Origin: a virus
Reading direction: 5' to 3' (one strand)
Length of the DNA stretch: 64,000 bases
Virus record (IMG/VR): IMGVR_UViG_3300018430_001101
Location: 1 to 64,000 of that record
In this document: one piece after another, positions 1 through 64,000 of the stretch
Numbering within the stretch: position 1 is the first letter of the stretch
How the letters are laid out: the number at the start of each line of letters is the position of its first letter
Notes under the pieces: model-generated
What the model was told of the DNA's origin: nothing
The model's database searches: none
Seen by the model: the letters and a program-made list of their open reading frames with translations, nothing else
Made by a program: the position numbers and the translations under genes

Positions 1-1210
1 CCGTCCACGCGCTGGGTGCCGATGAAGCCGACCTGGTCGTTCACCGCGTACAGCTCGTTCAGGCGGCGCATGGTGCGGTTGGTGCGGTCCGCGATCCAGT
101 AGTAGGAGAAGTCGCCGAACAGGATGACCTTCTTGTTGGCGTCCCTTGTGGCATCCCCCTCGATGGCCGGCATGTAGGTGCTGGTGTAGATGGGGTGGCC
201 GAGGATCGTGTCGGGCTTGCCGACCTCAAGGCCGGGCTTCCAGATGTAGTTGTCGTTCTTGTCCTTGATCAGCATCAGCTGCAGGAGCGCGGTCTCGTTG
301 CACAGGAACTTCGCCTTCCCACGGTAAGGGGCCTTAAGCGCGTAGAACAGCTTGTAGATGTCGTCGAAGGAGATGGTGCCGCTGTTTGCCGTCTTCACGG
401 AAGGCGTGGACAGGGTGGTCAGGATGCCGGTAGGCTCGGAAGGGGTAGTCGCGGGGTTCGCGGACACGCCCTTGCCGTTGATGAACGCGTCTTCCTCGGC
501 GTTGCCGAAGCGGACGCCGAAGCGCCTCGCGATGTGCGCGCCGATGTCGAAGGCGGAGTCGTTGAGCAGCTCGTTGGACACGCGGATCAGGCACCCCAGC
601 TTGAACGCGGACAACGTCTGGACGCTGAACGTCAGGTCGGACTCGCTGATGGCGTTCCCTTCCTCCACCCACGTCGCCTTGCCGTTGTCAGCCGCGATGG
701 GGATGGTGCGGGTGCCGCTGTTGGTGCGGATGACGTGCGCGAGGCCGCGGAAGACGTTGTTCTCCTCCAGCGCCTCCAGGAGCTGGCGGTGGAACTCGTC
801 AGGCACGGTGTAGCCGCCTGCGGTGTCCTCGCCAACGGACAGCGCGTTGCGGACTTCGAGGGAGACATTGCCGCGCATGTTGTCCCAGAAGGCGCGGCTG
901 TACTCGGCAGTCGCGGTGGGCGCAGTGCGCTCCTGGCCTCCCCTGGCGCCCATCATGCCTGCGGCATCGCCCACGGGGCTGTTCTGGACGGGGGCGGAAG
1001 TCGCCGCGGAGAGCTTCGCGTCCATGTCGGCCTGCTCCTCAAGCCGGGCGATCTCGTCGCCGAGGGCCCTCACGTCGGCGATCATCCTGTCGTACTGCTC
1101 GACCGCGGATGCTTCCACGAGGCCGTTGGAATCGCGGTGCTCCTCCAGGAAGGCCTTCGTCTGCTCCCAGAGCTGGTTCCTCTTGCTGCGCAGTTCCATG
1201 ATCTTGGTCA
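1..1210 (-). CDS. Major capsid protein, HK97 family (start ATG at 1210; C-terminus runs off window start)
   Basis: Manual translation of minus strand from 1210: MTKIMELRSKRNQLWEQTKAFLEE...GGYTVPDEFHRQLLEALEEN...; N-terminal coiled-coil delta-domain-like region and conserved GGY.VP motif typical of HK97-fold capsids; position after protease/portal. Not in ORF track because truncated. Confidence 0.8.
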
Positions 1211-1379
1211 TAGAATCCTCTTTCTCCGGCAAAAGCGTGCCGGACGCATGGTGATGTTTATTATTCTTTTGAAGCTATGCCCCTGTTCTTCTTTCCCGCT
1301 GCTCTTCACACATCTGTGAGACCGTGGATGGGAGGGGAAGGAAGGGAATCCAGGGCATAAAAAACAGCCCGAGCCCTGC

Positions 1380-2537
1380 TCACTTGAGCAGGTCGAGCTG
1401 GTTTTTCAGGATCTCGAACGGCATAGCGCCGTCCTGTGTCTTTCCGTCAAGGCCGATCACAGGAGGTATGTCTGCCAGGGGTACCTCCGCCGGTGTGTCT
1501 GCCGGGACATCCACCAGGGCTTCCACAGCCTGGGTGTCCACGGCTTCCTGCATCACTCCGTCTGCTGCCTCTGTATCCACAGTGCGGGCATCATCAGATG
1601 CGGCATCAGTGGAGCTTTCCACAGGCGTGTCTCCCACAGGCGTGTCTTCCACGGGGGAATCCGCCGGAGCGTCTCCCACAGGTTCAGCCGCCGGTGGCTG
1701 TGCCGCTGTTATCTGTGTTTCTGCTTCCGCCGTATCGGTAAAGCATCCCAGGCGGTTCAGGATGGTCTCACACATGATCCTTGTGGAAAAGAGCGAGGGC
1801 TCCGTTTCCCACAAGTCGGCGGATCCGGAAGCCAGGCTGATGCCCTTCTTCTTTTTGCTGCCGCCGTCATCCTTGCCGTTATCACTACCATCCTTGCCGC
1901 CGCCCTCTCCGTCTCCGTCTTTCTCAGGAGTCTCGGATCCGTCAGAACCTGTTCCAACTCCATCTTCCTGGTCTTCGTCAGGAGGATCAGGTTTCTTCCA
2001 CTCAAAAAGGATCTCGTCGGCAAAGCCGTACTCGACCGCCTTCTTTGCGTTCATCCAGGTCTCGTTCTCCATGAGCCTGGAGATCCGGTTCCTGGACAGC
2101 CCTGTCTTCGCGGCGTAGGCGTTGATGATCGACTGCTTGACCTCGTTCAGGGTCGTGATTGCCTTCTCCATGTCCTTCGCGTTGCCCATGGCGATGGTCA
2201 TGGGGTCGTGGATCATGATGACCGCCGTGGGAGAAACCTGCACTGTGTCCCCCGACATGGCGACGACGGAAGCCGCCGATGCCGCGATGGACGCGATCCT
2301 CACGGTGACATTGCCGGGATAGTCCCGGATCATCGTGTAGATCTCCGCGGCGGCGAACACATTGCCCCCGGGGGAATTGATCCACAGCGTGATGTCGCCT
2401 TCCTCCGCATACAGGTCGTCGCGGAATGCCCTGGGCGTCACCTCGTCACCCCAGAATGATTCCGAGTCAATCGGGCCTTCAAGGCGGAGCACCCTGCCGC
2501 CGTCCTCGTCCCTGATCCAGTTCCAGAACTTCTTCAT
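1380..2537 (-). CDS. ClpP-family (S14) prohead protease with long acidic/Pro-Thr-rich C-terminal extension (possible scaffold-like fusion)
   Basis: N-terminal ~190 aa shows ClpP-like motifs (INSPGGNVFAAAEIY, SIAASAASVVAMSGD, MIHDP); gene order portal-protease-capsid; 4-nt overlap with portal stop. Confidence 0.8.
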   Translation of the reverse strand: MKKFWNWIRDEDGGRVLRLEGPIDSESFWGDEVTPRAFRDDLYAEEGDITLWINSPGGNVFAAAEIYTMIRDYPGNVTVRIASIAASAASVVAMSGDTVQVSPTAVIMIHDPMTIAMGNAKDMEKAITTLNEVKQSIINAYAAKTGLSRNRISRLMENETWMNAKKAVEYGFADEILFEWKKPDPPDEDQEDGVGTGSDGSETPEKDGDGEGGGKDGSDNGKDDGGSKKKKGISLASGSADLWETEPSLFSTRIMCETILNRLGCFTDTAEAETQITAAQPPAAEPVGDAPADSPVEDTPVGDTPVESSTDAASDDARTVDTEAADGVMQEAVDTQAVEALVDVPADTPAEVPLADIPPVIGLDGKTQDGAMPFEILKNQLDLLK

Positions 2538-4132
2538 TCCTTCCTCGCTTTCCGGGGCTTCGTGCCCCGACTGCCGGCCTTCCGGCCCTTGCCGCTCCCG
2601 GCATCTTCCTTGCTGCTGCCCCCGTCTTCTCCGTCCTCTTCTTCAGCCTCCCCTCCTCCCTTCTCCGTCTGCTCTTCCTGACCCTCTTCCGGCTCACCTT
2701 CGGCTTTCTCCCTCTCCGCCACGGCATTGGCCCCGTAGGCGGATCCGGCATCCTTGAGCTTGACGTAGCTGCCGTTGAGATAGTAGTCATCCCCGCCTTC
2801 CTCTGCCGGTATCGGGTCGAGGTCTTCGAGCCTGCGGATGTCGTTGGGGCTCATGAAGCCGTTGGAGAACGCGACCGCGTAGCCGTCCATGCGGCTCTTG
2901 TAGTCGCCGCGCATCAGGCCGTCCACGTTGAACTTCGGGAAGTACTCGTCCTGCTCCTCCTCCACGAGGACGTCCTTGATAATGGCCTGCTCGATCCTGG
3001 TAAGCCAGGGCATCAGGGTGTGCATCACGAAGTCGATGGACTGGTGCTCTATGTTGTTGAAGGTCGCGCGTTTCAGGTCCTGCACCATATGAGGAGGCAC
3101 CCGGAAGATCCTGCAGATCTCCTCCACGCCGAACTCCCTCGTGGAAAGGAACTGCGAGTCCTCCGGCGGCAGGGAGATCGGCTTGTACGACATCCCCTCC
3201 TCTAAAACTGCCACCTTGTGGGCATTGTTCACACCGCCGTATGTGTCCATCCAGTTCTCCCGGATCCGCTCCGGGTTTTTAAGGACGTTCGGGTGCTCCA
3301 GGACGCCGACCGGCTGTGCACCGTTCTTAAAGAACGAAGACCCGTACTTCTCCACGGCGAGCATCGTCCCCAGGGAATTCTTCATCATGGCGATGGGACT
3401 GAAGCCTACAAGGCCGTTGAAGCCGAGGCCGGGAATGTGGAGGATCTCCTCCCTCCGGAAGATGATCTCCTTGTTCGTCTCCCCGGGCACCTCGTTCGTG
3501 TAGGCACGGTAGATGTAGTAGAGGTTCCCCGCGTCATCGCGGTCGATGTCCACGTTCTCGGGCAGGAGCGGGTACAGCCCCAGGACGCCGTTCTTCCCGT
3601 CCCTCACGATCTGCGCATAGGCGTTCCCCCACAGGAGGAGGTGCGTCATCATCGCCTCCCGGAAGGAGAAGCTCGTCATCTCCGGGTTGGGCTGCCGGTG
3701 GAGGATCTTGTACAGCGGGTGGTCCACTGCCATCTCCTTGCCCCTGCTTGTACCGGTTCCTCCGTGGTTCCTGCCACCGCTCTCGCCTCCCTTGCCGCCC
3801 TTACCGTCCCTGCCGCCGGAGCTGCCGGAGCTGGTGGAGCTGCCAGAGCCGCCGTCCGTGTACCTGTACAGGTGGAAGGGGAGCGCAGCCACGGACTCCG
3901 CGAGGAGCCGCACGCAGGCGTACACGGTGGAGATCTGGAGCGCCGCCTTCTCGTCCACGTTCTCGCCGCTCTGCGCCCTGCCGAAGGTAAAGATCGTACC
4001 CGAGTCGCGCACATCATCGTAAAAGTCCGGGATGTTTCCGATGCTCCCGTAGCCGTTCTTCGTGAACCTCCACAGCCCCGCCCCCGGCTCGTCCCTGGGC
4101 CTCCCAAAGCCCAGCCATTCAATGAATCCCAT
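2534..4132 (-). CDS. Phage portal protein (HK97-type)
   Basis: 532-aa ORF directly downstream of terminase large subunit; portal-like conserved core; contains Gly/Ser-rich insertion (GGSGSSTSSGSSGGRDGKGGKGGESGG). Confidence 0.8.
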   Translation of the reverse strand: MGFIEWLGFGRPRDEPGAGLWRFTKNGYGSIGNIPDFYDDVRDSGTIFTFGRAQSGENVDEKAALQISTVYACVRLLAESVAALPFHLYRYTDGGSGSSTSSGSSGGRDGKGGKGGESGGRNHGGTGTSRGKEMAVDHPLYKILHRQPNPEMTSFSFREAMMTHLLLWGNAYAQIVRDGKNGVLGLYPLLPENVDIDRDDAGNLYYIYRAYTNEVPGETNKEIIFRREEILHIPGLGFNGLVGFSPIAMMKNSLGTMLAVEKYGSSFFKNGAQPVGVLEHPNVLKNPERIRENWMDTYGGVNNAHKVAVLEEGMSYKPISLPPEDSQFLSTREFGVEEICRIFRVPPHMVQDLKRATFNNIEHQSIDFVMHTLMPWLTRIEQAIIKDVLVEEEQDEYFPKFNVDGLMRGDYKSRMDGYAVAFSNGFMSPNDIRRLEDLDPIPAEEGGDDYYLNGSYVKLKDAGSAYGANAVAEREKAEGEPEEGQEEQTEKGGGEAEEEDGEDGGSSKEDAGSGKGRKAGSRGTKPRKARKE

Positions 4133-4193
4133 GGTCCGTCACCTCCTGTTGTTCCTGTTACTCCTGCTGTTCCTGTTGTTCCTGTTACTCCTG

Positions 4194-4463
4194 TTATTCC
4201 TGCTCCCCGTAGTCTCCGGTATCTACAACATCCCCGGCATCCGTTCCTGCCGGGACAGTCTGCGTTTCAAACTCCCTCGCCACTATGCGGGCAAGCACCC
4301 TGCGGATCTGCCCTGCGTCTTCCACAGTGGCCGTCCCGTTCAGGATGACATCCCGGAAGACTGTGAGCAGCTCCCTCTTCTGCGGGTTCGTGAGTTCCTT
4401 TTTCTTCAGATCCACCAGTTCCATCTCCATTCCCTCCGATCTGCAGCCTCTGTCGTTGCCCAC
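4194..4463 (-). CDS. Hypothetical protein
   Basis: 89-aa ORF between terminase and portal, coding-like composition; no recognised family. Confidence 0.35.
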   Translation of the reverse strand: MGNDRGCRSEGMEMELVDLKKKELTNPQKRELLTVFRDVILNGTATVEDAGQIRRVLARIVAREFETQTVPAGTDAGDVVDTGDYGEQE

Positions 4464-4469
4464 AGCTGT

Positions 4470-4685
4470 TTACTTCACTCCGATCAGGCTCCTGAACACT
4501 GACTCATACTGCCTCTTCGTCAAGAACAGCATCTTCGGATGGTACGCCTCCCGTGCGTGCTCCCGGATTACCTTGTCCACTTCCTCCGGGGCAAAGTCGC
4601 GTCTGTCGTAGAGCGCGACCTTCTCCGTTACGGGGCCGTCCCCGTACTGCTCCGTGTATTCCGTCTTGAAGATTTGGTGCTTCAT
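4470..4685 (-). CDS. Hypothetical small protein (internal ATG start MKHQIFKTEY...)
   Basis: ORF 4470..4826 overlaps terminase 3' end; internal Met at 4685 gives non-overlapping 71-aa product. Confidence 0.35.
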   Translation of the reverse strand: MKHQIFKTEYTEQYGDGPVTEKVALYDRRDFAPEEVDKVIREHAREAYHPKMLFLTKRQYESVFRSLIGVK

Positions 4686-4765
4686 AGTTCCTGTCCCTCC
4701 CTTTTCCCTCCCCACTTTGTAAAGTGGTATTCCTGTGGCGTGTCCAACTACCGCAGCCGGATTGG

Positions 4766-7486
4766 TCAGAACACATACAGCCCGCGTTCGTCGTACACGC
4801 TGCCCTGCTGTTCGTGCCTGACGCACCGGTCGAGGGCCATGATTGCGGCGACCACGCCGTCGATCTTTCCATTGCTGCGCTTCTTTGTGGGCTTTATATT
4901 GCCCGCCGGATCAACATCGATGACAACATTGCCACACATCCATCTGAATACCGGGTTTCCCCCATGCAGGATGTTTCCCTTCATCATCTGCTCATAGAAC
5001 TCTTTGGATGGCGCACTCATGCTGGAATAGCCCTGTCCGAAAGGGACGACAGTCATTCCCATCTCAGTCAGCCGCTCTACAAGCATGTTGGATCCCCACC
5101 TGTCAAACGCGATCTCGCAGATGTGGTACGACTGCGACATCTCCCCGATTGCCTTCTCGATATAGGCATAGTCGATAACGTTGCCCGGAGTGGAGTCCAG
5201 ATACCCCCTTGCCTTCCAGGCATCATACGGATACCCTGTCTGCCTGACCCTCCGGGGGATCGTTTCCTCCGGCACCCAGAACCGGAATAGGAGGATGTAT
5301 TTCTCGTTTTCCGTCCTGGGTGGGAACATCAGCGCCATTGCTGTAATGTCCTCTGAACTTGACAGGTCCAGGCCAGCGTAACAATCCCTCCCATAAAGCG
5401 AGGGCATGTCGATTGGCTCATCCCCTTTCGCCACAATGGAATCCGGGATCCACGCAACAGAACTCCCGACCCATTGGTTCAGCCGCAGCCATCTGAAAGT
5501 GACTTCATCAGCTGGATTCTGCAGGGCTTCATTAAAGGCATCACGCATGCGGTCGATCTTGACGGTGTATCCAAGCGACGGGTTGACTTTGTACCAGTTG
5601 CGCTCATCAGTCCAGTCCTCGTCCATGTCGAGGCTGTAGACCACCGGGTAAAATGACGGGTCAGACCTTTTACCGGCAAGTATGTCCTTCGCCTTGGTGT
5701 GCAGCTCATAACCTATTGAATCCCGGTTATTCCCCGCTGTCGTTATGATGAATGCCAGCGGGTTGCGGCGGGCATCGGACGCCCCTTTCGTCAGGACGTC
5801 GTATAATTCCCTGTTGGGCAAGGCGTGTATTTCATCAAAGACAAGCCCTGATACATTCAGCCCGTGCTTTGTGTTGTGCGTAATAAGCCCGTCCGTGCAG
5901 TGCGTCTGGAACCTCTCCATTTCAAATGAGATGGTCTTCCTCATTCCTGCCGGTTCCGCTTTCCAGACCTTGTCTGACTCGGACGCCCGCTGCAGGCATC
6001 TGATTTCCCGTCCGGCAAGCTTTTCCAGCCTTCTGCGCTTTGATGGCTGCACCATGTATGGGGATAGTGCCTCCCACAGTTTTCTCAGCTGGGGAATTCC
6101 GGACACTGTCACCTTGAATTCTGACCTTGTCGAAGCATTGATCCCAAGGCGGGCCAGGAGCACCCGAACCTGTTCTATCGCATCCGCGCTGACAGAGCAG
6201 ATGAACGCCTGCCCTTTCCCTTTCGGATCCTGTTTCGTAACGCACCCGTCCGTATCCATGTATCCGGCGAGGAATGCGGACCACGCCTCGCGCCCTCCCC
6301 GCAGCACTGCGTCAGGAACTGTTTTTGTATAGCATTTGGAATCCTGGCCGAAGTGCTCCCTGATCCATTCCCGCCCAGGGCTCTTCCGCCTTTTTCCAAC
6401 GCCCATCACAAGATGCTCGACTGGATCCTGGTACAGGTCCTTCCCCTCCTGCTTCTGCCTCGTTGAGTAAACGGATTTCATGCCGCTTCCGATGCTTTCG
6501 AAGAAATGGGAGAGCTTGTCAATTACTTCCCTGTCCGGATTGATGAACCTGAAATGCGTGCAGTCCCCGTCTCCCATCCACGCGCCGAGCGCCCACGCTT
6601 CCAGAGGGCTGATGACGTCTTCCGGCGGCTTCCACCCTGTAGGCCAGCCAAGGCTGACGGCAAGGCGGTCATTCACATGCAGGAAGGATGCCTGCTCCCA
6701 GTCGTACACATGCGTCAGATCCTGCATCCGCCTCCCTGGCTCCATACGGTAGAAGGGATGGTTTGCGGAAACCGTGGTCTTCCTGCCGTGATGGGTCGTT
6801 ATCTCTATGGTTTCAGACGGTTCCTCTTCCCTGGCTGAAATGATTCTGTCAAATACCGGGGCAAGGCCGTCAAAAGAAAGAACCACGTCCCCTGGTTTCA
6901 CTTCATCGGCCCTTCGGAGCGTCCCGTCCTCCATCTGCATAAGGGTCTCCGGCGTGACGCACCCCACCTCTGCGGACAGCACCTGGTAGAACCCGGCATT
7001 GCTGTAGTTCACGAGCCTCTTTGTTGCCGCCATGATCTTCGAGCGTTTAAGCAGCGCAGGGTTCAGTTCCACCATCCGCTTCGCAGTGTCAAACACGATG
7101 GACGCCTGGGACCGGTCTGAGGCCGCGCCGTACACTTCGGCAGAAGGCTCATTATCTGCGTACAGGAGGTACAGCGCGATGGCTGCAGCAAGCTCCGACT
7201 TCCCGACCTTCTTACATATCTCCACAAATGCCGTGCGGAACTGCCTTGTACCGTCCTCTTTCACGACGCCTATGACATCCCTGACCAGCCTTTCCTGCCA
7301 CGGGAGGAGCCAGAACCGCTTCCCGGCCCACTCCCCTTTTGTATGGCAGAGCATCTCTATGAACTTCACTGCCCTGTCGGCTTTCTCTTTGTCATAATGC
7401 GACGTCGGGAGCATGAACCGTGTCGGCTCATAGTTCTCCAGTTTTGGGTATCCCTCCGGCCTCGTTTCCGGCTGCCTTCCTGCCAT
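4766..7486 (-). CDS. terL: Terminase large subunit, interrupted by a LAGLIDADG intein
   Basis: Walker A-like KKVGKSEL, then intein, then Walker B LVFDEIHAL; C-terminal nuclease domain; adjacent to P27-type small subunit and portal. Confidence 0.9.
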   Translation of the reverse strand: MAGRQPETRPEGYPKLENYEPTRFMLPTSHYDKEKADRAVKFIEMLCHTKGEWAGKRFWLLPWQERLVRDVIGVVKEDGTRQFRTAFVEICKKVGKSELAAAIALYLLYADNEPSAEVYGAASDRSQASIVFDTAKRMVELNPALLKRSKIMAATKRLVNYSNAGFYQVLSAEVGCVTPETLMQMEDGTLRRADEVKPGDVVLSFDGLAPVFDRIISAREEEPSETIEITTHHGRKTTVSANHPFYRMEPGRRMQDLTHVYDWEQASFLHVNDRLAVSLGWPTGWKPPEDVISPLEAWALGAWMGDGDCTHFRFINPDREVIDKLSHFFESIGSGMKSVYSTRQKQEGKDLYQDPVEHLVMGVGKRRKSPGREWIREHFGQDSKCYTKTVPDAVLRGGREAWSAFLAGYMDTDGCVTKQDPKGKGQAFICSVSADAIEQVRVLLARLGINASTRSEFKVTVSGIPQLRKLWEALSPYMVQPSKRRRLEKLAGREIRCLQRASESDKVWKAEPAGMRKTISFEMERFQTHCTDGLITHNTKHGLNVSGLVFDEIHALPNRELYDVLTKGASDARRNPLAFIITTAGNNRDSIGYELHTKAKDILAGKRSDPSFYPVVYSLDMDEDWTDERNWYKVNPSLGYTVKIDRMRDAFNEALQNPADEVTFRWLRLNQWVGSSVAWIPDSIVAKGDEPIDMPSLYGRDCYAGLDLSSSEDITAMALMFPPRTENEKYILLFRFWVPEETIPRRVRQTGYPYDAWKARGYLDSTPGNVIDYAYIEKAIGEMSQSYHICEIAFDRWGSNMLVERLTEMGMTVVPFGQGYSSMSAPSKEFYEQMMKGNILHGGNPVFRWMCGNVVIDVDPAGNIKPTKKRSNGKIDGVVAAIMALDRCVRHEQQGSVYDERGLYVF
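5873..6961 (-). mobile_element. Intein (363 aa) in TerL with LAGLIDADG homing-endonuclease motifs
   Basis: Starts with Cys directly after FYQVLSAEVG (CVTPETLMQMEDG..., codon 6959-6961 verified); ends ...GLITHN followed by Thr +1 (Asn codon 5873-5875 verified). Two LAGLIDADG motifs (AWALGAWMGDGDC, AFLAGYMDTDGCV). Inserted between Walker A and Walker B of the ATPase. Confidence 0.8.
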
Positions 7487-7561
7487 GTGCTCCTCCTGCC
7501 CCGTTCAATAGTCCTGCCAATGCCTGCCTGGTTCAGTGCTGCGCTGCCGGAGGTGGCTCCT

Positions 7562-8026
7562 TTAATCTCCCAGCAGCTCGTCCATCTCGTCCGTATGCCC
7601 GCCGTTCCCCTCGGCGATGATCCGGCTCCTGGCGGAGGGGGTGAGCCCCATCTGCTCCGCGCATCGGGTCATCAGCCTCGCGTAGTTCTGCGCGATGGCG
7701 ACCTGCGGGAACTGCTGCGGGTACCTTGACGGGGTCATGTAAAAGAGGCCCCGCTCGGACAGGAAGTCCTCTGCCTGCTTCCACCTTGCGTAGGCGAGGC
7801 AGTAGGTGGCAAACACGCCCATGTCCAGTTCCGTGAGGACGCCCAGGGCTTCGAGCTTTTTCGAGAGCCTTCGCCATTCCTTCTTTCCCTCGGCGGGCAG
7901 CCACTTCGGGCACGGCGGCGCTTTCCTTACCGGCATCGGCTCCGCCCTGTTCAGCTCCCGCTTGCCGGGGTTCCCTTCAAGTACCTTGATCGCCGTCGGC
8001 GTCGGCTTCCTCCCCCTCTGCGCCAT
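7562..8026 (-). CDS. terS: Terminase small subunit, P27 family
   Basis: N-terminus MAQRGRKPTPTAIKVLEGNPGKRELN matches P27-family signature (GRKP.P...K.L.GNPGKR); SD GAGGAGG upstream; immediately upstream of terL. Confidence 0.8.
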   Translation of the reverse strand: MAQRGRKPTPTAIKVLEGNPGKRELNRAEPMPVRKAPPCPKWLPAEGKKEWRRLSKKLEALGVLTELDMGVFATYCLAYARWKQAEDFLSERGLFYMTPSRYPQQFPQVAIAQNYARLMTRCAEQMGLTPSARSRIIAEGNGGHTDEMDELLGD

Positions 8027-8216
8027 TCCCTTACCTCCTCAATCTGTGCCGCTGTGTCTCCCACAGGCTCCGTGTTTATTCCTGCCAGCCCCTCTGCCGT
8101 CCTGCTGCAGGTCATCTGCATCAAAAAAGGACCTGCGGCTGTTGCCGTAGATCCTCTGCTGTGTGTTTATCTTCTTTTCCCGGATGCCCGTGCCGTCGGC
8201 CTTCGTGGCCTGCTGC

Positions 8217-8375
8217 TCACACGAAGGGCAGCTCGTCAAGCTCCTCGTCCCATTCTTCCGGAAGTTCAGGATGTTCCGATTTCTCCGGTTCCCAGTCCTC
8301 CGGCGGCTCCGGCTCCCAGAACCTGCTGGGAAGCTCGCTCCTCACCGGTACAAGCTCTTTTCTCTGTTCTGCCAT
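8217..8375 (-). CDS. Hypothetical small acidic protein
   Basis: 52-aa product from internal ATG preceded by AGAGGAGGA SD; Trp/Glu/Pro-rich. Confidence 0.3.
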   Translation of the reverse strand: MAEQRKELVPVRSELPSRFWEPEPPEDWEPEKSEHPELPEEWDEELDELPFV

Positions 8376-8527
8376 CTCTTTGTCCTCCTCTGTTTTCTTC
8401 TGCTGTTGTTTCGGTTGCTGTGTCTGTATCTGCCTTGCCCTTGCTGTCCTGGTCCGGAAGGAGCGGCCCTTAAAACCGCCCCGTACTCTTTTGCCTCTGG
8501 CACCCTGCCCCATGCTGGCGGAATTTT

Positions 8528-8851
8528 TTAAATCCTGAAGGTGTAGGTGAGGTCCATCGCCTGCAGTTCCTTAAGCAGCTCCGCGCCACGCCTGATCTCG
8601 TCCGCCGTCCTGAGCAGTTCCTCGGCCGAAGGGCTGCCGCCCATCTTCCGGACGCTTGCCGCGACGTTCAGTTTTTCCTCGATGCGGCCTTCCCGCCAAT
8701 CGGTGTTCTCCGTGGCCTCGGTAGTAATGGTGAAGTTCATCTCATCGCTCAGGATCTCCGGGAATCCGCTCCATCCGGCCGCCTTGCCAGTCTCGAATCC
8801 GTGCCGCTCCGCTGCCTTTCTGACCGCTTCCCTTGCCTCTGTCCTTGTCAT
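8528..8851 (-). CDS. Hypothetical protein
   Basis: ATG at 8851 preceded by AAGGAGGG SD, downstream of promoter repeat copy A; the ORF-track N-terminal extension is translation of the repeat itself. Confidence 0.5.
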   Translation of the reverse strand: MTRTEAREAVRKAAERHGFETGKAAGWSGFPEILSDEMNFTITTEATENTDWREGRIEEKLNVAASVRKMGGSPSAEELLRTADEIRRGAELLKELQAMDLTYTFRI

Positions 8852-8936
8852 GTCCTTGCCCTCCTTTTGTTTTTTCATGCCCTGTGGTTGTTTCTGCTCG
8901 GTGGTCTTTCGCCGCTCCGGGGCTTTTGCTTTTTCC

Positions 8937-9013
8937 CCTTTCGGTATGTGCATATTAGCGTCATGTGGGGAGAATAGCCACGCCTGTGGGGAAAATAGAT
9001 CCCACAAAGATTG
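8937..9013 (-). promoter_or_regulatory. Conserved promoter repeat, copy A
   Basis: Consensus (transcript sense) TCTTTGTGnAATGTATTTTGCCCnCAGGCG-TGGATA-[12 variable nt]-GACGC-TAATAT-GCACATACCGAAAGG; -35-like hexamer, 17-nt spacer, -10 TAATAT. Confidence 0.65.
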
Positions 9014-9211
9014 AAAGCCACATCGCGCCTGCTTCTGGTGGTTGTGCACAGTCTGTGGATGTCGCACGGAGGACAAAGGAAAGCGGCTGCGCCTCCCCTT
9101 TCCGGGCCTATCAGCCGGTTTCCTTCACCCTCTGTGTTTCCTGCGGCGTTCCTGTACCGTCCCTGCGCTTTTTTTCGCCTGTTCCTTCCTCCGGTGACTG
9201 GAAGAACTGCC

Positions 9212-9526
9212 TCACTGGAAGTTGCCCCTGTAGATGTCGTAGGCGGCGAGGAACTTGGTGCGCCAGTCCCTGTTCTGCGTCTCAAGCCCGTAAGCTATGG
9301 CGTTCGCCATCCAGTACTCCATCCATCTCTTTGCCTCTTCTTCCGTACAGGACATCGTAAGCTCGATGAAGGTTTCTTTGCAGTCAGTGTAGTCTCCGCT
9401 CTGCCGCAGTGTTTTCTCCTTGTCGTGGTAGTCGATCAGGAAGGCAAGCATCCTGATGTCGTATGCCCCCGCTTTCGCCTTCGCAGTGAAGTCTGCGTCA
9501 AACCTCGTGAATTCGTATGCGTTCAT
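9212..9526 (-). CDS. Hypothetical protein
   Basis: 104-aa product MNAYEFTRFDADF...; start chosen at ATG after basic antisense-like N-extension. Confidence 0.45.
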   Translation of the reverse strand: MNAYEFTRFDADFTAKAKAGAYDIRMLAFLIDYHDKEKTLRQSGDYTDCKETFIELTMSCTEEEAKRWMEYWMANAIAYGLETQNRDWRTKFLAAYDIYRGNFQ

Positions 9527-9594
9527 TTCTTTCCTTTCCCAGCCTTTGCTGTGTGCTTTGTTTCTGCGGTTCTGCCCTGGTCTCCGTACCCTGC

Positions 9595-9885
9595 TCAACC
9601 CTGCGTCATCGCCCACATTGCGGCGCTTCCGTCGTCCTCGAATTCGACCGCGCTTGCTGCCCTCAGCCCGATGGTGCCTTCGCAGGTGTGGTCTTCGGTC
9701 AGGAATTCGTAGGCGGCCCCGAAGTAGCAGGGCTTTCCTTTCCCGCTGTAGTAATGCCCCGCGAGGATCACCCTGTCCCCGAAGGTCAGCACCTTTGACC
9801 ACCTGGTTTCCAGGTCTTCCGGCGTTGTGGGGTTCGGCAGCCTGTAGGTCCTCATTGCTTCTTTGATCGTCATCGTTTTTTCCAT
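9595..9885 (-). CDS. Hypothetical protein
   Basis: Start MEKTMTIKEAMRTYR at 9885 downstream of repeat copy B; upstream ORF-track extension is repeat-derived. Confidence 0.5.
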   Translation of the reverse strand: MEKTMTIKEAMRTYRLPNPTTPEDLETRWSKVLTFGDRVILAGHYYSGKGKPCYFGAAYEFLTEDHTCEGTIGLRAASAVEFEDDGSAAMWAMTQG

Positions 9886-9940
9886 CCTTTCCGCTTCCGC
9901 TGTGTTCCGCTTCCGCTGTGCTTTGTTTTCCTCTGTCTTC

Positions 9941-10016
9941 CCTTTCGGTATGTGCATATTAGCGTCATGTCCGCTGGATAGCCACGCCCTGCGGCAAAAT
10001 AAACTGCACAATCTTT
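9941..10016 (-). promoter_or_regulatory. Conserved promoter repeat, copy B
   Basis: CCTTTCGGTATGTGCATATTAGCGTCATG...GCCACGCCCTGCGGCAAAATAAACTGCACAATCTTTC on plus strand. Confidence 0.65.
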
Positions 10017-10128
10017 CAGGGCTGGATCTGGTGGTTCTGCACAGTCTGCGGATGCCCCGCGCAGGGCATAGAGAAACCGGCTGTGCACCCCCTTCAGAAG
10101 GTGCAGGCCGGTTCCCGGTGGTTTCCCT

Positions 10129-10332
10129 TTACTTCCCCATCCGCTCCCTGATGGCGTCCGCAAGTTCCGAGGCTTTCTGCAGGAGCTTCCTGATCTCCTC
10201 CGCTGCCTCGATGTCCTCCTCCCCGGCCCCGCTGAGGTCGTAGAAGACCTGGTGCAGCTTGTAGTCAAGCTCCGCTGCCGCCGTAAGCGCCTCGTCGCAA
10301 AGTCCGTACATCCTGGTTTCGTTTGCTGTCAT
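10129..10332 (-). CDS. Hypothetical small acidic protein
   Basis: 67-aa ORF downstream of repeat copy C. Confidence 0.45.
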   Translation of the reverse strand: MTANETRMYGLCDEALTAAAELDYKLHQVFYDLSGAGEEDIEAAEEIRKLLQKASELADAIRERMGK

Positions 10333-10422
10333 GGCTTTATCCTCCTCTGTTCTGGTGCCTGCTGTTTTGCTGTTCTGCTGTCCTGTTGTGTTCCCCCTCC
10401 GGGGCCTGCCGCAGGGCTTTTT

Positions 10423-10498
10423 CCTTGCGGTATGTGCATATTAGCGTCTGCGGGCGGCATTATCAACGCCTTGTTGAAAAATACATTGCACAAAGACC
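10423..10498 (-). promoter_or_regulatory. Conserved promoter repeat, copy C (best -35: TTGATA)
   Basis: Same consensus; -35 TTGATA, 17-nt spacer, -10 TAATAT. Confidence 0.65.
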
Positions 10499-10569
10499 GG
10501 AGGCCGTATTTGTGCAGTTATGACGATGGATGTCCACAAGCCACTGTCAGTTCAGAAGCCACTGTCAGT

Positions 10570-11121
10570 TCAGAAGCCGAAGTCGGCCAGATGGAACGGA
10601 TGCTTCCTGGGCAGCGGCTCGTGGCCGGCGGCGCGGCAAATCCCTGCGGCCTCATCGTCCGGGAGGATCCGCAGGACCTTCATGCTCCCCGCGATCACCC
10701 ATTTCCCGAGCATCTGCGGGCTGGTCTTATACCGGTAGAAGCCGCCCACGGGGATGTGTCCCAGCATCGCTTCCGACGGATGGAAAACACCGTCGCGCAT
10801 CCCGTTCCGGTCCGCCTCCGGCTGGTAGTCCACGGCGTCGGAATACTCGCACTCGCACCATGCCTCGTCATCATGCATGTAGCGGATCCTGCCGCCTTCC
10901 CGGATCCCGATGTGTATGGCAAGCGGGATGTCCGAGAGGTGCCAGCCGGAGCGGAACGCAAGTGGGCCGAGCTTCGACTTCACTTTGCCGGACGGCAGGC
11001 GCGGGCCTTCCTCGGCGGGGAGCCAGACCCCCATGGGGACCGGCCTGTCGGCGAGGACGTACAGCGGGAAGAGCCTGCCCGGATGCTTCTTCTTCAGTTT
11101 GAACAGCTTGTATCCGACCAT
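10570..11121 (-). CDS. Hypothetical protein (183 aa)
   Basis: Internal ATG at 11121 preceded by GGAAGGAGGA SD; Trp/Cys/His-containing globular-looking sequence; no family recognised. Confidence 0.5.
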   Translation of the reverse strand: MVGYKLFKLKKKHPGRLFPLYVLADRPVPMGVWLPAEEGPRLPSGKVKSKLGPLAFRSGWHLSDIPLAIHIGIREGGRIRYMHDDEAWCECEYSDAVDYQPEADRNGMRDGVFHPSEAMLGHIPVGGFYRYKTSPQMLGKWVIAGSMKVLRILPDDEAAGICRAAGHEPLPRKHPFHLADFGF

Positions 11122-11145
11122 CCCGTCCTCCTTCCGTGCCTCCGC

Positions 11146-11185
11146 GCCTCTGCGTCTCTGCGTCTCTGCGTCTTCGCGTCTCCGG
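11146..11185. repeat. Short tandem repeat (GCGTCTCT-like octamer x4-5) in 5' leader of 10570..11121
   Basis: Plus strand cctctgcgtctctgcgtctctgcgtcttcgcgtctcc. Confidence 0.5.
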
Positions 11186-11366
11186 TCCTCCGGTTCACCG
11201 GCTTCCGCAATTTCCCTGCCTCCCGGCCTGCCATCCACACGTGATGTGGCGGCTGCGTCCCACTAAAAAGGGAGCCTCCGAAGAAGCTCCCCGCTGTGTG
11301 CTGCATCTGCTGCCGCCCGTTCCATGTGTCCCTCTGCCCGGTGCCGTTCCTCTATCCTGTCCTGCC

Positions 11367-11777
11367 TCAGTTCACTTTGAACCGGAGTCCGCGGACCGTC
11401 TCCTCTTCCTCCGTGCCCCAGCGCCTTTCGATTCGGGTAAAGGCGCAGGCTCCTTCGAGCGTGCAGCCTTCCGCGATGAAGCTGTGGATGTTCCCCATGA
11501 CTGCCGTGCTCTGATTGCTGTAGATGAACTCGGTGATGCCCGCCCTGCGGAGGGTGCCGATGAAGTCCGCGACCTCCCTGTCCCAGAGGAAGTCGTTCAT
11601 CTCGAAGTCCGCGTTCCCTTTCTCAAGGCTGTATTCGTAGGCCCTGTAGGCTTTGTAGGCTCCGCTGCTGATGGGGTCCTCCATGGCTTCCTTCTCGGCG
11701 TACCAGGCTTTCAGCTCCTCGCTGTCCCATCCAAATTCCTCAATGATGCCTGCTTCTTCGCTTCGTGCTCTCCGCAC
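11367..11777 (-). CDS. Hypothetical protein (start uncertain)
   Basis: 136-aa ORF; overlaps upstream small ORF in another frame. Confidence 0.4.
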   Translation of the reverse strand: MRRARSEEAGIIEEFGWDSEELKAWYAEKEAMEDPISSGAYKAYRAYEYSLEKGNADFEMNDFLWDREVADFIGTLRRAGITEFIYSNQSTAVMGNIHSFIAEGCTLEGACAFTRIERRWGTEEEETVRGLRFKVN

Positions 11778-11885
11778 CTTCTGCCATGTTCGTACCCGGC
11801 CCGCTCAATTTCCGCGAAGTGCCCGTTGTCAGTGAAGTTCCTGTCCTGCGCTGCGTTCTGCTCCAGTGTCCTGATGTTCCTCATT
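11711..11885 (-). CDS. Hypothetical small protein (MRNIRTLEQNAAQDRNF...)
   Basis: ATG at 11885 with AGGAGG SD 7 nt upstream; first gene after repeat copy D; overlaps next ORF by 67 nt in different frame. Confidence 0.35.
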
Positions 11886-11976
11886 GTCTCTGCCTCCTCT
11901 TTCCGCCGGTCCCTCCCGGTCGCTTTGCTTTGCTTTGTTCTGCCTTGCTGAGTTCCTCTGCCGCAGGGGCTTTTCC

Positions 11977-12053
11977 CCTTTCGGTATGTGCATATTAGCG
12001 TCACACGGCAGTTATATCCACGCCTGTGGGCAAAATACATTTCACAAAGATTC
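11977..12053 (-). promoter_or_regulatory. Conserved promoter repeat, copy D
   Basis: Plus strand CCTTTCGGTATGTGCATATTAGCGTCACACGGCAGTTATATCCACGCCTGTGGGCAAAATACATTTCACAAAGATT. Confidence 0.65.
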
Positions 12054-12356
12054 GGCCTGATCCAGGGGCTGGTTTTGTGTATATTATGGCGGCCGGCAGG
12101 TGCGTCCTGAAGCCTCGTACAGCCCCTGTATCGCGCCGGGAGGCACATCCGCACCAACTGTCCATCTGCAGCCGCAGGACGCGGCACGGTCTGAATCCGA
12201 GGCACTGGGGCGCGTCCTGGGCGGCACATCTGGTCTGAGGTTCCCACGGTGTGGATGGCTTCCGCAGTGTGGATGGCTTCTGCATCAAGGACAGTTTCCA
12301 CAGCGGAAGAACCCGGAAAGAAGGAGGGGTTTTTTACCCCTCCTCCTCATTTCCGC

Positions 12357-12677
12357 TCACCTGTCGAGGATCATGTCGATCATCTGCGCGCTGCCGCAGT
12401 CAACATGCCCGTCATGCCATATGGCAATCCGGAGGTCGGCATCGATGTCCGGCAGGAAAAGCTCGTAGGTGACTGCCTCTGCTCCGCAGCGGATGCAGTC
12501 GTCCACCCTGCCGTAATACCAGAAGCTGTTCAGCTCCGTGAGCGTGCCGTCAGGCCTCCGGACCTTTGCGCCATGCCTGCGGAGGCGCTCGATGTGGAGC
12601 TGGTTTGTATCCATCTCCGGGGTGCCGGTGGTTCCGGCCGTCATGCCTGTTCCGTTTTCTGTGTTCATGTTCGTCAT
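12357..12677 (-). CDS. Hypothetical protein
   Basis: 106-aa ORF; AGGAGG upstream; second gene of unit E. Confidence 0.45.
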   Translation of the reverse strand: MTNMNTENGTGMTAGTTGTPEMDTNQLHIERLRRHGAKVRRPDGTLTELNSFWYYGRVDDCIRCGAEAVTYELFLPDIDADLRIAIWHDGHVDCGSAQMIDMILDR

Positions 12678-12696
12678 GGCTACATCCTCCTTTGCC

Positions 12697-12879
12697 TCAG
12701 CAGAATTCTATGGTCAGCATCCCGTCCCTTCCGAGGAAGAAGTCGTTCTGCACCAGCGGATCCTCAAAGAAGGTTTCCTTCGCTTCTTCCGTCATCCTCC
12801 TGAGCCTGTCCTCGCCTACCAGCTCTTTTACCGCCTTGCGGGTGGTTTTCTTTCCGTCCAGGTAAAACCTTGTTTTCAT
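12697..12879 (-). CDS. Hypothetical small protein
   Basis: 60-aa ORF directly downstream of repeat copy E, SD GGAAGGGAG. Confidence 0.4.
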   Translation of the reverse strand: MKTRFYLDGKKTTRKAVKELVGEDRLRRMTEEAKETFFEDPLVQNDFFLGRDGMLTIEFC

Positions 12880-12951
12880 GCCTGCTCCCTTCCTGCGCTT
12901 TTTCTTCCTGCGCCGTGTGCCTCTGTCCGGTTCCCCTCGCCGGTTCCTTCC

Positions 12952-13027
12952 CTCAAGGTATGTGCATATTAGCGTCGGTGGGCTGTATTATCCACGCCTG
13001 CGGGCAAAATACATTCCACAAAGATGG
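12952..13027 (-). promoter_or_regulatory. Conserved promoter repeat, copy E
   Basis: Plus strand CTCAAGGTATGTGCATATTAGCGTCGGTGGGCTGTATTATCCACGCCTGCGGGCAAAATACATTCCACAAAGATGG. Confidence 0.65.
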
Positions 13028-13135
13028 GGCGGCATTGGTGCCTGGATTCTGGCAGATATACACACTGGATCTGCGGCATCCGGAGGGCTCCGGGATGGCG
13101 TAATGTACACAAAAGCCGGGGCGTCAGGAGCGGGA

Positions 13136-13210
13136 AAGTTTGTGTACATTACTTTCGCGCAGGGCGTGGATATATCCCCGGCGTGACGCTAATATGCACA
13201 CAACAAAAGG
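13136..13210 (+). promoter_or_regulatory. Conserved promoter repeat, copy F (inverted, drives plus-strand gene)
   Basis: AAAGTTTGTGTACATTACTTTCGCGCAGGGCGTGGATATATCCCCGGCGTGACGCTAATATGCACACAACAAAAGG; -35 TGGATA 13167-13172, 17-nt spacer, -10 TAATAT 13190-13195. Confidence 0.65.
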
Positions 13211-13262
13211 AAAACACACCGGCCGCAGGGCCGGGACGCACGCCGCACAGGAGGGAAAAGCC

Positions 13263-13565
13263 ATGACAGTAGCCACCACAACAGCAACAGCCACCACAGC
13301 GAGGAAGCCTTACACAGAGGTCGAGGCGCTCATCGAGAAGGAGATCGAAAAGGAAAGCGAACTTTACGACCTTGACATTTACGACATCAACGACATCCGC
13401 CTGGAAATCTACAGAGCGAACGGCTGGAGCTACGACCCCTGGCCGGAAGGAGAAGAAGAAGAGGACGAGGAAGACGTCTTCGACCCGGATGAAGAACCCT
13501 GGTTCCACCGGGACCCCTACTACGAATACACCGAGCGGGGCCTGAGCTTCTGGGATTTCGTCTGA
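13263..13565 (+). CDS. Hypothetical acidic protein (only plus-strand gene in this half)
   Basis: ATG at 13263 preceded by GGAGGGAAAAGCC; 100 aa, Asp/Glu/Trp/Tyr-rich. Confidence 0.5.
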   Translation: MTVATTTATATTARKPYTEVEALIEKEIEKESELYDLDIYDINDIRLEIYRANGWSYDPWPEGEEEEDEEDVFDPDEEPWFHRDPYYEYTERGLSFWDFV

Positions 13566-13741
13566 ACCGCCCGCAGGGTGCTCCTTCTGGGGGCCTCCTG
13601 CCCACAGTGATCTCCTGCCCCACACGGTGGCCTCCTGCCCCACAAGGCTTGCCCAGTCCAGGCACGGCATCTGCCGGGCCTGCTCCCTCCGTAGCTTTTC
13701 ATGCGGCGTGCATACCGCCGGATAAAGTGCCGGTTCCAGCC

Positions 13742-13813
13742 GGAATCTTTGTGTACTTTATGCCGGCGGTTTTTGTTGCTATACGTTGCGCCTGACGGTA
13801 ACATGTCCATAAG
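13742..13813 (+). promoter_or_regulatory. Degenerate eighth copy of promoter repeat (copy H), plus strand, no obvious downstream gene
   Basis: GGAATCTTTGTGTACTTTATGCCGGCGGTTTTTGTTGCTATACGTTGCGCCTGACGGTAACATG: -35 TTGCTA 13776-13781, 17-nt spacer, -10 TAACAT 13799-13804 (same -10 variant as copy G). Confidence 0.45.
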
Positions 13814-13963
13814 ATGAGGAGGGGACGTTTTTTACAAAAGGCCCCCTTTGCCAGCCGGAAGCTTCGTAGTTCCCGAGGCTCCCGGCCGGCTTTTTCTCTT
13901 TATGCACGCAGGTTCCCGTCATCCTGCCGGCTTTCGTTTCACTCTCCGGTACAGGGTAGCGCG

Positions 13964-14383
13964 TCAGGAAGTCCGGAAGACCTCCTTCGGGGGCTCGCCG
14001 CTCCCGATCCTGAACCGCAGCAGCTTCCCGCTGAGAGTCCTCGCGAACATTTCCGGGTACCGGAACATCCCCCTGAACTTCTCCACAAGATCGTCCGGCA
14101 GGTCCGCAAAATTGTCACGGCTGAGCCCGCAGACAAAGAACGTCCCGCAGACGATGTCGTAATCGCCCAGCATCCGGTTCGGCTGGGAGCCTTTCAGCTT
14201 TGCTTCGTCGTCACAGACCAGCGCCGCGTATTCAGGCCACGGATAGACTGCCTGCAGCGTCCCCCCGACGATTTCCTGCATGGCTCTGAGCGTATGCGGG
14301 ACCACCCGAAGCTCCGGCTCCTTCATCGGCTCGACCACGAGGATGCGGATGGTTTCCACGTTTTCCTTCTTCACTGCGGCCAT
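13964..14383 (-). CDS. DUF3846-like protein
   Basis: MAAVKKENVETIRILVVEPMKEP...LRAMQEIVGGTLQAVYPW...ALVCDDEAKL..PNRML resembles the DUF3846 family pattern (from memory); SD AGGAGGGAGG. Confidence 0.6.
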   Translation of the reverse strand: MAAVKKENVETIRILVVEPMKEPELRVVPHTLRAMQEIVGGTLQAVYPWPEYAALVCDDEAKLKGSQPNRMLGDYDIVCGTFFVCGLSRDNFADLPDDLVEKFRGMFRYPEMFARTLSGKLLRFRIGSGEPPKEVFRTS

Positions 14384-14862
14384 CTCCCGCCTCCCTCCTG
14401 CGGCACCCTGACCGCCGCCCATTCCATCAGCGGGAGCTTCCTTTTGATGAAGCCGCTGTCCTCGAGTGCCTCAATCTGGCCGCACCGGCCGCAGACCATG
14501 ATGTCCAGCCTCCGGGAAAGCGCGTGCGCATACAGCTTCCCCGGCATCTGTACCCCGCACCTGGGGCATCTCGCCCCGTCGTGCTGTGCGGCGGCATACC
14601 GCAGGAGCGTCGCCTTCGCCTCTTCCTCCGTGCGGATCTTGTGGCAGGTATCCGCTCCCCATGCCACGCTTAAGCTGCTCCCCGTGTCCCAGTGGCAGCA
14701 GATGGATCCTGCATCGTCAACCCCCGTGCACACTCCCTGCGTGCCGGGTGGGATGTGTGTATAAGGATCATCCATATGGTCGAGGACGATCCTGCACCCC
14801 TTCGGGTATTCCCTCCGCAGACGTTCCACCGTGCCCCTGTCCGGAAAGTTCATTATGCCCAT
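14371..14862 (-). CDS. DUF4314-like domain protein with C-terminal CxxC...CxxC zinc ribbon
   Basis: RLRREYPKGCRIVLDHMDDPYTHIPPGTQGVCTGVDDAGSICCHWDTGSSLSV resembles DUF4314; CPRCG...CGRCG; SD GGAAGGAGG before ATG 14862. Confidence 0.55.
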   Translation of the reverse strand: MGIMNFPDRGTVERLRREYPKGCRIVLDHMDDPYTHIPPGTQGVCTGVDDAGSICCHWDTGSSLSVAWGADTCHKIRTEEEAKATLLRYAAAQHDGARCPRCGVQMPGKLYAHALSRRLDIMVCGRCGQIEALEDSGFIKRKLPLMEWAAVRVPQEGGGRWPQ

Positions 14863-14910
14863 TTGTGCCTCCTTCCTGCGTTTCCCTCGCCGCCTGTTCA
14901 CCCGGCTCCA

Positions 14911-15408
14911 TCACTGCCCGTCCTTCCGGCTCCTTTTAAGCGCGTCCTCCAGCACATGCATCGGCAGGCCGAGGTCCCTGTAAGCCCTCTCGATGATCCC
15001 GTAGTAGAGCGGGGAAGGCTCCCGGAGGCCGCCTTTGAAGTTCATGACGTATGCCATCCCTTCGCCCTGCAGCTCGTTCCCGTCCTCATCCCACACGGAG
15101 AACCTGACGTCCTCCTTCCGGTAAAGCTCCGGGTAGCCCTCGTAGCGGTCGAGCGCCTTCTCGTCCGATGCGGAGACCGCCCACACAAGGACCGGGGTGC
15201 TCTTCTTCTCATCTTCCCGGATGTTGGCGTACTCCTTAAACTCCAGCTCCCACCCATGGAGGATGCCGGCCCCGACCACCTCCGCGTCAGGGCAGCGCCT
15301 CTCCATCATGCCGGTGTCCAGGTTGCTGCCGTACGCGACGTATACCTTCTTCGTGCCGATCCGTTTCAGGATCTCCTTCGTATTAAGCTTCATGTTCTGC
15401 TTCTTCAT
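14911..15408 (-). CDS. Gamma-glutamyl cyclotransferase-like (GGCT/AIG2 fold) protein 1
   Basis: N-terminal VYVAYGSNL (YGSNL signature) and LDRYEGYPELYRKEDV (catalytic Glu context) of GGCT/AIG2-like family. Confidence 0.7.
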   Translation of the reverse strand: MKKQNMKLNTKEILKRIGTKKVYVAYGSNLDTGMMERRCPDAEVVGAGILHGWELEFKEYANIREDEKKSTPVLVWAVSASDEKALDRYEGYPELYRKEDVRFSVWDEDGNELQGEGMAYVMNFKGGLREPSPLYYGIIERAYRDLGLPMHVLEDALKRSRKDGQ

Positions 15409-15506
15409 TCCCGTTCCTTTCTGCCGCCCAGCGGCCTCCGTTTTTTTTCCACGGTTTTAGTGGTTTTAAGGGTTTTTAGCTGTTGTGGTGTTCCGCGGGC
15501 TCCCAC

Positions 15507-16061
15507 TCACCTGCCATCGGTTCCTGCCTCGTAATCCGCCAGCCACGCATCCGCAGCCGCATACCCGATGCTGTCCTCGAGGGCTCTGTGGAGAGGTCCT
15601 TTTTCAAATCCCCACCGTCCATAGCCTCCGTCAAGGAGCCGGTAGTACTCTGCGGAAGGCGCTCCGAGGGGCCTGTCCTCGCGGAGGATGTACGCGATGC
15701 ACTTCCTGGGCTTTTTCAAAGTCCTGCCCGAAAGGCCCTTCACCTTCAGCAGGAACTCCCTCTTGTAGTACCATTGCGGGCATCCCTCATAATAGTCGAG
15801 CCTCGCCTCGTCGCTCTCCGTCATGCGGTAGATGGCGAGCGGGACCCGGCTGTTGGCGTCCTGCTCGATGGTGGCGTAGAACCCGGAGGCGCTCCTTTTG
15901 AACAGGAGCCTCCATCCTTCGAGCACGGCCGTGCCGATGGGCTTCGAGCGCGGGCACCTCGCTTTCATCCTCTCCAGGTCCAGGTTGCTGCCGTATGCCG
16001 CGTAGAAGACCTCCCCGTTCCCGCCGTTCCAAAACCTCATGTTCTTCCAGATGCCGTCCAT
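15507..16061 (-). CDS. Gamma-glutamyl cyclotransferase-like (GGCT/AIG2 fold) protein 2
   Basis: VFYAAYGSNLDLERM and RLDYYEGCPQWYYKREF; start at ATG 16061 preceded by GAGGAGG. Confidence 0.65.
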   Translation of the reverse strand: MDGIWKNMRFWNGGNGEVFYAAYGSNLDLERMKARCPRSKPIGTAVLEGWRLLFKRSASGFYATIEQDANSRVPLAIYRMTESDEARLDYYEGCPQWYYKREFLLKVKGLSGRTLKKPRKCIAYILREDRPLGAPSAEYYRLLDGGYGRWGFEKGPLHRALEDSIGYAAADAWLADYEAGTDGR

Positions 16062-16183
16062 CGCCTTGTCCTCCTCTGCCACGCCGTTGTCCGCAGTTTC
16101 CGTTCCTTTGAAATCCGTCTGCCTCCCATCCCTTCCCCGCCGGCACGTCCTCCGGCGGGGCTTCCCTTCTGCCTGCCCTGCGC

Positions 16184-17119
16184 TCAGACTCCGTGCCGCC
16201 ATGCGCTGCTCCCCTCGAAGTTCCTCAGGAAGTATTCCCTCGCTGTCTTGAATTCGTCCCCGATGAATCCGAGGCGGAGCATGAAGCATCTGAACCCGTA
16301 GGTCTCGTTGTCGCGCTGGCCCTTTTTAGGGCTTGCGTACCTGACCTCCTTGGCAAGCTCGCTGAGCGCGAGGCAGAGCTGGATCATGGCCCGCAGCTGC
16401 CCGGCATGAAGGCCGCCTTTTCTGCCGTTCCCTGCAGAGTCAAAGTTAAAACAGCGGAATTCGATTGTGTGGAACCTCGTGAAGTAGCTGTGCAGGTTGC
16501 ACATCCTGTACCGCGTCTGTGAGTAATGGCCGTTCTCGACCGGGCCGTTGTACCAGCACCTTGCAAGGGCCGCCTTCGTCTTCGGCTTCGTCCTGTTAAG
16601 GCGTTCGAGGAAATCCGGGTCGACCGTGCGGCAGTAGTTCTGCTCCCTCGCCCTGCTGACCTCGACCGCTTTCAGGAGCTGGTCTTCATGCGCCGCCATG
16701 AGGTTGACCAGGTTGCGGATCGTGGCAGGCGTATGCCCGTCCCCTCCGATGTGGATGTGAATTCCACACATGTGCTCCTTGTCGCTTTTCCCTCCCGCGT
16801 GCCTGATCTGGCGGATCAGCTCCTGCAGGGTTTCCATGTCCGCGTACCGGAGGACCGGCGTCACAAGTTCGCAGCGTTCCTCGTCCCTGTCCGCCCGGAT
16901 GCTCGAATCCCTCTGGAACTTCCATTCGCGGCCCTGCGCGTCCCATGCGCTCCAGGTCTGGTAGCCGTTGGCGTGTGCCGTGTATTCGTACCTGCCGGTT
17001 CCGAAGTACCCTGCGGCCGTCTTTGCCGCGTCCCTCCGGGTGATCCCGTACATCTCGATCTCCGTGCCGAATGTCTGCTGCTTCATGTTCCCGATCTGCT
17101 TCGCTGTCTTCTCTGTCAT
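16184..17119 (-). CDS. Glutamine-synthetase-like amidoligase (Amidoligase_2 / YbdK-GCS2-related carboxylate-amine ligase family)
   Basis: N-terminal TFGTEIEMYG (G.E.E strand characteristic of GS/GCS2-type ligases), MCGIHIHIGGDGH, Arg-rich C-terminal half; 311 aa; AAAGGAG SD; first gene after repeat copy G. Confidence 0.6.
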   Translation of the reverse strand: MTEKTAKQIGNMKQQTFGTEIEMYGITRRDAAKTAAGYFGTGRYEYTAHANGYQTWSAWDAQGREWKFQRDSSIRADRDEERCELVTPVLRYADMETLQELIRQIRHAGGKSDKEHMCGIHIHIGGDGHTPATIRNLVNLMAAHEDQLLKAVEVSRAREQNYCRTVDPDFLERLNRTKPKTKAALARCWYNGPVENGHYSQTRYRMCNLHSYFTRFHTIEFRCFNFDSAGNGRKGGLHAGQLRAMIQLCLALSELAKEVRYASPKKGQRDNETYGFRCFMLRLGFIGDEFKTAREYFLRNFEGSSAWRHGV

Positions 17120-17173
17120 GGCCTGGCTCCTTTCAAATCCCCGCTCCCGGCGGGCGGCTTTTTTTGCTTTTCC

Positions 17174-17250
17174 CCTTTCGGTATGTGCATGTTACCGTCA
17201 GGTGGGGCAGGAGCCAAGTCATAGTTTGAACATATATTTCACAAATATCT
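17174..17250 (-). promoter_or_regulatory. Conserved promoter repeat, copy G (drives amidoligase operon)
   Basis: Plus strand CCTTTCGGTATGTGCATGTTACCGTCAGGTGGGGCAGGAGCCAAGTCATAGTTTGAACATATATTTCACAAATATCTG; -10 variant TAACAT. Confidence 0.6.
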
Positions 17251-17422
17251 GTGTTTTGTGACGCCATGTATTTGTGCAGTTTATGGCGGTTTTTCCGGGG
17301 ATCTGTTGATAGTTTTCCGGCAGTCCGGGCTTGTTTTTTCGGCGGTTCCGGCCGCCTTTCTCCCACAGTGTCCGTGGCGGCATCGTTAATTAGTTGTCAA
17401 TCCCCGGCGATGGGCGCAATGG

Positions 17423-18514
17423 TCACACTGCCGGAGCCTCAGCATTCTCTGCCGTGTCAGTGGTGCCTTCGGTTTCTGTGGCTTCCACAGCGTCTTCGGC
17501 AGGAGCGGATCCGAAAGCATCTGCTGCGGCCGCGGCCCTCGCCGCCAGCCTCTTCTGCTTCGCTTTCTCGGCATCCTCCGGAGTTCGGAACGCGCTGTGC
17601 CCTGCAAGGGGATCCAGCAGGATCCTGCGCGCTTCCCTGTATTCCCCTCCGCCCATGCCGATGCGTACCATCCACACCCGGAAGGAGTACTTCTCGTTCG
17701 TGTCATCCACGGCCTTGGCAGCGATCCGTTTCTGCCGCAGGGCTGCCGAGTTGATCCTCTCCGCAAGCTGCATGAAGGCCTTCGTCTTTTCCGGCTCATC
17801 CGCCTGCGGGAATCCCGTGAAGATGACTTTCTCAGGTGTCAGCACGAGGCCGGTCATGGAAGGCCCGCCGGTGCTGTCCTCATACATCCCGACTGCCCTG
17901 CGGAAGTCCTCTGCGGTGTAGAGATCCCCGGCTTCATCCAGGGCTTTCAGGAGGCCCGCGTTGATGCCGAAATGACCGCCCGTTGACCTGGTAAGGAGCT
18001 TCCCCCTGCTGTAGATGGTGTTCACGAGGTTCCGCAGGGTCTGTGCGTTGTGGCTGCCCGCAGGCAGGCTGATTGCAAGGTCGTAGATGGCATTGTAGTC
18101 ATAAGGCTGTTCTTCCATGCGGTCCTCTACCTTCCCTGACGCACCTTCGCCCTCTTCGGTTTCTGCTTCCACGGCGGGTTCACCTTCCGGGACGGCCTCT
18201 TCTTCCACAGTAGTCTGCTCCTCTGCCTCAGTGGTCTGGTCTTCTGTGGTCTGCTTCTTTGACTCTGCGGCGTGTGCCTCAGTCGCCGGCGTCTCTCCGG
18301 CTTCGATCAGTCCTTCGTCGATCAGCGTCTGGAGGATCTGCCAGTCCGCTTTGTCCTCTTCGGCCGTGAGCCTGCCGTCCATCTCGATGGCGTAGTCCCC
18401 GACCAGGTAGGCGCACCTCGGGACGTATGTGTAAACCGCCTTTGTCCCTGTCAGTTCCTCCAGCCGCTTCTTTACGGCTTTCCTGTCATCCACTTTCTTT
18501 CTGAATTCCAGCAT
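17423..18514 (-). CDS. Hypothetical protein (363 aa) with acidic linker
   Basis: ATG 18514 after AAAGGAGACG SD; no family recognised. Confidence 0.45.
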   Translation of the reverse strand: MLEFRKKVDDRKAVKKRLEELTGTKAVYTYVPRCAYLVGDYAIEMDGRLTAEEDKADWQILQTLIDEGLIEAGETPATEAHAAESKKQTTEDQTTEAEEQTTVEEEAVPEGEPAVEAETEEGEGASGKVEDRMEEQPYDYNAIYDLAISLPAGSHNAQTLRNLVNTIYSRGKLLTRSTGGHFGINAGLLKALDEAGDLYTAEDFRRAVGMYEDSTGGPSMTGLVLTPEKVIFTGFPQADEPEKTKAFMQLAERINSAALRQKRIAAKAVDDTNEKYSFRVWMVRIGMGGGEYREARRILLDPLAGHSAFRTPEDAEKAKQKRLAARAAAAADAFGSAPAEDAVEATETEGTTDTAENAEAPAV

Positions 18515-18798
18515 GTTCGTCTCCTTTCTTTCTGCGCTGCCTGCCGGACATCCCCGGTGCCGCCGGGAACCTTCCATCCCCGGTGCCGGCCTTCCGCAGG
18601 CGCTTGTCTTTGGGTAGTGTATTAATCACTCTGAACCACCGTATTATCAAGCGGAAAATGTGGGATTCTGCGCAGGTTCGGGATGTTCTGCGTAATGCAC
18701 AAAATAGTCCAGCACAGACTGGCAGATAGTCACAGTCTTTGAACCACAACGTCGCTATCGTCACAGCCTGTGCCGGATGGAGCCGGAGCGCCGCACGG

Positions 18799-21700
18799 TC
18801 AGACGGCACCTTTTCCCGCTGCCCAGGCGATCCCTGAAAGCACGAAATAAACTATAGGCAAAGAAATCCCGTTGCCCCATAACTTGTACTCGGCGGCATC
18901 CGTGTGGGGATCGGCGAGCCATTTGCGGAGCTGCTTCTCCGTCTTCGGCTTCTTCCCGTTCATGGCGTTCCACGCGTCCCACACTCCCTTCCAGAACGCC
19001 ATTTCCTCCGGCGACGGATCCGGGTCTGCAAGGCCCGCGCACCACCAGTCCGGGAAGCCCTGGAGCCTCGCGCATTCGACCGGGGTGAGCCTGCGGACGA
19101 TGTACATGGGCTCCTCGTTCGGCATGTCGTTCAGGATCGGCGGGTCCTTGTAGTCCGTCGCCACAAGGGTGTTCGCCTGCTCCTTCGCGGGGTGCATGAA
19201 GAAGGAATTCTTGGATGTTGAGTAATGGCTGGCATCCTCCAGGGGTGCCGCCACGCAGTGCCGGTCCGCGGTATTGAGGGTGAACGCGACTTCCTCGTTG
19301 ATGCCGCTTCCCTGCGGGCCGTTCTTTTCCTTCCTCCCAACCATGGAACCCTGCAGCGAATAGGCAGGTTCCGCGGATTCAGCCGGTTCCACAGGCTCCA
19401 CAGGCGCGACGATGCAGATGCCCCCCTGGTTGCAGCAGGGATTACCTCCGCCCTGGTCAAGGGTCCGGCTCGTCTCCGCCTCGTAGAATCCTGCCTTCGG
19501 GTTGTCCGAAAGCATGGAGTGGGAACTCTTGCTGCACACGCCGAATGCCACCGGCTGGAACAGCGTCTGGTCATTGTGGGTGCCAAGTGTAGCAGATTTA
19601 TTGACCTGCCGGATCGGGCCTTTCCCTCCTCCGGGGCAGCCTCCACGGATCTTAAGGGTCACAGGCTCCGGCTCTGCCACAAGCGGCTGCGTGTTCCCGC
19701 CGGTTCCGTAGCGTGCAGTGACCGTGGGGCTGTCCTCCAGGGGGCCGTCATAGCGGCAGTCCTGCGGATGGTTGTCAAAGAGCATTGCCGCCGGGACTAC
19801 GCCCGCCCTCAGCGTAGGGGAGACTTCTTCCCCGTAGCCGATGCTCCGCGCCTTCGCGCTGTGTTCCGTGGAAAAGCCCGCTGCCTGGAGTACCTGTTCA
19901 CCGGATCCTTCAGCCAAAGCGTCGGGCGGAACCGCCGCAGGATGCAGGACGGCAGGGTGGTTGCCGTGGTCCTGCGCGACCAGGGTGCCCGCATGCCCCT
20001 CCGTGACGGTGATCCCGCTGCTCCCCTGGGGGTTCACGCACACTTCGGTCACACGGGATCCGCCTCCTGAACCGCCTGCGCTTACTCCACTTCCAGCGTC
20101 AGGCCGCCCGCCTGCCTCTCCAGCGCCTTTTTCAGCACCTCCGGCAGCTCCTTCCCACGCGCGGAAGCCCTGCGGAGTATACCCAGACACGCCTTCGGAC
20201 TCAAATAGTACTTCCGGGGCACTTCCTCCAGCAAAATCTGCGACAAGGTAGATCCTTGCGCGGCGCTGGGGGCAGGACCAGTATTGAGTGTCGAGAGTCC
20301 TGTAAGCCACGCTCCATCCGTCTCCCAGGTATACGTCCGCTTTAGGCCATCTGTAATTCTCAGGCGGAGGCACCTCGGCTCCTTCCTCCCTGACGCCGAT
20401 GACGGCTTCGAGGACGGCCTTGAAGTCCCTTCCCCCATTGGAGGAGAGGGCCCCAGTAACGTTTTCCCACACGCAGTATCTTGGGTATCTGCCATTTGTC
20501 GCCTCCCTCATTTCCCTGATGATCCGGATCGCCTCGAAGAACAGGTTTGACCTCTGTCCTTCATGGATGCCGGCCCGTTTGCCTGCTATGGAAAGATCCT
20601 GACAATTGTGCACTGTGATCCCGTCTGCAATATAGCTGTTATCCTCTTCTACTGTCAGGTTGTACACAAGCTTCGTATGATGTGTCGGGATCACTTTTCT
20701 CACCCGATACCATCCGTGCAGGTCGTCGGTAAGGTGGACCCGCTTCCCATTCCGTGTGATTTTTACTTCATAGCAGTCGTTCTGGTTGACCAGCCGTCCT
20801 TCTATTACCCCGGTTTTTCTGACATTATAGAGATAGACAGTTGTCGAATACCCCTGCACTTCCGCAAGAAGCCGGATGCTCTCGGCAAGCTTTTTGCTGA
20901 CCGTGCTGATCCTCCATGTTGTCTCTTTGCCCTTTACCTTGGACCCGTCAGAATCAATTAAACCGTTTAACAATGCCTGCCTGTATCCTTCCTGCATGCC
21001 GAAAACCCATCCCGGCATGGTTTTGCCGATTGCGTAACGACCGAAGTTATCCGTAAGCCATCCGCTCAGCACCTGGGAAACAAAAGAAAAACGCACGACA
21101 CCTCTGTCATGCGCAACGCAATATCTATCTGATATTTTCCCGACTATGCTTTTCAGTTCGTCTTCCTTATCTTCGGAATCACAGATGAAAACCTTCCCGT
21201 AAGTTTCTCCTTCCGGCCTGTTGCTTCTCTGTCCATTACATACCCACCCATCCCCGAGCCAGCGTCCCACAAAATAGAAGAAGTCTTCAGACAACGTCGG
21301 CATAGCCTTCTGCCTCCATGATCCTGAATACACTGGTGACGCAATCGGAAGACCCTCTACGGCATTGGGGACTCCCCAAAAACCACCTTCCATTTCTCCT
21401 GCAGGTATCCAGTTCCTCTCATCTGTCAGAATCAGTTGGTTTCCTCTTTTCCCGTTTCCAAGAGATGGGTAGTATTTTTTTACTCCGCAAGAATATATAG
21501 GATGGTTTGGCGTGCACTCCAAGCCATAGTGATTGCCTTTCAGTATCACGGTCTCTCCAGGCTTTGCGCCTGACGCAGTAACCTTCTTCCATCTGCCCTT
21601 ATGTGTGAGAACCTTTGTTCCGACTCCTATCTTCTCTATTGGAACATATCCCTCTTCTGTCAGCACCAGCGTCCCTGCCGGGAAGCAAGGCGAGCCAAAT

Positions 21701-21915
21701 GTTATGATGTCCACAGGCTCCAGTTCGGATCCTTTGAGCTTCGAAACATCCCCATAGTGCTTCACCTGCGGCAGCCGCCTGTGGGTGACCAGGATTGGGA
21801 ACGGCTCGATCTCGCTGGAAAAAACCGGCCTAATCCCGGCAAGGATGCCGCCTAAAGGAAAACCCCCGGAGCCGTCAAACAGGCTGCCGAGGGTCAGTGT
21901 TTTCTTTTCTGCCAT
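18799..21915 (-). CDS. DNA (cytosine-5)-methyltransferase with long variable region, interrupted by a LAGLIDADG intein
   Basis: Motif I LFDGSGG, motif IV split as GSP|intein|CQDLSIAGKRAG, ENV motif YCVWENV, C-terminal RRLTPVECARLQGFPDWW and GNGISLPIV. Confidence 0.9.
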   Translation of the reverse strand: MAEKKTLTLGSLFDGSGGFPLGGILAGIRPVFSSEIEPFPILVTHRRLPQVKHYGDVSKLKGSELEPVDIITFGSPCFPAGTLVLTEEGYVPIEKIGVGTKVLTHKGRWKKVTASGAKPGETVILKGNHYGLECTPNHPIYSCGVKKYYPSLGNGKRGNQLILTDERNWIPAGEMEGGFWGVPNAVEGLPIASPVYSGSWRQKAMPTLSEDFFYFVGRWLGDGWVCNGQRSNRPEGETYGKVFICDSEDKEDELKSIVGKISDRYCVAHDRGVVRFSFVSQVLSGWLTDNFGRYAIGKTMPGWVFGMQEGYRQALLNGLIDSDGSKVKGKETTWRISTVSKKLAESIRLLAEVQGYSTTVYLYNVRKTGVIEGRLVNQNDCYEVKITRNGKRVHLTDDLHGWYRVRKVIPTHHTKLVYNLTVEEDNSYIADGITVHNCQDLSIAGKRAGIHEGQRSNLFFEAIRIIREMREATNGRYPRYCVWENVTGALSSNGGRDFKAVLEAVIGVREEGAEVPPPENYRWPKADVYLGDGWSVAYRTLDTQYWSCPQRRARIYLVADFAGGSAPEVLFESEGVSGYTPQGFRAWEGAAGGAEKGAGEAGGRPDAGSGVSAGGSGGGSRVTEVCVNPQGSSGITVTEGHAGTLVAQDHGNHPAVLHPAAVPPDALAEGSGEQVLQAAGFSTEHSAKARSIGYGEEVSPTLRAGVVPAAMLFDNHPQDCRYDGPLEDSPTVTARYGTGGNTQPLVAEPEPVTLKIRGGCPGGGKGPIRQVNKSATLGTHNDQTLFQPVAFGVCSKSSHSMLSDNPKAGFYEAETSRTLDQGGGNPCCNQGGICIVAPVEPVEPAESAEPAYSLQGSMVGRKEKNGPQGSGINEEVAFTLNTADRHCVAAPLEDASHYSTSKNSFFMHPAKEQANTLVATDYKDPPILNDMPNEEPMYIVRRLTPVECARLQGFPDWWCAGLADPDPSPEEMAFWKGVWDAWNAMNGKKPKTEKQLRKWLADPHTDAAEYKLWGNGISLPIVYFVLSGIAWAAGKGAV
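20605..21687 (-). mobile_element. Intein (361 aa) in C5-MTase with LAGLIDADG motifs
   Basis: Begins CFPAGTLVLTEEG after ITFGSP; ends GITVHN followed by Cys that is the catalytic Cys of PCQ motif (junction verified at 20605-20607 = AAT Asn, then TGT). LAGLIDADG motifs FVGRWLGDGW and LLNGLIDSDGS. Confidence 0.8.
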
Positions 21916-21951
21916 TATACATTTCTCCTTCGCCGCGCAGGCCTGCCCGCC

Positions 21952-22658
21952 TCACACATACTCGACGCACCTGTCCGACTTCTGGAATACCCAGAAATAT
22001 GAATGGAACTTCCTCGCGTGCTCCTGGTTCTTCCTCTGCCAGTCCGCGACCAGGCGGTTCTTTGCAAGCAGGATGAACAGGTCCTTCGGGTAGAATCCCG
22101 CCTCCACTGCCTGTTCCATCACGAACACATGGGAGAAGTACTGCTTCCCGCTGCTCACCTTGTCCTGGCATTTGAAGATCAGGATGCCGCCGGGTCCAGC
22201 ACCCGGTATGCTTCCCGGATGGCGTCCCTGTACATCCTGTGCAGGCTCTTTTCATCCGGGTACACGCCGAAGCGCCGGTTGATCCGGTTGCTGCCGGTCC
22301 GGCCTCCTCCTTCCAGGCAATGGCCTTCAGCCATCCCCTGTCCTTCCGGCAAGGGCTGGCAGGCTTCCAGCGACGGGCCCTTCGCCGCGAGGAACGGCGG
22401 GTCGAGCATCATGCACGCTATGCTCCGGTCTGCAAGCGGGAGGTGCCGCGCGTCCGCCCTTGCGACGCCCCCAGCCTGCGGCCTTATGTCGAAACACAGT
22501 GCGGGGCGCCCTATGCCGGTGCCATCGTAAAAGGCTCCCGTGCTGAAGGTCGGGTCGCAATCAATCCTCCCTCCGGGCACATGGAGCCTTATGATGTCCT
22601 TTATGATCTGCGCCTGGTCATAGCCGGTGCTCTTTACCAGGCCGCGTGTTTCCGTCAC
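21952..22658 (-). pseudogene. Frameshifted, C-terminally truncated N6/N4-type DNA methyltransferase remnant
   Basis: ORF 22179..22658 has motif IV context ADARHLPLADRSIACMMLDPPF and ...REAYRVLDPAAS*; the continuation GGILIFKCQD...GFYPKDLFILLAKN (catalytic-region motifs) is in the -1 frame (ORF 21952..22158). No HPT.KP / DPF.GSGTT C-terminal block before the C5-MTase start at 21915. Confidence 0.5.
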
Positions 22659-23575
22659 TCCGGCTCCCGGGCCTCCGCCGTACCCACGTTGCCAGACACA
22701 TCCCCGGTGTCCCCGAGAAAGCCGCCCGCATCAAAGAGGGGAATGGCGCCTCCTGTGATGGCGGGGAGCTTCCCGTCCCATGCGGATGCCTTTTTCATCT
22801 CGATCAGCTCCGGCGTCAGGCTCTCGCGGATGAGCCTGTTCGCTTCTGACTCCGCTTCCGCTGCGATGCGGGTCTGCTCGGCCTTCCCCTCGGCTTCGAG
22901 GATCCTGACCTGCTTCTTCGCCTCCGCGTCGGCGACCTTCGTCTCGTTCTCGATCTTCGCCTTTGCCTGCTCCTGGGCGGCGATGGACTTTGCCTGGATC
23001 GCGTCGTTGTACTTTTCGTCGAAGTCCATGTCGGGGATCGTCACCTTGCAGACGCGCACGGTCTCTTCCCCATACTTCCCGTCAAGTGAGGCGGCGAGCT
23101 TCTCCTGGACGAGCGGCTCGATCTTCGAGCGGTCGGTCACGTCCTTCGGGGAAAGCTCCACCATGGCGGACTTGACGGACGAGCCGACGAGCGGCTCCGT
23201 GATCAGGTGGTTCCTGTAGTCCGCCACGTTGGCGAATATCCACACTGAACGCTCCGGCAGGATCTGGTAGGTCACCGTCACGCCTTCCGCGTAGACCGGG
23301 GTCTTGTCGTCGGTCTCGCCCCAGATCTGGCCCTTCACGGTGAAGTCCTGCTGCTTGTTGTTCACGCGGCTCACGTCCTCCACGAAAGGCGCCGTGATGA
23401 TCAGCTGCCCGCTCTGGACGGGCTTCTCATCAATCTGGCCGCATTTCGTGCGGACCCCGGTGTACCCCGTCGGGATGATGTGTACGTTGAAGGCCGCGAA
23501 CAGCACGATGAGCACTGCCGCGGCCAGGATGATCAGGTTTTTAAACTGCCTTGCTGTCTTTGCGATCTTCTTCAT
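22655..23575 (-). CDS. SPFH/band-7 (prohibitin/HflC-like) membrane protein
   Basis: N-terminal TM helix LIILAAAVLIVLFAAF, SPFH-like core, long Ala/Glu/Lys coiled-coil tail. Confidence 0.7.
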   Translation of the reverse strand: MKKIAKTARQFKNLIILAAAVLIVLFAAFNVHIIPTGYTGVRTKCGQIDEKPVQSGQLIITAPFVEDVSRVNNKQQDFTVKGQIWGETDDKTPVYAEGVTVTYQILPERSVWIFANVADYRNHLITEPLVGSSVKSAMVELSPKDVTDRSKIEPLVQEKLAASLDGKYGEETVRVCKVTIPDMDFDEKYNDAIQAKSIAAQEQAKAKIENETKVADAEAKKQVRILEAEGKAEQTRIAAEAESEANRLIRESLTPELIEMKKASAWDGKLPAITGGAIPLFDAGGFLGDTGDVSGNVGTAEAREPE

Positions 23576-23688
23576 ATGGTGTTTATCTCCTCTTGTACAC
23601 TTCACGTCCTTGCATTCATGTCCACTGGATTCCGGTCATACCGGCGTCTGTCACGCTGTCCCATGCTTTCCACGCTGTCCCGGAAGTA

Positions 23689-24966
23689 TCAGCCCGCCTC
23701 CGGCTCGAAGGACGCCACCTCGTCGAACATCAGCTTCTGCCCATCGCGGATGACATAGACGTCGTCGTATTTGCCCCCGTTGTTCTCTATGGCGCGTTTG
23801 ACGATCACGTCCACGAACTTCGGATCAAGCTCGATGCCCCTGCAGACGCGGTCCGTCTCCATGCAGGCGATGAGCGTGGAGCCGCTGCCGAGGAAGGGGT
23901 CGAGGACGATCCCGTTCGTCATGGTGCTGTTTTTGATGGGGTAGCCCATGAGCATCACCGGCTTCATCGTGGGATGCTCTTTGGATGACCTGGGCTTGTC
24001 GTATTCCCACACGGTCGTCTGCTTCCTGTCCGAATACCACTGGTGCCTGCCGCCCTTCTTCCAGCCGAAAAGGCAGGGCTCATGGATCCACTGGTAGGGC
24101 GACCTCCCCAGGACGAGGGAGTTCTTCTTCCATATGCAGCATCCCGAAAGGTAGAACCCGGCCTCTTTGAACGCCTTCCGGAAGTTCAGCCCCTCGGTGT
24201 CCGCGTGCCAGACATAGATGCTCCCGTCATCCGCAAGGTTCTCATGCATGCAGCGGTAAGCGGCAAGGAGGAAGCTGTAAAAATCAGAATCGGGCATGTT
24301 GTCGTTCATGATCTTCCCTGCCGTCTCTTCGACGTCTACATTGTACGGAGGGTCCGTAAGCACGAGGTTTGCCTTCTGCCCGTCCATGAGCCGTCCATAT
24401 GTCTCCGGCCTGGTGGCATCTCCGCAGATGACGCGGTGCTTCCCGATCACCCACAGGTCGCCCTCCCTCGAAAACGCCGGCTGCTTCAGCTCCGATTCCA
24501 CGTCGAAGCCGTCTTCCTTCACGTCCTTGTCGTAGATGTTGGAAAAGAGCGTCTCGATCTCCGCCTTCTCGAATCCCGTGAGGTCCGTGTCGAACTCCAG
24601 CCCCTCCAGGTCTTTCAAAAGGTCTGCCAGCAGTTCCTCGTCCCACTGGCCCGTGATCTTGTTGAGCGCGATGTTCAGCGCCTTCTCGCGGGTCTTGTCC
24701 ACGTCGACCACGGCGCAGGGGACTTCTGTGTAGCCGAGTTCGACCGCCACAGACAATCTCTGGTGGCCCCCCACGATTGTCATGTCGGCGTTGACCACGA
24801 GGGGGTCCGCAAAACCGAACTCCTCGATGCTCTTTTTTATCTTCTCGTACTCTTTGTCGCCGGGCTTCAGCTTCTTGCGCGGGTTGTATTCCGCAGGCTT
24901 AAGCACCGACACGGGCAGGACTTTCAGATCTGCCGTCTTAGTTGCTGCCATCTTAGTTACTGCCAT
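23689..24966 (-). CDS. ParB-like nuclease domain fused to beta-class N6/N4 DNA methyltransferase
   Basis: N-terminal ParB-like segment (LKPAEYNPRK); MTase motifs LVLTDPPYNV, IWKKN, HPTMKP, LDPFLGSGST; AAGGAGGAG SD before ATG 24966. Confidence 0.85.
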   Translation of the reverse strand: MAVTKMAATKTADLKVLPVSVLKPAEYNPRKKLKPGDKEYEKIKKSIEEFGFADPLVVNADMTIVGGHQRLSVAVELGYTEVPCAVVDVDKTREKALNIALNKITGQWDEELLADLLKDLEGLEFDTDLTGFEKAEIETLFSNIYDKDVKEDGFDVESELKQPAFSREGDLWVIGKHRVICGDATRPETYGRLMDGQKANLVLTDPPYNVDVEETAGKIMNDNMPDSDFYSFLLAAYRCMHENLADDGSIYVWHADTEGLNFRKAFKEAGFYLSGCCIWKKNSLVLGRSPYQWIHEPCLFGWKKGGRHQWYSDRKQTTVWEYDKPRSSKEHPTMKPVMLMGYPIKNSTMTNGIVLDPFLGSGSTLIACMETDRVCRGIELDPKFVDVIVKRAIENNGGKYDDVYVIRDGQKLMFDEVASFEPEAG

Positions 24967-25318
24967 CCATCTCCTCCTTTGGCTGTCCATCATCCAGCGG
25001 GTGTGCTTCCCGCAGTTCCATTGCCCGGGCGCGGTTTTTCACCCGTTCCCACTGCATCCTTCGGAGCGTCCGTTCAGGAAGGCGCTTCTTCCTGTGCCTT
25101 TCGGCAAGCAGGGACTGCGCCCGGATCCTCCTGCGCAGTTCAGGATCCGTCACGGAAACAACATGCCTCCGGCCGCAGTAAGGGCAGGCGAAGTATGTGT
25201 ATTCCAGGGCGTCCTCCCTGAGCACCTCAGGCTCCGGCTCAAATGCGCACCCGCAGCCGTCACATCTCACGTTTCTGGCATTCCTGGCATCCCCGACATT
25301 ACCGCCATCCATCTTCAT
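24953..25318 (-). CDS. Zinc-ribbon protein (hypothetical)
   Basis: CDGCGC...CPYCG pairs; start chosen at internal ATG. Confidence 0.4.
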   Translation of the reverse strand: MKMDGGNVGDARNARNVRCDGCGCAFEPEPEVLREDALEYTYFACPYCGRRHVVSVTDPELRRRIRAQSLLAERHRKKRLPERTLRRMQWERVKNRARAMELREAHPLDDGQPKEEMDGSN

Positions 25319-25347
25319 TCCTCCCCTGCCAGACAGGCTGCCGCCAT

Positions 25348-26322
25348 TCACAGGTCCACGTTTTCCGAAATGCAGCAGGCCATGCCGTGCGCATTGCAGA
25401 ATGCCCTGATCCTGAGCTTCAGCACGTTGTCCTTCGTGTATTCCAGGAGGAACCCGCCCATGCCGTGGCTCACGCACCTCTTCATGTGGGACTGATACCA
25501 TTCGGACTGCTTCTTCTCCTGATTTCCGAACTTCCCGGTGCCTTTGTAGCTGGTGATGAGGGAGAAGACTTCCTCCTGGGTAACGCCGTCCACGCACCCG
25601 CAGGAACCGCTGCCGCCTTCTTCCACGATGAACGCGCCAGTAAAGCCCGCCGCCTTCGCTTTTGACAGCATCTTTTCAGCATTTCCCCTCACTGAGAAGG
25701 CTCCTGCCTGGACCCGGTAAACGCCGGCAGCCTGGAGGACCACGGCATTGATCCCTCCTGCCTCAGCTTCCTTCTGCCTGCGTTTTGCGTTCCCTTCCAC
25801 GCTGAAGGCGCCGAGCTGGACCTTGTACAGGGCCTTTCCTCCGTCATTGTCCATGAGCTTTCCGAGGAAGGAACTCCCGCCGTTCACCATGACATAGCCT
25901 CCGAGGGCTTTGATCCTGCCCAGGACGGACTTCACCGCGTTGTACATCGCGGAGGAAGGGTACTCCTCATAAACATCGAGGTTGTCGATCCACCAGCCGT
26001 CGAATCCCTGGGCTTTGACAGCCCTCGCCCTGTCCACGCACCAGTCTCTCGCGGCGGCCTTCCTGAGGTCCAGGTACCTTTCATGGGGCCAGTCATCAAG
26101 CTTTTTCAGGCAGTACGGCTTCAGGGCTTTGTAATACTCCCTCTCGTCAGACACGGATCCGCAGGAAAGGTATCCGAGCACGGTGTATCCCGATGCCTTC
26201 AGCGCTGCCACCTCCGCCTTCGTGTAATCCTCCGGCTCGATGGCAAGGAGCGTCCTGCCCTGCGCTTTCCCGAGTTTTGCTGCCGACACCTTCGTCGTCA
26301 GCGATACGATATACTTGTCCAT
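25348..26322 (-). CDS. Putative glycoside hydrolase (GH114-like TIM-barrel) with two SPOR domains
   Basis: N-terminal domain with GFDGWWIDNLDVYEEY (GH114-like motif, from memory); two SPOR-like repeats (YKVQLGAFSVEGNAKRR..., YRVQAGAFSVRGNAEKMLSKAKAAGF). Confidence 0.55.
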   Translation of the reverse strand: MDKYIVSLTTKVSAAKLGKAQGRTLLAIEPEDYTKAEVAALKASGYTVLGYLSCGSVSDEREYYKALKPYCLKKLDDWPHERYLDLRKAAARDWCVDRARAVKAQGFDGWWIDNLDVYEEYPSSAMYNAVKSVLGRIKALGGYVMVNGGSSFLGKLMDNDGGKALYKVQLGAFSVEGNAKRRQKEAEAGGINAVVLQAAGVYRVQAGAFSVRGNAEKMLSKAKAAGFTGAFIVEEGGSGSCGCVDGVTQEEVFSLITSYKGTGKFGNQEKKQSEWYQSHMKRCVSHGMGGFLLEYTKDNVLKLRIRAFCNAHGMACCISENVDL

Positions 26323-26377
26323 TTGAACCTCCTCTGCCCGGTTTCTATCCTGTGTTCCACTCCCGTCCGGCATCCGC

Positions 26378-26614
26378 CTAACAGATCCCTGCATTGCTTA
26401 ACACCTGCAAGGGCGGTACCCGGAGAGAAATACCGGGATCTGTCCCATATATCCCAGGGGATTCAGGAACCAGTGAAACATAGTCCGCAGTAATCCCGTA
26501 TTTCAGGAGGATATAAAGCAGTACTGCTACGCATGCGGCCAATATGATCAGCGCAAATATTGAAATGCCAGTGAGGACACAGCATTCTGCTTCGAAGGCA
26601 GCTGCCGGACTCAT
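26378..26614 (-). CDS. Small membrane protein (one TM; holin-like candidate)
   Basis: ISIFALIILAACVAVLLYILL hydrophobic helix. Confidence 0.35.
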   Translation of the reverse strand: MSPAAAFEAECCVLTGISIFALIILAACVAVLLYILLKYGITADYVSLVPESPGIYGTDPGISLRVPPLQVLSNAGIC

Positions 26615-26704
26615 TTTCCAAGTCCTTTCGCCCGTCCTTATGATTGATCCCCTGCTTCTGCACATGCCGCACCTCCTTCACATCCGCCCTTCTGCTGATG
26701 ATCT

Positions 26705-28432
26705 TCACTTCCTGAACGTCCTGCTCAGGTTCCCTTTGCTACAGGACAGCTTCATCGTCCCAGGCAGGCAGTCGATGTAAACATCCCCGTTTTCGTGGTT
26801 CCTTGCGACCACGGCTCCCACGGCTTCGAGGCGTTTCCTCGTAGTCCCGCGCCCGGACCGCTCCGCATGGTGGTAATTGCTGAAGGCCACACGAGGCCTG
26901 ACGGCCCTGCAGATGGTCTCGTTGCACGCATTCGCATCACCATGCCACTGGCACTTCATGATGTCCGCCTTAAGATCCTTCAAGCTCTTCACGAGGAGGT
27001 TATTCCCCTCGTTCTGCAAATCGCCAGCGGAGTGGTACACCCACCCGTTGAGCGTCACGCGCAGCACCACTGACTCGTTGTTGATGAAGTGATGGCTGTC
27101 GTGTTCCTTCAAAGAGGCGGCAGGGCACTGGTACACACACCTGAAATGCATGTTTCCGATGGAGAACTCCGTCCCCGCCTTGACGTAATGCCCGGCCGCC
27201 TTTTTATACTGGCTGCGGAGCGCGTTCCCGTAGGTCTTCTGGTATTTATCCACCTCAGCAGGATCGGGGACATAAATGTCCTTCACCCCGAACTCCCTGA
27301 CCATCGCGCTGGTGCCGCCGTAATGGTCTCCATGGGCGTGGCTGATGATGATGGCATCAAGCTTTCTCACGCCGAGCGCCTTCAGCTTCCTGATGACATT
27401 CGCCGACGACTTGTCCATCGCAGTGTCGATCAGCACCGCATGCTCGACAGTCTTATCATCATCACCGTACTCAATCAGCGCCGTGCAGTCCCCGTACTGG
27501 CTGGATTCACTGCCAGTATCAAAGAAGGCAAGCGCCGCGATCCTGATGCGGTGCGGTACGGCAGGATTCTGGTTATCCACAGTCTCCTGGTTATCCACAG
27601 CCTCCTGCACTGTCGGCGTCCCGGAAGATTCTGCGGGATACTTCGGGCGGATGTACCCGTGGATCGTCCTGCCTGCCCTCACGCGCCGGTGCACCCCGCC
27701 GTCCCGGTACTGGCCGGAAATGTTGTAAGTCCCATCAATGGCAAGCTCCGTGTGGTTGGGCGTCCCGGATCCGTAGAGCACGATGTCGCCGGCCTTGATT
27801 CCAGTGCTCCCGCTGTGCCAGGTGCCGAGCTTCTTCGCGTTGCTTTTCAGGCTTGAGCAGCCCGTGCTCCCGCGCCCGATCAGGTCGATGTAACCTGCCC
27901 GCCAGAAGCAGGAGATGACCGTCTCGGAGCAGAGGGAATCCTTATCCGTCCGCAGGCGGATGCCGCCCACAGCCTTCGCGTATTCGTTGAAATCGGCGAC
28001 GATATCCTTCCTCGCGGTCTTTGAGTCGAGGTATTTCCCCATGCAGCCCAGGACTTTCTGGAATCCCACGGGCTCCGGAGCGGTGCTGGTGGAGCCAGGC
28101 TCCACAGACGAACCGGTTCCTGAGGACGCGTTGGTTCCCGCAGATGAAGCCGGCACTGCGGAAGCCACAGCCGCCTTCATAATCTTCGCATTCGGGAATC
28201 CCGCCGCCCGGACCTGCTCCAGGCGCTTCTTCGCGTTGGCCCCGTTTGCAAACGCACCGCACTGCACCTTCCAGAAGAGGCCGTCCTTCACGCATGCCAC
28301 GGAGATGTCCTCCTTCAGCTTCCCGGACTTCCTGCGGCTCCTGACCGCCGCTTCCACTGCAGCCTTCATCTTCTGCGCGTTCGATTTAGACAGGTACGCG
28401 CCGACCTGCACCTTATACAGGGTGCTCATGCT
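26705..28432 (-). CDS. Multidomain hydrolase: 2x SPOR + papain-like (NlpC/P60- or CHAP-like) Cys/His domain + C-terminal MBL-fold (ComEC/Rec2-like) metallo-hydrolase domain
   Basis: SPOR repeats LYKVQVGAYLSKSNAQK and FWKVQCGAFANGANAKKRLEQVRAAGF; Cys (SLCSETVISCFWRAGY) and His (GTPNHTELAIDG) pair; MBL motif DAIIISHAHGDHYGG plus downstream His/Asp residues. Confidence 0.6.
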   Translation of the reverse strand, partial: SMSTLYKVQVGAYLSKSNAQKMKAAVEAAVRSRRKSGKLKEDISVACVKDGLFWKVQCGAFANGANAKKRLEQVRAAGFPNAKIMKAAVASAVPASSAGTNASSGTGSSVEPGSTSTAPEPVGFQKVLGCMGKYLDSKTARKDIVADFNEYAKAVGGIRLRTDKDSLCSETVISCFWRAGYIDLIGRGSTGCSSLKSNAKKLGTWHSGSTGIKAGDIVLYGSGTPNHTELAIDGTYNISGQYRDGGVHRRVRAGRTIHGYIRPKYPAESSGTPTVQEAVDNQETVDNQNPAVPHRIRIAALAFFDTGSESSQYGDCTALIEYGDDDKTVEHAVLIDTAMDKSSANVIRKLKALGVRKLDAIIISHAHGDHYGGTSAMVREFGVKDIYVPDPAEVDKYQKTYGNALRSQYKKAAGHYVKAGTEFSIGNMHFRCVYQCPAASLKEHDSHHFINNESVVLRVTLNGWVYHSAGDLQNEGNNLLVKSLKDLKADIMKCQWHGDANACNETICRAVRPRVAFSNYHHAERSGRGTTRKRLEAVGAVVARNHENGDVYIDCLPGTMKLSCSKGNLSRTFRK

Positions 28433-29925
28433 TTCACCTCCGTACACACGATCACGGCATTGACCTTCTTCTTCCTCGCCCTGGACGCTTCTGCCTGTGC
28501 CTCCGCTGCGTTCCCGAATGCTCCCAGGCGCACCTTCCACAGGCCGCCGTCCTTCACAGCCGATGCGTTGAATCCCGCCATACGCAGCTGTTCCACGCGC
28601 TTGTCCGCGTTCTTCTGCTTTGCAAAAGCACCGAACTGGACGGCATACACAGTTTTGGTCTGTCCTGCTGCACTGGCTCCATCTTCCGCCGCTCCGGAAT
28701 CGGATCCTGATGCACTGGAGGCACTGGATGCTGCGGAACTGGCAGGCGTGGTATGTGCGTACCTGTCGTAGTACGCCTGCCCGAAGGCAGCCCTGCGCTC
28801 CTTCACTTCCTTCCCCTGGTTGGCGGGCTTCTCATAGCCGGTCAGTACCGCGTCGGACGCTTCCCGCACGCTCGTGGCTTTCTCCAGCTTCTCCAGGACT
28901 CCGCTGTAGTTCCCCCGCAGTTCCAGGCACAGGAAGGAGAGCTGCATGTGCATGTCGTCGATGGGCACGGCCTTTCCGCCCGCGTATCCGCCTTTCGCGT
29001 AGTCCAGCAGGGCCTTCTTCCTCGTGTGGAACGTCCACTGGGCGAGGCCGTATCCCGCCCCGTCGTTCACGAAGTTCATATACGAGCCGTTGTCCACAGC
29101 GGCTGTGTATCCCTTGTCAGTCACCCCCAGGCGCTTTTCGAAGACGTTCTGCAGGTTGTTGGGACGCAGGGCGGACTCCGCATAGAGGTTCCCCATGATG
29201 CCGGCAACGGCATAAGGGCCCATCCCTTTCGCGGACAGGAATTCCCAGATGGCCTTCTCCCGGTCCGCTTCCTCGTTGCCAATCAGCGCGGCTGCGGCAG
29301 TGTTCGGTTCTTCCACAGGCCTGTCCGCATCCTCCCCGGCAGATCCTGCTGCAGCAGAACCATCTGGCTCAGCGGACCCGGCAGAACTCTTCGCAAGCTC
29401 CGCGTTCACTGCGTCCGCAAGCTTCCCCATGCGCCCATAGAGCCAGTCTCCCGGACACGATTTATTTGCAAACCACCGGTGGACTGTGAGCACCATCTCG
29501 CCGTCCTTCGGCTGGTAGGCGAGCGCCGTCTTTTTATCCCCGAACCAGATCAGCCGGTCCTTGCCGTACCTCCGGCAGATGTCCGTGCAGAGCGCCACAA
29601 GGGATGCCCACACCCTGCTGTTCATCGTGTACGGGGCCGACGTCCCGCTTGCGCACTCGATGGTGATGGCCCTGTTGTCGTTGTCCGCGGAAGAACTGCA
29701 CCACGACTGGTTCTTCTCGTCCACATACAGCCCGATCTCGCCGTCCGTCCCGATGCCATAGTTGGACGATGCCTGGTAAGAACTGCGGGCAAATAAACTG
29801 CCGCACTGCTTCGCGGTCAGCTGCCCGACCATGCAGTGCGGCGTGATCCGCGTCACCTTATATGCCCTCGCCCCCGAGTGGTTCGGGGAGGGGACTGATA
29901 CTGTTGCCAGCCTGCTGTTGCCCAT
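28426..29925 (-). CDS. Endolysin-like: N-acetylmuramoyl-L-alanine amidase (Amidase_2/PGRP) + phage-tail-lysozyme-like domain + 2x SPOR
   Basis: SPNHSGARAYKVTRITPHCMVGQ (amidase_2), GIMGNLYAESALRPN...GYGLAQWT (lysozyme-like), C-terminal SPOR repeats; GGAGGA SD. Confidence 0.75.
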   Translation of the reverse strand: MGNSRLATVSVPSPNHSGARAYKVTRITPHCMVGQLTAKQCGSLFARSSYQASSNYGIGTDGEIGLYVDEKNQSWCSSSADNDNRAITIECASGTSAPYTMNSRVWASLVALCTDICRRYGKDRLIWFGDKKTALAYQPKDGEMVLTVHRWFANKSCPGDWLYGRMGKLADAVNAELAKSSAGSAEPDGSAAAGSAGEDADRPVEEPNTAAAALIGNEEADREKAIWEFLSAKGMGPYAVAGIMGNLYAESALRPNNLQNVFEKRLGVTDKGYTAAVDNGSYMNFVNDGAGYGLAQWTFHTRKKALLDYAKGGYAGGKAVPIDDMHMQLSFLCLELRGNYSGVLEKLEKATSVREASDAVLTGYEKPANQGKEVKERRAAFGQAYYDRYAHTTPASSAASSASSASGSDSGAAEDGASAAGQTKTVYAVQFGAFAKQKNADKRVEQLRMAGFNASAVKDGGLWKVRLGAFGNAAEAQAEASRARKKKVNAVIVCTEVKA

Positions 29926-30007
29926 GCTTTATCCTCCATCATTCCTTCACTGTCATGCTATTCATCACTTCCAGACCTTCATCATCAGGTTTTCCCACGC
30001 CTGCATG

Positions 30008-30427
30008 TCACCAATCTTCCGCTTCCGCTCCGGCTGGTTCTGTTTTCACCGCCCGCCCTTTGTTGGCGCAGGCATGGGAGCAGTACTTCCGGGTGTATGA
30101 GTATTCCCGGCTTGCGAGGAATTCCTTCCCGCATGTGGGGCAGACGGCGACCCTCGTCGACTTCCAGTTCTCCGGCTTCGGGTGGCTGTGGTGGTAGTCC
30201 ATGCGGCACTTTGCCGAGCAGAACTTCCTCGGCCTCCCGCGCCCGCTTGTCTCGAAGACCTCCCCGCAGACCGGGCAGACCCGCACGAGCGGTCTTGAAA
30301 GGTACTCGTAGCTGTTCCTGCCCGTTGCCTTCATCATGCCGAGGAGCCTCGCCATGTCCTCATTCCTTACATCGGCCAGTCTGTCCGCTTTTGCGTCTGT
30401 TCCCCCTGCAATTCTCACATCGGCCAT
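30008..30427 (-). CDS. Zinc-finger protein (two C4 clusters), hypothetical
   Basis: CPVCG...C..KC and CPTCG...C..AC. Confidence 0.4.
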   Translation of the reverse strand: MADVRIAGGTDAKADRLADVRNEDMARLLGMMKATGRNSYEYLSRPLVRVCPVCGEVFETSGRGRPRKFCSAKCRMDYHHSHPKPENWKSTRVAVCPTCGKEFLASREYSYTRKYCSHACANKGRAVKTEPAGAEAEDW

Positions 30428-31083
30428 GGCCCGTTCCCTCCCCTTCCCCTCTGCCGCCGTGCGGAAGCTTCCACAGCCGCCCGCAGGCCGTCACGCTTTT
30501 TCATCGTTTTTCTCCCTGAAATCCGCATTATTGACTCCATTTCGCGACAGAAGCCGGTCCCGAAAGTTTGCAAATCCCATAATGCACACGAAAATAAGTT
30601 CAAAAACCGTGCCCCATTGAAAAAGGCCGGGATGCATCGCTGCTCCGGCCCTTTCCTTCGGTCCTGTCCTGTTCCCAGCCATTCCTCCGCGTCCTGGAAA
30701 CCATCCCATCCAGGCACAGAGGGCGCAGTTTTATGCGGTTTCCCGCAGTTTCTGCCTTCCTTCGCAAGGGTGCCTGCGGCACCGCCGTCCACAGCGGCGC
30801 CCTTCTGCTTTCCCCATATCGCGTCAAAACCACAGCTCCCATTTCGCGCCGAAAATCCGCAGGTTCTAATTTGCGGAAATATGCGTGAAGGGGGGCGGCG
30901 GTCTGTACGTCTGTTCGGCCGGAAGATATGACGCTGGCCGGAGGGGGCCTACCACATGCGGGTGCGGGAGGGATGCCCGCATACGCCATGCAGGTTCCGG
31001 TTGTGCACAATTGGATTCTGATCTCCTTCAAACACTGCTTTTCCGCTGTTTTCCAAAAAGGCACTTTTGTCGCGACATGGGCA

Positions 31084-31190
31084 TTTACGGCGCATTATGG
31101 AGGGGAATTACGGCGCGAAATGGGGCTGTTTACGGCGCGAAATGAACCGCCCTGAACCTGCATCTTGTGTCTTTCGGACCTGCATCTTGT
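31084..31190. repeat. Direct repeats TTACGGCGC(G/A) x3 and CCTGCATCTTGT x2 in long noncoding gap upstream of antitoxin
   Basis: Seen at 31084-31138 and 31157-31190; candidate operator or divergent promoter region. Confidence 0.4.
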
Positions 31191-31289
31191 ATGCCACTGT
31201 CTGCCTACAAACTCTTCAACTCTCTCCTTGAATCCCCCTCTCCAATCAGGTATAGTTAAACCATCACTGAAGAAAGGAAGGTGCAGGAC

Positions 31290-31523
31290 ATGAGCACTCT
31301 TGAACAGACCGTTTCAATGCTGGAAGCCCTCCCGGAAGAAGACCTGAAAGCCATCCACGATATCACGTATCGTTTTTACATCCACGCCCGCAATCCTTTT
31401 GCTCCCCTGACAAAAAAGCAGATCCTCCAGGATCTTGCAATCTCCAGGGAACAGGCAGCCAACGGGGAGTTCATGGATTTTGATGATGCGATCAGGGAGA
31501 TAAGGGAAAAATATGGTCTCTAA
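31290..31523 (+). CDS. Putative type II antitoxin (partner of ParE/RelE-like toxin)
   Basis: Small acidic protein (C-terminus MDFDDAIREIREKYGL) overlapping downstream toxin gene by 11 nt; SD GGAAGGTG before ATG 31290. Confidence 0.5.
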   Translation: MSTLEQTVSMLEALPEEDLKAIHDITYRFYIHARNPFAPLTKKQILQDLAISREQAANGEFMDFDDAIREIREKYGL

Positions 31524-31839
31524 AGTTGTTATCACCAGGCGCGCCCAGGAGCAGTTGGATGACTACGTCCTGTACGTCCTGCTCGAAAAAGGGAATGCCC
31601 AGGCTGCCGGAAGCATCCTTGATGACGCCGAGCGTACAAAGGCCTCCCTGCTGAATGTTGCGGAAAGCCTCCGCTATTGCGAGGACGAGGATTTAAAGGC
31701 CCTGGGATACAGGAAAATCCTCTTCATGTCCCACGATTACCTGTTCATCTACCGCGTCATTGGATCCACGGCTTACGTTGACGCCACATACCACCAGCTG
31801 CAGGACTATGAAAACCTGTTCAGGACAGAGGTCTTCTGA
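31513..31839 (+). CDS. ParE/RelE-family type II toxin
   Basis: 108 aa, pattern ...LGYRKILFMSHDYLFIYRV... typical of ParE/RelE fold; translational coupling with upstream antitoxin. Confidence 0.6.
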   Translation: MVSKVVITRRAQEQLDDYVLYVLLEKGNAQAAGSILDDAERTKASLLNVAESLRYCEDEDLKALGYRKILFMSHDYLFIYRVIGSTAYVDATYHQLQDYENLFRTEVF

Positions 31840-31895
31840 TTGTTCAGAAGGCCTTTTCCTGTCCCTTCTCCTCCGGATCTGCGTCCTTGCTTTGA

Positions 31896-32129
31896 TCACC
31901 TGTGCATCTCCCTGTGCCGCCTCCTGTCCCACTCCATCGCCGCGAACACGGCAAGGAGAGTGACAAGGAAGACCACGGCGAACAGCGCCGGCACCCAGAA
32001 GGGCGCGAGGACGATGTTCCATCCCCAGCTTACCACGCCGCAGAGCTTGAGGACGACAAAGGCGACGCCGAGCAGTCCCAGGACGCCCACGCCGCCGCTT
32101 GCGCTTACCGTTGTTCTGTTTGCATTCAT
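31896..32129 (-). CDS. Small two-TM membrane protein with charged C-terminus (holin-like candidate)
   Basis: Two hydrophobic helices then DRRRHREMHR. Confidence 0.35.
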   Translation of the reverse strand: MNANRTTVSASGGVGVLGLLGVAFVVLKLCGVVSWGWNIVLAPFWVPALFAVVFLVTLLAVFAAMEWDRRRHREMHR

Positions 32130-32168
32130 CTGGCTTTGTGTCCTCCTCCCTGCTTCCATATGTCTGCG

Positions 32169-32405
32169 TCATGCCTGTACATCCGAAGCACGCATCCACG
32201 CCCTCCTGTTCCAGGCACGCATTGTCTTCCTCTCATGCTCCTGCGCAGTCTCTCCGAGGCCTGAGCTATACTCGATCCTCTCTTTCGAGAACAATGTAAC
32301 CGCCCCACATTCAGGGCACTGGATCTCTGCCCCGTGATTGCTCATAAGGAGCAGCGGAGTGCCACCGCAGAACGGGCACGGCTTTAAGCTGTCTGCTAAA
32401 TCCAT
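32169..32405 (-). CDS. Lar-like restriction-alleviation zinc-finger protein
   Basis: N-terminal CPFCGG ... CPECG pattern of Lar family. Confidence 0.45.
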   Translation of the reverse strand: MDLADSLKPCPFCGGTPLLLMSNHGAEIQCPECGAVTLFSKERIEYSSGLGETAQEHERKTMRAWNRRAWMRASDVQA

Positions 32406-32417
32406 TGCTTCCCTCCA

Positions 32418-35400
32418 TCATCCGGACTGCCCCTTGATATATCCCGCGATCATTCCGATTCCTTCGTACACCTTTGTGCTTTTGTACACCTGTGTTCCTC
32501 CGCCGGAAACCGTACCGCAATCCGTAGATGAAGCCGGGACTTCCACGACCAGGGCGGGTGCCTGCATGATGCCAAGGCTGTCCGCATACATCATGCCGGG
32601 ATCCGTGTCAGCAAAAATGACGCGGTACCTTATCCCCGCTTTGTCCAGCATCTTCTTTGCGGCCTTGCAGTTCGGGCATGTCCTGGTTGCGACGAGCACG
32701 GCTTTCTTCTGGTTCTCCGGGTAGTCCTTATCAGCCGGGATTCCGGCATCCCCGTTTTCCACAGTGGCGTGTCTGTCCGTAGCGGTGTGTCTGTCCACAG
32801 TGGAATTCCCAGCCACTGTTTCGGTCTCAGTCAGGTCTTCCAGGCTGACTTCTCCCCTGACCCTGACCTTAGCCATTACCTTGCCCTTCACCGTCCCCGT
32901 GACAGGCCCATCCAGCCTGTCTTCCGCATAGGTGACGCGCTCCCTGAACTCGGATGCCTTGCCGTCGTTCCAGTTACGGAGCGGCCGGTAGTATCCGGTG
33001 ATCCGGGAGTAGACTTCCGCTTCCCTGCCGCATTCCGGGCAGGTGAAATGCTTCCCGGGTATGTAGCCGTGGATCTCGCATACCGAATATGTCGGCGTCA
33101 GCGTGTAATACGGCAGGCGGAAGTTCTCGGCGATCTTGCGCACCAGGTCGCGCGCGGCCTTCCAGTCCCTCAGCTCCTGCCCGAGGAATCCGTGGAACAC
33201 GGTGCCGGAGGTGTAGAGGACCTGCATGTCGTCCTCCAGCTCCAGCGCGTCAAAGATGTCGTCGGTAAAACCGACCGGAAGGTGGGTGCTGTTCGTGTAG
33301 AACGGTGCTCCTCCATTCTTCTCCGCCGTGATGATGTCCGGGAATTCCTCCACGTCATGCTTCGCGAAGCGGTACGTCGTGGACTCGGCAGGCGTCGCCT
33401 CAAGGTTGTAAAGGTCCCCGTACTGCTCCTGATAGTCGGACAGGCGGTTCCTCATATGGTTCAGGACGTCCAGAGCGAACTGGTGTCCTTCCTTCCCCGT
33501 GATGTCCCCGTCCAGCCAGGTGGCATTCTCGATTGCCTCGTTCATGCCCACGATGCCGATGGTGGAGAAGTGGTTCTCGAAGGAGCCGAGGTACCGCTTC
33601 GTGTACGGGTAGAGGCCGCCTTCCATGAGGCCGGTGATGGTCCTGCGCTTGATCTTGAGCGACCTCGCCGCAAGGTCCATGTAGTGGTCGAGCATCACAT
33701 AGAAGTCTTCCTCGGAGCCTGACAGGTATGCCAGGCGCGGCAGGTTCAGGGTGACCACGCCGACGGAGCCGGTGCTTTCACCGGAGCCGAAGAAGCCGCC
33801 GCCCTTTTTACGCAGCTCGCGCAAGTCGAGGCGGAGGCGGCAGTTGTGGGTGACCAGCCCGCAGGGAAGGGTGAAGTAAGGCTCGCTGTCATCGAGCACT
33901 TCAAAGCAGTATCCGATATGGGAGCCATTTTCCACTTCGGAAATGCTCTGGATCCGGAACCACATGTAGCCGTCTTCTTTCACATACACGTCGCCATAGG
34001 ACTTCTGCCCGTTGTCAACGCTGTATGGCCTGATGGAGTATACAGGATTGTCAGAAAGTGTAGTGGTGCTGTCCCTGTCATCCATTGAAATCCTGGAAGG
34101 GATGCCCATCGACATCAGCATGGCCGCCATGGATTCCACAGCCTTCTTTGATGCCGAGTAGATCCTGTTCTTCGTCCCGCCGTCGGTCCTCCTGTATCCG
34201 TCCAGGATCCCTTCCCGGAATGCCAGGGATTTCCCGATGCACTTGGGGTTCAGTTCCTTGCTGAGGGCCTTGCCTGAGACGTATTCCTCGATCAGCCCCC
34301 TCAGCATCCGCGAGTACACGGTCACGTTGACGCAGTGGTTTTTCAGGTCATTGATTGCCACTTTGCCGCCATACCTCCCCTCAGCCAGCTTGATGATGTC
34401 TGCCATCAGGCCCGCCTTCGATGTACGGTTCAGGGAGAATGTAATTCCGTTAGCTTCCCGCAGGCTTCCATCACCCATGAACGCGCCAACCATCAGGCCA
34501 TCGTCATAGCTAAGCCCGGAACCGTCAAAGGGAACGACGTTGAAGGGAAGGTAATCGCCCGCCGTAAGCTCGTCTGTCCGCTTAATATCATTTCCCAAAA
34601 CAAGGTTTGCGTGGGAAGCGGACAGGACAACTTCATGCCCGTTCACAGTCCTGATCCTGTAAAACCTCTGGTTATCGTACCGATGGATCCTCGCCCTTTT
34701 CGTTTCCCCGTTCAGGATGACCTCATAAGTCTTTTCCCGCCTTCCGTTCCTCTCGCATGCCTTATACAGCGATTCGATGGGGCTGATGTGGAATTCACGT
34801 GCGTAGTCATCCCTGACAAGGACCTTCTCCTTCCCATGGAGCGGGCACATGGCCCTCACATCGGACGGCTTCATGTCGGAGCTGACGTAGTTGGAGTAAT
34901 ACGGCGTGCCGTACTTCGCCGTCATCTCGAACAGGAGCCTGTTGTTTTCCGTATCGCTCCAGTCGAAGTCGTTCGTGATGGAGTAGGTAGGGATCGGGTA
35001 CTGGAAGCCCCGCCCGTTGGCGTCCCCTTCGAGCATAATCTCGATGAACGCCTTATTGACCATGTCCATTTCCTTCTTGCAGTCGCCGTAGGTGAAATCC
35101 ATCTCCTTTCCGCCCACGATGGCGGGGAGGTCTTTCATGTCAGGCGGGCATGTCCAATCCAGCGTCACATTGGTAAACGGGGCCTGGCACTGTCCGGAGA
35201 TAAAAACCTCCCCGTCCGCGCTTCTGAAAACTGCCGTCCCGTTGTCGTCGTTCGGGCACCATACAATGCCCTTGTAGGGGATTTCGGTTCTCGTTGAGGG
35301 CTGGACGTTTTCTGTCTTGCGGATTTTTACGTAATTCGCTTTCCTGGTATGGTGCTTGAAAGAGGTATACCCGGCACGGAGGGCGATATGCTGGAGCGCG

Positions 35401-37013
35401 TCAGCGATATCGTCGTTGTCGTACTGCAGCATGAATTTCTCATCCCTCCCATCGTATCTTGACCAGGCGGCAAGGAATACCTCCGAGCAGTCCGCGCTCA
35501 TCCTCGTAAACTTCGGATGGATGCTCTTTTTCGTTGTACCCACAAGCTCGACGATCGCCCTTGCGCTGTCCCCGTAGAAACTGTACTTGTTCACAGGGCT
35601 TCCGAAGCCGCCAGTGAGTTCCTTCCTGGTGTACTTAAAGCCAAGGATGCCGGAAAGCTCCTCGATTTCTTCATTGCCTTCCCTGTTCGGGGACTTGTAA
35701 ATGCAGACTTTATGCACGCTCCCGCCTCTCATGTCGATACTGCCGTCGGTATATACAATTGCGGCGAAGGCAGCTTCTGCCTCCGTGATGCCCTTTTCCC
35801 TGGCGGTAATGCTGCTGCCATGGAACCTGACAGGAAGGTAATACGGCGTCTTCACGCCGAATATGTCCTCCGAACGGCGGATAACGTACTGGTCAAGGTT
35901 ATGCTTTTTGCAAAGCACCCTGTGGTCCGGGGTAACCGTCTGGCTGTATCCGCGCGCCCTGTACTGATGCAGCACTCCGTTATGTTCCTTTACAACGATC
36001 TCGTTAAGGGGGCACAGCTCAAGGGCGCCATTTTTCCAGGTGTAGATATTCTCCCCCTTCTTAAGGTCGTTGTAATGCTTCCAGCCTTCCTCGGTCAGGA
36101 TTTCAGTTGACGGCGGTACGCACCCCCATCTCGAAGGCGTGTTGACGCCGTAGATGAAGGACTGGATGCACTGCTTCACCTCCTGGTATGTCAGGTGGTC
36201 CGCCCTGACGAACGGGGCGAGGTAAGTGTCGAAGGACGAGAACGCCTGCGCCCCTGCCCACTCGTTCTGGAGGATCCCCAGGAAGTTGACCATCTGGTTG
36301 CAGAGCGTCGACAGGTGCTTTGCCGGGGCGGACGAGATCTTCCCGGGCACGCCGCCAAGCCCCTCCTGGATCAGCTGTTTCAGGCTCCATCCCGCGCAGT
36401 ACGGAGTCAGCATCGACAGGTCGTGCAGGTGGAGGAAGCACTGCCTGTGCGCCTGGGCGATGTCCTCGTCATAGACCTCGGACAGCCAGTAATTCGCCGT
36501 GACCGCCCCTGAGTTCGACAGGATCAGGCCGCCGACGCTCAGAGTGACGGTGGAGTTCTCCTTCACGCGCCAGTCCTTGTTCGCCCCTGTGTACCCCTCG
36601 ATCAGCTTTTTGTAGTCAAGGAGCGTCTTCTTCGCCTGCCGGGTCTTCCCATGCTGGCTGCGGTAGAGGATGTATGCCTTTGCCGTCTCCGGGTATCCCG
36701 ACTTCATCAGGGCCGCCTCGACCCTGTCCTGGATCTCTTCCACAGTGGGGATGGATTCCCGGCTTCCCCTATCAGTTCCTCCTGCAGGCATAGTGTCCAC
36801 AGTGGTTGTATCCGCATCGGGACCTGCAGTACCGTTGCCGCTTCCCTGCATCCCGCTGAGGAGCAGGATCACGATGGCTTCGGAGACGCCCTCCACATGT
36901 TCCGCATCGACCTCTCCCGATGCCCTGAATGCTTTTGCGACGGCATTCTCGATCTTCGACCTGTCAAAGTCCACGACCCTTCCGTCGCGCTTTTTTATCT
37001 TCCTGATGTCCAT
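32418..37013 (-). CDS. nrdD: Anaerobic ribonucleoside-triphosphate reductase (class III, NrdD) with ATP-cone, two LAGLIDADG inteins and C-terminal glutaredoxin/NrdH-like domain
   Basis: ATP-cone MDIRKIKKRDGRVVDFDRSKIENAVAKAF; NrdD core (GVNTPSRWG, CRLRLDLREL); zinc ribbon CEIHGY...CPECG; glycyl-radical motif RITGYYRPL; C-terminal CPNC redoxin domain. ORF-track 5' extension overlaps HNH gene, so start placed at ATG 37013. Confidence 0.85.
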   Translation of the reverse strand: MDIRKIKKRDGRVVDFDRSKIENAVAKAFRASGEVDAEHVEGVSEAIVILLLSGMQGSGNGTAGPDADTTTVDTMPAGGTDRGSRESIPTVEEIQDRVEAALMKSGYPETAKAYILYRSQHGKTRQAKKTLLDYKKLIEGYTGANKDWRVKENSTVTLSVGGLILSNSGAVTANYWLSEVYDEDIAQAHRQCFLHLHDLSMLTPYCAGWSLKQLIQEGLGGVPGKISSAPAKHLSTLCNQMVNFLGILQNEWAGAQAFSSFDTYLAPFVRADHLTYQEVKQCIQSFIYGVNTPSRWGCVPPSTEILTEEGWKHYNDLKKGENIYTWKNGALELCPLNEIVVKEHNGVLHQYRARGYSQTVTPDHRVLCKKHNLDQYVIRRSEDIFGVKTPYYLPVRFHGSSITAREKGITEAEAAFAAIVYTDGSIDMRGGSVHKVCIYKSPNREGNEEIEELSGILGFKYTRKELTGGFGSPVNKYSFYGDSARAIVELVGTTKKSIHPKFTRMSADCSEVFLAAWSRYDGRDEKFMLQYDNDDIADALQHIALRAGYTSFKHHTRKANYVKIRKTENVQPSTRTEIPYKGIVWCPNDDNGTAVFRSADGEVFISGQCQAPFTNVTLDWTCPPDMKDLPAIVGGKEMDFTYGDCKKEMDMVNKAFIEIMLEGDANGRGFQYPIPTYSITNDFDWSDTENNRLLFEMTAKYGTPYYSNYVSSDMKPSDVRAMCPLHGKEKVLVRDDYAREFHISPIESLYKACERNGRREKTYEVILNGETKRARIHRYDNQRFYRIRTVNGHEVVLSASHANLVLGNDIKRTDELTAGDYLPFNVVPFDGSGLSYDDGLMVGAFMGDGSLREANGITFSLNRTSKAGLMADIIKLAEGRYGGKVAINDLKNHCVNVTVYSRMLRGLIEEYVSGKALSKELNPKCIGKSLAFREGILDGYRRTDGGTKNRIYSASKKAVESMAAMLMSMGIPSRISMDDRDSTTTLSDNPVYSIRPYSVDNGQKSYGDVYVKEDGYMWFRIQSISEVENGSHIGYCFEVLDDSEPYFTLPCGLVTHNCRLRLDLRELRKKGGGFFGSGESTGSVGVVTLNLPRLAYLSGSEEDFYVMLDHYMDLAARSLKIKRRTITGLMEGGLYPYTKRYLGSFENHFSTIGIVGMNEAIENATWLDGDITGKEGHQFALDVLNHMRNRLSDYQEQYGDLYNLEATPAESTTYRFAKHDVEEFPDIITAEKNGGAPFYTNSTHLPVGFTDDIFDALELEDDMQVLYTSGTVFHGFLGQELRDWKAARDLVRKIAENFRLPYYTLTPTYSVCEIHGYIPGKHFTCPECGREAEVYSRITGYYRPLRNWNDGKASEFRERVTYAEDRLDGPVTGTVKGKVMAKVRVRGEVSLEDLTETETVAGNSTVDRHTATDRHATVENGDAGIPADKDYPENQKKAVLVATRTCPNCKAAKKMLDKAGIRYRVIFADTDPGMMYADSLGIMQAPALVVEVPASSTDCGTVSGGGTQVYKSTKVYEGIGMIAGYIKGQSG
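32421..32730 (-). other. Glutaredoxin/NrdH-like domain (CPNC active site) fused to C-terminus of NrdD
   Basis: KKAVLVATRTCPNCKAAKKMLDKAGIRYRVI...MQAPALVV after the glycyl-radical motif. Confidence 0.6.
33843..34847 (-). mobile_element. Intein 2 of NrdD (335 aa, LAGLIDADG)
   Basis: Begins CPLHGKEKVLV after DVRAM; ends CGLVTHN followed by CRLRLDL (Asn codon 33843-33845 verified). Motifs LMVGAFMGDGS and EGILDGYRRTDGG. Confidence 0.8.
35190..36122 (-). mobile_element. Intein 1 of NrdD (about 311 aa, LAGLIDADG), atypical C-terminal ...SGQ
   Basis: Begins CVPPSTEILTEEG after NTPSRWG; LAGLIDADG-like AAIVYTDGSID and LAAWSRYDGRD; host sequence resumes CQAPFTNVTLDW. No HN at C-terminus, so boundary approximate. 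Confidence 0.55.
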
Positions 37014-37183
37014 ATCTTCGTCTCCGTTTCTCACTCTGTCCCGCTTCTCCTGCTGCATTTCGCCCGTCCTGCTTCTCCTGCCGCGTTCCATCTGTCCCGC
37101 TTCTTCTGACCGAATCGGATCCGCTCTCACCGCTGCCACGTCGTCGGGATGCAGGTCGCAGGATGCAGGACGCAGCTGGGCCG

Positions 37184-37543
37184 TCAGTACCTGTACACGG
37201 GGTGCATGTCCTGCGCCCCCGTCTTCATGCTGTGGTGGGAATGGCAGAGCGCCTGCCAGTTGCCCTCGTCCCAGAAAAGCTCCGGGTCTCCGCGGTGCGG
37301 CACGATGTGGTCCACGTCGGTCGCCTTCACGTACTGTCCCTGCCGATAGCACTCCACGCACAGCGGATGGGCTTCAAGGTACCGCTTCCTGGCTTTCTGC
37401 CAGCGGCTCCCATAACCCCGCTTAGATGCAGAGCGGTTCTCTTCCGGGTGCAACTGCTTATGTTTCTCACAGTATCTCGTCCCAGCATCTACCAGTTCCG
37501 GGCATCCCTGATGGCGGCAGGGCACTCTCGGTTTCGTAGGCAT
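37184..37543 (-). CDS. HNH endonuclease
   Basis: CxxC pairs plus DVDHIVPHRGDPELFWDEGNWQALCHSHH (HNH motif). Confidence 0.8.
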   Translation of the reverse strand: MPTKPRVPCRHQGCPELVDAGTRYCEKHKQLHPEENRSASKRGYGSRWQKARKRYLEAHPLCVECYRQGQYVKATDVDHIVPHRGDPELFWDEGNWQALCHSHHSMKTGAQDMHPVYRY

Positions 37544-37547
37544 CGTC

Positions 37548-38723
37548 TTACACCTCCCACGGCAGCCCGGCCTTTCCGAAGTGGCCGTAGGCGCTTACCC
37601 TGTTGTAGTCCACGTCCAGAAGTCCCATCTTCTCGATGATGCCCCTCGGTGTAAGGTCGTAAGATCTCCTCACCCAGGCTTCAATCTCATCGGTTCCCAC
37701 AGTTCCCTCGCCTCCCGCGGCTCTCTCGGTCCTCTCGATCCTCTCGATCCCGAATGTGTCCACGCTGATTCCCACGGGCTCCGCCACTCCGATGGCGTAT
37801 GCGAGCTGGACTTCGCACCTGTCGGCGTAACCGGCACGCACGATGTCCTTCGCGATCTTTCTCGCCATGTAAGCCCCGGACCTGTCGACCTTGGAGGGAT
37901 CCTTGCCGCTTAATGCCCCGCCTCCGATGTGTCCCACGCCCCCGTAGGTGTCGCAGGCGAGCTTGCGGCCCGTCACGCCGCAGTCTGCAAAAGGGCCGCC
38001 GATGACGAACCTGCCCGTCGGGTTGACCAGCTTTGCGAAGTCATGGTTTAAACCGTACTCCGATGCCGCCAGCACCATCATGACCTCGATGATGTGGCGG
38101 AAGTCCTCCACTTCCACGTCAGGAGAGTGCTGGACGCTGCACAGAAATGTCGTGATCCTGCCGCTGTCGTAGTCGAAGCTGACCTGTGCTTTCGCATCGG
38201 CACGGAACATCCCGCTCGGATAGCTCTTAAGCATCTGCAGGAACTTCGTAGCAACCGCAAAGGGGACCGGCAGCATCTCCGGCGTCTCGTTTGTCGCGTA
38301 GCCGTACATGATGCCCTGGTCTCCCGCGCCGCCCTTGTCCACGCCGAGGGCGATGTCAGGAGACTGGCGGGTGACGAGGATCCCGATGTCGGAGCCGTTG
38401 ATGCTGTAATCCAGGCTTCCCCGGCCTCCATTATGGCCTCCCGTGCTTCCACCGTATCCAGCTCCCCGGCTGTAGATCCCCCCGAGCCTCTCACGCCCAA
38501 TCCTGTCAAACACTGACTCTACGAGTGACCTGTAGTCCGGCTTGTGCGTGCTCGTCAGCTCCCCGGCGATCGTGATGTGCTCGTCCTTCACGAGGACTTC
38601 CATCGCCACGCGGCTGCTTTTGTCATGCTTCATACAGTCCGTCACGATGGCGTCCGCGATCTGGTCACAGATCTTGTCCGGATGCCCGTCCGATACCTGC
38701 TCACATGTAATGATCCTGCCCAT
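37548..38723 (-). CDS. metK: S-adenosylmethionine synthetase (MetK)
   Basis: SDGHPDKICDQIADAI, GGGAFSGKDP-like and DRSGAYMARKIAKD hallmark motifs; start at ATG 38723 preceded by GAGGAGAGGAGG. Confidence 0.9.
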   Translation of the reverse strand: MGRIITCEQVSDGHPDKICDQIADAIVTDCMKHDKSSRVAMEVLVKDEHITIAGELTSTHKPDYRSLVESVFDRIGRERLGGIYSRGAGYGGSTGGHNGGRGSLDYSINGSDIGILVTRQSPDIALGVDKGGAGDQGIMYGYATNETPEMLPVPFAVATKFLQMLKSYPSGMFRADAKAQVSFDYDSGRITTFLCSVQHSPDVEVEDFRHIIEVMMVLAASEYGLNHDFAKLVNPTGRFVIGGPFADCGVTGRKLACDTYGGVGHIGGGALSGKDPSKVDRSGAYMARKIAKDIVRAGYADRCEVQLAYAIGVAEPVGISVDTFGIERIERTERAAGGEGTVGTDEIEAWVRRSYDLTPRGIIEKMGLLDVDYNRVSAYGHFGKAGLPWEV

Positions 38724-38782
38724 AGGATCCTCCTCTCCTCTGAAGCTTTCCACATATCTGCTTCATCCTGCGGCGCACTGTA

Positions 38783-39037
38783 TTATTCGCTTTCAGCCTC
38801 AGGCCGTTCATCGCTCTCTGCATCCGTACTACGCGCCACTTCCGTTCCGCTGCCCATTTCCGTTCCGCTGCCCACTTCTTCCTCGAACACGACGACTGCC
38901 ATGGGAATCATATCCCTTCTCGTGGACAGTGGATAAATGCTCCCGATGCGCCAGCCCGGATGTGTATCAAGCCATCTGTTAAGATAGTCCTCAAAATCTT
39001 TTCCGGAATTGATGCGTCCTACTTTAACCATCTGCAT
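38783..39037 (-). CDS. Hypothetical protein
   Basis: 84-aa ORF. Confidence 0.35.
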   Translation of the reverse strand: MQMVKVGRINSGKDFEDYLNRWLDTHPGWRIGSIYPLSTRRDMIPMAVVVFEEEVGSGTEMGSGTEVARSTDAESDERPEAESE

Positions 39038-39289
39038 CTGATCTCTCCTCCTTCTCTACGGGCTTCCCAACCACACTGCTGTCCCACCCTGGCTACTGCT
39101 CCTGCACCTGCTGCGCCATTTTCCCCACAGTCTGCTGCTCCTGTGTCTCCCACAGTCTCCCATAGTCTGCCGCTCACAGTTGAACCTATAAAAACAGCTG
39201 CAAACCTGCGGCGCATACATCTGGCACATGTCTCATCCGTATATCCTTCCCACATGCCCTATATATGCCCTATACGCATCCATTTTTTT

Positions 39290-39640
39290 CTTTGTTGCTA
39301 TTTGTTGCTATAAAAAACCTTAAATATCTATAAAGAAAGTAAAAATAGAAAAATAGGGTTTTTGCTTGCCACTTGTCGCAACCAGCAATAATTAACGGTT
39401 TTTCAATTATTATTAAGCGTGTGGAAAACCACCTGTTGGAAACTGTGAGAAACTGTGGAAATTGTCAAACTCCCTTGATTTTACTGCGTTTCACGGCATT
39501 TCACGGCAAATCTGCCCGTCTAATCATCATCTCAAAAGCGCCAAATATAGACGTTATTACGTTTGCCGATGTGTTGCAGGTCTGTTGCTGATATGTTGCC
39601 GGTCTGTTGCCGGTCTGTTGCGGCTTCTGCGCCCTCATGA
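39290..39640. repeat. Putative replication origin: AT-rich stretch plus clustered direct repeats (GAAACTGTG x2, TTTCACGGCA x2, TGTTGC(C/A)GGTC x4-5)
   Basis: Seen at 39421-39510 and 39569-39625, immediately downstream of the primase-helicase gene. Confidence 0.45.
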
Positions 39641-39705
39641 CCGCTTTTGAACGGCCTGAACCAGCCCCTGTCGCCGCTAATTGCCGCCAAAACAGATCCT
39701 CACCA

Positions 39706-42306
39706 TCATTCCAAAAACGGGAATTCACCCTTTTCAGCCAGCAACGCCGCCTTGAGCTGCGCGTCGCTTTCCGGGTCGGTCCCCCTCTCCTGTTTCAGGA
39801 AGCGGCACCCGATGAACATTGGCGTGGCGGACCCGCTCCCGTCGGCAGGGCGCTTCTTCTGGACAGGGAAGAACCTCTGCATGGAGGTCTTGAAATTGGC
39901 CCGGCTCTCAGGCCGGTAATTGTTGTCCTCGCACCACGTGGTATACAGCGTGTATGCGGCGCTCGTCCTGACCTCGTAGGTCTCCCCCTCTTCCATCCAG
40001 GCCTCGACGAACTGCCCGATCCTGTCAGACTCCTCCTGGTAGTCCCTGATGGCGTCGGTCACTGCCTGCGGCTCGGCAAGCTTCTCCTCCCTGAACCTGC
40101 GGTATCCCTCATAGCACCAGTTGAAGATGCCGGACAGGTTATCCGGCCTCGCGAAGAACTTCTTAAGGTCTGTGTCCTGCTCTTCCTCCGGGAAGTGCCT
40201 CTTGAACGGGATGATCTTGAGGCGCTTCGAGTCGAACAGCGTCATGTCCGTCACTGTCGGCCTGTAGTTCGTGTTGATGAAGATCTTGAAGTTCGGGCGG
40301 AAGTCGAAGCTGTTCTCATGCAGGAACCGCGCGTTCAGCGTGTCGTTGCCTGTCATCCTCTTGACGAGAGCCGCGTTGAAGGAGATCCTCTTCTCCGGCT
40401 CCGAAATGTTGACGAACCTCGCCCCGGCAAGCCTTGCGATCTCCTCAGACGGGCCGGACGAGCTGGCATTCCCGAACTTCGCGGACAGCATCTCCGGGTT
40501 CGAAGTCTTCCCGTAGTCGCCCACGATTTTGAGGAACGTCTCCATCGTGGTTCCCTTCCCATTGCGGCTCGTCGCGCCGAACAGGATGAACAGGCATTCC
40601 AGGGACGTATCCCCCGTGAGCGCGTACCCCAGGGCTTTCTGCAGGTACAGCGCGATGTCGGCATTCCCGAGCATGACTTCCTGCACGAACTGCTCCCACC
40701 TGGGGCATGACGCGCCCGGGTCATAATCGATCCCGGAGATCATCGTCAGGAAGTCTGCGGGGTCGTGCCCCCGGAATTCGCCGGTCTCCAGATCCAGCGT
40801 GCCGTTCCGGCAGTTGAACAGGTAGATGCTCCTGTCAAACACCCTGTGGGCGACCGGGTGGACGGACTTCGCGTCTTCGATCATCGTCCTCCGGTTCTTC
40901 CTGAGCTGGAGCTTCTGCACCCTCTTGATGTAACGGTTCCTGACGTCCTCGTCCTTTATCTGCAGCGCGAACATGTACAGGCTGTTCGCCAGCTTCTTTG
41001 CCAGCTCCATGACCGCGAGGCCGCCCTCGTCGGGCCTCCACGCCTTCCCATCATAGACATACCAGATGCCCCGGTCGCGGTCGAACCTGGCGATCGGCTT
41101 GTAATAGTCTGCAAAGGCGTTCCCGATGCCGATCTCGTCCCTCTGGTAGCGCGGGTTCGTGTGCGGCTGCATCTCCTCCAGCGTGAGCTTCACATGGGAT
41201 GTGTCCGGCTCGAAGTCAGGCTTATCGCCCTTCCTGCCCTTCCTCTTCCGGCGGCGCGGGCCTGTGCACGAGCTGTCCGGATCGTCCAAGTCATTGGGAC
41301 CATCGGTGTCATCCAGATCGCCAGCATCGAAGTCATCCGGATCATCAAAGTCATCCGGATCTCCCAGATCAGCAAAGTCTTCCTCAGGGGCGCTCACTTC
41401 TACAGGCAGGTAAATGGTGCTGTTCGTCGCCACGGCATTCCGGATCGTGATCTGGCCGTATGCGGCATCCCCGGCCGAGCGGTCCCACTTGTCGCGCATA
41501 AGGCCGGACGTGCGGAAGATCCTGTCGATCTGCTCAGAGTCATTCCCGCACCAGAACGCCAGCATGGAAACGAATGCCATGTCCGCGTCGGACTGGGAAC
41601 CGTAGAAGCCTTCCCATTTGCCTCCATACAGCGCCTTGAACTTCTCTCCCGAAGCGGACCTTGAAGCGCGCTCAACCACCTGCTCATCCGAAAGATAGGA
41701 ACACGGTTCCACAGTAGTATTGGAGACGCGGGCCTTCCGCTTCATGAACGTGTCCAGGACGGAGCGCAGGGCTTCCATGTCAAGCGGCACGGAACCCGTG
41801 CGGTACACGTCCCCTGTCACCGTGACGAACCGGTTCGTCGTTCCGGGAAGGTATACCTCCATCCCGAGCTTCCGGTTGTTGATGTAATACACGGTCCTGT
41901 CATAGGCGAAGTCCGGGGAGAGCATGAAGAAACCACGAAGGCCCGTGCCGGAGGGGGAACGTTCAAAATAGGCATCTTTGAAGAATCCAAGCACGGAAGC
42001 GGCCACGTCGTTCAGGCTGCCGTCCTCCCGGATGCAGTGGTCGATGTCAATGGCTCCGATCCCTTCCGAGACCCGGAAGCCTATGCCGTCCCAGTCCGGG
42101 TGGCCTTCCGTTCCGCCTAAGGCGTAGGCCTTCATGGCAGTGGCAAAGTCAGAGAAGGTGGACGGTGTGTTCGTCTGCGCCTTGCTGCCTGTCTTCGGGT
42201 TATAGGGGACCTTCGCCATCTTCCCCTGCCGCAGTTCCCTTTTCCACACGCAGAACGACGCGTTCTGCTTCAGCTCCTGCGGTATGTTCACGAAATTCAC
42301 GCCCAT
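39706..42306 (-). CDS. Primase-polymerase / D5-type SF3 helicase (phage/plasmid primase P4 family)
   Basis: N-terminal prim-pol-like region (FCVWKRE), acidic linker, P-loop GATSRNGKGT, 866 aa. Confidence 0.8.
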   Translation of the reverse strand: MGVNFVNIPQELKQNASFCVWKRELRQGKMAKVPYNPKTGSKAQTNTPSTFSDFATAMKAYALGGTEGHPDWDGIGFRVSEGIGAIDIDHCIREDGSLNDVAASVLGFFKDAYFERSPSGTGLRGFFMLSPDFAYDRTVYYINNRKLGMEVYLPGTTNRFVTVTGDVYRTGSVPLDMEALRSVLDTFMKRKARVSNTTVEPCSYLSDEQVVERASRSASGEKFKALYGGKWEGFYGSQSDADMAFVSMLAFWCGNDSEQIDRIFRTSGLMRDKWDRSAGDAAYGQITIRNAVATNSTIYLPVEVSAPEEDFADLGDPDDFDDPDDFDAGDLDDTDGPNDLDDPDSSCTGPRRRKRKGRKGDKPDFEPDTSHVKLTLEEMQPHTNPRYQRDEIGIGNAFADYYKPIARFDRDRGIWYVYDGKAWRPDEGGLAVMELAKKLANSLYMFALQIKDEDVRNRYIKRVQKLQLRKNRRTMIEDAKSVHPVAHRVFDRSIYLFNCRNGTLDLETGEFRGHDPADFLTMISGIDYDPGASCPRWEQFVQEVMLGNADIALYLQKALGYALTGDTSLECLFILFGATSRNGKGTTMETFLKIVGDYGKTSNPEMLSAKFGNASSSGPSEEIARLAGARFVNISEPEKRISFNAALVKRMTGNDTLNARFLHENSFDFRPNFKIFINTNYRPTVTDMTLFDSKRLKIIPFKRHFPEEEQDTDLKKFFARPDNLSGIFNWCYEGYRRFREEKLAEPQAVTDAIRDYQEESDRIGQFVEAWMEEGETYEVRTSAAYTLYTTWCEDNNYRPESRANFKTSMQRFFPVQKKRPADGSGSATPMFIGCRFLKQERGTDPESDAQLKAALLAEKGEFPFLE

Positions 42307-42388
42307 GTGGATGCCCTCCTGTTCTTTCTCTGTCCTGATGCTTCTGTCCTGTCTTATCCTGGCTCTGCTGCTCTACTTCAGTACTTGA

Positions 42389-43111
42389 CTACCGTTCCTG
42401 GGTTTCATCTGTACCTGCATCATTGGAACCGGGGGAAACGTGAGAACCTGCACACCCTGCATACCCTGCGTATCCCGCATACCCCGGATCGCAGATATCG
42501 GCTGGAACCTGGGTGATGGGAACCGGGTCGAAGGGAGCCGGCGTGGAAAACTCCAGATGCCCGGCTACGGCTTCCTCGATTTCCCGGAGCTTCAGCCCGT
42601 CCGTGATGCGGCCCATGTCGCTCACGAGGGCCTGGGGGCTGATCGTCGTGATCTGCTCCGCCATGGTCAGGCCCGGTTTGAACGTCCTGCCCTCGCCCCG
42701 GCCGGTGAGGTCGGCTTCCGTGACCGGCACGTGCGTCGGGAGGTAGTACCTCTTGTGCTTCGTTGTCATCGGCACCACCGTCGCGACTTCGCGCTTCATG
42801 TTCGCTTCCTCATTGGACAGCACCACGACCGGCCTGCAGCCTTCCTCCACGCACGTCCCGGGGTGGAGCCCCAGCTGCGCGAACCAGACATCGCCCCTGT
42901 GGATCTCCCTTGCCGGGAACCTGCGGATCCTGCAGCGCCCTGCCACAATTGTGTCGGGGAGTGCGGTCGGCACCTCCTGATGTCCGGGATAGAAGGTTGT
43001 GTTCCGATGGCCGCTGTGCGCTTTGCCACTGTGCCTGCCGTGGTTGTTTCTACGGTTGCTGCGCTTCCTGGGATTTCTGTTGATCCTGTTATGATGTTCA
43101 AGTCTTCTCAT
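42389..43111 (-). CDS. MazF/PemK-fold endoribonuclease-like protein with basic N-terminal and Gly/Tyr/Ala-rich C-terminal extensions
   Basis: Core IHRGDVWFAQLG...RPVVVLSNEEANMKREVATVVPMTT...LTMAEQITTI matches PemK/MazF pattern; ATG 43111 after AGGAGAG SD. Confidence 0.65.
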   Translation of the reverse strand: MRRLEHHNRINRNPRKRSNRRNNHGRHSGKAHSGHRNTTFYPGHQEVPTALPDTIVAGRCRIRRFPAREIHRGDVWFAQLGLHPGTCVEEGCRPVVVLSNEEANMKREVATVVPMTTKHKRYYLPTHVPVTEADLTGRGEGRTFKPGLTMAEQITTISPQALVSDMGRITDGLKLREIEEAVAGHLEFSTPAPFDPVPITQVPADICDPGYAGYAGYAGCAGSHVSPGSNDAGTDETQER

Positions 43112-43442
43112 CTTCAATCTCTCCTGTGCATATCTGCTGCTCTGTATCCTCCTGCCCCGGCGTCTCAGCTCCTGTCCATCCCGGCATTCCCCCATCCACT
43201 TCACCAGCGGAAGTTAAAGAGGACGCCAGGGCATAAAAAATGCCGGGAGCGGCTTTGGCACCGCCCTCGGCAAATGGAAAAGGAGACTAAGCTATGGACT
43301 TCATCTTTGTGCGTTCCTGCGGAAGCTTTCGTTTGTGTTTCTGTGTTTGTCTTCCGCTTTCGCGCATTGTAATAATAGCACATTTTTTACTACGCTTTTT
43401 GAGCCGAAAAGTATCATCGAAACTGCCAAAAAGTATCATTTC

Positions 43443-43970
43443 TTACGGAACGCACATGAGTTCAGGAACCAAACTGCTTTGCATTCTCAATCTGAATTGA
43501 ATCTCCTCCCTGACAGCTTCTATCCCTTTTCTTTTTATGCGTTTTATTGTGATAATTGAAAGCCCGTATTTTTCCATGGCTTCTTCAAACGACAACTTCT
43601 CAAAGAATAAATCCTTGATGATCTCCCTGTCCCGATCAACTTCTTTCCCAGACAGTCTTTCAGAAAGTGCAACGTCCACGATGCCTTCTAATTCCATGTT
43701 CATAAGATAATCCCGCAGCACCTTTTTATCACGGGCAGACAGGATATCTCCCCGAAGGGCGTGCATAAGCCTTGTGGAAATCTCAACATCTGAAAGCCCG
43801 TTATTGACTCCAAATGTCCTCAACAGTGACGGCCTGTTCTTCTCTATCAATCTGCGTTCACGGATGAACCTGTTATACGAAAAGAGCATTTTCTTTTCTG
43901 CCCCGTCCTGGGACAGGTATTTAATGGTTCCCTCGCTAAACGGAAGATCCAAATAATATCCCCCATTCAT
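43443..43970 (-). CDS. ArpU/sigma-70 region-4-like transcriptional regulator (candidate late-gene activator)
   Basis: C-terminal LSFEEAMEKYGLSIITIKRIKRKGIEAVRE helix-turn-helix resembling sigma region 4 / ArpU family. Confidence 0.55.
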   Translation of the reverse strand: MNGGYYLDLPFSEGTIKYLSQDGAEKKMLFSYNRFIRERRLIEKNRPSLLRTFGVNNGLSDVEISTRLMHALRGDILSARDKKVLRDYLMNMELEGIVDVALSERLSGKEVDRDREIIKDLFFEKLSFEEAMEKYGLSIITIKRIKRKGIEAVREEIQFRLRMQSSLVPELMCVP

Positions 43971-44662
43971 GTACTTTGCCTCCTCTCCCTTTCCATTTCT
44001 GTGTTCAGTTTATGCATCATTCTTGAATCCCCCATTCCTGCATTTAAAAGCCTGATCTGCCCCTCCAATGCCCGAAGCACTTCTTTCCGTATCCCGTTGA
44101 TGTCCCGGTCGTAGATCCTCCCCTTCCCCGGATTGTCCTCCCGGATGCTCCGGTAGGTCCTGCGCTTCACAAAGAGGTTCCTGAAAAACCACCGCTCCTT
44201 TGAGGACATCCTCTCCTGCATCGCGGCTTCCACGATCCCGATCTTCCACTCGGCATACGCCAGCTCCTCCACGTTCCTTGCCGCCTCCCATTCGAGCTGC
44301 TTCTGCCGCTTCTCCACATACCCGGATGCCAGCTTCTCCGCGATCCTCGCCGTCTGGTCGGACTGGTTGCTGGTCTGCACGTGCTCCCCTCCTGATCCCG
44401 GGGTGATGGATAAAAGCTCCTCGATCGCCATGTCCTTTGTGAACACCTGGCGATGTGCGAGGAGCTTCCTGATGTTGTCCCGTGTGGTGATAAGGTTCCC
44501 GTATGTCCTTGCGAGGTGCAGCGCGGCGGCAGGGAAGTCAATAGTCGGGGGCTGTTCCGATCCTTCGGCTGTTCCTGAGTCACTGTAATTGTCCATGATT
44601 CTTTCAGGTGCCATATTGTCTGTATCGCTCATCCTGCCGCCCTCCTTCCCGGCATATTCCAA
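43967..44662 (-). CDS. Putative transcriptional regulator (sigma-like C-terminus), hypothetical
   Basis: 4-nt overlap with downstream ArpU-like gene; C-terminal DINGIRKEVLRAL. Confidence 0.35.
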   Translation of the reverse strand: MEYAGKEGGRMSDTDNMAPERIMDNYSDSGTAEGSEQPPTIDFPAAALHLARTYGNLITTRDNIRKLLAHRQVFTKDMAIEELLSITPGSGGEHVQTSNQSDQTARIAEKLASGYVEKRQKQLEWEAARNVEELAYAEWKIGIVEAAMQERMSSKERWFFRNLFVKRRTYRSIREDNPGKGRIYDRDINGIRKEVLRALEGQIRLLNAGMGDSRMMHKLNTEMERERRQST

Positions 44663-44702
44663 ACTGTGCCCAACACTGCATCCAACGCCGCAGGAAAGCT
44701 GG

Positions 44703-46211
44703 TCACCTCAGCCTCGCCCTGACCGCGGCGATCAGCTTCTCCTGCGTCACGTCCTTGTTTGACAGCGCCGCCAGCACGTCCTCGTCCACCGTATCCTTCG
44801 TGATGATATGGTGGACAGTTACGACCTCGCGCTGCCCCTGCCGCCAGAGCCTGGCATTCGTCTGCTGGTACAGTTCGAGAGACCAGGTAAGACCGAACCA
44901 GATCAGGATGTGCCCGCCGTCCTGGATGTTCAGTCCGTGGCCGGCCGATGCCGGATGTATCAGGGCGATTGGTATGGATCCTCTGTTCCAGTCCTGGATG
45001 TCCTGCGACTCTTTCAAGTCTCTCACTTCCGCCTCGCCGCCGCCAGTGGTTCTGGCAGATCCACTGCCTCCCGTGGTTCTGGCAGATACCGCAGAACTGG
45101 ATCCGACAGACACAGCGTCTCCCGCAGAAACGGCGGAAACGGAAGACCCTGGTACGCAGTACCCGAGGCTCGCCAGCCGTTCGAGGATCCGCATCCTGTC
45201 GTGTTTGAACCAGTATGCGATAAGCACTGGCTGGCCGTTCGCGGCTTCGATAAGATCCTCCAGCATGTCCAGCTTCCGGTCATGGATAAGGCGAGGATTC
45301 TTATTCTCGTCATAGACCGCGCCGTTCGCCATCTGCAGGAGCTTGTTGGAAAGGGATGCCGCGTTCGCCGCGTCGATGTCCTCGTCCTCCAAAGGGATGA
45401 TCAGGTCATCCCTCAGCTGCTCATACAGTTTCTTCTCCTTCTCATCCATGGAAACGGGATGGCTCGCGTAGACGATGTCCGGCATGTGGAGGTAATCCAG
45501 TGCCTTCATCGAGATCGTGATGTCGGAAATGCGGTTATAGATCTGCTCCTCCGCGCCCGGCTTCGGCCTGTACTGGAACACAACCCCCGTCTGCGGGTTC
45601 AGGGAGGCCGCAGTGAAGTACGCCTCCCTGTATCGCCCGATGAACTTGCCCAGCCTCTCTCCGCCGTCGAGGATCCCGATCTCCGCCCACAGGTCCATCA
45701 GCCCGTTGGATGCCGGGGTCCCCGTGAGCCCTACCCAGCGCCGCACGAACGGGCGCACCTTCCGCAGCCACCTGAACCTTTGGCTCTGGTGGTTCTTGAA
45801 GGACGACAGCTCGTCGATCACCACCATGTCGAAAGGCCACCTCATGCCGTTCGACTCGTAATAGTTCACGAGCCACTTCACGTTCTCACGGTTGATCACG
45901 TAGATAAGCGCGCCGTGGTTTACTGCCGCCACCCGCTGCTTCGTATCGCCCACGATGACCGAGATGTCGAGTTCATGCAGGTGATCCCACTTAAGGACCT
46001 CTGCGGGCCATGTGTCCCGGGCCACCCGGAGCGGCGCGATAACCAGGGCTTTTGAAACTTCGAGATCGTCCAGCATCAGGTCGCGCAGTGCGGTCAAGCT
46101 AATAATTGTCTTTCCTCAGCCGAGGCCCATGTCAAGAAACAGGGCGGACACTGGATGCGACTTTATGTAGTCAATGCAGTGCCGCTGATAATCATGCGGC
46201 ATGAACTTCAC
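44703..46211 (-). CDS. SNF2-family helicase; reading frame contains an in-frame TGA (46116-46118) inside the P-loop (DMGLG-TGA-GKTIISL)
   Basis: GTG start at 46211 after AAGGAGGTG; N-terminus MKFMPHDYQ (SNF2 Q-motif); motifs Ia LVIAPLRVARDTW, II VIDELSSF, III LTGTPASN. Confidence 0.7.
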
Positions 46212-46291
46212 CGGGCATCACCTCCTTTCGTTACTTTTACTCATTCTGTTCTCCATCACTTCCCGCCATCAAACGACACCACGGTGATGCA

Positions 46292-47023
46292 TTAAAACGG
46301 CAGGTCATCATTCGGACCATCCGCCCTGAACGGGCAGTAATCGGGGGAACTTATGCCTTCGCCCCAGGGATCGTAATGACGGCCGGCAGCGTGTGGGCAT
46401 CCGTTCGTGCGGCCCGCCTCGCAGGTATCGCAGTAGCAGCCGCCCTCTCCTCTGTCTCCACCATCTTCACCACCGTCTCTGCGATCTTCACCGCCGTCTC
46501 CATCACCAGAGTCATCGTCCAGATCAAAAAACCCCGCCAGGTCGGCAGGGTCAATCGGCTCCAGCGTTTCTCCGTAGTCAGTCAGGTCCATCATGTCATC
46601 CGTCTCCCCGCCATCCGGCATGCCGTGGCTGTCTGTTTTCACGCCTCCACGGGTGTCGTGAGCACGGGATCCGGTTGGCAGCGTGGACGCCTCCAGCTCC
46701 GGCACCTTTGCCCCGATTCCCTCTGGGAACGGCTCCCCGGGATTCCATGTAAGGATCGCCTCGATAGCGGGCCTGATCTGCGTCACCCGGTCGATGCACA
46801 GCACAGGGAAACCCAGTGCCATGAGCTGGAGCCTACGCTTCCTCTGGAGTGGCCGCAGCATCTTCCCGGGCGCTTTAAGCTCGACGAACACAGTCTTAGC
46901 CGGGAAAAACAGGACAAGGCGGTCAGGGAGGCCATTGGCTGTCTGGCTTGTGAGCTTGTATGCCACGCCTCCCGCCTTGCGGACGGCCTTCACGAACTCA
47001 TTCTCAACAACGTATTCCCTCAT
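46292..47023 (-). CDS. VRR-NUC domain nuclease with Asp/Gly-rich tail and Cys cluster
   Basis: VRR-NUC pattern ...GLPDRLVLFFPAKTVFVELKAPGK...; C-terminal CYCDTCEAGRTNGCPH. Confidence 0.7.
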   Translation of the reverse strand: MREYVVENEFVKAVRKAGGVAYKLTSQTANGLPDRLVLFFPAKTVFVELKAPGKMLRPLQRKRRLQLMALGFPVLCIDRVTQIRPAIEAILTWNPGEPFPEGIGAKVPELEASTLPTGSRAHDTRGGVKTDSHGMPDGGETDDMMDLTDYGETLEPIDPADLAGFFDLDDDSGDGDGGEDRRDGGEDGGDRGEGGCYCDTCEAGRTNGCPHAAGRHYDPWGEGISSPDYCPFRADGPNDDLPF

Positions 47024-47310
47024 CCTGCGCCTCCCTCGCTGCCGCTTTCATCGTCTCCGGCCCTCATCCGTTCCATCGCCTCATGCCGCTCAATTATCCG
47101 GATGAGCCGCTTCCTGCGCTGCTCCAATGCTGCAGCTGTGCTCCGCCTATCCTTCCTGTTCTGTCCTTCGTTCCTATCATGTCCGTCCTTCCTGCTCTTC
47201 ATCACGTTTCTGATGGCGTTCATCTCCGTGAAGTTGGCGTATGGCTTATCCCCATACAGCCAGCTGTACCTGCTGTTCCTCCTGGCGACTCTGTTTACTT
47301 CCTTGCTCAC
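47020..47310 (-). CDS. Hypothetical basic protein
   Basis: 96 aa, 4-nt overlap with VRR-NUC start. Confidence 0.35.
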   Translation of the reverse strand: MSKEVNRVARRNSRYSWLYGDKPYANFTEMNAIRNVMKSRKDGHDRNEGQNRKDRRSTAAALEQRRKRLIRIIERHEAMERMRAGDDESGSEGGAG

Positions 47311-47440
47311 GCGCTCTCACCCCGCTTCCATCCGTCCCCTGCGGCAGGGTATTCTCCAGCCTTGGTCGGTCTTACAGCGGCAGCCAATGGCACTGTGGAT
47401 AACCTCCCACGCATTGTTGCCACCAGCCGGAAACCACGGC

Positions 47441-48532
47441 TCACCTGTTCACCTCCCGCCAAATGGCGTCAGGCATGGTCGCGACCTGCCAGCCGATCCC
47501 TTCCAGGACCGTCGCACGGTCATAGGACTCAATATCCTGGGATGCGCGGGTGATTGCATTGGACAGTCCGTATTTACTCAGGTCGCCGCCCTGGATCAGG
47601 TATTTCAGGATGCTGTCCTGCTCCGTCTGGCCAAGCCCGTATTCCTTCCCGGTCAGCTCCACCACGTCCTGCACGCGCCCCGTCATGGGGATCCTGGTGG
47701 ATTCCCTGAGCTTCCCAACGATCTGAGCGAAGCGGCTCTCCTCGATTGCCGCCATAGCCACGTCCCGGAGTTTGAGGAGGAACGCCCTGTCTTCCGCTTC
47801 CCTGGTGGCGTCACTGTAGATCTCCAGGCTTTCCTCGATGGACTTTGCGGCCCGCCCCACGTGCATCTTCCGCTCCCCGAAGTCCTGTACGCACATGCCG
47901 TTCGTGCAGACCAGCCTGTATACCAGCGGCTGCACGGAGACCGCGCCAAGCCCCACTTCAGAGTTTGAGATCATGACGCCTGCCTGCACGATATCCCCGG
48001 GCACGACTTCCATTTCGAGCCGTTTGTTGAGGATCTTCAGATACAGCTTCGAATCAGTTACCTCGGCACTGTGGACTTCATACTGGTCGGATCCTGCGAA
48101 CAGCGGGAGGACCGCCCCCGCGACCTCAAGGTTGTCGATCCTGCGATACCGGTCGGAGAGCAGTGCCCTCGCCGTCTGCCCGCGCTCGTCTGTAAGCGAC
48201 CGCACCATGTAGTTGTTGTCCCGGTCGCCGAACCACGCGTTGACGTTTTCCGCCAGCAGGCCCGGCTTCTCCTTCTGCATCACGTCGTAGTACTTTGCCG
48301 GAATGCCCAGTGCCGTCGCAACCTGCCTGTGGAAAAGCCCCGTCGTATCAAACATCTCCCGGTCGCCAGAGGATGCGTGGCGGACCTCGAACGTCCTGCC
48401 GTCATCCTGCAGGCGCATCCCCGCGCCAGGCGCGATGAAGTCCTTCTTCGCCCTGTTCTGCCTGTCCAGCTCCTGCATCACCTCTGTAAGGCTCCTTCCT
48501 GCCTTCATATGCCTTTTACCTTGTCCTTTCAC
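47441..48532 (-). CDS. DUF932-like phage/plasmid protein
   Basis: 363 aa; resemblance to DUF932 family from memory; position within replication module. Confidence 0.4.
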   Translation of the reverse strand: MKGQGKRHMKAGRSLTEVMQELDRQNRAKKDFIAPGAGMRLQDDGRTFEVRHASSGDREMFDTTGLFHRQVATALGIPAKYYDVMQKEKPGLLAENVNAWFGDRDNNYMVRSLTDERGQTARALLSDRYRRIDNLEVAGAVLPLFAGSDQYEVHSAEVTDSKLYLKILNKRLEMEVVPGDIVQAGVMISNSEVGLGAVSVQPLVYRLVCTNGMCVQDFGERKMHVGRAAKSIEESLEIYSDATREAEDRAFLLKLRDVAMAAIEESRFAQIVGKLRESTRIPMTGRVQDVVELTGKEYGLGQTEQDSILKYLIQGGDLSKYGLSNAITRASQDIESYDRATVLEGIGWQVATMPDAIWREVNR

Positions 48533-48605
48533 TTATACTGCTCTTATCTCTTCTTACTGCTCTGAGCTTCTTGCCGCTGTGCCTCTTACTGCTGTGCCTC
48601 CTGGG

Positions 48606-48944
48606 CTATCCCCGCCCCTGCAGCTTCTTCTCCTGTTTCCTCCTGAGCTTTTTGATCCGCTCCCTGGCCTTCTCCTTCTCAACCCTGACCGTGTTCTCCG
48701 TGACCGCCCGGATGAGGCTGTCCGGGGCGATGTCCGTTAACGCCTCATACCAGTCAGAATAGAAAAAGTCCTCCAGTTTCTCTTTCTCCCAGGAGAGGTG
48801 CCTCCTCGCAGTGCGGGAGGAGGCGTGGAGCATCTTCCTGATGACATCGGAGTAGTCTTCAGCCGCCAGCTGGATGACCGCGCCCGCCAGGAGCAGGTAT
48901 CCCTCGTCTCCGATCTCCGAGAGACGGTTCTGCTCAACTGTCAT
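48606..48944 (-). CDS. Hypothetical protein
   Basis: ORF 48606..49007 with internal start MTVEQNRL. Confidence 0.35.
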   Translation of the reverse strand: MTVEQNRLSEIGDEGYLLLAGAVIQLAAEDYSDVIRKMLHASSRTARRHLSWEKEKLEDFFYSDWYEALTDIAPDSLIRAVTENTVRVEKEKARERIKKLRRKQEKKLQGRG

Positions 48945-49491
48945 CAATACCTCCGTTCGCGTCTTCACCATCCGGCTCGTCCCATTCATCCGTCTTGTCC
49001 CATTCATCTGATTCTCCAGAGATTCCCGGAACGTTTGTACAGATCCTGCCGTTCCTGATCTCCTGCTCTATGTAGGCGAGTTCCTGAAGCTCCTCGATAT
49101 CGCCACTGTGGGCATCAAAAAAGGAATCCTCCGCCTTCCCGGCATCCAGGACTCCTACCTGCTCCAGCGCCGGCCTGTACTTCCTGATCAGGTCGAACCG
49201 TTCCCTATTTACCACCCTCTCCAAAGCATCGATGCGCCCCTTCTCCACATCGGCCTTCTTCCTGTAGAACGGACACGGCCGCGTATAGCCGTATCCGTCC
49301 TCCGCAGGTTCCAGCGCATCGCACAAGCCTCCGGTATTTGCAAAGCATGCGGCCGCCTTACACTTCCGCTGTTCCTTTACTTTCCTTCCCACATCTTTTG
49401 TCCTCCTCGTATGTTGTCCTCTGCCTCCATCTCTGCTGCCTCTGTCGCTTCCACCGCTTTCCCGCACCACACTGTGGAAAACTCCTGACAC
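48934..49491 (-). CDS. Hypothetical Cys-containing protein
   Basis: 185-aa ORF. Confidence 0.35.
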   Translation of the reverse strand: MSGVFHSVVRESGGSDRGSRDGGRGQHTRRTKDVGRKVKEQRKCKAAACFANTGGLCDALEPAEDGYGYTRPCPFYRKKADVEKGRIDALERVVNRERFDLIRKYRPALEQVGVLDAGKAEDSFFDAHSGDIEELQELAYIEQEIRNGRICTNVPGISGESDEWDKTDEWDEPDGEDANGGIDDS

Positions 49492-49551
49492 GCTGTCACA
49501 GCAAGTCCCGCCACAGAGTATGGTGAGAAGAGCGGAGTGCGGAGAGCGTGA

Positions 49552-49905
49552 TCACAGCACATCGTTGCACATCTTCCAGATGCCCTTGCAAGCCTCAAGT
49601 AGCTTCTTCCGGTCCAGCCTGGACGCGGACAGGAGGTTCTCCATCGCCTCCGCTTCCTCCCGGATGTCGCAAAGCAGCCTCCTCTGGTCGTCCTGCCCTT
49701 CTTCCAGCGCCCTCTTGTAATCGTCCCTGTCTTCCTCAAGCTCCTCAATGGCTTCCTCAGCAGTCCGCTGCCAGTAGATCGCATAGTCACCAAATTCATC
49801 CCCGATGTAGTCCCTGACAAGACCAACCAGGTCGCCGAACTCCGTCACAAGGTGTTTCGTGCCGTCCCACGCTTCGAGATACTGGATATCATCCATCTGC
49901 ATCAC
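49552..49905 (-). CDS. Hypothetical acidic protein
   Basis: 117-aa ORF. Confidence 0.4.
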   Translation of the reverse strand: MMQMDDIQYLEAWDGTKHLVTEFGDLVGLVRDYIGDEFGDYAIYWQRTAEEAIEELEEDRDDYKRALEEGQDDQRRLLCDIREEAEAMENLLSASRLDRKKLLEACKGIWKMCNDVL

Positions 49906-50038
49906 CTCCTGTTTTCTCCGCTGCTATACTACTGTGCTCCTCTGCCGAGCATCAACTCCGGCACTGTCATCACTGCTGTCGTCCGTCCCGGCGCATAAAT
50001 ATACGCCTTTTATGCATATGCACAGCCACGCCGGCACC

Positions 50039-52450
50039 TCAGTCTTTGAAATAGTACTTGGGTGCCAGGTAGCCTGCGGCGGCCAATGGCAGCCCCTCTG
50101 CCCATGCCGGATTCTGGCTCATGATCTCGCATACCTCGTCCACCGTGATGCTCCCCACAGGCACTTCGAGGATCACCTCGTCATGCACGTGGGCGACGAT
50201 GGGAAGGCCCGCCTGCTCCATCCTCCACATGGCTTCCGCAAGGATGTCGCGGGCGATTGCCTGCGTTGCATTTTCAACCAACTTCCCAGAGTACGTCTCT
50301 AAACGATCCCACTTGTTCGCCGCATTTACGCCCATGTACGTCAGGCTCATGCGCCCGAACTTGTTAGGCTCCTTCTTGGGAACCATATAAGCAAGGCCCC
50401 TGCCCGACGGCAGTTTCATCCACAGGACTCCCCTGTCCTTTCGGAAGCTGATGCGCCCCACCCGATGCTCCTCTTTATCACCGAGTGCCTGTAGTGCCGC
50501 CCTCTCTACGCCCCACCAGTATTGGACGATATTCGGGTTGGCGCTCCGCCAGTCATCGATCAGCCCCTGCAGCTCTTCTTCCTTCACGCCCATGTCCAAT
50601 GCGCCCATGGATTTCAACGCGCCAACGGATCCGCCGTAACCGCACGCGAGTTCTGCGACCTTCCCACGTTGTCTTAACTCCCCGTTCACTCCGTGCTTGA
50701 CCACGGGCACCCCGAACATCTGCGACGCTGAAGCGCAGTAGATGTCCTCGCCGTTCACGAACGCTTCCAGCCTCCACTGCTCCCCGGCTTCCCAGGCAAG
50801 GACTCTGGCCTCGATGGCGCTGAAATCCGCCACGATGAACTCGCATCCCGGCTTCGGAACCAGCATCGTCCGACACAGCTGTGAGAGGATGTCCGGCGCA
50901 TTCCCGTAGATGGTTTCGACCATCTCGATCTCGCCCATCTTCACTAATTCTCTTGCTTCATCGAGGGTGTTGATCTCGTTCCTTACGAGATTTTGTAATT
51001 GAATATTCCTGCCTGAATTTGAAACGACTCGCCCATTTGCCATGAAACGGTTATGCGGTCCCGCGTTGATGATGTCATACGTCCTCATTTTCTCGTGGTC
51101 ATCTTCCGCAGCTCCTTCTACAGCACCGTCCGCAGTGACTGCTGCCTGGATTCCACCGTGGATGACATTCCCACGCCAGATCCTGCGCCTCATTCTTTTT
51201 GCGTCAACCAGTGTGATTTCTGTACTCTCGTCCACATACACCATGTGGTCTTCGGTAGCCGTGATTCCGTCCCAGGTGATTACATCTTTTTCACCGCTGT
51301 AGAACACGCCTTCGTGGTGCACCCACTCGCAGCCGTCGTACACGGCGTCCGACAGCAGCACATCCTCGATTGGTTTCTCATAGATCGCTCCTTCCGCTGT
51401 CCTGACGAGAACCGGAGTACCCTCTGCAAGACACCACCGCTGTGTCCTGTTCGCCCCGGAGAACTGGAACAGGCCTCTTGCTCTTCCGTCTTTGCATGTG
51501 CATCGCTCCGCCGCCTGGTATTTCTTAACGCTGCTCTTCGCCATCTGTAGTCTCAGCTTCAGCATCTCCAGGGCCTCGGAATCCAGAGATCCCTTCTCCA
51601 GGTTCCGGATCATCGCCGCTACGTCCTTCTTTCCGAGCGTGCCTATCTCTACGCCCCGCTCGTTCAGCCAGGACTTGAGCTGGGACACTGAATTCGGGTT
51701 CTCCAATCCCGTTAATTCGTATGCCCTTTTTGTCATGGCATCGGAAAGCAACAGGTCGCATTCGATGGCCTTCTCCACAAGCTCTGTGTCGATCATGACT
51801 CCCCGGTCATTGATCCGCTGGTCCATGTGGTAAAAGTTCCACTCTGCATCGACCAGAGGGAACCGCTCTATCTTCTTCCTGATATCACGTTCCGTCCTGA
51901 CGTCCTGCCGGCAGTATTCCTTGAACTTCGCCCAGCCTTCCGGGTCATGCTCCGGCAGGTTCCGCGTCCTGCCCCCGTTCGCCTTCGTGGGCTTGCAGGG
52001 GACAGAAAAGTACCGGATCAAAGCTTCGCCTGCCTTGTCCTTCTGCTCTCCTGTCTTCAGCACCGCCGCAGCGTTCTTGAGGGCGAGAGGAAGGGACAGG
52101 GACGCCGCGTGGGCCATCGTGCAGAACCATGAATCCGGTTCCAGCTTCCTGCCAAGGTACTGCGACAGGCATGTCCGCTCGAACTGCGCGTTCCATGCGG
52201 CTTTTTTAACGCCCGGGTCATCCAAGGCATCAAGCACGGGCTGCGGAATCGGCTCACCGCAGGCCATGTCCACGATCTGCACTTCCTCGTCGTCAAACGC
52301 ATAGGCGAGCATCAGGATGTGGAAGTCTCCTTCAACGTAGCGGAACACACCGCATTTCGTCAGGTCGACGTCAGAATACGTTTCCAAGTCCAAGGATAGT
52401 ACGCTGCAATTATCGTCCCCCGCCATATCTTCACCTCCATCATCTTCCAT
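50039..52450 (-). CDS. Family-A DNA polymerase (3'-5' exonuclease + polymerase) interrupted by a mini-intein
   Basis: Exo I LSLDLETYS; polymerase motif A DFSAIEARVLA; motif C HVHDEVILE; O-helix-region RTQRW|intein|SGRNIQLQNL. Confidence 0.9.
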   Translation of the reverse strand: MEDDGGEDMAGDDNCSVLSLDLETYSDVDLTKCGVFRYVEGDFHILMLAYAFDDEEVQIVDMACGEPIPQPVLDALDDPGVKKAAWNAQFERTCLSQYLGRKLEPDSWFCTMAHAASLSLPLALKNAAAVLKTGEQKDKAGEALIRYFSVPCKPTKANGGRTRNLPEHDPEGWAKFKEYCRQDVRTERDIRKKIERFPLVDAEWNFYHMDQRINDRGVMIDTELVEKAIECDLLLSDAMTKRAYELTGLENPNSVSQLKSWLNERGVEIGTLGKKDVAAMIRNLEKGSLDSEALEMLKLRLQMAKSSVKKYQAAERCTCKDGRARGLFQFSGANRTQRWCLAEGTPVLVRTAEGAIYEKPIEDVLLSDAVYDGCEWVHHEGVFYSGEKDVITWDGITATEDHMVYVDESTEITLVDAKRMRRRIWRGNVIHGGIQAAVTADGAVEGAAEDDHEKMRTYDIINAGPHNRFMANGRVVSNSGRNIQLQNLVRNEINTLDEARELVKMGEIEMVETIYGNAPDILSQLCRTMLVPKPGCEFIVADFSAIEARVLAWEAGEQWRLEAFVNGEDIYCASASQMFGVPVVKHGVNGELRQRGKVAELACGYGGSVGALKSMGALDMGVKEEELQGLIDDWRSANPNIVQYWWGVERAALQALGDKEEHRVGRISFRKDRGVLWMKLPSGRGLAYMVPKKEPNKFGRMSLTYMGVNAANKWDRLETYSGKLVENATQAIARDILAEAMWRMEQAGLPIVAHVHDEVILEVPVGSITVDEVCEIMSQNPAWAEGLPLAAAGYLAPKYYFKD
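51017..51433 (-). mobile_element. Mini-intein (139 aa, no endonuclease domain) in PolA
   Basis: Begins CLAEGTPVLVRTAEG; ends ANGRVVSN followed by Ser (Asn codon 51017-51019 verified). Confidence 0.75.
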
Positions 52451-52837
52451 TCACCATCATCTACTTCCACTATAGTTTCCAGCCAGTAGGAGATGCCCAC
52501 AGGAAGCACTGTCCGCACCACTGTGGACACCCCCACTGGTTTATCTGTTTTCTGTTTCTGCTATGTTCTCGTTCCGCTCTCTTTCTGTATCTTCATCTGG
52601 CTATTTCATCTGGCTATGTCAAGTAATATCAGGCACCTCCCGGGCAGCTGGGGATGCCCACAGCCTGTGCTGCATTCACACCACTGTGGACATCCCGGTC
52701 GTAACTATCCCGGCATCCCTGGCACCGGATCCCTCCGGCACCAGTGTTGGCAATATCCCAACATCACTCCGCCGCGATTGCCCCGGCTCCCGTCTGGGCA
52801 TTACCCCGGGGAAACGGATTCCCTGGGATGCTGAGTA

Positions 52838-53443
52838 TCACCCCAGGAAGTCATCGTCCTCACCAAGCAGCTCCTCATCGTCGATCTCATCGAAGTCAGC
52901 TGCCGCGTTTGCCCTGCCGCTGAGCTTCTCGCCGCTCCTGACGAACTGCACGTTCCCGAGCCCTACGGCCACGCCTCTGTTGCCGTTGGCGTTGAAGGGG
53001 TAGAAGTTTACGGACACGTTGCAGTAGTCGCCGGAGCCGCACTCCATGGGATCCAGGATCGGCTGCACCTTCCGGTCGACGATCTGCGGGGCATCCTTGG
53101 ACGTTGCGTTCAGGAAATAGCATCCCTCGTAGTTCTCGTCATCCGGCCGGTCGATGTCGCCGTCGCGGAGGGGGAGCTTCAGGTTGGGAGGGATCTTCCC
53201 GCCCCATTTCTTCTCCTTGCCCTCAGCCTTCGCCGCCTCGATGGCCTTCTGAACCAGCGCGATGGTCTTCTTGTCCGTCTTCCTGATCAGGCAGGAGACG
53301 GAGTACTTCTCCTCACCCCCATTGATGGATTTAGGCGACCAGATGTTGGCGAAGCTGATCCTCACGTTGGGGAGCACGAGCTTGGTGGGTTTGAAATTCT
53401 TGCCTGCGTTACCTGCGTTACTCGCATTACCTGCATTTGCCAT
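52838..53443 (-). CDS. DUF2815-like phage ssDNA-binding protein candidate
   Basis: N-terminus after ATG 53443 (ANAGNASNAGNAGKNFKPTKLVLPNVRISFANIWSP) resembles DUF2815 family (from memory); in replication module; short Ala/Asn/Gly tandem repeat at N-terminus. Confidence 0.5.
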   Translation of the reverse strand: MANAGNASNAGNAGKNFKPTKLVLPNVRISFANIWSPKSINGGEEKYSVSCLIRKTDKKTIALVQKAIEAAKAEGKEKKWGGKIPPNLKLPLRDGDIDRPDDENYEGCYFLNATSKDAPQIVDRKVQPILDPMECGSGDYCNVSVNFYPFNANGNRGVAVGLGNVQFVRSGEKLSGRANAAADFDEIDDEELLGEDDDFLG

Positions 53444-54010
53444 ATGAAGTCCCTTTCTGCGCGGCAGATGCCACGCATTGACCATTAATACCGGTTCTGC
53501 CTGTGAAAGAAACACACATGATTTGCTGCGTAACAGATGCAAGTTGCCGAGGCATCACCGGTAATAAAACCGTGGCTGATAACCGCTATGGAACTTCATG
53601 TGGGCGACCGAACACTTACCATCGGCACCTCCTTAATCCGGTTAAACAGGTCGTCTCCTGGAAACCAGTTGTCTTCTGTGACTGGTTGAATCCCCGAAAC
53701 CGGGATCCACATTACTGTGGATAACCACATATCATTTTTGGATAACTTTTCCCTGTTTGCGGGCAAAATGTGGATAACTGTCACCCGCCATGTGGATAAC
53801 TCAATTCGTGAAAACGTGTCAAAACCTGCTTTAATGGATCACCTACGACGCATATTTATGCATTTCTGGCGTATATTTATGCGTCTCGTTTTCCGCCTCG
53901 TCCACCTCCTCTCCATCCACTTCTTCGCGGTTTACAAGGACATAGGAGAGACCGAAAAGCGGGTGATCGCGGCATCAAAAAAGCGCCGGATTGTTACTCC
54001 AACGCCATGC

Positions 54011-55471
54011 TTACTCCAACGCTTCAAATTCATCAGACACCGTGGAGGACTCCAGCACCACCGCATCCCTCGGATCCGACTCCGGGACGAGAGACAACTT
54101 GCCTGGCGGTTTCAGGACATACTTCCCGAGCACTTCTGCAAACCTCTTCTTTCCCATCATCTTCTCGAACTCGGTCAGACTGATAAGTTCCTTCTTGTAC
54201 ACATCGGTATACCCTGCCTCTGCCGCAGCTTCCACAACACCCTTGATATCGCTGAACACTCGCTTCGACCGGCCCTCGACCACCTTGTACCCCGGCACTT
54301 CCACACCGTGATTGATCGCCTCGTTTGCCACGAACGCAAACACCGAATCAATCCAGGATGCGATCCTGTTCAGCGTGGGCATGACCGCCGCAAGCTCACT
54401 GATCGGGACGAGTCCGGGAGACTTGAAGACCACGGTGCCGGTGTCACAGGAGTAGGGTGCCGTGGCGTCCGTCACTTCACTCTCCGCCGTGTCCACCGCT
54501 TCCTCTGCTACTCCCCCGCCACCTGTGGACAACTTGTCCGCTTCCACAGCTAAGTCCAACTCAGGTTGAAATGGAGAATCATCGAGAATGGGATGGTCGG
54601 GAGTATCATCAAGGTCGATGAACTCCTCCCGCGCCAGAGCCAGTGCCTCGTCAAGGCAGGCTTTGCAAACAGGCTTGGCCTTGCAGAACCGGCACCAGTC
54701 TCCCGGCTTCTGCTCACCTCTGCCTTCATAGGCCATCTGCGCTATCGGCATTATCGACTCCGCCCATGTCATCAGCTCATCCGCTGACATCTCGAACGTA
54801 CTGATGTTCGAAAGTCTCGGCTGCACGATGCTCATCCGCACGACCTCGATGTCGTAGATGAAGCCATAGGCATGGAGCGCGCCGACGGCATAGAGCATCA
54901 TCTGCGGATTGTGGTCGGAAGATACGAAGACGCCCCGGCCTCCTTTAAAATCAATGACATGGAGGAGCCCCCTGCCATCATCTCCGTCATCCCCATCATC
55001 CCCTCCTACTGTCTTGCCAATCAGCACCATGTCTCCCGTGCCGAAGCCGGATGGGACGACATGGCTGTAATCCAGCTTCTCCTCTATGAGGATCAAAGGG
55101 GGAGAGCCGGTTTTCTTCATCTCCTCAATCGTCTCAATCACGAACTGTGCGTAAACGTCCGTGACATCTTCGACCTCATCCGTATAAAACTCTTCGGACT
55201 GTGGCCGCCGCATCCTCTCGTGGAGATAATCATGCCGGATCTTATACTCACACACTTCGTGCATGAAGGTTCCCTCTGCCGCGTAGACGCTCGTCTCGTC
55301 CGGAAACTGGTCGTTGAGCCTTGCAGACGGCGGGCAGTTCAGCCACCGCTTTGCCGCCGACGCAGACAGTAGGGCGTGAGAGCGATGCGCGTGGTCCAAT
55401 ACAGGACTGTCCCGCGCTCCACCTGCTCCGATCCTCCCGTTCTTATTCATAGACATCACCTCCTTGTACAC
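54011..55471 (-). CDS. DUF2800/PD-(D/E)XK (Cas4-like) nuclease with C-terminal Cys cluster
   Basis: N-terminal HAHRSHALLSASAAKRWLNCP; CRFCKAKPVCKAC cluster; long acidic C-terminal region. Confidence 0.6.
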   Translation of the reverse strand: MYKEVMSMNKNGRIGAGGARDSPVLDHAHRSHALLSASAAKRWLNCPPSARLNDQFPDETSVYAAEGTFMHEVCEYKIRHDYLHERMRRPQSEEFYTDEVEDVTDVYAQFVIETIEEMKKTGSPPLILIEEKLDYSHVVPSGFGTGDMVLIGKTVGGDDGDDGDDGRGLLHVIDFKGGRGVFVSSDHNPQMMLYAVGALHAYGFIYDIEVVRMSIVQPRLSNISTFEMSADELMTWAESIMPIAQMAYEGRGEQKPGDWCRFCKAKPVCKACLDEALALAREEFIDLDDTPDHPILDDSPFQPELDLAVEADKLSTGGGGVAEEAVDTAESEVTDATAPYSCDTGTVVFKSPGLVPISELAAVMPTLNRIASWIDSVFAFVANEAINHGVEVPGYKVVEGRSKRVFSDIKGVVEAAAEAGYTDVYKKELISLTEFEKMMGKKRFAEVLGKYVLKPPGKLSLVPESDPRDAVVLESSTVSDEFEALE

Positions 55472-55638
55472 TTCCTTCGTTTTCTCTCGCTTTCCAACTT
55501 CAACGAAGCTGTTTTCTGCCGATTACGATAGGGGGAGTTTACGCTGAATCATCCCCGCCGCCATCAGGGGATCCAAGCCGCCATCGGGGGATACAAGATG
55601 CCACTGTGGGAAACACCGTCACATGACAGCGCGTGTGG

Positions 55639-56490
55639 TCACACCCCCGAGATGTCCGTGAGGAACGCCTCGTAATGCTCCGGCTTCAACTGAGACACCT
55701 TGTCAGCCCTGTACTTCTCCTTCAGCATCTTCTTGATCTTCGCGCTGTTCTTCCGGTCCGCCTTGATTTTCGCTACGATCACTTTCGTGATGTCGTCAGG
55801 GGTGATGGACGTTTCTCCTGCTCCCCCGGCATCATCTTCACCACTGCTACCGTTGTCCAGTGACGCTGTGGAATCCCCATCATCACTGTGGTTATCCACA
55901 GCCTCATCGGCATCTTCGCCAGCCGTAACATCAGAATCCGTGGAAGTCGGTGCCATGGAATTCACCTCGGAAGGATCAGAAGCAGGTACAGCGCCGCCGC
56001 CAGGACCGCCGCCATGATCAGCGTCCAGTCCGGCTGCTGCGGACTCCCCGGTCCTGTCCATGGGAACTTCGCTCCCCTGTCTGCCATTTCCCGATTCTTC
56101 AGCACCCACTGCTCCATCGTTTCCAGCGGTTCCACCATCATCTCCGGTTCCGTCTCCTCCGGGTCTTCCAGGTACTCCGGTTGCGGGGTTCTTGCCCTCA
56201 TCCTTACCATCTGCATCGTCATCAACTCCCTTCTTCGACTTCTTTACAGCATCGGCGCGGCGCACCCGCTCCCTCCGTTCCTGCACTTCCCTCTCCTTAG
56301 CGACCGACCGCTGGGCATCCCCAGCAAGATCAGATTCTGCCAACGTTTCACCTTCTTCCACAGCACCCATGCTGGAAAACAGCTCTGCGAGTCCGTAGAA
56401 CACTGTGGTCATCGAGTGGCTGAACTTCCTGACGTCTACAGCAATTCTGCCGCTGCCGCCACTACCACCCGGCCCCTTCTTCTCACTCAT
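55639..56490 (-). CDS. Hypothetical Asp/Gly-rich protein
   Basis: 283-aa low-complexity ORF with structured C-terminal ~60 aa. Confidence 0.35.
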   Translation of the reverse strand: MSEKKGPGGSGGSGRIAVDVRKFSHSMTTVFYGLAELFSSMGAVEEGETLAESDLAGDAQRSVAKEREVQERRERVRRADAVKKSKKGVDDDADGKDEGKNPATGVPGRPGGDGTGDDGGTAGNDGAVGAEESGNGRQGSEVPMDRTGESAAAGLDADHGGGPGGGAVPASDPSEVNSMAPTSTDSDVTAGEDADEAVDNHSDDGDSTASLDNGSSGEDDAGGAGETSITPDDITKVIVAKIKADRKNSAKIKKMLKEKYRADKVSQLKPEHYEAFLTDISGV

Positions 56491-56557
56491 AATCTCTACC
56501 TCCTGTAGTTCTTTTCCTGCTTCTCATCGTTCACACAACCATGCATCTGCACGTCTC

Positions 56558-57373
56558 TCACACGTGGTGCGCTGCGATCCTTGACTTCGGAGTGGTACGG
56601 ATGAACCTGCATCCCTTGCACCTGTGGGAATCAGTACCGTGAGAATCAGCACTGTGGTCGCCAAGCCCATCAGCAGGCTCTCCCATCTCATCCAGCACCT
56701 CTGCCAGTGCGTCAAGGTAGAGCCTCATGCCCAGGAAGACCTTCTCCACAGTGTGGCGGTCGATTTTCAGGATGTGTGAGATAGCGTCCTTCATGTCCGC
56801 CTGATCAACCTCAACCGAGTGATGCTCCGTCGAGAGGACCGCGGATGTCTTGCTATCTTCCCCTCCGTCATCGGTCCCGTCACCGCTGCAGCCGCCGCCT
56901 TCGCCGGTCTCATCATCATCGGCCACGCCATCATCGGAGTCATAGTAGCCGCCGTCATCCGGGGAGATGCAGTCATCAGGAACGCAGGAGTCATCGCAGA
57001 ACCCGTCCCTCATCCAGGCTGAACTCTCATAATGCTCAGCGTTGTGGATATCGAGATTTGCCTCGCCTATGTTGATCTCACCAATGTTGATCACGATGCC
57101 GGGGATTGTCAGTTCTTCCAGGATTCCGCCGTCCATGGTGTCGTCCACAGTGTCTTCCGCGTTCTCGTTCACAGTGTCTTCCGCAGTCTCGTCGGCAGTG
57201 TTGTCCACGCTGTTTCCTGTGGACTTCTTGTCCTCAGGATCAGGAGAAGGCATGGTTATCGCTTCCTTGTGGCTGTTCTGTACCGTGTGGAGATCGACAT
57301 CGTACTGCTTCTCAGCATCGCGCTTTGCGCATTCAGCTTCGAATCGGCGCATCATTTCTTCTGTTACCTTCAT
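56558..57373 (-). CDS. Hypothetical acidic protein
   Basis: ATG 57373 after GAGGT SD; hexamer tandem repeat lies upstream in noncoding DNA. Confidence 0.4.
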   Translation of the reverse strand: MKVTEEMMRRFEAECAKRDAEKQYDVDLHTVQNSHKEAITMPSPDPEDKKSTGNSVDNTADETAEDTVNENAEDTVDDTMDGGILEELTIPGIVINIGEINIGEANLDIHNAEHYESSAWMRDGFCDDSCVPDDCISPDDGGYYDSDDGVADDDETGEGGGCSGDGTDDGGEDSKTSAVLSTEHHSVEVDQADMKDAISHILKIDRHTVEKVFLGMRLYLDALAEVLDEMGEPADGLGDHSADSHGTDSHRCKGCRFIRTTPKSRIAAHHV

Positions 57374-57395
57374 TCTTCGTACCTCATTTCTTTCT

Positions 57396-57460
57396 GATTT
57401 ATTGCTGTTGCTGTTGTCATTGCTGTTGCTGTTGTCATTGCTGTTGTCATTGTCGTTCCT
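57396..57460. repeat. Hexamer tandem repeat (GTTGCT / GTCATT units)
   Basis: attgctgttgctgttgtcattgctgttgctgttgtcattgctgttgtcattgtcgtt. Confidence 0.5.
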
Positions 57461-58092
57461 ATTTCCACAGCCCCTTCTCTGAAGCCGGGCGGCTGTTGGC
57501 ATCAAAAAAGCTCCGGTGCCGGGTGTTATGCCCTTCACTGAAGCTTATGTTGCTGTAGTTCTTTAGTTCTATAGTTCATCTGTTCCATATTCAGTTGTAA
57601 ACTTGCCGACGACTCTCTCTTCCACAGGCGGGTCGTGGATCCTGTGATCGTTCTCTCTATTCATATCGAATCTCCCCAGATGAGGGCGGCTCATCACCTC
57701 GCCCTCAGGAACTGGCTCTCCAGCCTCGCCTCCTGCTCCTTCACGATGTTCCTCACGGCGTCGCACGGCGTGGGATCCGAAAGACCGCACATGTTCCTGC
57801 GTGCGATCAGCTCCTGTTTCATCCTGCGGTTTTCTCTCTGCCTCTTACGATCCTTCATGATGTTCTATTCCTTTCTCTTACGCTTTCTGTTTCCTGTGAT
57901 CGGTTTCTTGCTTCTCTACCTATTCCCTTGTCTCCCTCTGCTCCTGCCTTTCCGCGCCCCTGTTTCCTGGGATCCCGGGAAAGGGAAAGAGGTGCTCCCC
58001 GGTTTCCCGGGGAAACTCTGCGTTAACGACGACATCCGGTTTTACGGGCAACGACGAGTCCTCATGCGACCAAAGTATTCAGTTTGTTTGGC

Positions 58093-58338
58093 TCACGCCA
58101 TTCCGGCAGCCGTTCGTCTGGGAGTGTGGCCGGAACTGCCTCGTTCTCTCATGACGTTCTGGATCGCCCGGTACGCTGTGTCATCCCTGTAGCCCTCGGG
58201 ATTCAGCCAGGGCTTTTCCACGACCTGTGGCCGGGACTGGCCTGACTGGCAGTTCTGCTCTGTCTTCGTCTTCCGGGGAGCAAGCATCCCCATTTTCTGA
58301 AGCATCTTGACCTGTCTCTGGATCTTCCTGTTTCTCAT
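58093..58338 (-). CDS. Small basic protein, first gene downstream of operator (Cro-like position)
   Basis: ATG 58338 preceded by AAGGAGGGA. Confidence 0.45.
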   Translation of the reverse strand: MRNRKIQRQVKMLQKMGMLAPRKTKTEQNCQSGQSRPQVVEKPWLNPEGYRDDTAYRAIQNVMRERGSSGHTPRRTAAGMA

Positions 58339-58452
58339 TTCGTTGTCCCTCCTTGTGGATGTGTCTGTGGATGATGCGGTTGGTGTTTCGGTTGTATCGG
58401 TTGTCTCCCACTCGGGATGGTTATAGTTTATGCAATTTCATCGCCGAAGAAT

Positions 58453-58500
58453 TAGCGTTAACGACAAGATTTGAATTTGATATTGTCGTTAACGACAATT
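58453..58500. promoter_or_regulatory. Operator: perfect 18-bp palindrome ATTGTCGTTAACGACAAT (58483-58500) plus near-copy (58455-58467); third half-site at 58018-58034
   Basis: Lies between XRE repressor gene stop and next gene start. Confidence 0.6.
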
Positions 58501-58541
58501 CTTTTCTCTTTTTCTGGTGTAAAATGAGGGATTCATCTCTC

Positions 58542-58886
58542 TCACATGATGTCCACCATGGAAGCAAATATCTGGATGAGTTTCTTCTGGTCAGCAAGGG
58601 ACTTCTTTTGAAGCTTCTCGATAATCGGAAGCATCTCAGCGGGGACATCTGAAAACTGATCAAGTTCAGATGGCTGCAGGCTTGCAAGTGAAGTCTTGAG
58701 TGCGGCGGCAATCTTTATCAGCCTGTCTGTCCGCACTGCCCTCTGTCCAGATTCAATTCGTGAAAGCGCAGAGGCATCCATATCAGTACGAACAGCCAGC
58801 TCCGCTGCTGACATCCCCAGCTCTTCGCGTCTTGCTCTGATCCTGTCGCCCATGTCCACAAGGCTCTGGTTGTATTCGACTGCCAC
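58542..58886 (-). CDS. XRE-family HTH transcriptional regulator (repressor candidate)
   Basis: LGMSAAELAVRTDMDASALSRIESGQR HTH_3 pattern. Confidence 0.8.
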   Translation of the reverse strand: MAVEYNQSLVDMGDRIRARREELGMSAAELAVRTDMDASALSRIESGQRAVRTDRLIKIAAALKTSLASLQPSELDQFSDVPAEMLPIIEKLQKKSLADQKKLIQIFASMVDIM

Positions 58887-59804
58887 TGCGCTCTCACCTC
58901 CTTTCTGACGTATTTGGTATGCCCCTCTACATATAGGGCGCTACAGAGCCCGGAATTTTCCTGTTCTGTGAGATTTTTTCTTTGGAACTTGTTTCTTCCC
59001 CTATATACCCCAGATGTCAGGGGTGCGGAGATGACATCTCCGGTGGGATCTCTTTCTCCCCTTCTACTACTCATAAGGGAATCAGGTCGAAGGAAATCTC
59101 TCCCTCTGAAAATTCCTTCAAAAATCTGTTTCAGTTTCCTTCATCTATATTTATGTGAGAAACGCCCCTGATTTAGTCGCAGCATCTCTGCAACACGTGG
59201 AGATTCGCGTAGTTATTCGTTCATTTTTATCCTTATCCTGTCATCCTGTTCGCTCTGACCATTTTTCTGACTTCTTCTTTCTCCTCCAAACTATCCTGTC
59301 TGCCGCCACCTGTGGGCAATTTGATAGTTTCTATCGGAACCCGCTATTGTATTCTGCAAGAAGCCATGGGTGCATGAGTGTGGTTCTTTCTGCTGAGGGA
59401 TCTGTGCGGGGCTGTAATGATCCTCCACACGTGTGGAAAATAAAAAAACCGGGGCAAACAAAAGACATCAACGATAAAGACCATAGCGACAACGGTCTTA
59501 TCCTCGTTCCTTTCTGACATCTTCTGTCTGCTCCGGCTATTCCGGGTGACTCATTCTATCTGTTTTTGCCTATGAATTCACTTACATCTCGGCATGCTGC
59601 TTCACATGCTGTTATGCTCTTTCCGTCTTTCGGCAGATGGTGCATTCATGGCGCGGTGGTCCCCTGTGCTCGGTAGCGCAATTTTCAATTGTACGTGGCG
59701 TTCAGGCCGCCAGCTGCTTCCGTCCTCGTAGTTCCGTACCATGTGTGTCCGAACTATTGATATTTCTCCATACACACCTTCTCACATGGATAACTCCAAG
59801 TGGC

Positions 59805-60056
59805 TCACACGCTATATATCGATATCTTCTCCTTGGGATATACTTCTGCTGTTTTCAAATCTACGACGGATCGATGCCCGCAATTACCGCATTTCAGTTC
59901 CATATGCCCTGACGAAGCATCTTCATAAAGAAACGCGAGAGGCTTCCTGCAAAAAGGGCAACGCGGCTTTCCTTTTAATCTCATGTGGGAAATGCCTTTG
60001 AATATATTAGACCCCGAAGCATTATTCAGCATTATGTTGTAGTCCTCCTCAGTCAA
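59805..60056 (-). CDS. Small zinc-finger protein (CPFC...CGNC), low-GC
   Basis: 83-aa ORF in AT-rich island. Confidence 0.4.
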   Translation of the reverse strand: MTEEDYNIMLNNASGSNIFKGISHMRLKGKPRCPFCRKPLAFLYEDASSGHMELKCGNCGHRSVVDLKTAEVYPKEKISIYSV

Positions 60057-60894
60057 GATATGCTTTAATCATCTCCCTGGTTTCCTTTGCCAGGCGTAGC
60101 TCATCCATGGATTCTTCAATCTGCTGGTATAAAACATTTATTGCAATAAGTATTTGGTCTCTTTTGCCGTACTCCCTCGTACAACATACAGCATGAACTT
60201 CCTTTTGCGTATCAACGTGATATACTTCACAGAACGGTCTGCTATCAGGGCTTGCATCGATACAGTCCATCATATAGACCCTATCCCCTTCATCATTGAT
60301 GTCCGTGTAAAAACACGCCCCTTCAACAGATATCACCTGATTGGGGTAAAATCGTGAACAGTAGCTGTATCTCCTGTTATTCTCCTCAGTGGAACCGCTT
60401 GAATCGCTTTTAATCGAATACAATAAATGTGGCGGCTCCCTGTCTGCTGGCCAATCTGCGAAATCAATATGGTCATCATAGGTTTCTCTTATCCAGATCA
60501 GTTTCCCATTTCTTGTATTACATCTGAGCTTTTTCAAGAACTTCAACAAAGAGTCTTCATCCGGAGACAATTCACGGAACTCACAATACAACAGTTCATC
60601 AACCCCAACCCCAAGCATTTTTGCTGCAGTTACGATAAACTCTACAGAAGGATCGGTTGTGTTGTCTTCCTTCTCGAGCCTTGACAGGTAACCCGCAGCG
60701 TTGCCAGAGGCTCGTTCGATATCCCCCAGCTTCTTATGCTTTATGTCTATCAGTTTTCTTATATTTTTAAAGCACTTACGCTTATCGAATTGCTTCACTG
60801 GTTCTTCTGCTGGATTATAACCTGTATGCCTAAATGCATATTCTGCCGTTGTGTCAGCATGAGGTTGGAATAATCGCTTGCTCCTCCTTCCCAA
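60049..60894 (-). CDS. HTH-domain protein with unknown C-terminal domain (low-GC moron)
   Basis: N-terminal XRE-like HTH (LGDIERASGNAAGYLSRLEKE); 281 aa; GC markedly lower than flanks. Confidence 0.55.
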   Translation of the reverse strand: MGRRSKRLFQPHADTTAEYAFRHTGYNPAEEPVKQFDKRKCFKNIRKLIDIKHKKLGDIERASGNAAGYLSRLEKEDNTTDPSVEFIVTAAKMLGVGVDELLYCEFRELSPDEDSLLKFLKKLRCNTRNGKLIWIRETYDDHIDFADWPADREPPHLLYSIKSDSSGSTEENNRRYSYCSRFYPNQVISVEGACFYTDINDEGDRVYMMDCIDASPDSRPFCEVYHVDTQKEVHAVCCTREYGKRDQILIAINVLYQQIEESMDELRLAKETREMIKAYLD

Positions 60895-61105
60895 GTAGCT
60901 TCACCACCTTCCTACTATTTTACAATCAAATATATCATGGCTTAAGTATATTTACAAGTGCTAAATTATCGTTGCATTATATTTTAATGTTCGAAGAAAT
61001 TTGTAATTTATTACAACAGCAACAACCTTATTCGCATTATTTTCAAAAAACAACCCCCTATCAATCCTATCATGTCCAATTATTATCCAAACATTTGTTT
61101 GCTGA

Positions 61106-61195
61106 TTGCTGTCAGCAAAATCAGTATATCTGAATTTTTAATTGCTGTCAACAGCGAATTTCAATGTTGACAGCAATCAACACCAATGCTATAAT
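61106..61195 (+). promoter_or_regulatory. Consensus sigma-70-type promoter (TTGACA 61167-61172, 17-nt spacer, TATAAT 61190-61195) overlapped by inverted-repeat operators (ATTGCTGTCAACA 61141-61153 / TGTTGACAGCAAT 61165-61177; TTGCTGTCAGCAA 61106-61118)
   Basis: Read directly from sequence; positioned to drive XRE/ImmA operon, divergent from the leftward genes. Confidence 0.65.
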
Positions 61196-61292
61196 CAGGT
61201 ATGGTTGGAAGGCGTATGCTTATGATCAAAGTGATCATGCAAAACTTACACAAGTCTCCTGGAGAAGCCAGGATTAGAAAGAGGTGAAAAGA

Positions 61293-61673
61293 ATGGGTAG
61301 AAATGTCCCTCCTTCCAGATTGGGAGCAGTTGTCCTGGCCAAGCGCAAAAAGCTCGGCCTGTCGCAGCGCCAGCTCGCAGAGCGTGTCGGGCTGAACAAC
61401 GCGACTATATGCAAAGTTGAAAAGGATCCTTCGCTGATCCCGGACACACGCACTCTCCAGCTCCTTGCCGAAGCACTCGAACTCGACTACAACTATCTGC
61501 TTGCATTAAATGAAACCATCCCGGATGACAGGGACATGCGCATCATCGCCCGGGCGAAGAACAACATGTCCCCAGAGGATCAGGAAAAGATGATGTCGCT
61601 TCTGCGCACAACCTTTGACCTCGCCTTCTCTGATGCTGAAAGCGACGGAATCGACGACAGCGATTTCCTGTAA
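61293..61673 (+). CDS. XRE-family HTH transcriptional regulator
   Basis: LGLSQRQLAERVGLNNATICKVEKD; SD AGAGGTG before ATG 61293. Confidence 0.8.
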   Translation: MGRNVPPSRLGAVVLAKRKKLGLSQRQLAERVGLNNATICKVEKDPSLIPDTRTLQLLAEALELDYNYLLALNETIPDDRDMRIIARAKNNMSPEDQEKMMSLLRTTFDLAFSDAESDGIDDSDFL

Positions 61674-61762
61674 TGGGCGAGCAGCTCTGTCGGCCGGCAC
61701 CTGCTATAGCCACGCCTGCAGCGACATGCCTGTGGCTATTCCATAATTGTTCAGCATAATCA

Positions 61763-63679
61763 GTGAAATTTCGTCCGGCGGTACTTCGTGCGGCGATAGA
61801 TTTGGCGGTACATCCTATGATACGTGAAGCAAGTTATTACAGATCCGTCAGGGCGGCACTGAATGTCCTTCGCGAAACCGATGCGGACAGTTTTCCAATA
61901 AACCTTAAACGAGTCCTCCGGTTTAGAAACGTGAAGCTGAAAACATATGAAGAAATCGTCAGTACCGGTAAGTACTCCTTGCAGGACTGCTTCACTTTCT
62001 TTGGCGAGGATGGAGCCGCCATTTTCTACCCTGCCGCCGGAAGGTACGTCATTGCCTACAACAGCCATTCCCGCTCCAGCCATCGCAAGCGTTTTACTAT
62101 CGCACACGAACTGGGGCATATCGTGCTTGGCCATCACAGCGAATATGGCGCGCCAGTGCTAAAGCGGTATTTCATTGAGAAACCGTTGTATGATGTCCTC
62201 GAGGACGAGGCGAACTGCTTTGCCAGAAACCTTCTATCTCCGCCTATGGCTGCCAACAGTCTGCTGCGCCTACACGGCTACACCTTCTCGCAATTTGACA
62301 AGAGAAAAGACAGAAACGTGTGGATTCGGGTGCCTGGCGCCGCCGTGGTAAATGACCCACCGCGAGGACTCTCTGATTCCTTTTTCATTCAGAATGCTTT
62401 CTTCATTACCAATGCGGCCGCTGAGACGAGATGCCACTTCCTCAAATCCGACTTAATGTATACTCCGATGGCTGAAGCAGAATCCCTGCTCAGCCGTTTT
62501 CGTTTCACAAGCAGGTGGCGCTGCAGGGCATGCGGCGCTCCGAAGATCGACGGTGCCTCTTACTGCTACAACTGCGGAGAAGAAGGCAGATTCGGATACT
62601 TCTCGAAGAATCCGGAGCCGGAGAGACCAGTGTTCCTCAGATACATGGGCGGTCAGTTCATCTCCTGCCCCTTCTGTGGAAATGGCAGGATCCCCGCCGG
62701 GTCGTACTTCTGTACCGTGTGCGGACAGCCGGTTTCCAATCCGTGCATGCCTGCCGCCGATGTTACGTCAGGATCGGAAACGTTAGGATCGGATACATCA
62801 TGCGCAGGTATAGCAGCGAGGATGCTTCCCCGTCAGCAGGAGGCCCGTCAGGCTGGTAGCGGCACACAAAGGTTTAGCCGTCAGGCAGGCGGCGTGAACA
62901 GCATCAGCCACGCATACCGCAGCCGTGGACATGTATTCTCATACCTGCAGAGGATTTCCTCTGATGCGTCGATACGCTCTGCAACGCACATGAATCCCGT
63001 CGGAGCGAACTACTGCCTCTCCTGCGGAATGCCCACGCTGTATGGACTGATGTATGCTCACGGTTCCAATCCCGACTGTGAGAATCAAGACCAGCCATCT
63101 GGTCTGTCAGGTTCGTCTGATCACCCCGATGCACCTGATCCGCCGCCTGAATATTTTGAATACGGACGCAGGCTCAGGATTGAATCTGCAATCACCCGTT
63201 CCGCTACATACTCTGCGGTGGCGGAGGACAGCAGGAGCGCTATCACTACAGGAGAAATACCAACTGTGAAATACGGACCGAACATTCCTTACGAAGAACA
63301 ATATGACGAGCGGTTCAATGACCGGGTCTTCAAAGTCACCAAATGCCCGAGGTGTCTTAATGAAGACATTGAGGACGATGCGGCGTTCTGCATCATCTGC
63401 GGGATGAGTCTTTTGAACATGTGCGACGGTTACTATGAATCCGGCATCAGCGGAGATCCCATCCAGCACAGCAACCCCTCAAACGCACGATTCTGCCACA
63501 TCTGCGGGTCTCCCACAGCGTACTCAAGGCTCAAGATCCTGCCGCCTTACAGAGTGGCGTTGGAAAAGATGCGGAAAGAGAAAGAGCAGGAAGACCTGCT
63601 GCGCCGGGAACTTGCCGAAAGGGACATCGATCCTGATCTGTTCTTTGATGATGAACCGTTTGAAGGTAGACCTGAATGA
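61763..63679 (+). CDS. ImmA/IrrE-family metallopeptidase with extended C-terminal region carrying at least five CxxC...CxxC zinc ribbons
   Basis: HEXXH motif FTIAHELGHIVLGHH; zinc ribbons CRACG...CYNCG, CPFCG...CTVCG, CLSCG, CPRCL...CIICG, CHICG. Start may be GTG 61763 or ATG 61814. Confidence 0.75.
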   Translation: MKFRPAVLRAAIDLAVHPMIREASYYRSVRAALNVLRETDADSFPINLKRVLRFRNVKLKTYEEIVSTGKYSLQDCFTFFGEDGAAIFYPAAGRYVIAYNSHSRSSHRKRFTIAHELGHIVLGHHSEYGAPVLKRYFIEKPLYDVLEDEANCFARNLLSPPMAANSLLRLHGYTFSQFDKRKDRNVWIRVPGAAVVNDPPRGLSDSFFIQNAFFITNAAAETRCHFLKSDLMYTPMAEAESLLSRFRFTSRWRCRACGAPKIDGASYCYNCGEEGRFGYFSKNPEPERPVFLRYMGGQFISCPFCGNGRIPAGSYFCTVCGQPVSNPCMPAADVTSGSETLGSDTSCAGIAARMLPRQQEARQAGSGTQRFSRQAGGVNSISHAYRSRGHVFSYLQRISSDASIRSATHMNPVGANYCLSCGMPTLYGLMYAHGSNPDCENQDQPSGLSGSSDHPDAPDPPPEYFEYGRRLRIESAITRSATYSAVAEDSRSAITTGEIPTVKYGPNIPYEEQYDERFNDRVFKVTKCPRCLNEDIEDDAAFCIICGMSLLNMCDGYYESGISGDPIQHSNPSNARFCHICGSPTAYSRLKILPPYRVALEKMRKEKEQEDLLRRELAERDIDPDLFFDDEPFEGRPE

Positions 63680-64000
63680 CGAAGCGCAGAAAAACTGCTA
63701 TCGAATCAATAAAGTGTCCACGCTGTGGCAGGAAGAATGAACTGGGCGGGGATGTTTACGAAAGCCTGGAAGACTACATAGAGATTAACGGATCCGGCTG
63801 TTCGTGCCGCTATTGCCGCGGACCGCTCATCAACATGTGCTCTGATAGCACCTGCAACACTGTGAACCTTCCACAGGCACGATTCTGCAAAAGATGCGGC
63901 AACGAGACTGTGTTCAGACAGAGCGGCGTGTTCGATGAGAAGTTCTGTAAGAAGGTCAAGAAGCTTGTGAAGGAGCGGTATGGGAGTGAACGCGGCAGAA
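63676..64000 (+). CDS. Zinc-ribbon protein (partial, runs off window end)
   Basis: ATGA overlap with ImmA stop; CPRCG...CRYC...CKRCG. Confidence 0.4.
   Translation, partial: MTKRRKTAIESIKCPRCGRKNELGGDVYESLEDYIEINGSGCSCRYCRGPLINMCSDSTCNTVNLPQARFCKRCGNETVFRQSGVFDEKFCKKVKKLVKERYGSERGR

Follow-up and report, generated by a model that had tools for sequence, protein, structure and literature searches.

Five inteins, three of them chemically non-standard, interrupt conserved motifs of four genes in a Heliusvirales-type gut phage

The DNA stretch analyzed here (64,000 nt, hereafter the window) derives from a human-gut phage or prophage of the Heliusvirales type, a candidate order, and carries five inteins in four minus-strand genes. 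These are terL, a gene for a C5 cytosine DNA methyltransferase (MTase), nrdD with two insertions, and polA, and the in-frame inserts comprise 363 amino acids (aa) in TerL, 361 aa in the MTase, 311 and 334 aa in NrdD, and 139 aa in PolA. Our main reading, to which we assign a probability of roughly 0.85, is that the window is part of such a phage or prophage and that five mobile inteins, expected to excise themselves, invaded conserved motifs of its four genes. The inteins are additions to kinds that are already known, but three depart from standard intein chemistry. The genes, inteins, and LAGLIDADG motifs (read from the sequence) are located as follows:

4766..7486, minus strand: terL precursor gene (906 aa, 543 aa spliced; Pfam TerL_ATPase and TerL_nuclease)
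5873..6961, minus strand: TerL intein (363 aa), Cys1 to Thr-His-Asn, followed by Thr+1; LAGLIDADG endonuclease domain
6563-6589 and 6245-6271, minus strand: LAGLIDADG motifs of the TerL intein
18799..21915, minus strand: C5 cytosine DNA methyltransferase precursor gene (1038 aa, 677 aa spliced; Pfam DNA_methylase, E 2e-28)
20605..21687, minus strand: MTase intein (361 aa), Cys1 to Val-His-Asn, followed by Cys+1
21244-21270 and 20944-20970, minus strand: LAGLIDADG motifs of the MTase intein
32418..37058, minus strand: nrdD precursor gene (1546 aa, 901 aa spliced; ATP-cone, NrdD, and C-terminal glutaredoxin/NrdH-like domain)
35190..36122, minus strand: NrdD intein 1 (311 aa) at NTPSRWG, Cys1 to Ser-Gly-Gln, followed by Cys+1
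35739-35765 and 35448-35474, minus strand: LAGLIDADG motifs of NrdD intein 1
33843..34844, minus strand: NrdD intein 2 (334 aa) between MC and CRLRLD, Pro1 to Thr-His-Asn, followed by Cys+1
34464-34490 and 34179-34205, minus strand: LAGLIDADG motifs of NrdD intein 2
50039..52450, minus strand: family A DNA polymerase (PolA) precursor gene (803 aa, 664 aa spliced; Pfam DNA_pol_A)
51017..51433, minus strand: PolA mini-intein (139 aa), Cys1 to Val-Ser-Asn, followed by Ser+1; block B TATEDH, block F TYDIIN

All five inserts interrupt a conserved motif and are absent, to the exact residue, from close intein-free homologues (alignments A1 to A4). Each is followed by a Cys, Ser, or Thr (Thr in TerL, Cys in the MTase, Cys at both NrdD sites, and Ser in PolA). 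The Hint fold or its blocks A, B, F, and G were recognized by Pfam and NCBIfam in TerL, the MTase, and NrdD intein 2 (several matches being sub-cut-off), by an AF2 model compared with solved inteins in Foldseek for NrdD intein 1, and by homology together with weak, exclusively Hint-type profile matches for PolA. By profile, fold, or homology evidence, all five inserts are thus inteins. The four large ones contain two LAGLIDADG motifs, each with its catalytic acidic residue, as expected of endonucleases with the alpha-beta-beta-alpha-beta-beta-alpha fold. Hence, five inteins in four genes within 48 kb, four with paired LAGLIDADG motifs and one mini-intein, as an earlier note had proposed from the letters alone, were recovered at the places it gave. 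The same note had described all termini as canonical, i.e., Cys or Ser at the start and (Thr-)His-Asn at the end. This holds for TerL and the MTase, but not for NrdD intein 1 (ISGQ↓C; ↓ marks an intein-extein junction), PolA (VVSN↓S), or NrdD intein 2 (Pro1). Cys1 or Ser1 together with a C-terminal Asn, which defines class 1, is found in the TerL, MTase, and PolA inteins, and is missing from NrdD intein 1 (Gln) and NrdD intein 2 (Pro1).

The inserts could instead be other domains, e.g., endonucleases fused in frame that stay in the mature protein. We give this next to no credence. The domain searches suggested by the earlier note yielded Hint or LAGLIDADG matches for TerL, the MTase, and NrdD intein 2, and the PolA insert alone gave no direct Hint match, as that reading would predict; yet invariant catalytic motifs (P↓CQ, MC↓CRL, and SAEVG↓TKHG) are interrupted, the inserts possess intein terminal blocks and precede a Cys, Ser, or Thr, and the best structural matches of the NrdD intein 1 model are solved inteins rather than free endonucleases. 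The inteins are not an assembly artefact either, since the same TerL precursor occurs on seven contigs and both NrdD inteins recur, ends included, in a metagenomic relative (P0005). We found no sixth intein among six-frame ORFs of ≥ 50 aa searched with the five inteins and a family profile of NrdD intein 2; in the window, this profile matched the inteins of the MTase (3e-21), TerL (8e-11), and NrdD intein 1 (0.016), and nothing else. The primase-helicase, the portal, the SNF2 helicase, and other large window ORFs gave no Hint signal. A DUF2800 nuclease (54011-55471) was considered as a sixth host and rejected, its extra segment being an acidic low-complexity linker. Neither Rfam families, including group I/II introns, nor tRNAs were found in the window.

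The TerL intein follows Walker A (aa 92-98) and precedes Walker B (aa 547-552), as anticipated, and leaves an exact gap (SAEVG↓TKHG) against the intein-free TerL of phage NatCom_20922. Spliced TerL aligned end to end and without a break to HK97 TerL (PDB 6Z6D, E 3e-63). Profile matches of the intein comprise LAGLIDADG_3 (E 4e-12), Hint (6.6e-5), and TIGR01445 (2e-4), the latter two being sub-cut-off. An identical 906-aa product is encoded on 7 metagenome contigs, and the three of them that were listed originate from separate samples; in INPHARED, megablast found no match to terL. The TerL intein of Corynebacterium phage P1201 is 30.5% identical over the whole TerL intein and ends similarly (LVTHN↓T). 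It differs in position, as it sits in the Walker A P-loop (GSAK↓T), whereas the intein of the window precedes the Walker B strand by 8 residues.

The MTase intein separates Pro from Cys in motif IV (GSP↓CQD), so that its +1 residue is the catalytic Cys of PCQ, at the site named in the earlier note; the gap against an intein-free homologue (L005) is exact. Outside the insert, the protein is 64% identical to NatCom_11578 XTK82899. Three profiles match the intein (Hom_end 3.7e-7, Hint_2 5.9e-7, and TIGR01443 3.4e-7). C5-methylase inteins are listed for actinobacteriophages, and gp50 of Propionibacterium phage B22, a C5-methylase, is interrupted at the very same GSP↓CQD position by a homologous intein (33% identity, flanks included), but comes from another phage lineage and is shorter than the methylase of the window.

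For nrdD, the ATG at 37058 is the likely start, with the ORF being open back to a GTG at 37361. The protein matches the Pfam families NRDD (E 2e-171), ATP-cone, and Glutaredoxin, shares 66% identity with an intein-free homologue encoded on MT835493, and aligns to Thermotoga maritima NrdD (PDB 4COI); spliced NrdD, like TerL, aligned to the solved structure unbroken across the junctions tested. NrdD intein 1 was located as claimed behind NTPSRWG, with an exact gap at RWG↓(T/C)QAPF. It has Gly in place of the penultimate His, a terminal Gln, and a Cys at F:4, and the unusual end is shared by its family (ISGQ↓(T/C/S) in 10 aligned sequences including the window, ISGN in one). A sub-cut-off TIGR01445 match (5e-4) was obtained, and phmmer against PDB sequences returned nothing meaningful. 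The AF2 model was of high quality (pLDDT 89, pTM 0.89), and its best PDB folds were endonuclease-containing VMA inteins (7QSU, E 1.6e-14), PI-SceI, and PI-PfuI; I-DmoI and I-SceI were matched as well. [quoted passage not shown] Hosts and insertion sites are unrelated in these cases, and NrdD intein 1 adds the penultimate Gly and the F:4 Cys.

The earlier note had the PolA insertion close to the O-helix, whereas RTQRW↓SGRNIQLQNL (a TxRW↓SG motif) precedes motif A by ~60 residues and the O-helix by ~120. The gap is exact against three homologues (RT(G/Q)RW↓(A/S)GR), and the protein outside the insert is 59% identical to the NatCom_19828 polymerase. The interrupted motif resembles TGRLSS..NLQNIP of Pol I; any equivalence would be a motif resemblance only, and HMM alignments to the Taq and Klenow polymerases start at motif A, short of the insertion site. 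The O-helix itself holds a second, empty site in the window:

50630..50662, minus strand: empty O-helix intein site in PolA (KVAELA↓CGYGG; the Cys is the +1 position of intein-bearing relatives)

In alignment A1, this site is occupied in L001 and L003 (AELA↓C...VHN↓CGYGG), while the intein-free L002 has Leu there. The PolA mini-intein is 36-49% identical (E 2e-25 to 5e-19) to O-helix-site inteins ending in VHN↓C, including those of Ruminococcus phage NatCom_23091 and Streptococcus phage Javan113, which thus belong to its family and share its host gene but, unlike the window, use the KVAELA↓CGYGG site and have the canonical end. Some O-helix-site inteins are of a 309-aa form with a basic, unrecognizable middle. 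Metagenomic relatives carry the intein at the same site as the window. Searched alone, the mini-intein matched no Pfam or NCBIfam entry, and phmmer against PDB sequences gave nothing meaningful; its AF2 model, built from a 5-sequence alignment, was poor (pLDDT 54) and was left out of the fold search. The family profile reached PDB entries below threshold only, all of them Hint proteins, among them a bacterial intein-like domain and the Neq Pol split intein, and hhalign of this family with that of NrdD intein 2 gave P = 0.012. The probable identity of the PolA insert as an intein rests on boundaries, motifs, and homology. A 26-aa linker rich in Ala, Gly, and Asp occupies the endonuclease position. 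We rejected a naturally split intein for the window, where the ORF is continuous through the linker; two relatives (L011 and L017) are broken at this point.

For the second NrdD insertion, the location in the earlier note was right, but the boundary (AM↓CRL) was off by one residue. Two features matter here:

34845-34847, minus strand: Cys codon of the N-extein, not part of NrdD intein 2
33843..34844, minus strand: residues His78 (B:10), Asn80 (B:12), Cys313 (F:4, codon within 33897-33911), and Thr332 (G:5) of NrdD intein 2

Intein-free homologues (L004, P0160, and P0166) read SMCCRLRL at this site, so that one Cys must remain in the extein (SMC↓CRLRLD) as its last residue before the intein. 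Comparison with intein-free alleles thereby shifted the boundary and changed the predicted mechanism. The insertion separates two neighboring cysteines in the finger loop of a glycyl-radical enzyme that is sensitive to oxygen. The family is large, with 405 relatives, nearly all within NrdD at the same site. Among cluster representatives at 50% identity, the N-terminal junction is C↓P in 47 and C↓C in 34, and the Pro aligns with the second Cys; the C-terminal junction THN↓C is nearly invariant. A Cys at F:4 occurs in 138/149 members, Thr at G:5 in 142/148, and HNC in 140/145, while B:12 is Asn (69), His (23), Gln (21), or Phe (15), and never Trp. F:4 Cys is present in all 47 Pro1 members, and the four members without it all have Cys1 (hypergeometric p = 0.028). 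The aforementioned P0005 protein comprises 1608 aa. A scan of IMG/VR revealed no relative of NrdD intein 2, phmmer against PDB sequences returned nothing meaningful, and profile matches included Intein_splicing (4e-6, below the curated cut-off) and a weak match among LAGLIDADG_3 and Hom_end. The NrdD intein of Clostridium phage c-st (CST076), a putative intein in PMC3653736, belongs to the same family and site (ASC↓CFDGQQ ... YVYCFEM ... ITHN↓CRL) and likewise has Asn at B:12, but begins with Cys1, which permits a class 1 reading.

An ordinary class 1 intein starting with Cys (34847 down to 33843) and leaving AM-CRLRL with a single Cys is very improbable for the window. Cys is the usual first residue, the C...THN↓C string looks canonical, and the 34 Cys1 representatives are related; this boundary would, however, remove one finger-loop residue relative to the SMCCRLRL homologues. 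Moreover, the Cys1 relatives read C↓C with the Pro of the window pairing with their second Cys, TIGR01445 aligns the residue after the Pro to model position 2, and the C↓P state is retained across 47 diverged clusters.

With Pro1, NrdD intein 2 satisfies the sequence-based definition given for class 3, i.e., no Cys at position 1 and a Cys at F:4 (PMC7891396). Position 1 is a non-nucleophile, F:4 is Cys (YCFEV), and G:5 is Thr (VTHN), so that with His78 the catalytic triad described for class 3 (F:4 Cys, B:10 His, and G:5 Thr; PMC7664689) is in place. It deviates in Asn for the signature Trp at B:12 (SASHAN) and in its +1 Cys. The Trp is absent from 6.1% of 1701 catalogued class 3 inteins (PMC7891396), and the +1 residue is normally Ser or Thr, Cys being rare (PMC2807308). 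F:4 Cys is not unique to class 3, as NrdD intein 1 combines it with Cys1 and reviews rank Cys as the second most common residue at F:4. The class 3 prototype, the DnaB intein of mycobacteriophage Bethlehem (MP-Be), has Pro1 and splices, and shares with NrdD intein 2 the F:4 Cys, the Thr-His-Asn end, the B:10 His, LAGLIDADG, and a phage host gene (PMC2807308). It differs in B:12 Trp, Thr+1, and its DnaB helicase host, and no sequence relationship between the two inteins is detectable. The AceL NrdHF split intein, from a phage-like RNR gene, lacks the Trp and is experimentally class 3 with an MCT triplet (PMC7891396), but is naturally split, with Ala1, B:12 Met, no assisting His pair, and a class Ib beta subunit as host.

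Alternatively, splicing might resemble that of KlbA (class 2), with Cys+1 directly attacking the amide between Cys(-1) and Pro1 and the block F Cys in an assisting role only. The conserved Cys+1, the preference of class 3 for Ser or Thr, and the missing Trp speak for this route, which we nonetheless regard as unlikely. Known class 2 inteins combine Ala1 with F:4 Asp, whereas here all three residues of the class 3 triad are conserved and Pro1 is never seen without F:4 Cys in the family; in addition, the Bvi IcmO intein was described with the class 3 WCT signature plus Cys+1. Beyond the class 3-type assignment, it is possible, but rather doubtful, that NrdD intein 2 represents a large, so far undescribed class 3-type branch. 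The Pro1 branch comprises at least 47 clusters at 50% identity beside Cys1 sister lineages, and carries Asn/His/Gln-Cys-Thr in place of WCT together with an obligate Cys+1. Literature searches linking NrdD or anaerobic RNR to class 3 inteins returned nothing relevant, which is no proof that the family is undescribed.

Boundaries, family membership, the fold of NrdD intein 1, and conserved residues are what the analysis shows; from the sequences, we infer the following course of splicing. Each precursor would be translated with its intein, which would then excise itself and join its flanks. The TerL, MTase, and PolA inteins are expected to follow the class 1 route, in which Cys1 forms a thioester, the chain is transferred to the Thr, Cys, or Ser at +1, and the terminal Asn cyclizes, in PolA without the penultimate His. 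NrdD intein 1 would take a class 1-type route with its terminal Gln cyclizing. NrdD intein 2 cannot start by the class 1 route as its first residue is Pro. Most likely, Cys313, aided by His78 and Thr332, would attack the Cys(-1)-Pro1 bond, the acyl group would pass to Cys+1, and Asn334 would cyclize, i.e., the class 3 route. Excision would restore the MC-CRL finger loop, the second Cys of which corresponds to Cys330 of T. maritima NrdD, which we take to be the thiyl-radical Cys. The LAGLIDADG homing endonucleases of the four large inteins presumably spread them to empty alleles during co-infection; in the PolA mini-intein, the endonuclease may have been lost or never present. Members of its family are also found at a second site of this gene. 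GC3 is lower in inteins than in exteins (0.53 versus 0.71 in the MTase), which we count as support for mobility; the gap differs gene by gene.

It is quite unlikely that at least one insert is a decayed, non-splicing intein and that its host gene is a dead passenger, for which nrdD and the methylase gene would be the best candidates. The non-canonical termini (Gly-Gln, Ser-Asn, and Pro1) are compatible with decay, and degenerating, intein-laden RNR genes were described in Campylobacter phages (PMC3653736). All four precursors are, however, long intact ORFs, the odd residues are conserved family-wide rather than being private mutations, the exteins are 59-67% identical to intein-free homologues with all motifs intact, and phage inteins often lack the penultimate His and still splice (PMC5050341). 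The earlier note had called all four host genes essential, which is too broad. The MTase and NrdD genes are accessory in phages, and NrdD is dispensable for many of them, so selection need not rapidly remove an NrdD precursor that fails to splice. TerL and PolA, by contrast, are required for phage growth, which argues against decay of their inteins.

The count of five inteins stands and is dense, without setting a record. The load had been termed exceptionally high, and it is denser than published phage cases; six and seven inteins per genome have nevertheless been published. Zeta crAss-like phages have "up to 3 inteins per genome" (PMC7886860). The cluster C1 mycobacteriophages Cane17, Blubba, and Colt carry seven, six, and six inteins (bioRxiv 10.1101/2025.01.02.630785) and are thus many-intein phages like that of the window, but infect actinobacterial hosts and have genomes of ~155-160 kb, with about one intein per 23-26 kb; Cane17 has its seven in ~160 kb, compared to five in 48 kb here. 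The proposal that the lineage is an intein reservoir is weak. In the nearest INPHARED relatives (Heliusvirales "NatCom" phages and Streptococcus prophages), the TerL, MTase, and NrdD alleles are intein-free and only PolA inteins recur, at another site. Metagenomic relatives, on the other hand, share the NrdD intein pair (P0005) and the PolA-site intein. The description of Heliusvirales, a widespread human-gut lineage, mentions no inteins.

For annotation, the second NrdD site teaches that a Cys...HN↓Cys string can misplace an intein boundary. One genome here offers five unrelated inteins that can be tested together, i.e., three of class 1, one Gln-ended, and one Pro1 class 3-type intein with Cys+1. 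Coming from a mesophilic gut phage, they are candidates for splicing parts that work orthogonally to one another, and their use as tools is a reasonable idea. Two of the five use the catalytic Cys of the host enzyme as predicted +1 nucleophile. The PolA family, with one gene, two sites, and apparent split relatives, provides a compact system in which to follow how inteins switch sites and how contiguous forms become split. If Cys-1, Cys313, and Cys+1 make splicing of NrdD intein 2 redox-dependent, maturation of the anaerobic reductase would be gated by anoxia. If the class 3-type branch is indeed undescribed, its Cys1 and Pro1 sister lineages would form a natural series for class 3 arising from class 1. 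With this genome, Heliusvirales joins the groups with intein-dense genomes.

Four ORFs of the window far exceed their respective homologues in length. Insert boundaries were placed by pairwise alignment against the closest intein-free genes, in which each extra segment is exactly absent. Examples of intein-free alleles are those of NatCom phages PV036430 (terL) and PV036426 (MTase) and of MT835493 (nrdD).

Host genes of the window with their inserts (insert length in brackets between the flanking extein residues)
4766-7486, minus strand: TerL precursor, 906 aa; SAEVG-[363 aa]-TKHG
18799-21915, minus strand: C5-MTase precursor, 1038 aa; FGSP-[361 aa]-CQD
32418-37361, minus strand: NrdD ORF; first insert (NrdD-1), TPSRWG-[311 aa]-(T/C)QAPF; second insert (NrdD-2), SDVR(A/S)MC-[334 aa]-CRLRLD
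50039-52450, minus strand: PolA precursor, 803 aa; RT(G/Q)RW-[139 aa]-(A/S)GR

The best tblastn matches of each precursor among 50,697 phage records comprised the extein parts only, in two or three pieces. Spliced TerL aligned end to end through the junction with HK97 TerL (PDB 6Z6D; E = 3e-63), and the alignment of spliced NrdD with T. maritima NrdD crosses the first junction. A search of all six-frame ORFs of at least 50 aa with the five inserts and a family HMM revealed no sixth intein, and Rfam revealed no introns in the window. Because the gaps against intein-free genes are exact and no further intein or intron was found, the earlier count of five inteins in four genes within 48 kb is correct. 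In total, the inserts amount to 1508 codons, or ~7% of the window. A DUF2800/PD-(D/E)XK nuclease gene (54011-55471, minus strand) was considered as a further intein host and rejected, its ~90-aa insert being acidic low-complexity sequence.

Intein and LAGLIDADG models matched the TerL, MTase, and NrdD-2 inserts, with some scores under the curated cut-offs. An HMM of the NrdD-2 family, built from 150 relatives, further matched the MTase (3e-21), TerL (8e-11), and NrdD-1 (0.016) inserts. The profile signal of NrdD-1 was weak; AlphaFold, supplied with 12 metagenomic homologues, gave a confident model (pLDDT 89, pTM 0.89). The nearest solved structures are endonuclease-containing inteins, i.e., TliVMA (7QSU; E = 1.6e-14), PhoVMA, PI-SceI, and PI-PfuI, and free LAGLIDADG enzymes rank after them. 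The four large inserts all carry both LAGLIDADG motifs with intact acidic residues, in line with the paired motifs described in the earlier note. We consider the intein interpretation right, and each element is of a known kind: class 1, Gln-terminated, and class 3-type inteins with LAGLIDADG endonucleases. The canonical termini also described there hold only in part, as NrdD-1 ends in Gln, NrdD-2 starts with Pro1, and PolA ends in Ser-Asn.

Alignment with the intein-free gene places the end of NrdD-1 at ...VFISGQ, followed by extein C-QAPF; the penultimate residue is Gly, and position F:4 of the splicing blocks is Cys. Within the NrdD-1 family, ten members, including the window intein, have ISGQ before Thr, Cys, or Ser, and one has ISGN. 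Three members are mini-inteins without endonuclease, and one 1608-aa relative carries both NrdD inteins with identical ends. That Gln is conserved while the following nucleophile varies points to a functional, though non-standard, terminus. Inteins ending in Gln are known to splice; the reaction is slow for the Pyrococcus abyssi PolII intein and efficient for that of the Chilo iridescent virus RNR (PMC4031507). The NrdD ORF has several other features. A C-terminal glutaredoxin/NrdH-like domain (32418-32900, minus strand; Pfam Glutaredoxin and PDB NrdH matches), common to relatives and with a CPNC motif at 32664-32687, suggests a built-in thiol reductant of the class III reductase. The ATP-cone contains a ~30-aa Gly/Thr/Asp-rich insertion (36750-36860, minus strand) relative to the homologue on MT835493, and the frame remains open ~300 nt upstream of the likely ATG, as far as a GTG at 37361.

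The second NrdD intein had been drawn as C...THN-C, and this start has to be shifted. Three intein-free homologues (L004, P0160, and P0166) read SMC-CRLRL at the site, while the window reads AM-C-PLHG...THN-CRLRL; assigning the Cys to the intein would leave the mature finger loop one residue short. An exhaustive HMMER search found 405 relatives (108 with E < 1e-30), nearly all at the same NrdD site. They show two types of N-terminal junction, ...SMC↓PLxGxEKVL and ...S(M/S)C↓CFxGxQKVL, with Pro aligned opposite the second Cys; Cys1 examples are Clostridium phage c-st and one mini-intein contig. Owing to the Cys pair in intein-free homologues and the alignment of Pro with the second Cys, the intein was delimited as follows.

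33843-34844, minus strand: NrdD-2 intein, Pro1 to Asn334, flanked by Cys(-1) and Cys+1

By counting in the alignment, T. maritima NrdD has Cys330, taken to be the thiyl-radical Cys, opposite the second Cys of the pair.

Among 82 cluster representatives with both junctions aligned, the junction was Cys↓Pro in 47 and Cys↓Cys in 34. F:4 is Cys in all 47 Pro1 members, and the four members with another residue at F:4 are all Cys1 (hypergeometric probability of this split, 0.028). Across the family, F:4 is Cys in 138/149, G:5 is Thr in 142/148, and the HN↓C end is present in 140/145 members. Position B:10 is His nearly throughout, and B:12 is Asn, His, Gln, or Phe, with Trp in none. In the window intein, F:4 is Cys313, B:10 is His78, and G:5 is Thr332. 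Pro1 is incapable of the initial acyl shift. In the class 3 prototype, MP-Be DnaB, position 1 is likewise Pro, and the first nucleophile is the block F Cys (PMC2807308); a class 3 crystal structure shows that Cys in a triad with His of block B and Thr of block G (PMC7664689). In a survey covering 1701 inteins, class 3 is defined as 'no Cys at position 1 plus Cys at F:4'; Trp was absent in 6.1%, and class 3 chemistry was proved for a Trp-less Met-Cys-Thr intein (PMC7891396). By that definition, the NrdD-2 sequence is that of a class 3 intein with a rare Asn-Cys-Thr triplet and an uncommon Cys+1. We put the probability that it splices via the class 3 route at roughly 0.65-0.7. Since Cys+1 is present, class 2-like splicing by direct attack would be possible, but we regard it as unlikely; other routes or a lack of splicing take up the rest.

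The PolA insert does not occupy the O-helix-proximal site previously ascribed to it. It lies within ANRTQRW↓SGRNIQLQNL at precursor aa 339/340 (site 1), with motif A (ADFSAIE) at aa 541 and the O-helix (RQRGKVAELACGYGG) at aa 593, i.e., ~60 and ~120 residues downstream of the insertion site in the spliced protein. HMM alignments to Taq and Klenow start 35 residues downstream of the site, which resembles the Pol I motif TGRLSSxxPNLQNIP by motif reading only. By itself, the 139-aa insert had no profile or PDB match and its structure model was poor. It shares 36-49% identity (E = 2e-25 to 5e-19) with inserts elsewhere in the polymerases of Ruminococcus phage NatCom_23091, Streptococcus phage Javan113, and a metagenomic contig, which start with CIAEG and end with VHN↓C. 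Its own blocks are CLAEGTPV (A), TATEDH (B), TYDIIN (F), and RVVSN↓S (G), and its family profile yielded sub-threshold matches only, all to Hint proteins. Loss of the penultimate His is common among phage inteins that still splice (PMC5050341). The O-helix site KVAELA↓CGYGG (50630-50662, minus strand), occupied by a homologous intein in relatives, is empty in the window. Its Cys (AELA-C-GYGG) stands at the +1 position of the relatives' inteins, where an intein-free relative has Leu, and may either have been left behind by a lost intein or represent a pre-adapted target.

The site 1 mini-intein (51017-51433 in the window) is interrupted in its linker in four metagenomic relatives. In L011 (positions 1-2858 of ENA ERZ27234818 k141_930189), the first ORF ends with ...KIWRGN..GDAEE and overlaps by ATGA with a second, which begins MKTYDILNAGSRNRFMANGRVVSN↓SGR. 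In L017 (ENA ERZ1667816 scaffold_434360), 72 nt containing GAGGGAG separate a TGA stop from ATG MKTYDILNAGPRNRFMANGRIVSN↓SGR. In L018 and L012, the stop is followed by another small ORF. The arrangement resembles a family A polymerase with a naturally split intein, the candidate parts being ~90-101 aa (N) and 24 aa (C). The window intein is the contiguous form and retains a Met before RTYDII. The 309-aa O-helix-site inteins of L011 and another relative, L003, have a Lys/Arg/Ser-rich middle of 180 aa without recognisable endonuclease motifs, recalling the architectures reported for actinobacteriophage inteins, in which the endonuclease is encoded in a different frame or on the opposite strand.

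GC3 was lower in inteins than in exteins by a margin that differs from gene to gene (MTase, 0.53 vs. 0.71; PolA, 0.59 vs. 0.73; NrdD, 0.70 and 0.71 vs. 0.81; TerL, 0.68 vs. 0.70), which fits separate acquisitions at different times. The intein closest to that of TerL (30.5% identity) interrupts the P-loop of the TerL protein of Corynebacterium phage P1201, and more distant ones occur in genes with a mycobacteriophage portal annotation; members of this family have therefore moved between sites and between hosts. Propionibacterium phage B22 carries a homologue of the MTase intein at the identical site of its methylase. An identical 906-aa TerL precursor is present on seven contigs, the three listed coming from three metagenomes, so that it is no assembly artefact.

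The gene content is that of a tailed phage: besides TerL, there are a portal, a ClpP-type prohead protease, and a small ORF of terminase size, together with a SAM synthetase, NrdD, a D5/NrS-1-type primase-helicase, an SNF2 helicase, PolA, the DUF2800 nuclease, and an ssDNA-binding protein of Enc34 type. Of the two DNA methylases, the spliced C5 enzyme reaches an unusual length of 677 aa; in 18799-20600 (minus strand), it has low-complexity stretches rich in Gly/Ala/Ser and an extended segment between motifs VIII and X, an architecture shared by Heliusvirales homologues. The second (23689-24993, minus strand) fuses a ParB-N domain to an N6/N4 methylase. Three consecutive cell-wall enzymes (25348-29925, minus strand), with one SPOR domain apiece, comprise a GH114-like hydrolase, a protein of metallo-beta-lactamase fold, and one combining amidase with tail lysozyme. 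Between the primase-helicase and helicase genes lies one (42389-43204, minus strand) for a 271-aa product that contains a PemK/MazF toxin domain. Large genes are almost all on the minus strand, the single exception being an IrrE/M78 peptidase gene with several zinc ribbons (61763-63679, plus strand). GC content drops from ~0.57 to 0.49 across 56000-64000, which probably corresponds to the lysogeny-control end of the phage genome or to the border of a prophage. The nearest annotated relatives are human-gut 'NatCom' phages (Ca. Heliusvirales) and Streptococcus prophages; a nucleotide-level search of INPHARED with terL gave no match.

The load called exceptionally high in the earlier note is so in density but not in number. 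A 2025 actinobacteriophage survey lists seven inteins in Cane17 and six each in Blubba and Colt, in genomes of ~158-160 kb, so that five inteins within 48 kb is about twice the density of the densest published case found. The Heliusvirales description makes no mention of inteins. The view of the lineage as an intein reservoir is weak: at the TerL and MTase sites and at both NrdD sites, the closest relatives carry no intein. The load seems to belong to this genome and a handful of metagenomic relatives, not to the lineage at large. The finding itself is real, with three details relevant to the chemistry corrected, i.e., the NrdD-2 start, the NrdD-1 end, and the PolA site. Its points of interest are a class 3-type NrdD family with Pro1 and Cys+1 and without Trp, a PolA intein family occupying two sites, and PolA relatives that are apparently naturally split.

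Follow-up and report, generated by a model that had tools for sequence, protein, structure and literature searches.

Repeated elements upstream of terS

The window analysed here, the whole stretch of 64,000 nt, comes from a temperate-type phage of gut or rumen Clostridia whose genes run along the minus strand. Pfam matches identified terS, terL, portal and ClpP genes, the early genes share their strand, and an immunity region of the CI/Cro/ImmA type is present in the window. A sequence-only reading had proposed that seven near-identical promoters and one degenerate copy punctuate the small-gene region. Repeat finding and anchored alignment confirmed the seven strong copies in the places originally given: six direct copies were recovered at 8929-9007, 9933-10011, 10415-10493, 11969-12047, 12943-13021 and 17166-17244, and inverted matches of these led to 13134-13213. 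The 20-mer GGTATGTGCATATTAGCGTC matched the window seven times with up to three mismatches, compared to 0.00 matches expected from 100 shuffles. The degenerate copy, for which no position had been supplied, was located at 13746-13819 on the plus strand (TTGCTA-N17-TAACAT; nhmmer E 7e-6 to 1e-9), and relaxing the search of the 64 kb to E<=50, with filters switched off, revealed no copy beyond these eight.

Alignment of the copies bore out the proposed conserved flanks around 12 unconserved nucleotides, which show 31-35% pairwise identity (mean 0.35, the chance level). Mean pairwise identity was 0.67 in the upstream 30-nt block (0.76 among c1-c5), 0.71 in the -35 hexamers (TGGATA three times, TGGCTA twice, TTGATA and TTGGCT), 0.90 in the 26-nt block from GACGC to AAAGG (GACGCTAATATGCACATACCGAAAGG; 0.94 among c1-c5), and 0.40 in the 15 nt 3' of this block. 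The spacing between -35 and -10 is exactly 17 in all copies, as had been claimed, and positions -11 and -7 are A and T, respectively, in all copies; of the copies, c3 alone (9/12) was picked up by a simple scan for the sigma-70 consensus, and the others scored 8/12. Copies and downstream gene starts share the same orientation throughout (c8 has no convincing ORF), and the distance from element end to first start codon was 53-93 nt, close to the earlier figure of 60-100 nt. The length of ~75 nt was too short, however; the conserved unit spans ~75-120 nt and adds a box near -90, an UP-like A/T tract and a 5' mRNA hairpin.

The array begins with c6 (17174-17247, minus strand; -35 TTGGCT at 17212-17217, -10 TAACAT at 17189-17194, predicted +1 at ~17182), which precedes an operon of amidoligase, GGACT, GGACT, DUF4314 and DUF3846 genes starting at 17119; its box O3 (CATAAACTGCACAAATAC, 17268-17285, minus strand) repeats the -10/start motif of this copy 89 nt farther upstream. 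The sole strong copy on the plus strand is c7 (13137-13210; -35 TGGATA at 13167-13172, -10 TAATAT at 13190-13195, predicted +1 at ~13202, box O3 at 13099-13117), followed by a 100-aa gene (13263-13565, plus strand) and arranged back-to-back with c5. No convincing ORF was found downstream of the degenerate plus-strand copy c8 (13746-13819; -35 TTGCTA at 13776-13781, -10 TAACAT at 13799-13804); since a hairpin and T-run follow at ~13845-13900, only a short transcript would result, antisense to the 3' end of the DUF3846 operon.

The remaining copies are on the minus strand. Copy c5 (12951-13024; -35 TGGATA at 12989-12994, -10 TAATAT at 12966-12971, predicted +1 at ~12959, weak box O3 at 13053-13067) precedes genes of 60 aa (12697-12879) and 106 aa (12357-12677). 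Copy c4 (11977-12050; -35 TGGATA at 12015-12020, -10 TAATAT at 11992-11997, predicted +1 at ~11985, box O3 CATAATATACACAAAACC at 12071-12088) is followed by a 57-aa ORF (start 11884), a DUF7698 gene (11367-11777) and a terminator-like hairpin at 11269-11292. The best sigma-70 match, c3 (10423-10496; TTGATA-17-TAATAT, -35 at 10461-10466, -10 at 10438-10443, predicted +1 at ~10431, box O3 at 10506-10522), lies before a 67-aa gene (10129-10332), and c2 (9941-10014; -35 TGGCTA at 9979-9984, -10 TAATAT at 9956-9961, predicted +1 at ~9949, box O3 at 10033-10046) lies before an Nmad4-domain gene (9595-9873) and a 104-aa gene (9212-9526). The terS-proximal copy, c1 (8937-9010; -35 TGGCTA at 8975-8980, -10 TAATAT at 8952-8957, predicted +1 at ~8945, box O3 at 9040-9053), is followed by three small ORFs (8528-8851, 8217-8375 and 8039-8239) and then by terS (7562-8026), terL (4766-7486), portal (2534-4132) and a ClpP-like protease gene (1380-2537). 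The suggestion that this last copy reads into terS/terL held, as no minus-strand terminator-like site was found between 8937 and 8026.

Conservation in related phages

A profile of the window copies revealed 215 further copies in 62 terS-anchored related viral contigs. The family profile gave 225 matches in all, 215 of them in these 62 loci, and every one of these 215 is on the terS strand and upstream of terS (215 matches in 402 kb upstream versus 0 in 447 kb downstream); the copy nearest to terS lies a median of 764 nt before it. An amidoligase homologue is directly preceded by a copy in L035, L048 and L016, and by a diverged copy in L058. The leader, including its hairpin and ribosome-binding site, is conserved in relatives as an expression cassette, often with an intrinsic terminator just before it; the gene content between copies varies, and the elements show a 1.7-fold enrichment of homology breakpoints. 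The anatomy of the elements, their copy number, the rules of orientation and position, and their conservation across the phage lineage are direct observations, while transcription start sites and promoter activity are predictions.

Within the promoter core, the -35 of relatives alternates between TGGAC/TGGATA and near-consensus TTGACT/TTGCTA/TTGATA, and the spacer carries no information. The part that is invariant across subfamilies is ATATG(C/T)ACA, not TAnnnT, and in one subfamily GATATA/ATATAT aligns with the -10, which makes a poor sigma-A hexamer and counts against the explanation favoured below. TGYRCA-type boxes were confined to three positions in 138 unique units (~-8, -50/-65 and -85/-95), with O2 (TTTGTG) inverted relative to O1 and O3 (CACATA/CACAAA). 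A second -10-like box was present in 61/138 units compared to 13/138 when shuffled, with 78-79 and 89-91 nt as the favoured distances. The A/T tract at -57..-47 (AATGTATTTT) matches the distal UP subsite at 9/11 positions and may function as an UP element. Furthermore, a 5'-proximal hairpin (dG<=-6, start within +1..+5) was found in 67% of 113 unique leaders and in 6% of shuffles. Its stems differ in sequence (GGGC/GCCC, CGG/CCG, CCGC/GCGG, GCC-GAAA-GGC), and it probably has a stabilising role, protecting the mRNA 5' end.

A probable co-regulated promoter set and its alternatives

Taken together, these data suggest that the elements are probably sigma-A-type promoter cassettes of the host RNA polymerase, forming one co-regulated set that includes the late packaging promoter. 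All eight would be copies of one cassette, transcribed by a sigma-A/sigma-70-type holoenzyme of the host polymerase. From its upstream end, the unit would comprise box O3 near -90, similar to the -10/start block; TTTGTG and the A/T tract; GGCG and a sub-optimal -35 (TGGATA, TGGCTA, TTGATA or TTGGCT); 12 free nucleotides; GACGC and the -10 hexamer TAATAT or TAACAT; GCACAT and the predicted start A, 7 nt past the -10 hexamer; a transcript that starts with ACCGAAAGG and forms a small hairpin at its 5' terminus, the loop often being GNRA; and a purine-rich leader with the ribosome-binding site. With these cassettes, the 8.4-kb accessory region would be divided among at least seven independent transcription units, covering the amidoligase/GGACT/DUF4314/DUF3846 operon, the Nmad4 and DUF7698 genes and the small ORFs, and the terS-proximal copy would double as promoter of the packaging and morphogenesis operon.

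Regulation of the cassettes and its timing are a further step. We infer a co-regulated set because the CI/Cro/ImmA-type immunity region implies that the late operon must be silent in the lysogen, and because conservation extends far beyond sigma-A contacts, to GGCG, GACGC, the whole -17..+9 block and the TGYRCA-type boxes. In addition, the cI-side promoter of the same phage is a perfect TTGACA-17-TGcTATAAT, so the 8-9/12 match of the elements represents a conserved deviation; this, together with the excess conservation, makes activator dependence plausible. A DNA-binding factor encoded by the phage may activate the whole set after induction, in a manner similar to the Ltr (RinA/ArpU/LtrA-C) late activators, whose targets at the terS promoter are short repeats.

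A weak candidate for the regulator is the 175-aa protein encoded at 43443-43970 (minus strand), the C-terminus of which matches Sigma70_r4 and resembles Ltr family II (LtrA) late activators. The proteins here had been labelled ArpU/sigma-like; the ArpU part of that label is not supported, since the first has Sigma70_r4 (Pfam E 9e-9) and weak sigma models as its only matches, none of them an ArpU model, and the second (43967-44632) matches no family. No close relatives of the 175-aa protein were detectable, and syntenic 164-aa homologues in L086 and L088 share 27-31% identity. In L038, L040 and L039, SNF2 is followed directly by a MazF-like gene and D5 primase, and the 221-aa/r4 gene pair is missing from the slot; these relatives carry seven, seven and (in a short stretch of L039) one element copies, which disfavours the 175-aa protein as an obligatory factor. 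A DUF1492/Sigma70_r4 (LtrB-type) gene lies 3.3 kb upstream of the diverged array of L058, and no regulator linked to the element by co-occurrence was found in the relatives.

That no regulator co-occurs with the element also suits a possible, if doubtful, alternative in which the copies are strong, factor-independent host promoters of moron-like, self-sufficient units, active constitutively or immediately on DNA entry, with the extra conservation serving promoter strength and mRNA 5' function and not a regulator. An UP element and 17-bp spacing might suffice for such activity, and the invariant A at -11 and T at -7, the 9/11 match of the A/T tract to the UP consensus, the near-consensus TTGACT/TTGCTA -35 of many relatives, the conserved leader-hairpin-RBS cassette with its frequent preceding terminator, and the anti-defence-type accessory genes (amidoligase, DUF4314, DUF3846, Nmad4) agree with it. 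However, packaging and head genes and, further downstream, lysis genes would then be expressed from c1 in a CI/Cro/ImmA lysogen, the -35 of the window's subfamily is conservedly sub-optimal (TGG...) while the repressor gene of the same phage has a perfect consensus promoter, and the near-invariant GACGC and -6..+9 segments lie beyond sigma-A contacts.

Multi-copy repressor sites have precedents in the stoperators of mycobacteriophage L5 and the CIR operators of phiC31. The TGYRCA/CACA(A/T)A boxes at -8, ~-55 and ~-90 could likewise be operators of a non-CI phage repressor that shuts all eight promoters in the lysogen, possibly by looping; we consider this unlikely. One box overlaps -10/+1, a classical repressor position, and the restriction of the boxes to three positions, the inversion of O2 and the two O3-O1 spacing peaks ~10-11 bp apart fit such an arrangement. 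Against it, the elements lack the cI-type operator TTGCTGTCA, of which three copies lie at 61106-61176, a search of the immunity region found no box-like motif, and no candidate repressor was identified; moreover, the -8 box may be a discriminator/start sequence and the -55 box may belong to the UP tract.

Phages also replace or appropriate sigma factors, as with T4 gp55 and MotA/AsiA and with SPO1 gp28. A phage sigma factor or sigma-appropriating system acting in place of sigma-A, with GGCGTGGA(T/C) as -35 element and GACG(C/G)TAATATG(C/T)ACA as -10 element, is nonetheless very improbable. The conserved blocks are longer than, and unlike, sigma-A hexamers, their invariant part is not TAnnnT, and the window encodes the protein with a sigma region-4 match; but that protein has no region-2 match and its slot is empty in element-bearing relatives, and sigma-A fits both the -35/17/-10 geometry and the way the -35 drifts to TTGACT/TTGCTA.

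Hardly credible is a non-promoter identity (a MITE-like mobile repeat, a pac/TerS-binding repeat or a structured RNA motif): the many copies adjoin terS, cassette content varies and breakpoints are enriched, but terminal inverted repeats and target duplications are absent, orientation is strictly gene-linked with position fixed relative to start codons, the element has no Rfam match and no common RNA structure (6/7 copies fold no better than shuffles, z +0.10 to -0.77), and a hypervariable 12-nt core within invariant flanks is unlike a product of transposition or gene conversion. Of ~185,000 species-representative genomes, 2 contain the exact 20-mer, a single time each, so that there is no MITE-like spread, and 3 metagenome contigs also carry it; the earlier view of a promoter-type and not a mobile element is upheld by this, by the -35/17/-10 geometry, by the gene-linked orientation and by the 215/215 copies upstream of terS.

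Relation to known promoter systems

UP-element-assisted sigma-70/sigma-A promoters and clustered strong phage promoters are known from rrnB P1, the SPO1 host-takeover module and T7 A1-A3. The cassettes share with them the -35/17 bp/-10 core, the A/T tract and the many short operons with their own promoters, and differ in the conservedly sub-optimal -35, the absence of a proximal UP subsite and the conservation of GGCG, GACGC and -6..+9, which lies outside those models. In T4 middle promoters a MotA box replaces the -35; these, too, form a multi-copy class that combines a good -10 with a conserved non-canonical motif at or near -35, which implies a phage factor, but the motif differs, the -35 can be near-consensus in relatives, and no MotA/AsiA homologues were seen.

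The Ltr families (RinA, ArpU, LtrA/Sigma70_r4, LtrB/DUF1492 and LtrC) act at terS late promoters of Gram-positive temperate phages (PMC3753634; Ferrer 2011, PMC3152322), where the activators bind 7-nt repeats and family II is Sigma70_r4 (Quiles-Puchalt 2013, PMC3753634). Similarly, the present array, in a temperate-type phage of Firmicutes, has a terS-upstream promoter heading the packaging/morphogenesis operon, promoter regions with short repeated boxes, and a lineage encoding small proteins with Sigma70_r4-type C-termini, including the DUF1492 protein of L058. Dissimilar from the single promoter of Ltr systems, there are eight over 8.4 kb; the r4 gene lies ~26 kb upstream of c6 and ~34 kb upstream of c1, whereas known ltr genes are immediately upstream; the boxes are of mixed orientation and widely spaced (40-50 nt apart), not 2-4 clustered 7-nt direct repeats; and relatives exist that retain the element and lack the r4 gene in its slot, with activator dependence here putative.

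The promoter-early/stem-loop composite cassettes (PeSLs) of T4-type phages (Arbiol 2010, PMC2839356; Comeau 2014, PMC4122927) are also composites of promoter and hairpin, repeated many times around small variable ORFs, mostly unknown, in a plastic region; a terminator lies just upstream in many relatives of the window phage, and cassette gene content re-assorts among related phages. The sequences are unrelated, however, and the present cassettes are in an HK97-like temperate-type phage of a Clostridia-type Firmicute host, their stem-loop is downstream of the start in the 5' mRNA and not only an upstream terminator, one copy also drives the late structural operon (as predicted), and recombination at the elements is weakly suggested by the breakpoints and by cassette presence/absence. 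Altogether, the recurrence of the cassette in dozens of related uncultivated phages indicates a real phage promoter family, which is previously undescribed and conceptually ordinary.

Predicted promoter elements of the small-gene array

Seven strong copies of one promoter cassette (hereafter the element) had been placed at 8937-17250 by the sequence-only reading, and all seven were recovered at those sites: repeat finding over 8000-18500 returned a six-member direct family together with inverted matches to 13134-13213, and the 20-mer GGTATGTGCATATTAGCGTC, with up to 3 mismatches, occurred 7 times in the window vs 0.00 expected. Copies c1-c6 lie on the minus strand, c1 being nearest terS and c6 the first of the array, and c7 lies on the plus strand. 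A degenerate copy that had been mentioned without coordinates was located at 13746-13819 (+) and reads TTGCTA-N17-TAACAT (c8), and an unfiltered profile search at E<=50 recovered no further copies in the 64 kb.

When the copies were anchored on the sense strand, mean pairwise identity was 0.67 in the 30-nt upstream block (TCTTTGTGnAATGTATTTTGCCCnCAGGCG; 0.76 among c1-c5), 0.71 in the -35-like hexamer (TGGCTA twice, TGGATA three times, TTGATA and TTGGCT), 0.35, the chance level, in the 12 nt after that hexamer, 0.90 in the GACGCTAATATGCACATACCGAAAGG block (0.94 among c1-c5) and 0.40 in the 15 nt beyond it. The earlier description of conserved flanks around a hypervariable spacer was thereby reproduced almost to the letter. 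The spacer between the hexamers measures 17 bp in all eight copies, the -10 is TAATAT or TAACAT, and the -35 agrees with TTGACA at 4-5 of 6 positions; c3 alone reaches 9/12 in a sigma-70 consensus scan. Transcription is predicted to start about 7 nt after the -10. The reading of the element as a promoter is well supported by its geometry, position, orientation and lineage-wide conservation.

Across the 138 unique units of the family alignment, information is concentrated in G.TAATATG.ACA(C/T)A.CG.AAGG and in a -35 region cgT(T/G)G.taT, and the spacer is essentially without information. By subfamily, the -35 alternates between TGGAC(T)/TGGATA, preceded by GGCG, and the near-consensus TTGACT, TTGCTA or TTGATA, which is the behaviour expected of a true -35. 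The consensus of the distal UP-element subsite is AWWWWWTTTTT, and the tract AAATGTATTTT, which occupies -57..-47 if +1 is set 7 nt after the hexamer, fits it at 9/11 positions; given this fit, the conserved upstream box of the sequence-only reading would most simply be an alpha-CTD (UP) site plus a TTTGTG motif. The -10/start motif also recurs further upstream, as cATAAyaTGCACAAA in the window and CATAATATGTACAA in relatives. This second motif (<=3 mismatches of 11) is present in 61/138 units vs 13/138 shuffled controls, at preferred distances of 78-79 nt (27 units) and 89-91 nt (13 units). TGYRCA-type hexamers in the units are confined to about -8, -50/-65 and -85/-95, and the resulting boxes at about -8, -55 and -90 (O1, O2 and O3) stand in mixed orientation. 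Many relatives carry an intrinsic terminator directly before the upstream box. The unit is larger than first reported, with the upstream box and a 5' hairpin included. No convincing fit of the element to sporulation-sigma, ECF, Rex, CRP or LexA-type consensus sequences was seen by eye. Just upstream of box O3 of c3, CTTCTGAACTGACAGTGG is present twice as a tandem duplication (10541-10576, -).

With few exceptions, the phage or prophage genes of the window are on the minus strand; the phage is HK97-like and of temperate type (P27-family terS, ClpP protease). At the far end is a region of immunity type, in which a Cro-like HTH gene (58542-58886, -) faces a CI-like HTH gene (61293-61673, +), after which comes a gene for a 638-aa ImmA/IrrE-type M78 peptidase with multiple zinc ribbons (61763-63679, +). 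Leftward from there run the early genes: DUF2800 nuclease, Enc34-type SSB, family A DNA polymerase, DUF932, SNF2 helicase, a 221-aa protein, a 175-aa Sigma70_r4 protein, a MazF-like protein, D5-type primase-helicase, SAM synthetase, NrdD, SPOR-domain cell-wall enzymes and two DNA methylases. Intein-type insertions occur in three genes (4766-7486, 18799-21915 and 32418-37058, all -): in terL, Hint and LAGLIDADG_3 separate the ATPase domain from the nuclease domain, the C5 DNA methylase carries Hint_2, Hom_end, LAGLIDADG and Intein_splicing, and NrdD, an anaerobic ribonucleotide reductase, carries Intein_splicing and a C-terminal glutaredoxin. At 25348-29925 (-), three consecutive cell-wall-type genes each have a SPOR domain, joined to a GH114-like domain, to a metallo-beta-lactamase fold, and to Amidase_2 with a phage tail lysozyme domain, respectively; the trio sits in the middle of the early/DNA-metabolism region and not after the tail genes. 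A homologue of its third gene lies downstream of a single element copy in a locus from a Blautia MAG (L082). The whole window is without tRNAs.

Each copy but one is followed by genes. Copy c6 precedes the amidoligase, two GGACT proteins, DUF4314 and DUF3846; c5 precedes 60-aa and 106-aa ORFs; c4 a 57-aa ORF and a DUF7698 protein; c3 a 67-aa ORF; and c2 an Nmad4 protein and a 104-aa ORF. On the plus strand, c7 precedes a 100-aa ORF and c8 is without an ORF. The last copy, c1, heads three small ORFs, terS (Terminase_4), terL, the portal gene and a ClpP-like protease gene. In 7/8 window copies, 53-93 nt separate the end of the element from the first start codon with an RBS. It had been proposed that the last copy reads through into terS/terL, and this holds, since the stretch from c1 to terS is free of terminator-like sites on the minus strand.

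Distribution among relatives and the 5' hairpin

TerS relatives were collected from IMG/VR with 10-kb flanks (L001-L080), and an nhmmer profile built from the seven copies gave, after one iteration, 225 matches in 65/83 sequences. In the 62 terS-anchored loci with matches, 215/215 copies lie on the terS strand and upstream of terS, that is, 215 copies in 402 kb upstream vs 0 in 447 kb downstream, and the copy closest to terS stops 372-2527 nt short of it (median 764). Copies number 1-10 per contig on at least 64 contigs, with a maximum of ten per 10 kb in L073. A copy in front of the amidoligase operon is found also in three relatives (L035, L048 and L016), and a diverged one in a fourth (L058). 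Eighteen loci gave no match; 10 of these have <600 nt upstream, and L058 carries a diverged version of the array. The array is truly missing from L001-L004, the closest TerS relatives, and it is therefore common in the lineage, not universal.

A dispersed mobile repeat of MITE type, the distribution that the sequence-only reading had named as contrary to a promoter, would be expected at many places in host chromosomes, with terminal inverted repeats and target duplications, both of which the element lacks. Among ~185,000 GTDB species genomes, the exact 20-mer occurs only in two rumen MAGs (Lachnospiraceae bacterium and Blautia sp.), once each, and it is present in 4 copies on 3 metagenome contigs. 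This rarity, together with the strict orientation and position of the copies, rules out a MITE-like distribution. The exact 20-mer was not found in IMG/VR, where the copies in relatives were detected with the profile, and a megablast against 50,697 GenBank phages for close annotated relatives returned a single 114-nt match, inside the C5 methylase. At 640-1000 of the Lachnospiraceae MAG locus (L081), the element is cut off upstream at the -45 region and abuts another ORF, the start of which resembles by eye an aldo/keto reductase N-terminus; because the small gene behind the element is also shortened, the truncation is probably a recombination or insertion scar.

Leaders, the predicted 5' mRNA stretches before the start codon, were folded per sequence with shuffled controls, in place of consensus folding; RNAalifold on 88 leaders gave no consensus structure, the leaders being too heterogeneous to align. 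A hairpin of dG<=-6 kcal/mol with its first paired base in +1..+5 was found in 67% of 113 unique leaders vs 6% of shuffles, and the mean dG was -7.9 vs -3.1 kcal/mol in shuffles. The stems differ between subfamilies, being CGG-AA-GGGC...GCCC-n-CCG, CCGC...GCGG or GCC-GAAA-GGC in relatives and CCG..GGGG...CCCC..CGG, or a mini-hairpin CC-GAAA/GCAA-GG, in the window; it is therefore structure, not sequence, that the leaders keep. The conserved CCGAAAGG would supply the 5' arm of the predicted 5'-terminal stem-loop together with its GNRA loop. Such a stem-loop classically shields an mRNA from 5'-end-dependent decay, and we infer an mRNA-protecting role for that of the element. In L025, L080 and similar relatives, the purine block AAAGCGAAGGGAG is the RBS of a very short leader.

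That the element itself is a structured RNA was also considered and was rejected, as six of the seven copies fold no better than shuffles (z +0.10 to -0.77); c7 alone reaches z -2.7, via O2/O1 pairing. Rfam gave 0 matches at the gathering threshold in the 64 kb. The leader hairpin of c7 (13219-13234; CCGGCC-GCAG-GGCCGG) is terminator-like on the minus strand, where TGTGTTTTCC follows, and it may also stop minus-strand transcripts heading toward c5. The only hairpin-less leader, that of c2, contains the tandem duplication CACAGCGGAAGCGGAA x2 (9889-9920, -).

Control of the elements and candidate regulators

The cI-side promoter (61168-61196, +) is a perfect TTGACA-17-TG-c-TATAAT with a TG extension, and three operator half-sites of TTGCTGTCA type (61106, 61142 and 61168 rc) overlap and flank it. 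The local RNA polymerase thus evidently reads the canonical consensus, and the 8-9/12 match of the elements, with its conserved TGG -35, is a maintained deviation. Direct control by CI is not indicated, because the CI-type operator TTGCTGTCA is absent from the elements; TGYRCA-type boxes are likewise absent from the immunity region. Constitutive activity of c1 appears unlikely, because the phage has an immunity module and this copy heads its packaging/morphogenesis operon.

Activator dependence of the elements, as suggested by the sequence-only reading, is plausible. In Firmicutes, the Ltr superfamily comprises RinA, ArpU, LtrA (Sigma70_r4), LtrB (DUF1492) and LtrC; no phage protein other than a member of this superfamily is required to activate the terS promoter, in which these activators recognise 2-4 short (7-nt) repeats (PMC3753634). 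Like an Ltr late promoter, c1 stands before terS at the head of the late operon, with three small ORFs between. Ltr systems, however, have the activator gene directly upstream of the terS promoter and clustered 7-nt direct repeats just distal to that gene, whereas the Sigma70_r4 gene of the window lies ~34 kb upstream of c1 and the boxes of the element are of mixed orientation at about -8, -55 and -90. By analogy, an Ltr-like activator would nonetheless be a reasonable model for the elements.

The ArpU/sigma-like proteins at 43443..44662 had been put forward as this activator, and neither the label nor the assignment fared well. The 175-aa protein at 43443-43970 (-) (hereafter the r4 protein) matches Sigma70_r4 (E 9e-9) and phrog_36 'transcriptional regulator', with weak sigma-model matches confined to region 4; it has no match to ArpU, DUF1492 or region 2, and the adjacent 221-aa protein matches no family, so that 'ArpU' is a misnomer. 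The r4 protein evolves fast, as illustrated by word-based searches, which recover the protein itself alone, and by the syntenic 164-aa proteins of L086 and L088, which are 27-31% identical to it; tblastn found no annotated phage relatives. In L058, the compact relative with the diverged array, the gene after SNF2 encodes a DUF1492 + Sigma70_r4 protein that is bona fide LtrB-type, and no similarity between it and the r4 protein was detectable, hhalign being not significant. In three further loci (L090, L100 and L097), SNF2 is followed directly by the MazF-like gene and D5, and the 221-aa/r4 pair is missing. L090 and L100 belong to the same contigs as L038 and L040, which carry seven copies of the element each, and L097 to that of L039, with one copy in its short stretch. 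Co-occurrence therefore does not tie the r4 protein to the elements, and its role as their activator is doubtful.

Just downstream of the Sigma70_r4 gene stands an extended -10-like site, TGTGCTATTAT (43365-43382, -), followed by ~100 nt without a good ORF and by a strong terminator-like hairpin with TTTTTT (43242-43271, -); a small RNA or a micro-ORF could be encoded in this region (about 43240-43385, -). At 42389-43111 (-), a gene for a 240-aa PemK/MazF toxin-domain protein separates the helicase/regulator slot from the D5 primase gene; it is kept there in all relatives examined, and no obvious antitoxin was noted.

Two other sources of a regulator were discarded. The 363-aa gene adjoining c6 on its upstream side (17423-18514, -) encodes a divergent second amidoligase (phrog_2443, E 1e-30), missed by Pfam and without a PDB relative, and it is kept at the same position in 34 loci. 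The small ORFs of the array were dropped as regulators after no DNA-binding family was found in them.

Cassette behaviour and significance

Single-linkage tblastx clustering of the cassettes collapsed to one cluster, and strings of ORF families between successive elements were used instead. These strings, which rest on crude ORF calls, differ widely among relatives; by the same crude calls, the DUF7698 protein family ('A') and family 'P' appear as stand-alone cassettes or fused to neighbours. On the metagenome contig L085, three elements lie in 2.5 kb and the Nmad4 cassette sits directly before terS, and this contig is thus without the c1 cassette of the window. Homology breakpoints fall within elements (+/-25 nt) in 21% of cases vs 12% expected, a measure that is biased by the similarity of the elements and in which the events are non-independent.

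The promoter/stem-loop cassettes (PeSLs) of T4-type phages offer a precedent (PMC2839356, PMC4122927). Here too, a composite of promoter and stem-loop is repeated between small variable ORFs, most of them without a known function, and 8 copies share 8.4 kb; in contrast to the T4-type PeSLs, the element has an unrelated sequence and belongs to an HK97-like phage of temperate type. The behaviour of the cassettes resembles that of PeSLs, and by this analogy recombination at the elements is a candidate process.

Three roles may be envisaged for the array. First, accessory/anti-defence-like genes and the packaging/morphogenesis operon may be placed under one factor that reads the TGYRCA-type boxes or the -17..+9 block, a scheme that may amount to the Ltr switch spread over many promoters instead of one. 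Second, each gene cassette may receive a built-in 5' mRNA stabiliser. Third, the element may be a recombination handle for cassette exchange among phages, and would then correspond, in temperate phages of Firmicutes, to the T4 PeSLs. That all three hold jointly, as a lineage-wide module of gut/rumen Clostridia phages, we consider unlikely.

The element is an undescribed example of a familiar class, that of multi-copy, lineage-specific phage promoters or regulatory cassettes, and it is set apart by its layout of three boxes, by the hairpin built into the mRNA 5' end and by the presence of the predicted late promoter among the copies. Repeated, lineage-specific phage promoters are well known, and no general concept is changed. 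If the reading is right, it would provide a map of transcription units and predicted starts for a large group of uncultivated Lachnospiraceae-/Blautia-type phages, and the cassette of promoter, UP tract and 5' hairpin could be tried as an expression part in gut Clostridia that are hard to engineer. The search for the late-gene regulator of the lineage would then have a defined target in the TGYRCA boxes and the GGCG/GACGC positions, and the mosaicism of the cassettes could serve to test, for temperate Firmicutes phages, the role of promoter repeats as drivers of accessory-gene exchange that has been proposed for T4-like PeSLs.

Follow-up and report, generated by a model that had tools for sequence, protein, structure and literature searches.

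A conserved phage module pairing an Amidoligase_2 protein with gamma-glutamyl cyclotransferase-fold proteins, tentatively assigned to the formation and cleavage of a gamma-glutamyl-type amide

GS, GCL, YbdK, PuuA-type enzymes and PafA activate the gamma-carboxylate of glutamate, and to our knowledge the same holds for all characterised members of the glutamine synthetase/glutamate-cysteine ligase (GS/GCL) fold. GGCT, GGACT, ChaC and BtrG convert gamma-glutamyl amides to 5-oxoproline, and every characterised enzyme of the gamma-glutamyl cyclotransferase (GGCT) fold that we know of acts on small molecules. In eukaryotic cells, GCL and GGCT together run a gamma-glutamyl cycle that converts glutamate and ATP to 5-oxoproline, ADP and Pi. 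In the butirosin pathway (BtrJ/BtrG) and in the Puu pathway of E. coli, an ATP-dependent ligase adds a gamma-glutamyl group, which is removed by the GGCT-fold enzyme BtrG or by the hydrolase PuuD, respectively. PafA and Dop are a pair of GS-fold paralogues with divergent roles.

Among phages, the phiEco32-type cassette comprises amidoligases of the PF12224 type, an ATP-grasp ligase, a glutamine amidotransferase and a GGCT; according to the reports that describe it, this combination is biochemically uncharacterised and is predicted to modify the cell wall (PMC5498523, PMC10580990, citing Iyer et al. 2009). Among the 'Ca. Heliusvirales' gut phages, the Acutalibacteraceae phages NatCom_991 (PV036413) and NatCom_11578 (PV036426) encode an orthologous ligase, 59% identical to the one described here, with a GGCT gene directly downstream. 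The pair is flanked there by the ParB-methylase/C5-methylase genes on one side and the terminase on the other, and its surroundings include a DUF4314 gene and a paralogue resembling the ligase. Prophages of Clostridium clostridioforme LM41 are listed with two phrog_2443 genes and one phrog_2520 gene (PMC11318856).

The window analysed here, a stretch of 64,000 nucleotides of viral DNA, derives from a temperate phage of Clostridia with kinship to 'Ca. Heliusvirales', a link based on gene order and on homologous TerL, portal and methylases. In tblastn comparisons with PV036413 and PV036426, the portal (49-50% identity), TerL (53-54%) and the ParB-methylase (53-54%) were found in the same order. 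The window encodes a terminase, a portal, a prohead protease, a DNA polymerase and a primase. DUF4314, DUF3846 and Amidoligase_2 also occur in integrative conjugative elements; such an origin was rejected in view of these five genes and of the few plasmid records that matched the ligase (five, of which the one inspected is a prophage).

As listed in Table 1, the ligase, two GGCTs, a DUF4314 and a DUF3846 protein are encoded on the minus strand at the positions given in the initial annotation. In 54 of 57 related viral loci, the gene that directly follows the ligase gene encodes a GGCT (median gap 109 nt), and in 55-56 of the 57 the module has two DNA methyltransferase genes on one side and the terminase on the other. 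The pair thus occurs at the same place in nearly every sampled related locus, and is therefore under strong selection. Three of the related loci carry the ligase without a recognisable GGCT, and so does Faecalibacterium phage FP_Taranis, considered as a cultured model, in which Pfam detected no GGCT beside the ligase. Genes of related genomes already bear the labels 'amidoligase enzyme' and 'gamma-glutamyl cyclotransferase'. The arrangement as a whole is standard in this gut phage lineage, which is very common, and has been annotated there before, which reduces its novelty.

Table 1. Positions of the module genes and of the promoter-like repeat copies in the window
Feature	Position	Strand	Basis or remark
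Amidoligase_2 protein (ligase), 311 aa	16184..17119	-	Pfam, PHROGs and fold model
GGCT-fold paralogue A, 184 aa	15507..16061 (alternative start 16202)	-	PF06094, phrog_2520
GGCT-fold paralogue B, 165 aa	14911..15408	-	PF06094, phrog_2520
DUF4314 protein, 163 aa, C-terminal CxxC...CxxC zinc-ribbon-like extension	14371..14862	-	PF14192
DUF3846 protein, 139 aa, final gene of the unit	13964..14383	-	PF12957
Degenerate, probably non-catalytic ligase paralogue, 363 aa	17423..18514	-	homology to the ligase
Promoter-like repeat copy of the ligase	17166..17244, core 17180-17199	-	repeat family D1; TTGGCT-17 nt-TAACAT
Repeat cores (region 8929..13204)	8943-8962, 9947-9966, 10429-10448, 11983-12002, 12957-12976	-	
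Repeat core	13185-13204	+	sole plus-strand copy

The assignment of the first gene to the GS/GCS2 amidoligase superfamily, proposed in the initial annotation, was borne out by an HMM search, in which the protein matched PF12224 with an E-value of 2.5e-51 and 175.3 bits (curated cut-off 22 bits) over profile positions 2-244 of 245. Moreover, it belongs to phrog_2443 'amidoligase enzyme' (E 2e-98). Searching the PDB sequences with the ligase and its family profile yielded no meaningful match, and at this level only the comparison of folds was informative: the predicted model has the glutamine synthetase/glutamate-cysteine ligase fold. Residues E20, E22, E84, H121, H123, E220 and R222 are invariant across the ligase and its homologues (family alignment, n=18), and most of the invariant acidic, His and Arg residues fall on strands of the model. 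The protein is thus predicted to be an ATP-dependent carboxylate-amine ligase of the GS/GCL fold. None of the six module proteins matched an NCBIfam profile, and we found no biochemical data on any PF12224 protein in the literature searched.

The GGCT assignment of the next two genes stood for one of the two profiles concerned. Both proteins exceed the curated cut-off of GGACT profile PF06094 (22.8 bits), with 41.6 bits (E 2e-10) for GGCT-A and 40.0 bits (E 7e-10) for GGCT-B, whereas PF13772 remained below its cut-off of 27 bits (24.8 and 23.6 bits, respectively). Both were assigned to phrog_2520 'gamma-glutamyl cyclotransferase' (E 1e-35 and 8e-32) and, in line with the paralogy claimed before, they are 35% identical to each other. 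The two proteins align to human GGCT (2pn7), including the YGSNL motif, and Glu92 of GGCT-A, like the corresponding Glu of GGCT-B, is aligned to a position occupied by Gln in entry 3cry, which we take to be that of the catalytic Glu98 of human GGCT. Among related phage GGCT sequences, AYGSNL is present in 79 of 79 and the Glu in 77 of 79. GGCT-A and GGCT-B are paralogous GGCT-fold proteins that retain YGSNL and the catalytic Glu, and are predicted to have cleavage activity. The probable start of GGCT-A is the one preceded by the ribosome binding site GAGGAGGA; a second gene caller chose the alternative start. Unlike the NatCom and LM41 pairs, the window contains two GGCT genes, as do 5 of the 57 related loci, GGCT-B being an additional copy limited to the closest relatives.

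The third component, encoded upstream of the ligase and its repeat copy, is a degenerate, probably non-catalytic paralogue of the ligase. The two proteins have in common the fold and a highly conserved C-terminal region (NE-Y-x-x-R...G-x-x-A-F-R), whereas the residues of the metal and ATP sites are missing from the paralogue. Residues ~76-143 form a variable, strongly acidic disordered linker. The paralogue was recovered from about 74 of 82 loci, belongs to the same conserved module as the ligase and is annotated elsewhere as 'virulence-related protein'. It had not been listed in the initial annotation.

Based on these assignments, the ligase would activate a carboxylate with the help of ATP and Mg2+ and join it to an amine acceptor, giving a gamma-glutamyl-type amide; the carboxylate in question is most likely that at the gamma position of glutamate. 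The GGCTs would cleave gamma-glutamyl amides with a free alpha-amino group into 5-oxoproline and the free amine, and could thereby erase, recycle or proof-read what the ligase makes, while the paralogue would probably act as a non-catalytic partner that binds, for example, substrate or ligase. The repeat copy would provide the unit with its own promoter-like element. We prefer this reading of the conserved module between methylase and packaging genes, but hold it tentatively, with somewhat less than an even chance of being correct. Gene identities, folds, conserved active-site residues, synteny and the repeat are direct results of the analysis. From them we infer that glutamate is the activated substrate, that ligase and GGCT work on the same bond and that the paralogue has a partner role; the carboxylate need not be glutamate. 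The ligase-only loci are easier to reconcile with an eraser that can be dispensed with than with an obligatory second step.

The gamma-glutamyl cycle follows the same logic, in that a gamma-glutamyl amide is made and then cyclised. However, the ligase studied here is much smaller (311 aa), is only 10-15% identical to GCLs without a sequence-level match, and we know of no glutathione pathway in the Clostridia hosts of such phages. If ligase and GGCT acted on the same small molecule, the outcome would be a futile ATP-consuming cycle, which calls for further explanation. A purely metabolic role, either as such a truncated cycle, for which the eukaryotic enzymes provide an exact precedent, or as unrelated auxiliary metabolic genes that merely adjoin, appears very unlikely to us: PHROGs places phrog_2520 in its category 'moron, auxiliary metabolic gene and host takeover', but a gain for the phage is not evident, the adjacency in 54 of 57 loci speaks against mere neighbours and the ligase-only loci suggest that the ligase product itself is important. 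The preferred reading shares with the butirosin and Puu pathways the principle of a transient gamma-glutamylation of an amine; BtrJ, however, is an ATP-grasp enzyme and not of the GS fold, and the intermediate modifying enzymes of both pathways have no evident counterpart here.

The module could, as predicted for phage cassettes of amidoligase, GGCT, GATase and ATP-grasp proteins in PMC5498523, PMC10580990 and PMC11318856 (citing Iyer 2009), edit the cell wall by altering peptidoglycan stem-peptide precursors with their gamma-D-Glu linkage, and so block superinfection or tune lysis. The window indeed encodes many wall-binding proteins, namely three SPOR-domain proteins, an amidase, a lysozyme and a GH114 protein. 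However, the ATP-grasp ligase and glutamine amidotransferase of the phiEco32-type cassette were found neither in the unit nor among about 45 window ORFs scanned with Pfam or PHROGs, and phrog_7469, the second family of phage amidoligases in PHROGs, gave no more than a weak match to the ligase (E 2e-5). Moreover, GGCT enzymes require a free alpha-amino group, which the D-Glu of the stem peptide does not have. The phiEco32-type cassette lies among DNA-metabolism genes, whereas the module of this phage of Gram-positive Clostridia precedes the packaging genes, and in temperate phages the genes for superinfection exclusion normally owe their expression to the lysogeny region, not to a repeat common to pre-packaging units. 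Wall editing is therefore, in our view, quite improbable.

The paralogue invites a comparison with PafA and Dop, likewise a GS-fold pair with divergent roles. Dop, however, is catalytically active, whereas the paralogue lacks the metal-site residues, and no Pup-like small disordered protein ending in Glu or Gln was found among the ORFs of the ligase unit. The DUF4314 protein, the one small partner that is conserved, was considered as a Pup- or LysW-like carrier or tag and rejected, as its C-terminus is variable and not conserved; its ~75-aa domain looks folded. A version of the preferred reading in which a macromolecule is gamma-glutamylated, either at a protein lysine or at an amine that is part of phage DNA or attached to it, with the ligase as writer, the GGCTs as erasers and the dead paralogue as reader or adaptor, is unlikely. 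If true, it would represent a novel form of reversible tagging, found in most sampled relatives of a phage order that is among the most prevalent in the human gut.

Alternatively, the acidic-linker paralogue may be a decoy or adaptor in counter-defence or host take-over, with the ligase inactivating or mimicking a host factor (for example an immune protein, or a signal or metabolite that bears an amine) and the GGCTs destroying a host gamma-glutamyl compound or recycling the adduct. Besides the long, variable and strongly acidic linker, the location of the module among small genes with individual promoters, beside anti-restriction-type methylases, points in this direction, as does the experimental identification of Nmad5, a relative in the Nmad family, as an anti-Tmn protein (PMC11846954). 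On the other hand, none of the six module proteins matched PADLOC, although this library covers defence and not anti-defence, and no link between GGCTs and phage defence was found in the literature; searches on anti-defence links, polyvalent proteins, DUF3846/DUF4314 and Nmad4 returned nothing specific. Anti-defence genes are usually variable, accessory and early, whereas the module is near-universal, fixed in position and preceded by a repeat family that leads into the packaging genes. Thus, we assign counter-defence a low probability.

Downstream of the GGCT genes, the DUF4314 (14371-14901; PF14192, E 4e-28) and DUF3846 (13964-14422; PF12957, E 1e-28) proteins have probable starts at 14862 and 14383, respectively. 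In 50 of the 57 related loci a DUF4314 gene is no more than 4 kb away from the ligase, mostly upstream of it and encoding a ~75-aa single-domain protein; in contrast to the NatCom and LM41 pairs, it is found downstream here and has a zinc-ribbon tail. The DUF3846 gene, likewise an addition relative to these pairs, occurs in just 2 of the 57 loci and is an occasional, not a core, partner. Ligase, GGCT-A, GGCT-B and DUF4314 genes are spaced by 122, 98 and 48 nt, and the DUF4314 and DUF3846 genes overlap by 13 nt. The repeat scan revealed no further copy between the five genes, and the sole minus-strand terminator-like site of the unit is weak and lies within the last gene (14141-14153); a single operon therefore fits the sequence. 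Of the operon behind a promoter copy proposed in the initial annotation, the repeat ahead of the ligase was recovered and the gene spacing is consistent with it, but the single operon is not established.

The repeat consensus GACGCTAATATGCACATACC was found, with up to three mismatches, in 7 copies in the window, six on the minus and one on the plus strand, as compared to 0 in 100 shuffles. The ligase unit carries its own copy of this phage-specific, promoter-like element about 50-120 nt upstream of the gene, between the paralogue and the ligase start codon at 17119; with two mismatches it is the most divergent copy, and it has an AT-rich TTGTGAAATATATGTT block further upstream. The copy at 10415 passes a sigma-70 scan as TTGATA-17-TAATAT. 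As Rfam gave no match in 7000-24000, the repeat is not a known RNA family. From its sequence we infer that the repeat acts as a promoter, and likewise the timing of expression. The other six copies each precede a short transcription unit, the last of which reaches the packaging genes: copy 8943-8962 is located upstream of two small ORFs, followed by TerS (7562-8026) and TerL. The ligase is thus preceded by the same repeat family as the units leading into TerS/TerL, as had been noted previously.

From this common promoter type, the initial annotation had deduced a modification of a virion component or of phage DNA, for instance a glutamyl-type hypermodified base or a tagged structural protein. 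The location between methyltransferase genes and terminase, an Nmad4 ('nucleotide modification associated') gene nearby behind another repeat copy, and a near-universal conservation at a fixed position, which suits a role in making progeny, all favour it, as do Pfam amidoligase matches in some thymidine-hypermodification clusters (Lee et al. 2021, PMC8989533). However, the deduction found no support: the repeat also precedes small genes without a recognised virion function (Nmad4, DUF7698 and unannotated ORFs), and among about 45 window ORFs scanned with Pfam or PHROGs we detected no dUMP/dCMP hydroxymethylase, 5-hmU kinase, aGPT-Pplase, TET/JBP, PLP enzyme or deazaguanine gene, the only modification-type genes being methyltransferases, MetK and Nmad4. 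Furthermore, an eraser beside the writer would be unexpected for a stable mark on virion or DNA, and the characterised GGCT-fold enzymes use small molecules, not polymers. We therefore regard this explanation as improbable, and the initial interpretation as a whole as partly supported. Its statement that phage amidoligase/GGCT pairs lack biochemical characterisation still agrees with the literature, none of the papers listed since 2019 reporting one.

With the acceptor identified, thousands of database proteins would gain a function (the ligase has more than 8000 close homologues), the degenerate paralogue would be explained, and it would become clear whether host gamma-glutamyl or amine metabolism is rewired, the wall edited, defence countered or the phage's own components marked. 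The lineage is widespread, 'Ca. Heliusvirales' phages having been reported in human gut samples from every continent (PMC11283538). Finally, the same repeat family lies just upstream of the ligase in one related locus (L013) and a variant family was found in two others (L016 and L012), and the window encodes a phage protein with a sigma-70 region 4 at 43443-43970.

Searches against Pfam and PHROGs placed the amidoligase, two GGCT-like genes, DUF4314 and DUF3846 on the minus strand, in full agreement with the positions given in the initial annotation, and assigned the ligase to Amidoligase_2 rather than outside the GS/GCS2 superfamily. An independent gene call on a metagenome contig with 99.99% identity to the window yielded the same genes in the unit. 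The two cyclotransferase-like proteins, GGCT-A and GGCT-B, share 35% identity.

Positions and assignments of features in the window
Feature	Coordinates	Strand	Assignment or remark
Amidoligase_2 (ligase)	16184-17119	-	Pfam PF12224, E 2.5e-51; PHROGs phrog_2443 'amidoligase enzyme'
GGCT-A	15507-16061	-	Pfam GGACT/AIG2-like PF06094, E 2e-10; phrog_2520 'gamma-glutamyl cyclotransferase'
GGCT-B	14911-15408	-	Pfam GGACT/AIG2-like PF06094, E 7e-10; phrog_2520
DUF4314	14371-14901	-	Pfam; start 14862 in independent gene call
DUF3846	13964-14422	-	Pfam; start 14383 in independent gene call
Ligase paralogue, 363 aa	17423-18514	-	phrog_2443 match; upstream of the ligase's repeat copy
Repeat copy ahead of packaging genes	8943-8962
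Plus-strand repeat copy	13185-13204	+
Plus-strand gene	~13262-13565	+	no Pfam match
Nmad4 protein	~9594-9956	-	PF18756, E 3e-20
DUF7698 protein	~11367-11884	-
Sigma-70 region 4 protein, 175 aa	43443-43970	-	PF04545, E 9e-9
TerL intein gene	4766-7486	-	Hint + LAGLIDADG
C5 DNA methylase intein gene	18799-21915	-	Hint_2 + homing endonuclease
NrdD intein gene	32418-37361	-	intein splicing domain
Three SPOR-domain proteins	25348-29925	-	GH114+SPOR; SPOR+metallo-beta-lactamase fold; Amidase_2+phage lysozyme+SPOR
S-adenosylmethionine synthetase	37548-38753	-
PemK/MazF-like toxin domain protein, 271 aa	42389-43204	-
9-nt tandem repeats (TCCTGTTGT-like)	4144-4206	-	just beyond the portal gene's 5' end

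The AlphaFold model of the ligase, based on an alignment of 18 homologues, reached a mean pLDDT of 82.4; a sequence-level search of solved structures returned no match. Residues E20, E22, E84, H121, H123, R203, Y204, E220 and R222 are invariant in the family alignment and, R203 and Y204 excepted, lie on predicted strands, as do the metal and ATP ligands in the GS/GCL superfamily. Ligase homologues are encoded in genomes of rumen and gut Clostridia, e.g. Blautia, Porcincola, Ruminococcus and Oscillospiraceae. Judged by their residues, both GGCT paralogues look like active enzymes under selection. The YGSNL motif is present in their alignments to human GGCT (2pn7), and the Glu of each (LDYYEG, LDRYEG) aligns to a position occupied by Gln in PDB entry 3cry, which we take to be the catalytic Glu98 of human GGCT. 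AYGSNL occurs in every one of 79 distinct related phage GGCT sequences, 77 of which retain the Glu.

The next gene upstream of the ligase, which the initial annotation did not list and for which Pfam returned no family, is best read as a non-catalytic ligase paralogue. Its family aligns to ligase residues 118-310 (hhalign probability 99.7%) and shares the highly conserved C-terminal segment NE-Y-x-x-R-x-W ... G-x-x-A-F-R; the GxExE strand is missing from it, and neither His121/His123 nor Glu220-x-Arg222 is conserved in its consensus. A homologue precedes the ligase in ~74 of 82 loci, and in more distant phages the paralogue occurs without the ligase. NCBI labels its relatives 'virulence-related protein'. 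Homologues so labelled are found near terminase genes in a C. butyricum megaplasmid prophage (locus L087, 9013-9729) and in the Streptococcus Javan102/112 and Gardnerella vB_Gva_AB1 records, in all of which tblastn detected no full-length amidoligase.

The ligase profile retrieved 80 IMG/VR loci, and the following counts refer to the 57 with at least 2.5 kb on each side. A GGCT gene lies directly downstream of the ligase in 54 (median gap 109 nt), DUF4314 lies within 4 kb in 50 (upstream in 44 of these), a ParB-methylase is found upstream in 56 and TerL downstream in 55. Together, the locus counts define a module core consisting of paralogue, DUF4314, ligase and GGCT. Local additions are DUF3846, present in only two loci, and the second GGCT, present in five. 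In three loci and in the cultured Faecalibacterium phage FP_Taranis no GGCT is recognisable beside the ligase, indicating that the ligase product is probably the functional end point.

To our knowledge, every enzyme of the ligase's fold that has been characterised joins a glutamate to an amine after activating its gamma-carboxylate, the glutamate being either free or the C-terminal residue of Pup, and the GGCT-fold enzymes characterised so far all convert gamma-glutamyl amides into 5-oxoproline by cyclisation, thereby freeing the amine. Taken together with the tight and widespread pairing, these chemistries suggest that one bond is made and then broken. We tentatively favour a scheme in which the ligase would write a gamma-glutamyl-type amide that the GGCTs would erase, recycle or proof-read. 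The paralogue, sharing the C-terminal surface without the catalytic residues, would most likely bind the ligase or its substrate.

The rival readings differ mainly in the acceptor. Modification of the virion or of DNA, as proposed in the initial annotation, would suit a module that adjoins methylase and packaging genes and has an Nmad4 gene nearby. However, no known base-hypermodification enzyme was found among the window ORFs scanned with Pfam and PHROGs, and an eraser beside the writer is odd for a stable mark, which makes this target unlikely. The phiEco32 cassette has been predicted to edit the cell wall; for the module here, such a role is very doubtful, since neither the ATP-grasp nor the amidotransferase partner of that cassette was found among the window ORFs scanned with Pfam and PHROGs. 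A purely metabolic cycle, or neighbours that are functionally unrelated, is hard to square with the synteny and quite improbable.

An ~80-nt repeat is present in seven copies at 8.9-17.2 kb, as opposed to none in shuffled sequence. It comprises an AT-rich upstream block, a GTGGAT/TTGATA-like hexamer, a 17-18-nt spacer and TAATAT, followed by GCACATACCGAAAGG. One copy passed a plain sigma-70 scan; the ligase's copy is the most divergent (TTGGCT-17-TAACAT). The single plus-strand copy stands ahead of the region's only plus-strand gene, as would be expected of a directional signal, for instance a promoter. This gene encodes an acidic protein and is convergent with the amidoligase unit; the genes for Nmad4 ('nucleotide modification associated domain 4') and DUF7698 proteins each lie behind a copy of their own. 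The proposal that one family of putative promoters serves both the unit and the packaging genes agrees with the copy that precedes two small ORFs and then TerS and TerL. A copy precedes the ligase, the repeat scan found no other up to DUF3846, and the sole minus-strand terminator-like site in between is weak and lies inside the DUF3846 gene; a single operon is plausible. Expression of the unit may be 'late', and the sigma-70 region 4 protein is a candidate for reading or regulating the repeat sites. Small, individually promoted neighbours and the acidic linker of the paralogue would be in line with counter-defence or host take-over; however, the near-universal conservation of the module at a fixed position renders this improbable.

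'Ca. Heliusvirales' genomes from human faeces are the window's nearest deposited relatives, and the ligase-GGCT pair is already annotated by name therein. PMC11318856 also names the pair in C. clostridioforme prophages, and this source, PMC5498523 and PMC10580990 quote a 2009 prediction of the general association. In line with the initial annotation, our literature search found no biochemistry reported for the pair. New are the quantified synteny, the finding that several related phages place this repeat or a variant of it directly before the ligase, and the reading of the 'virulence-related protein' neighbour as a dead ligase paralogue. The genes themselves would not surprise a specialist, and the phage lineage is a very common one.

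All long genes of the window lie on the minus strand. They include replication genes (DNA polymerase A, DUF2800 nuclease, D5-type primase, SNF2 helicase), NrdD and MetK, a ParB-fused N6/N4 methylase and a C5 methylase, and TerS, TerL, portal and a ClpP-type protease. The polymerase, primase, terminase, portal, protease and methylase content identifies the window as a phage; a conjugative element is ruled out by the replication, terminase, portal and protease genes. The PemK/MazF-like protein and the S-adenosylmethionine synthetase are encoded inside the replication/nucleotide module. Inteins interrupt three essential or large genes, and the three SPOR proteins in a row are an unusual concentration of septal-peptidoglycan-binding modules for a phage.
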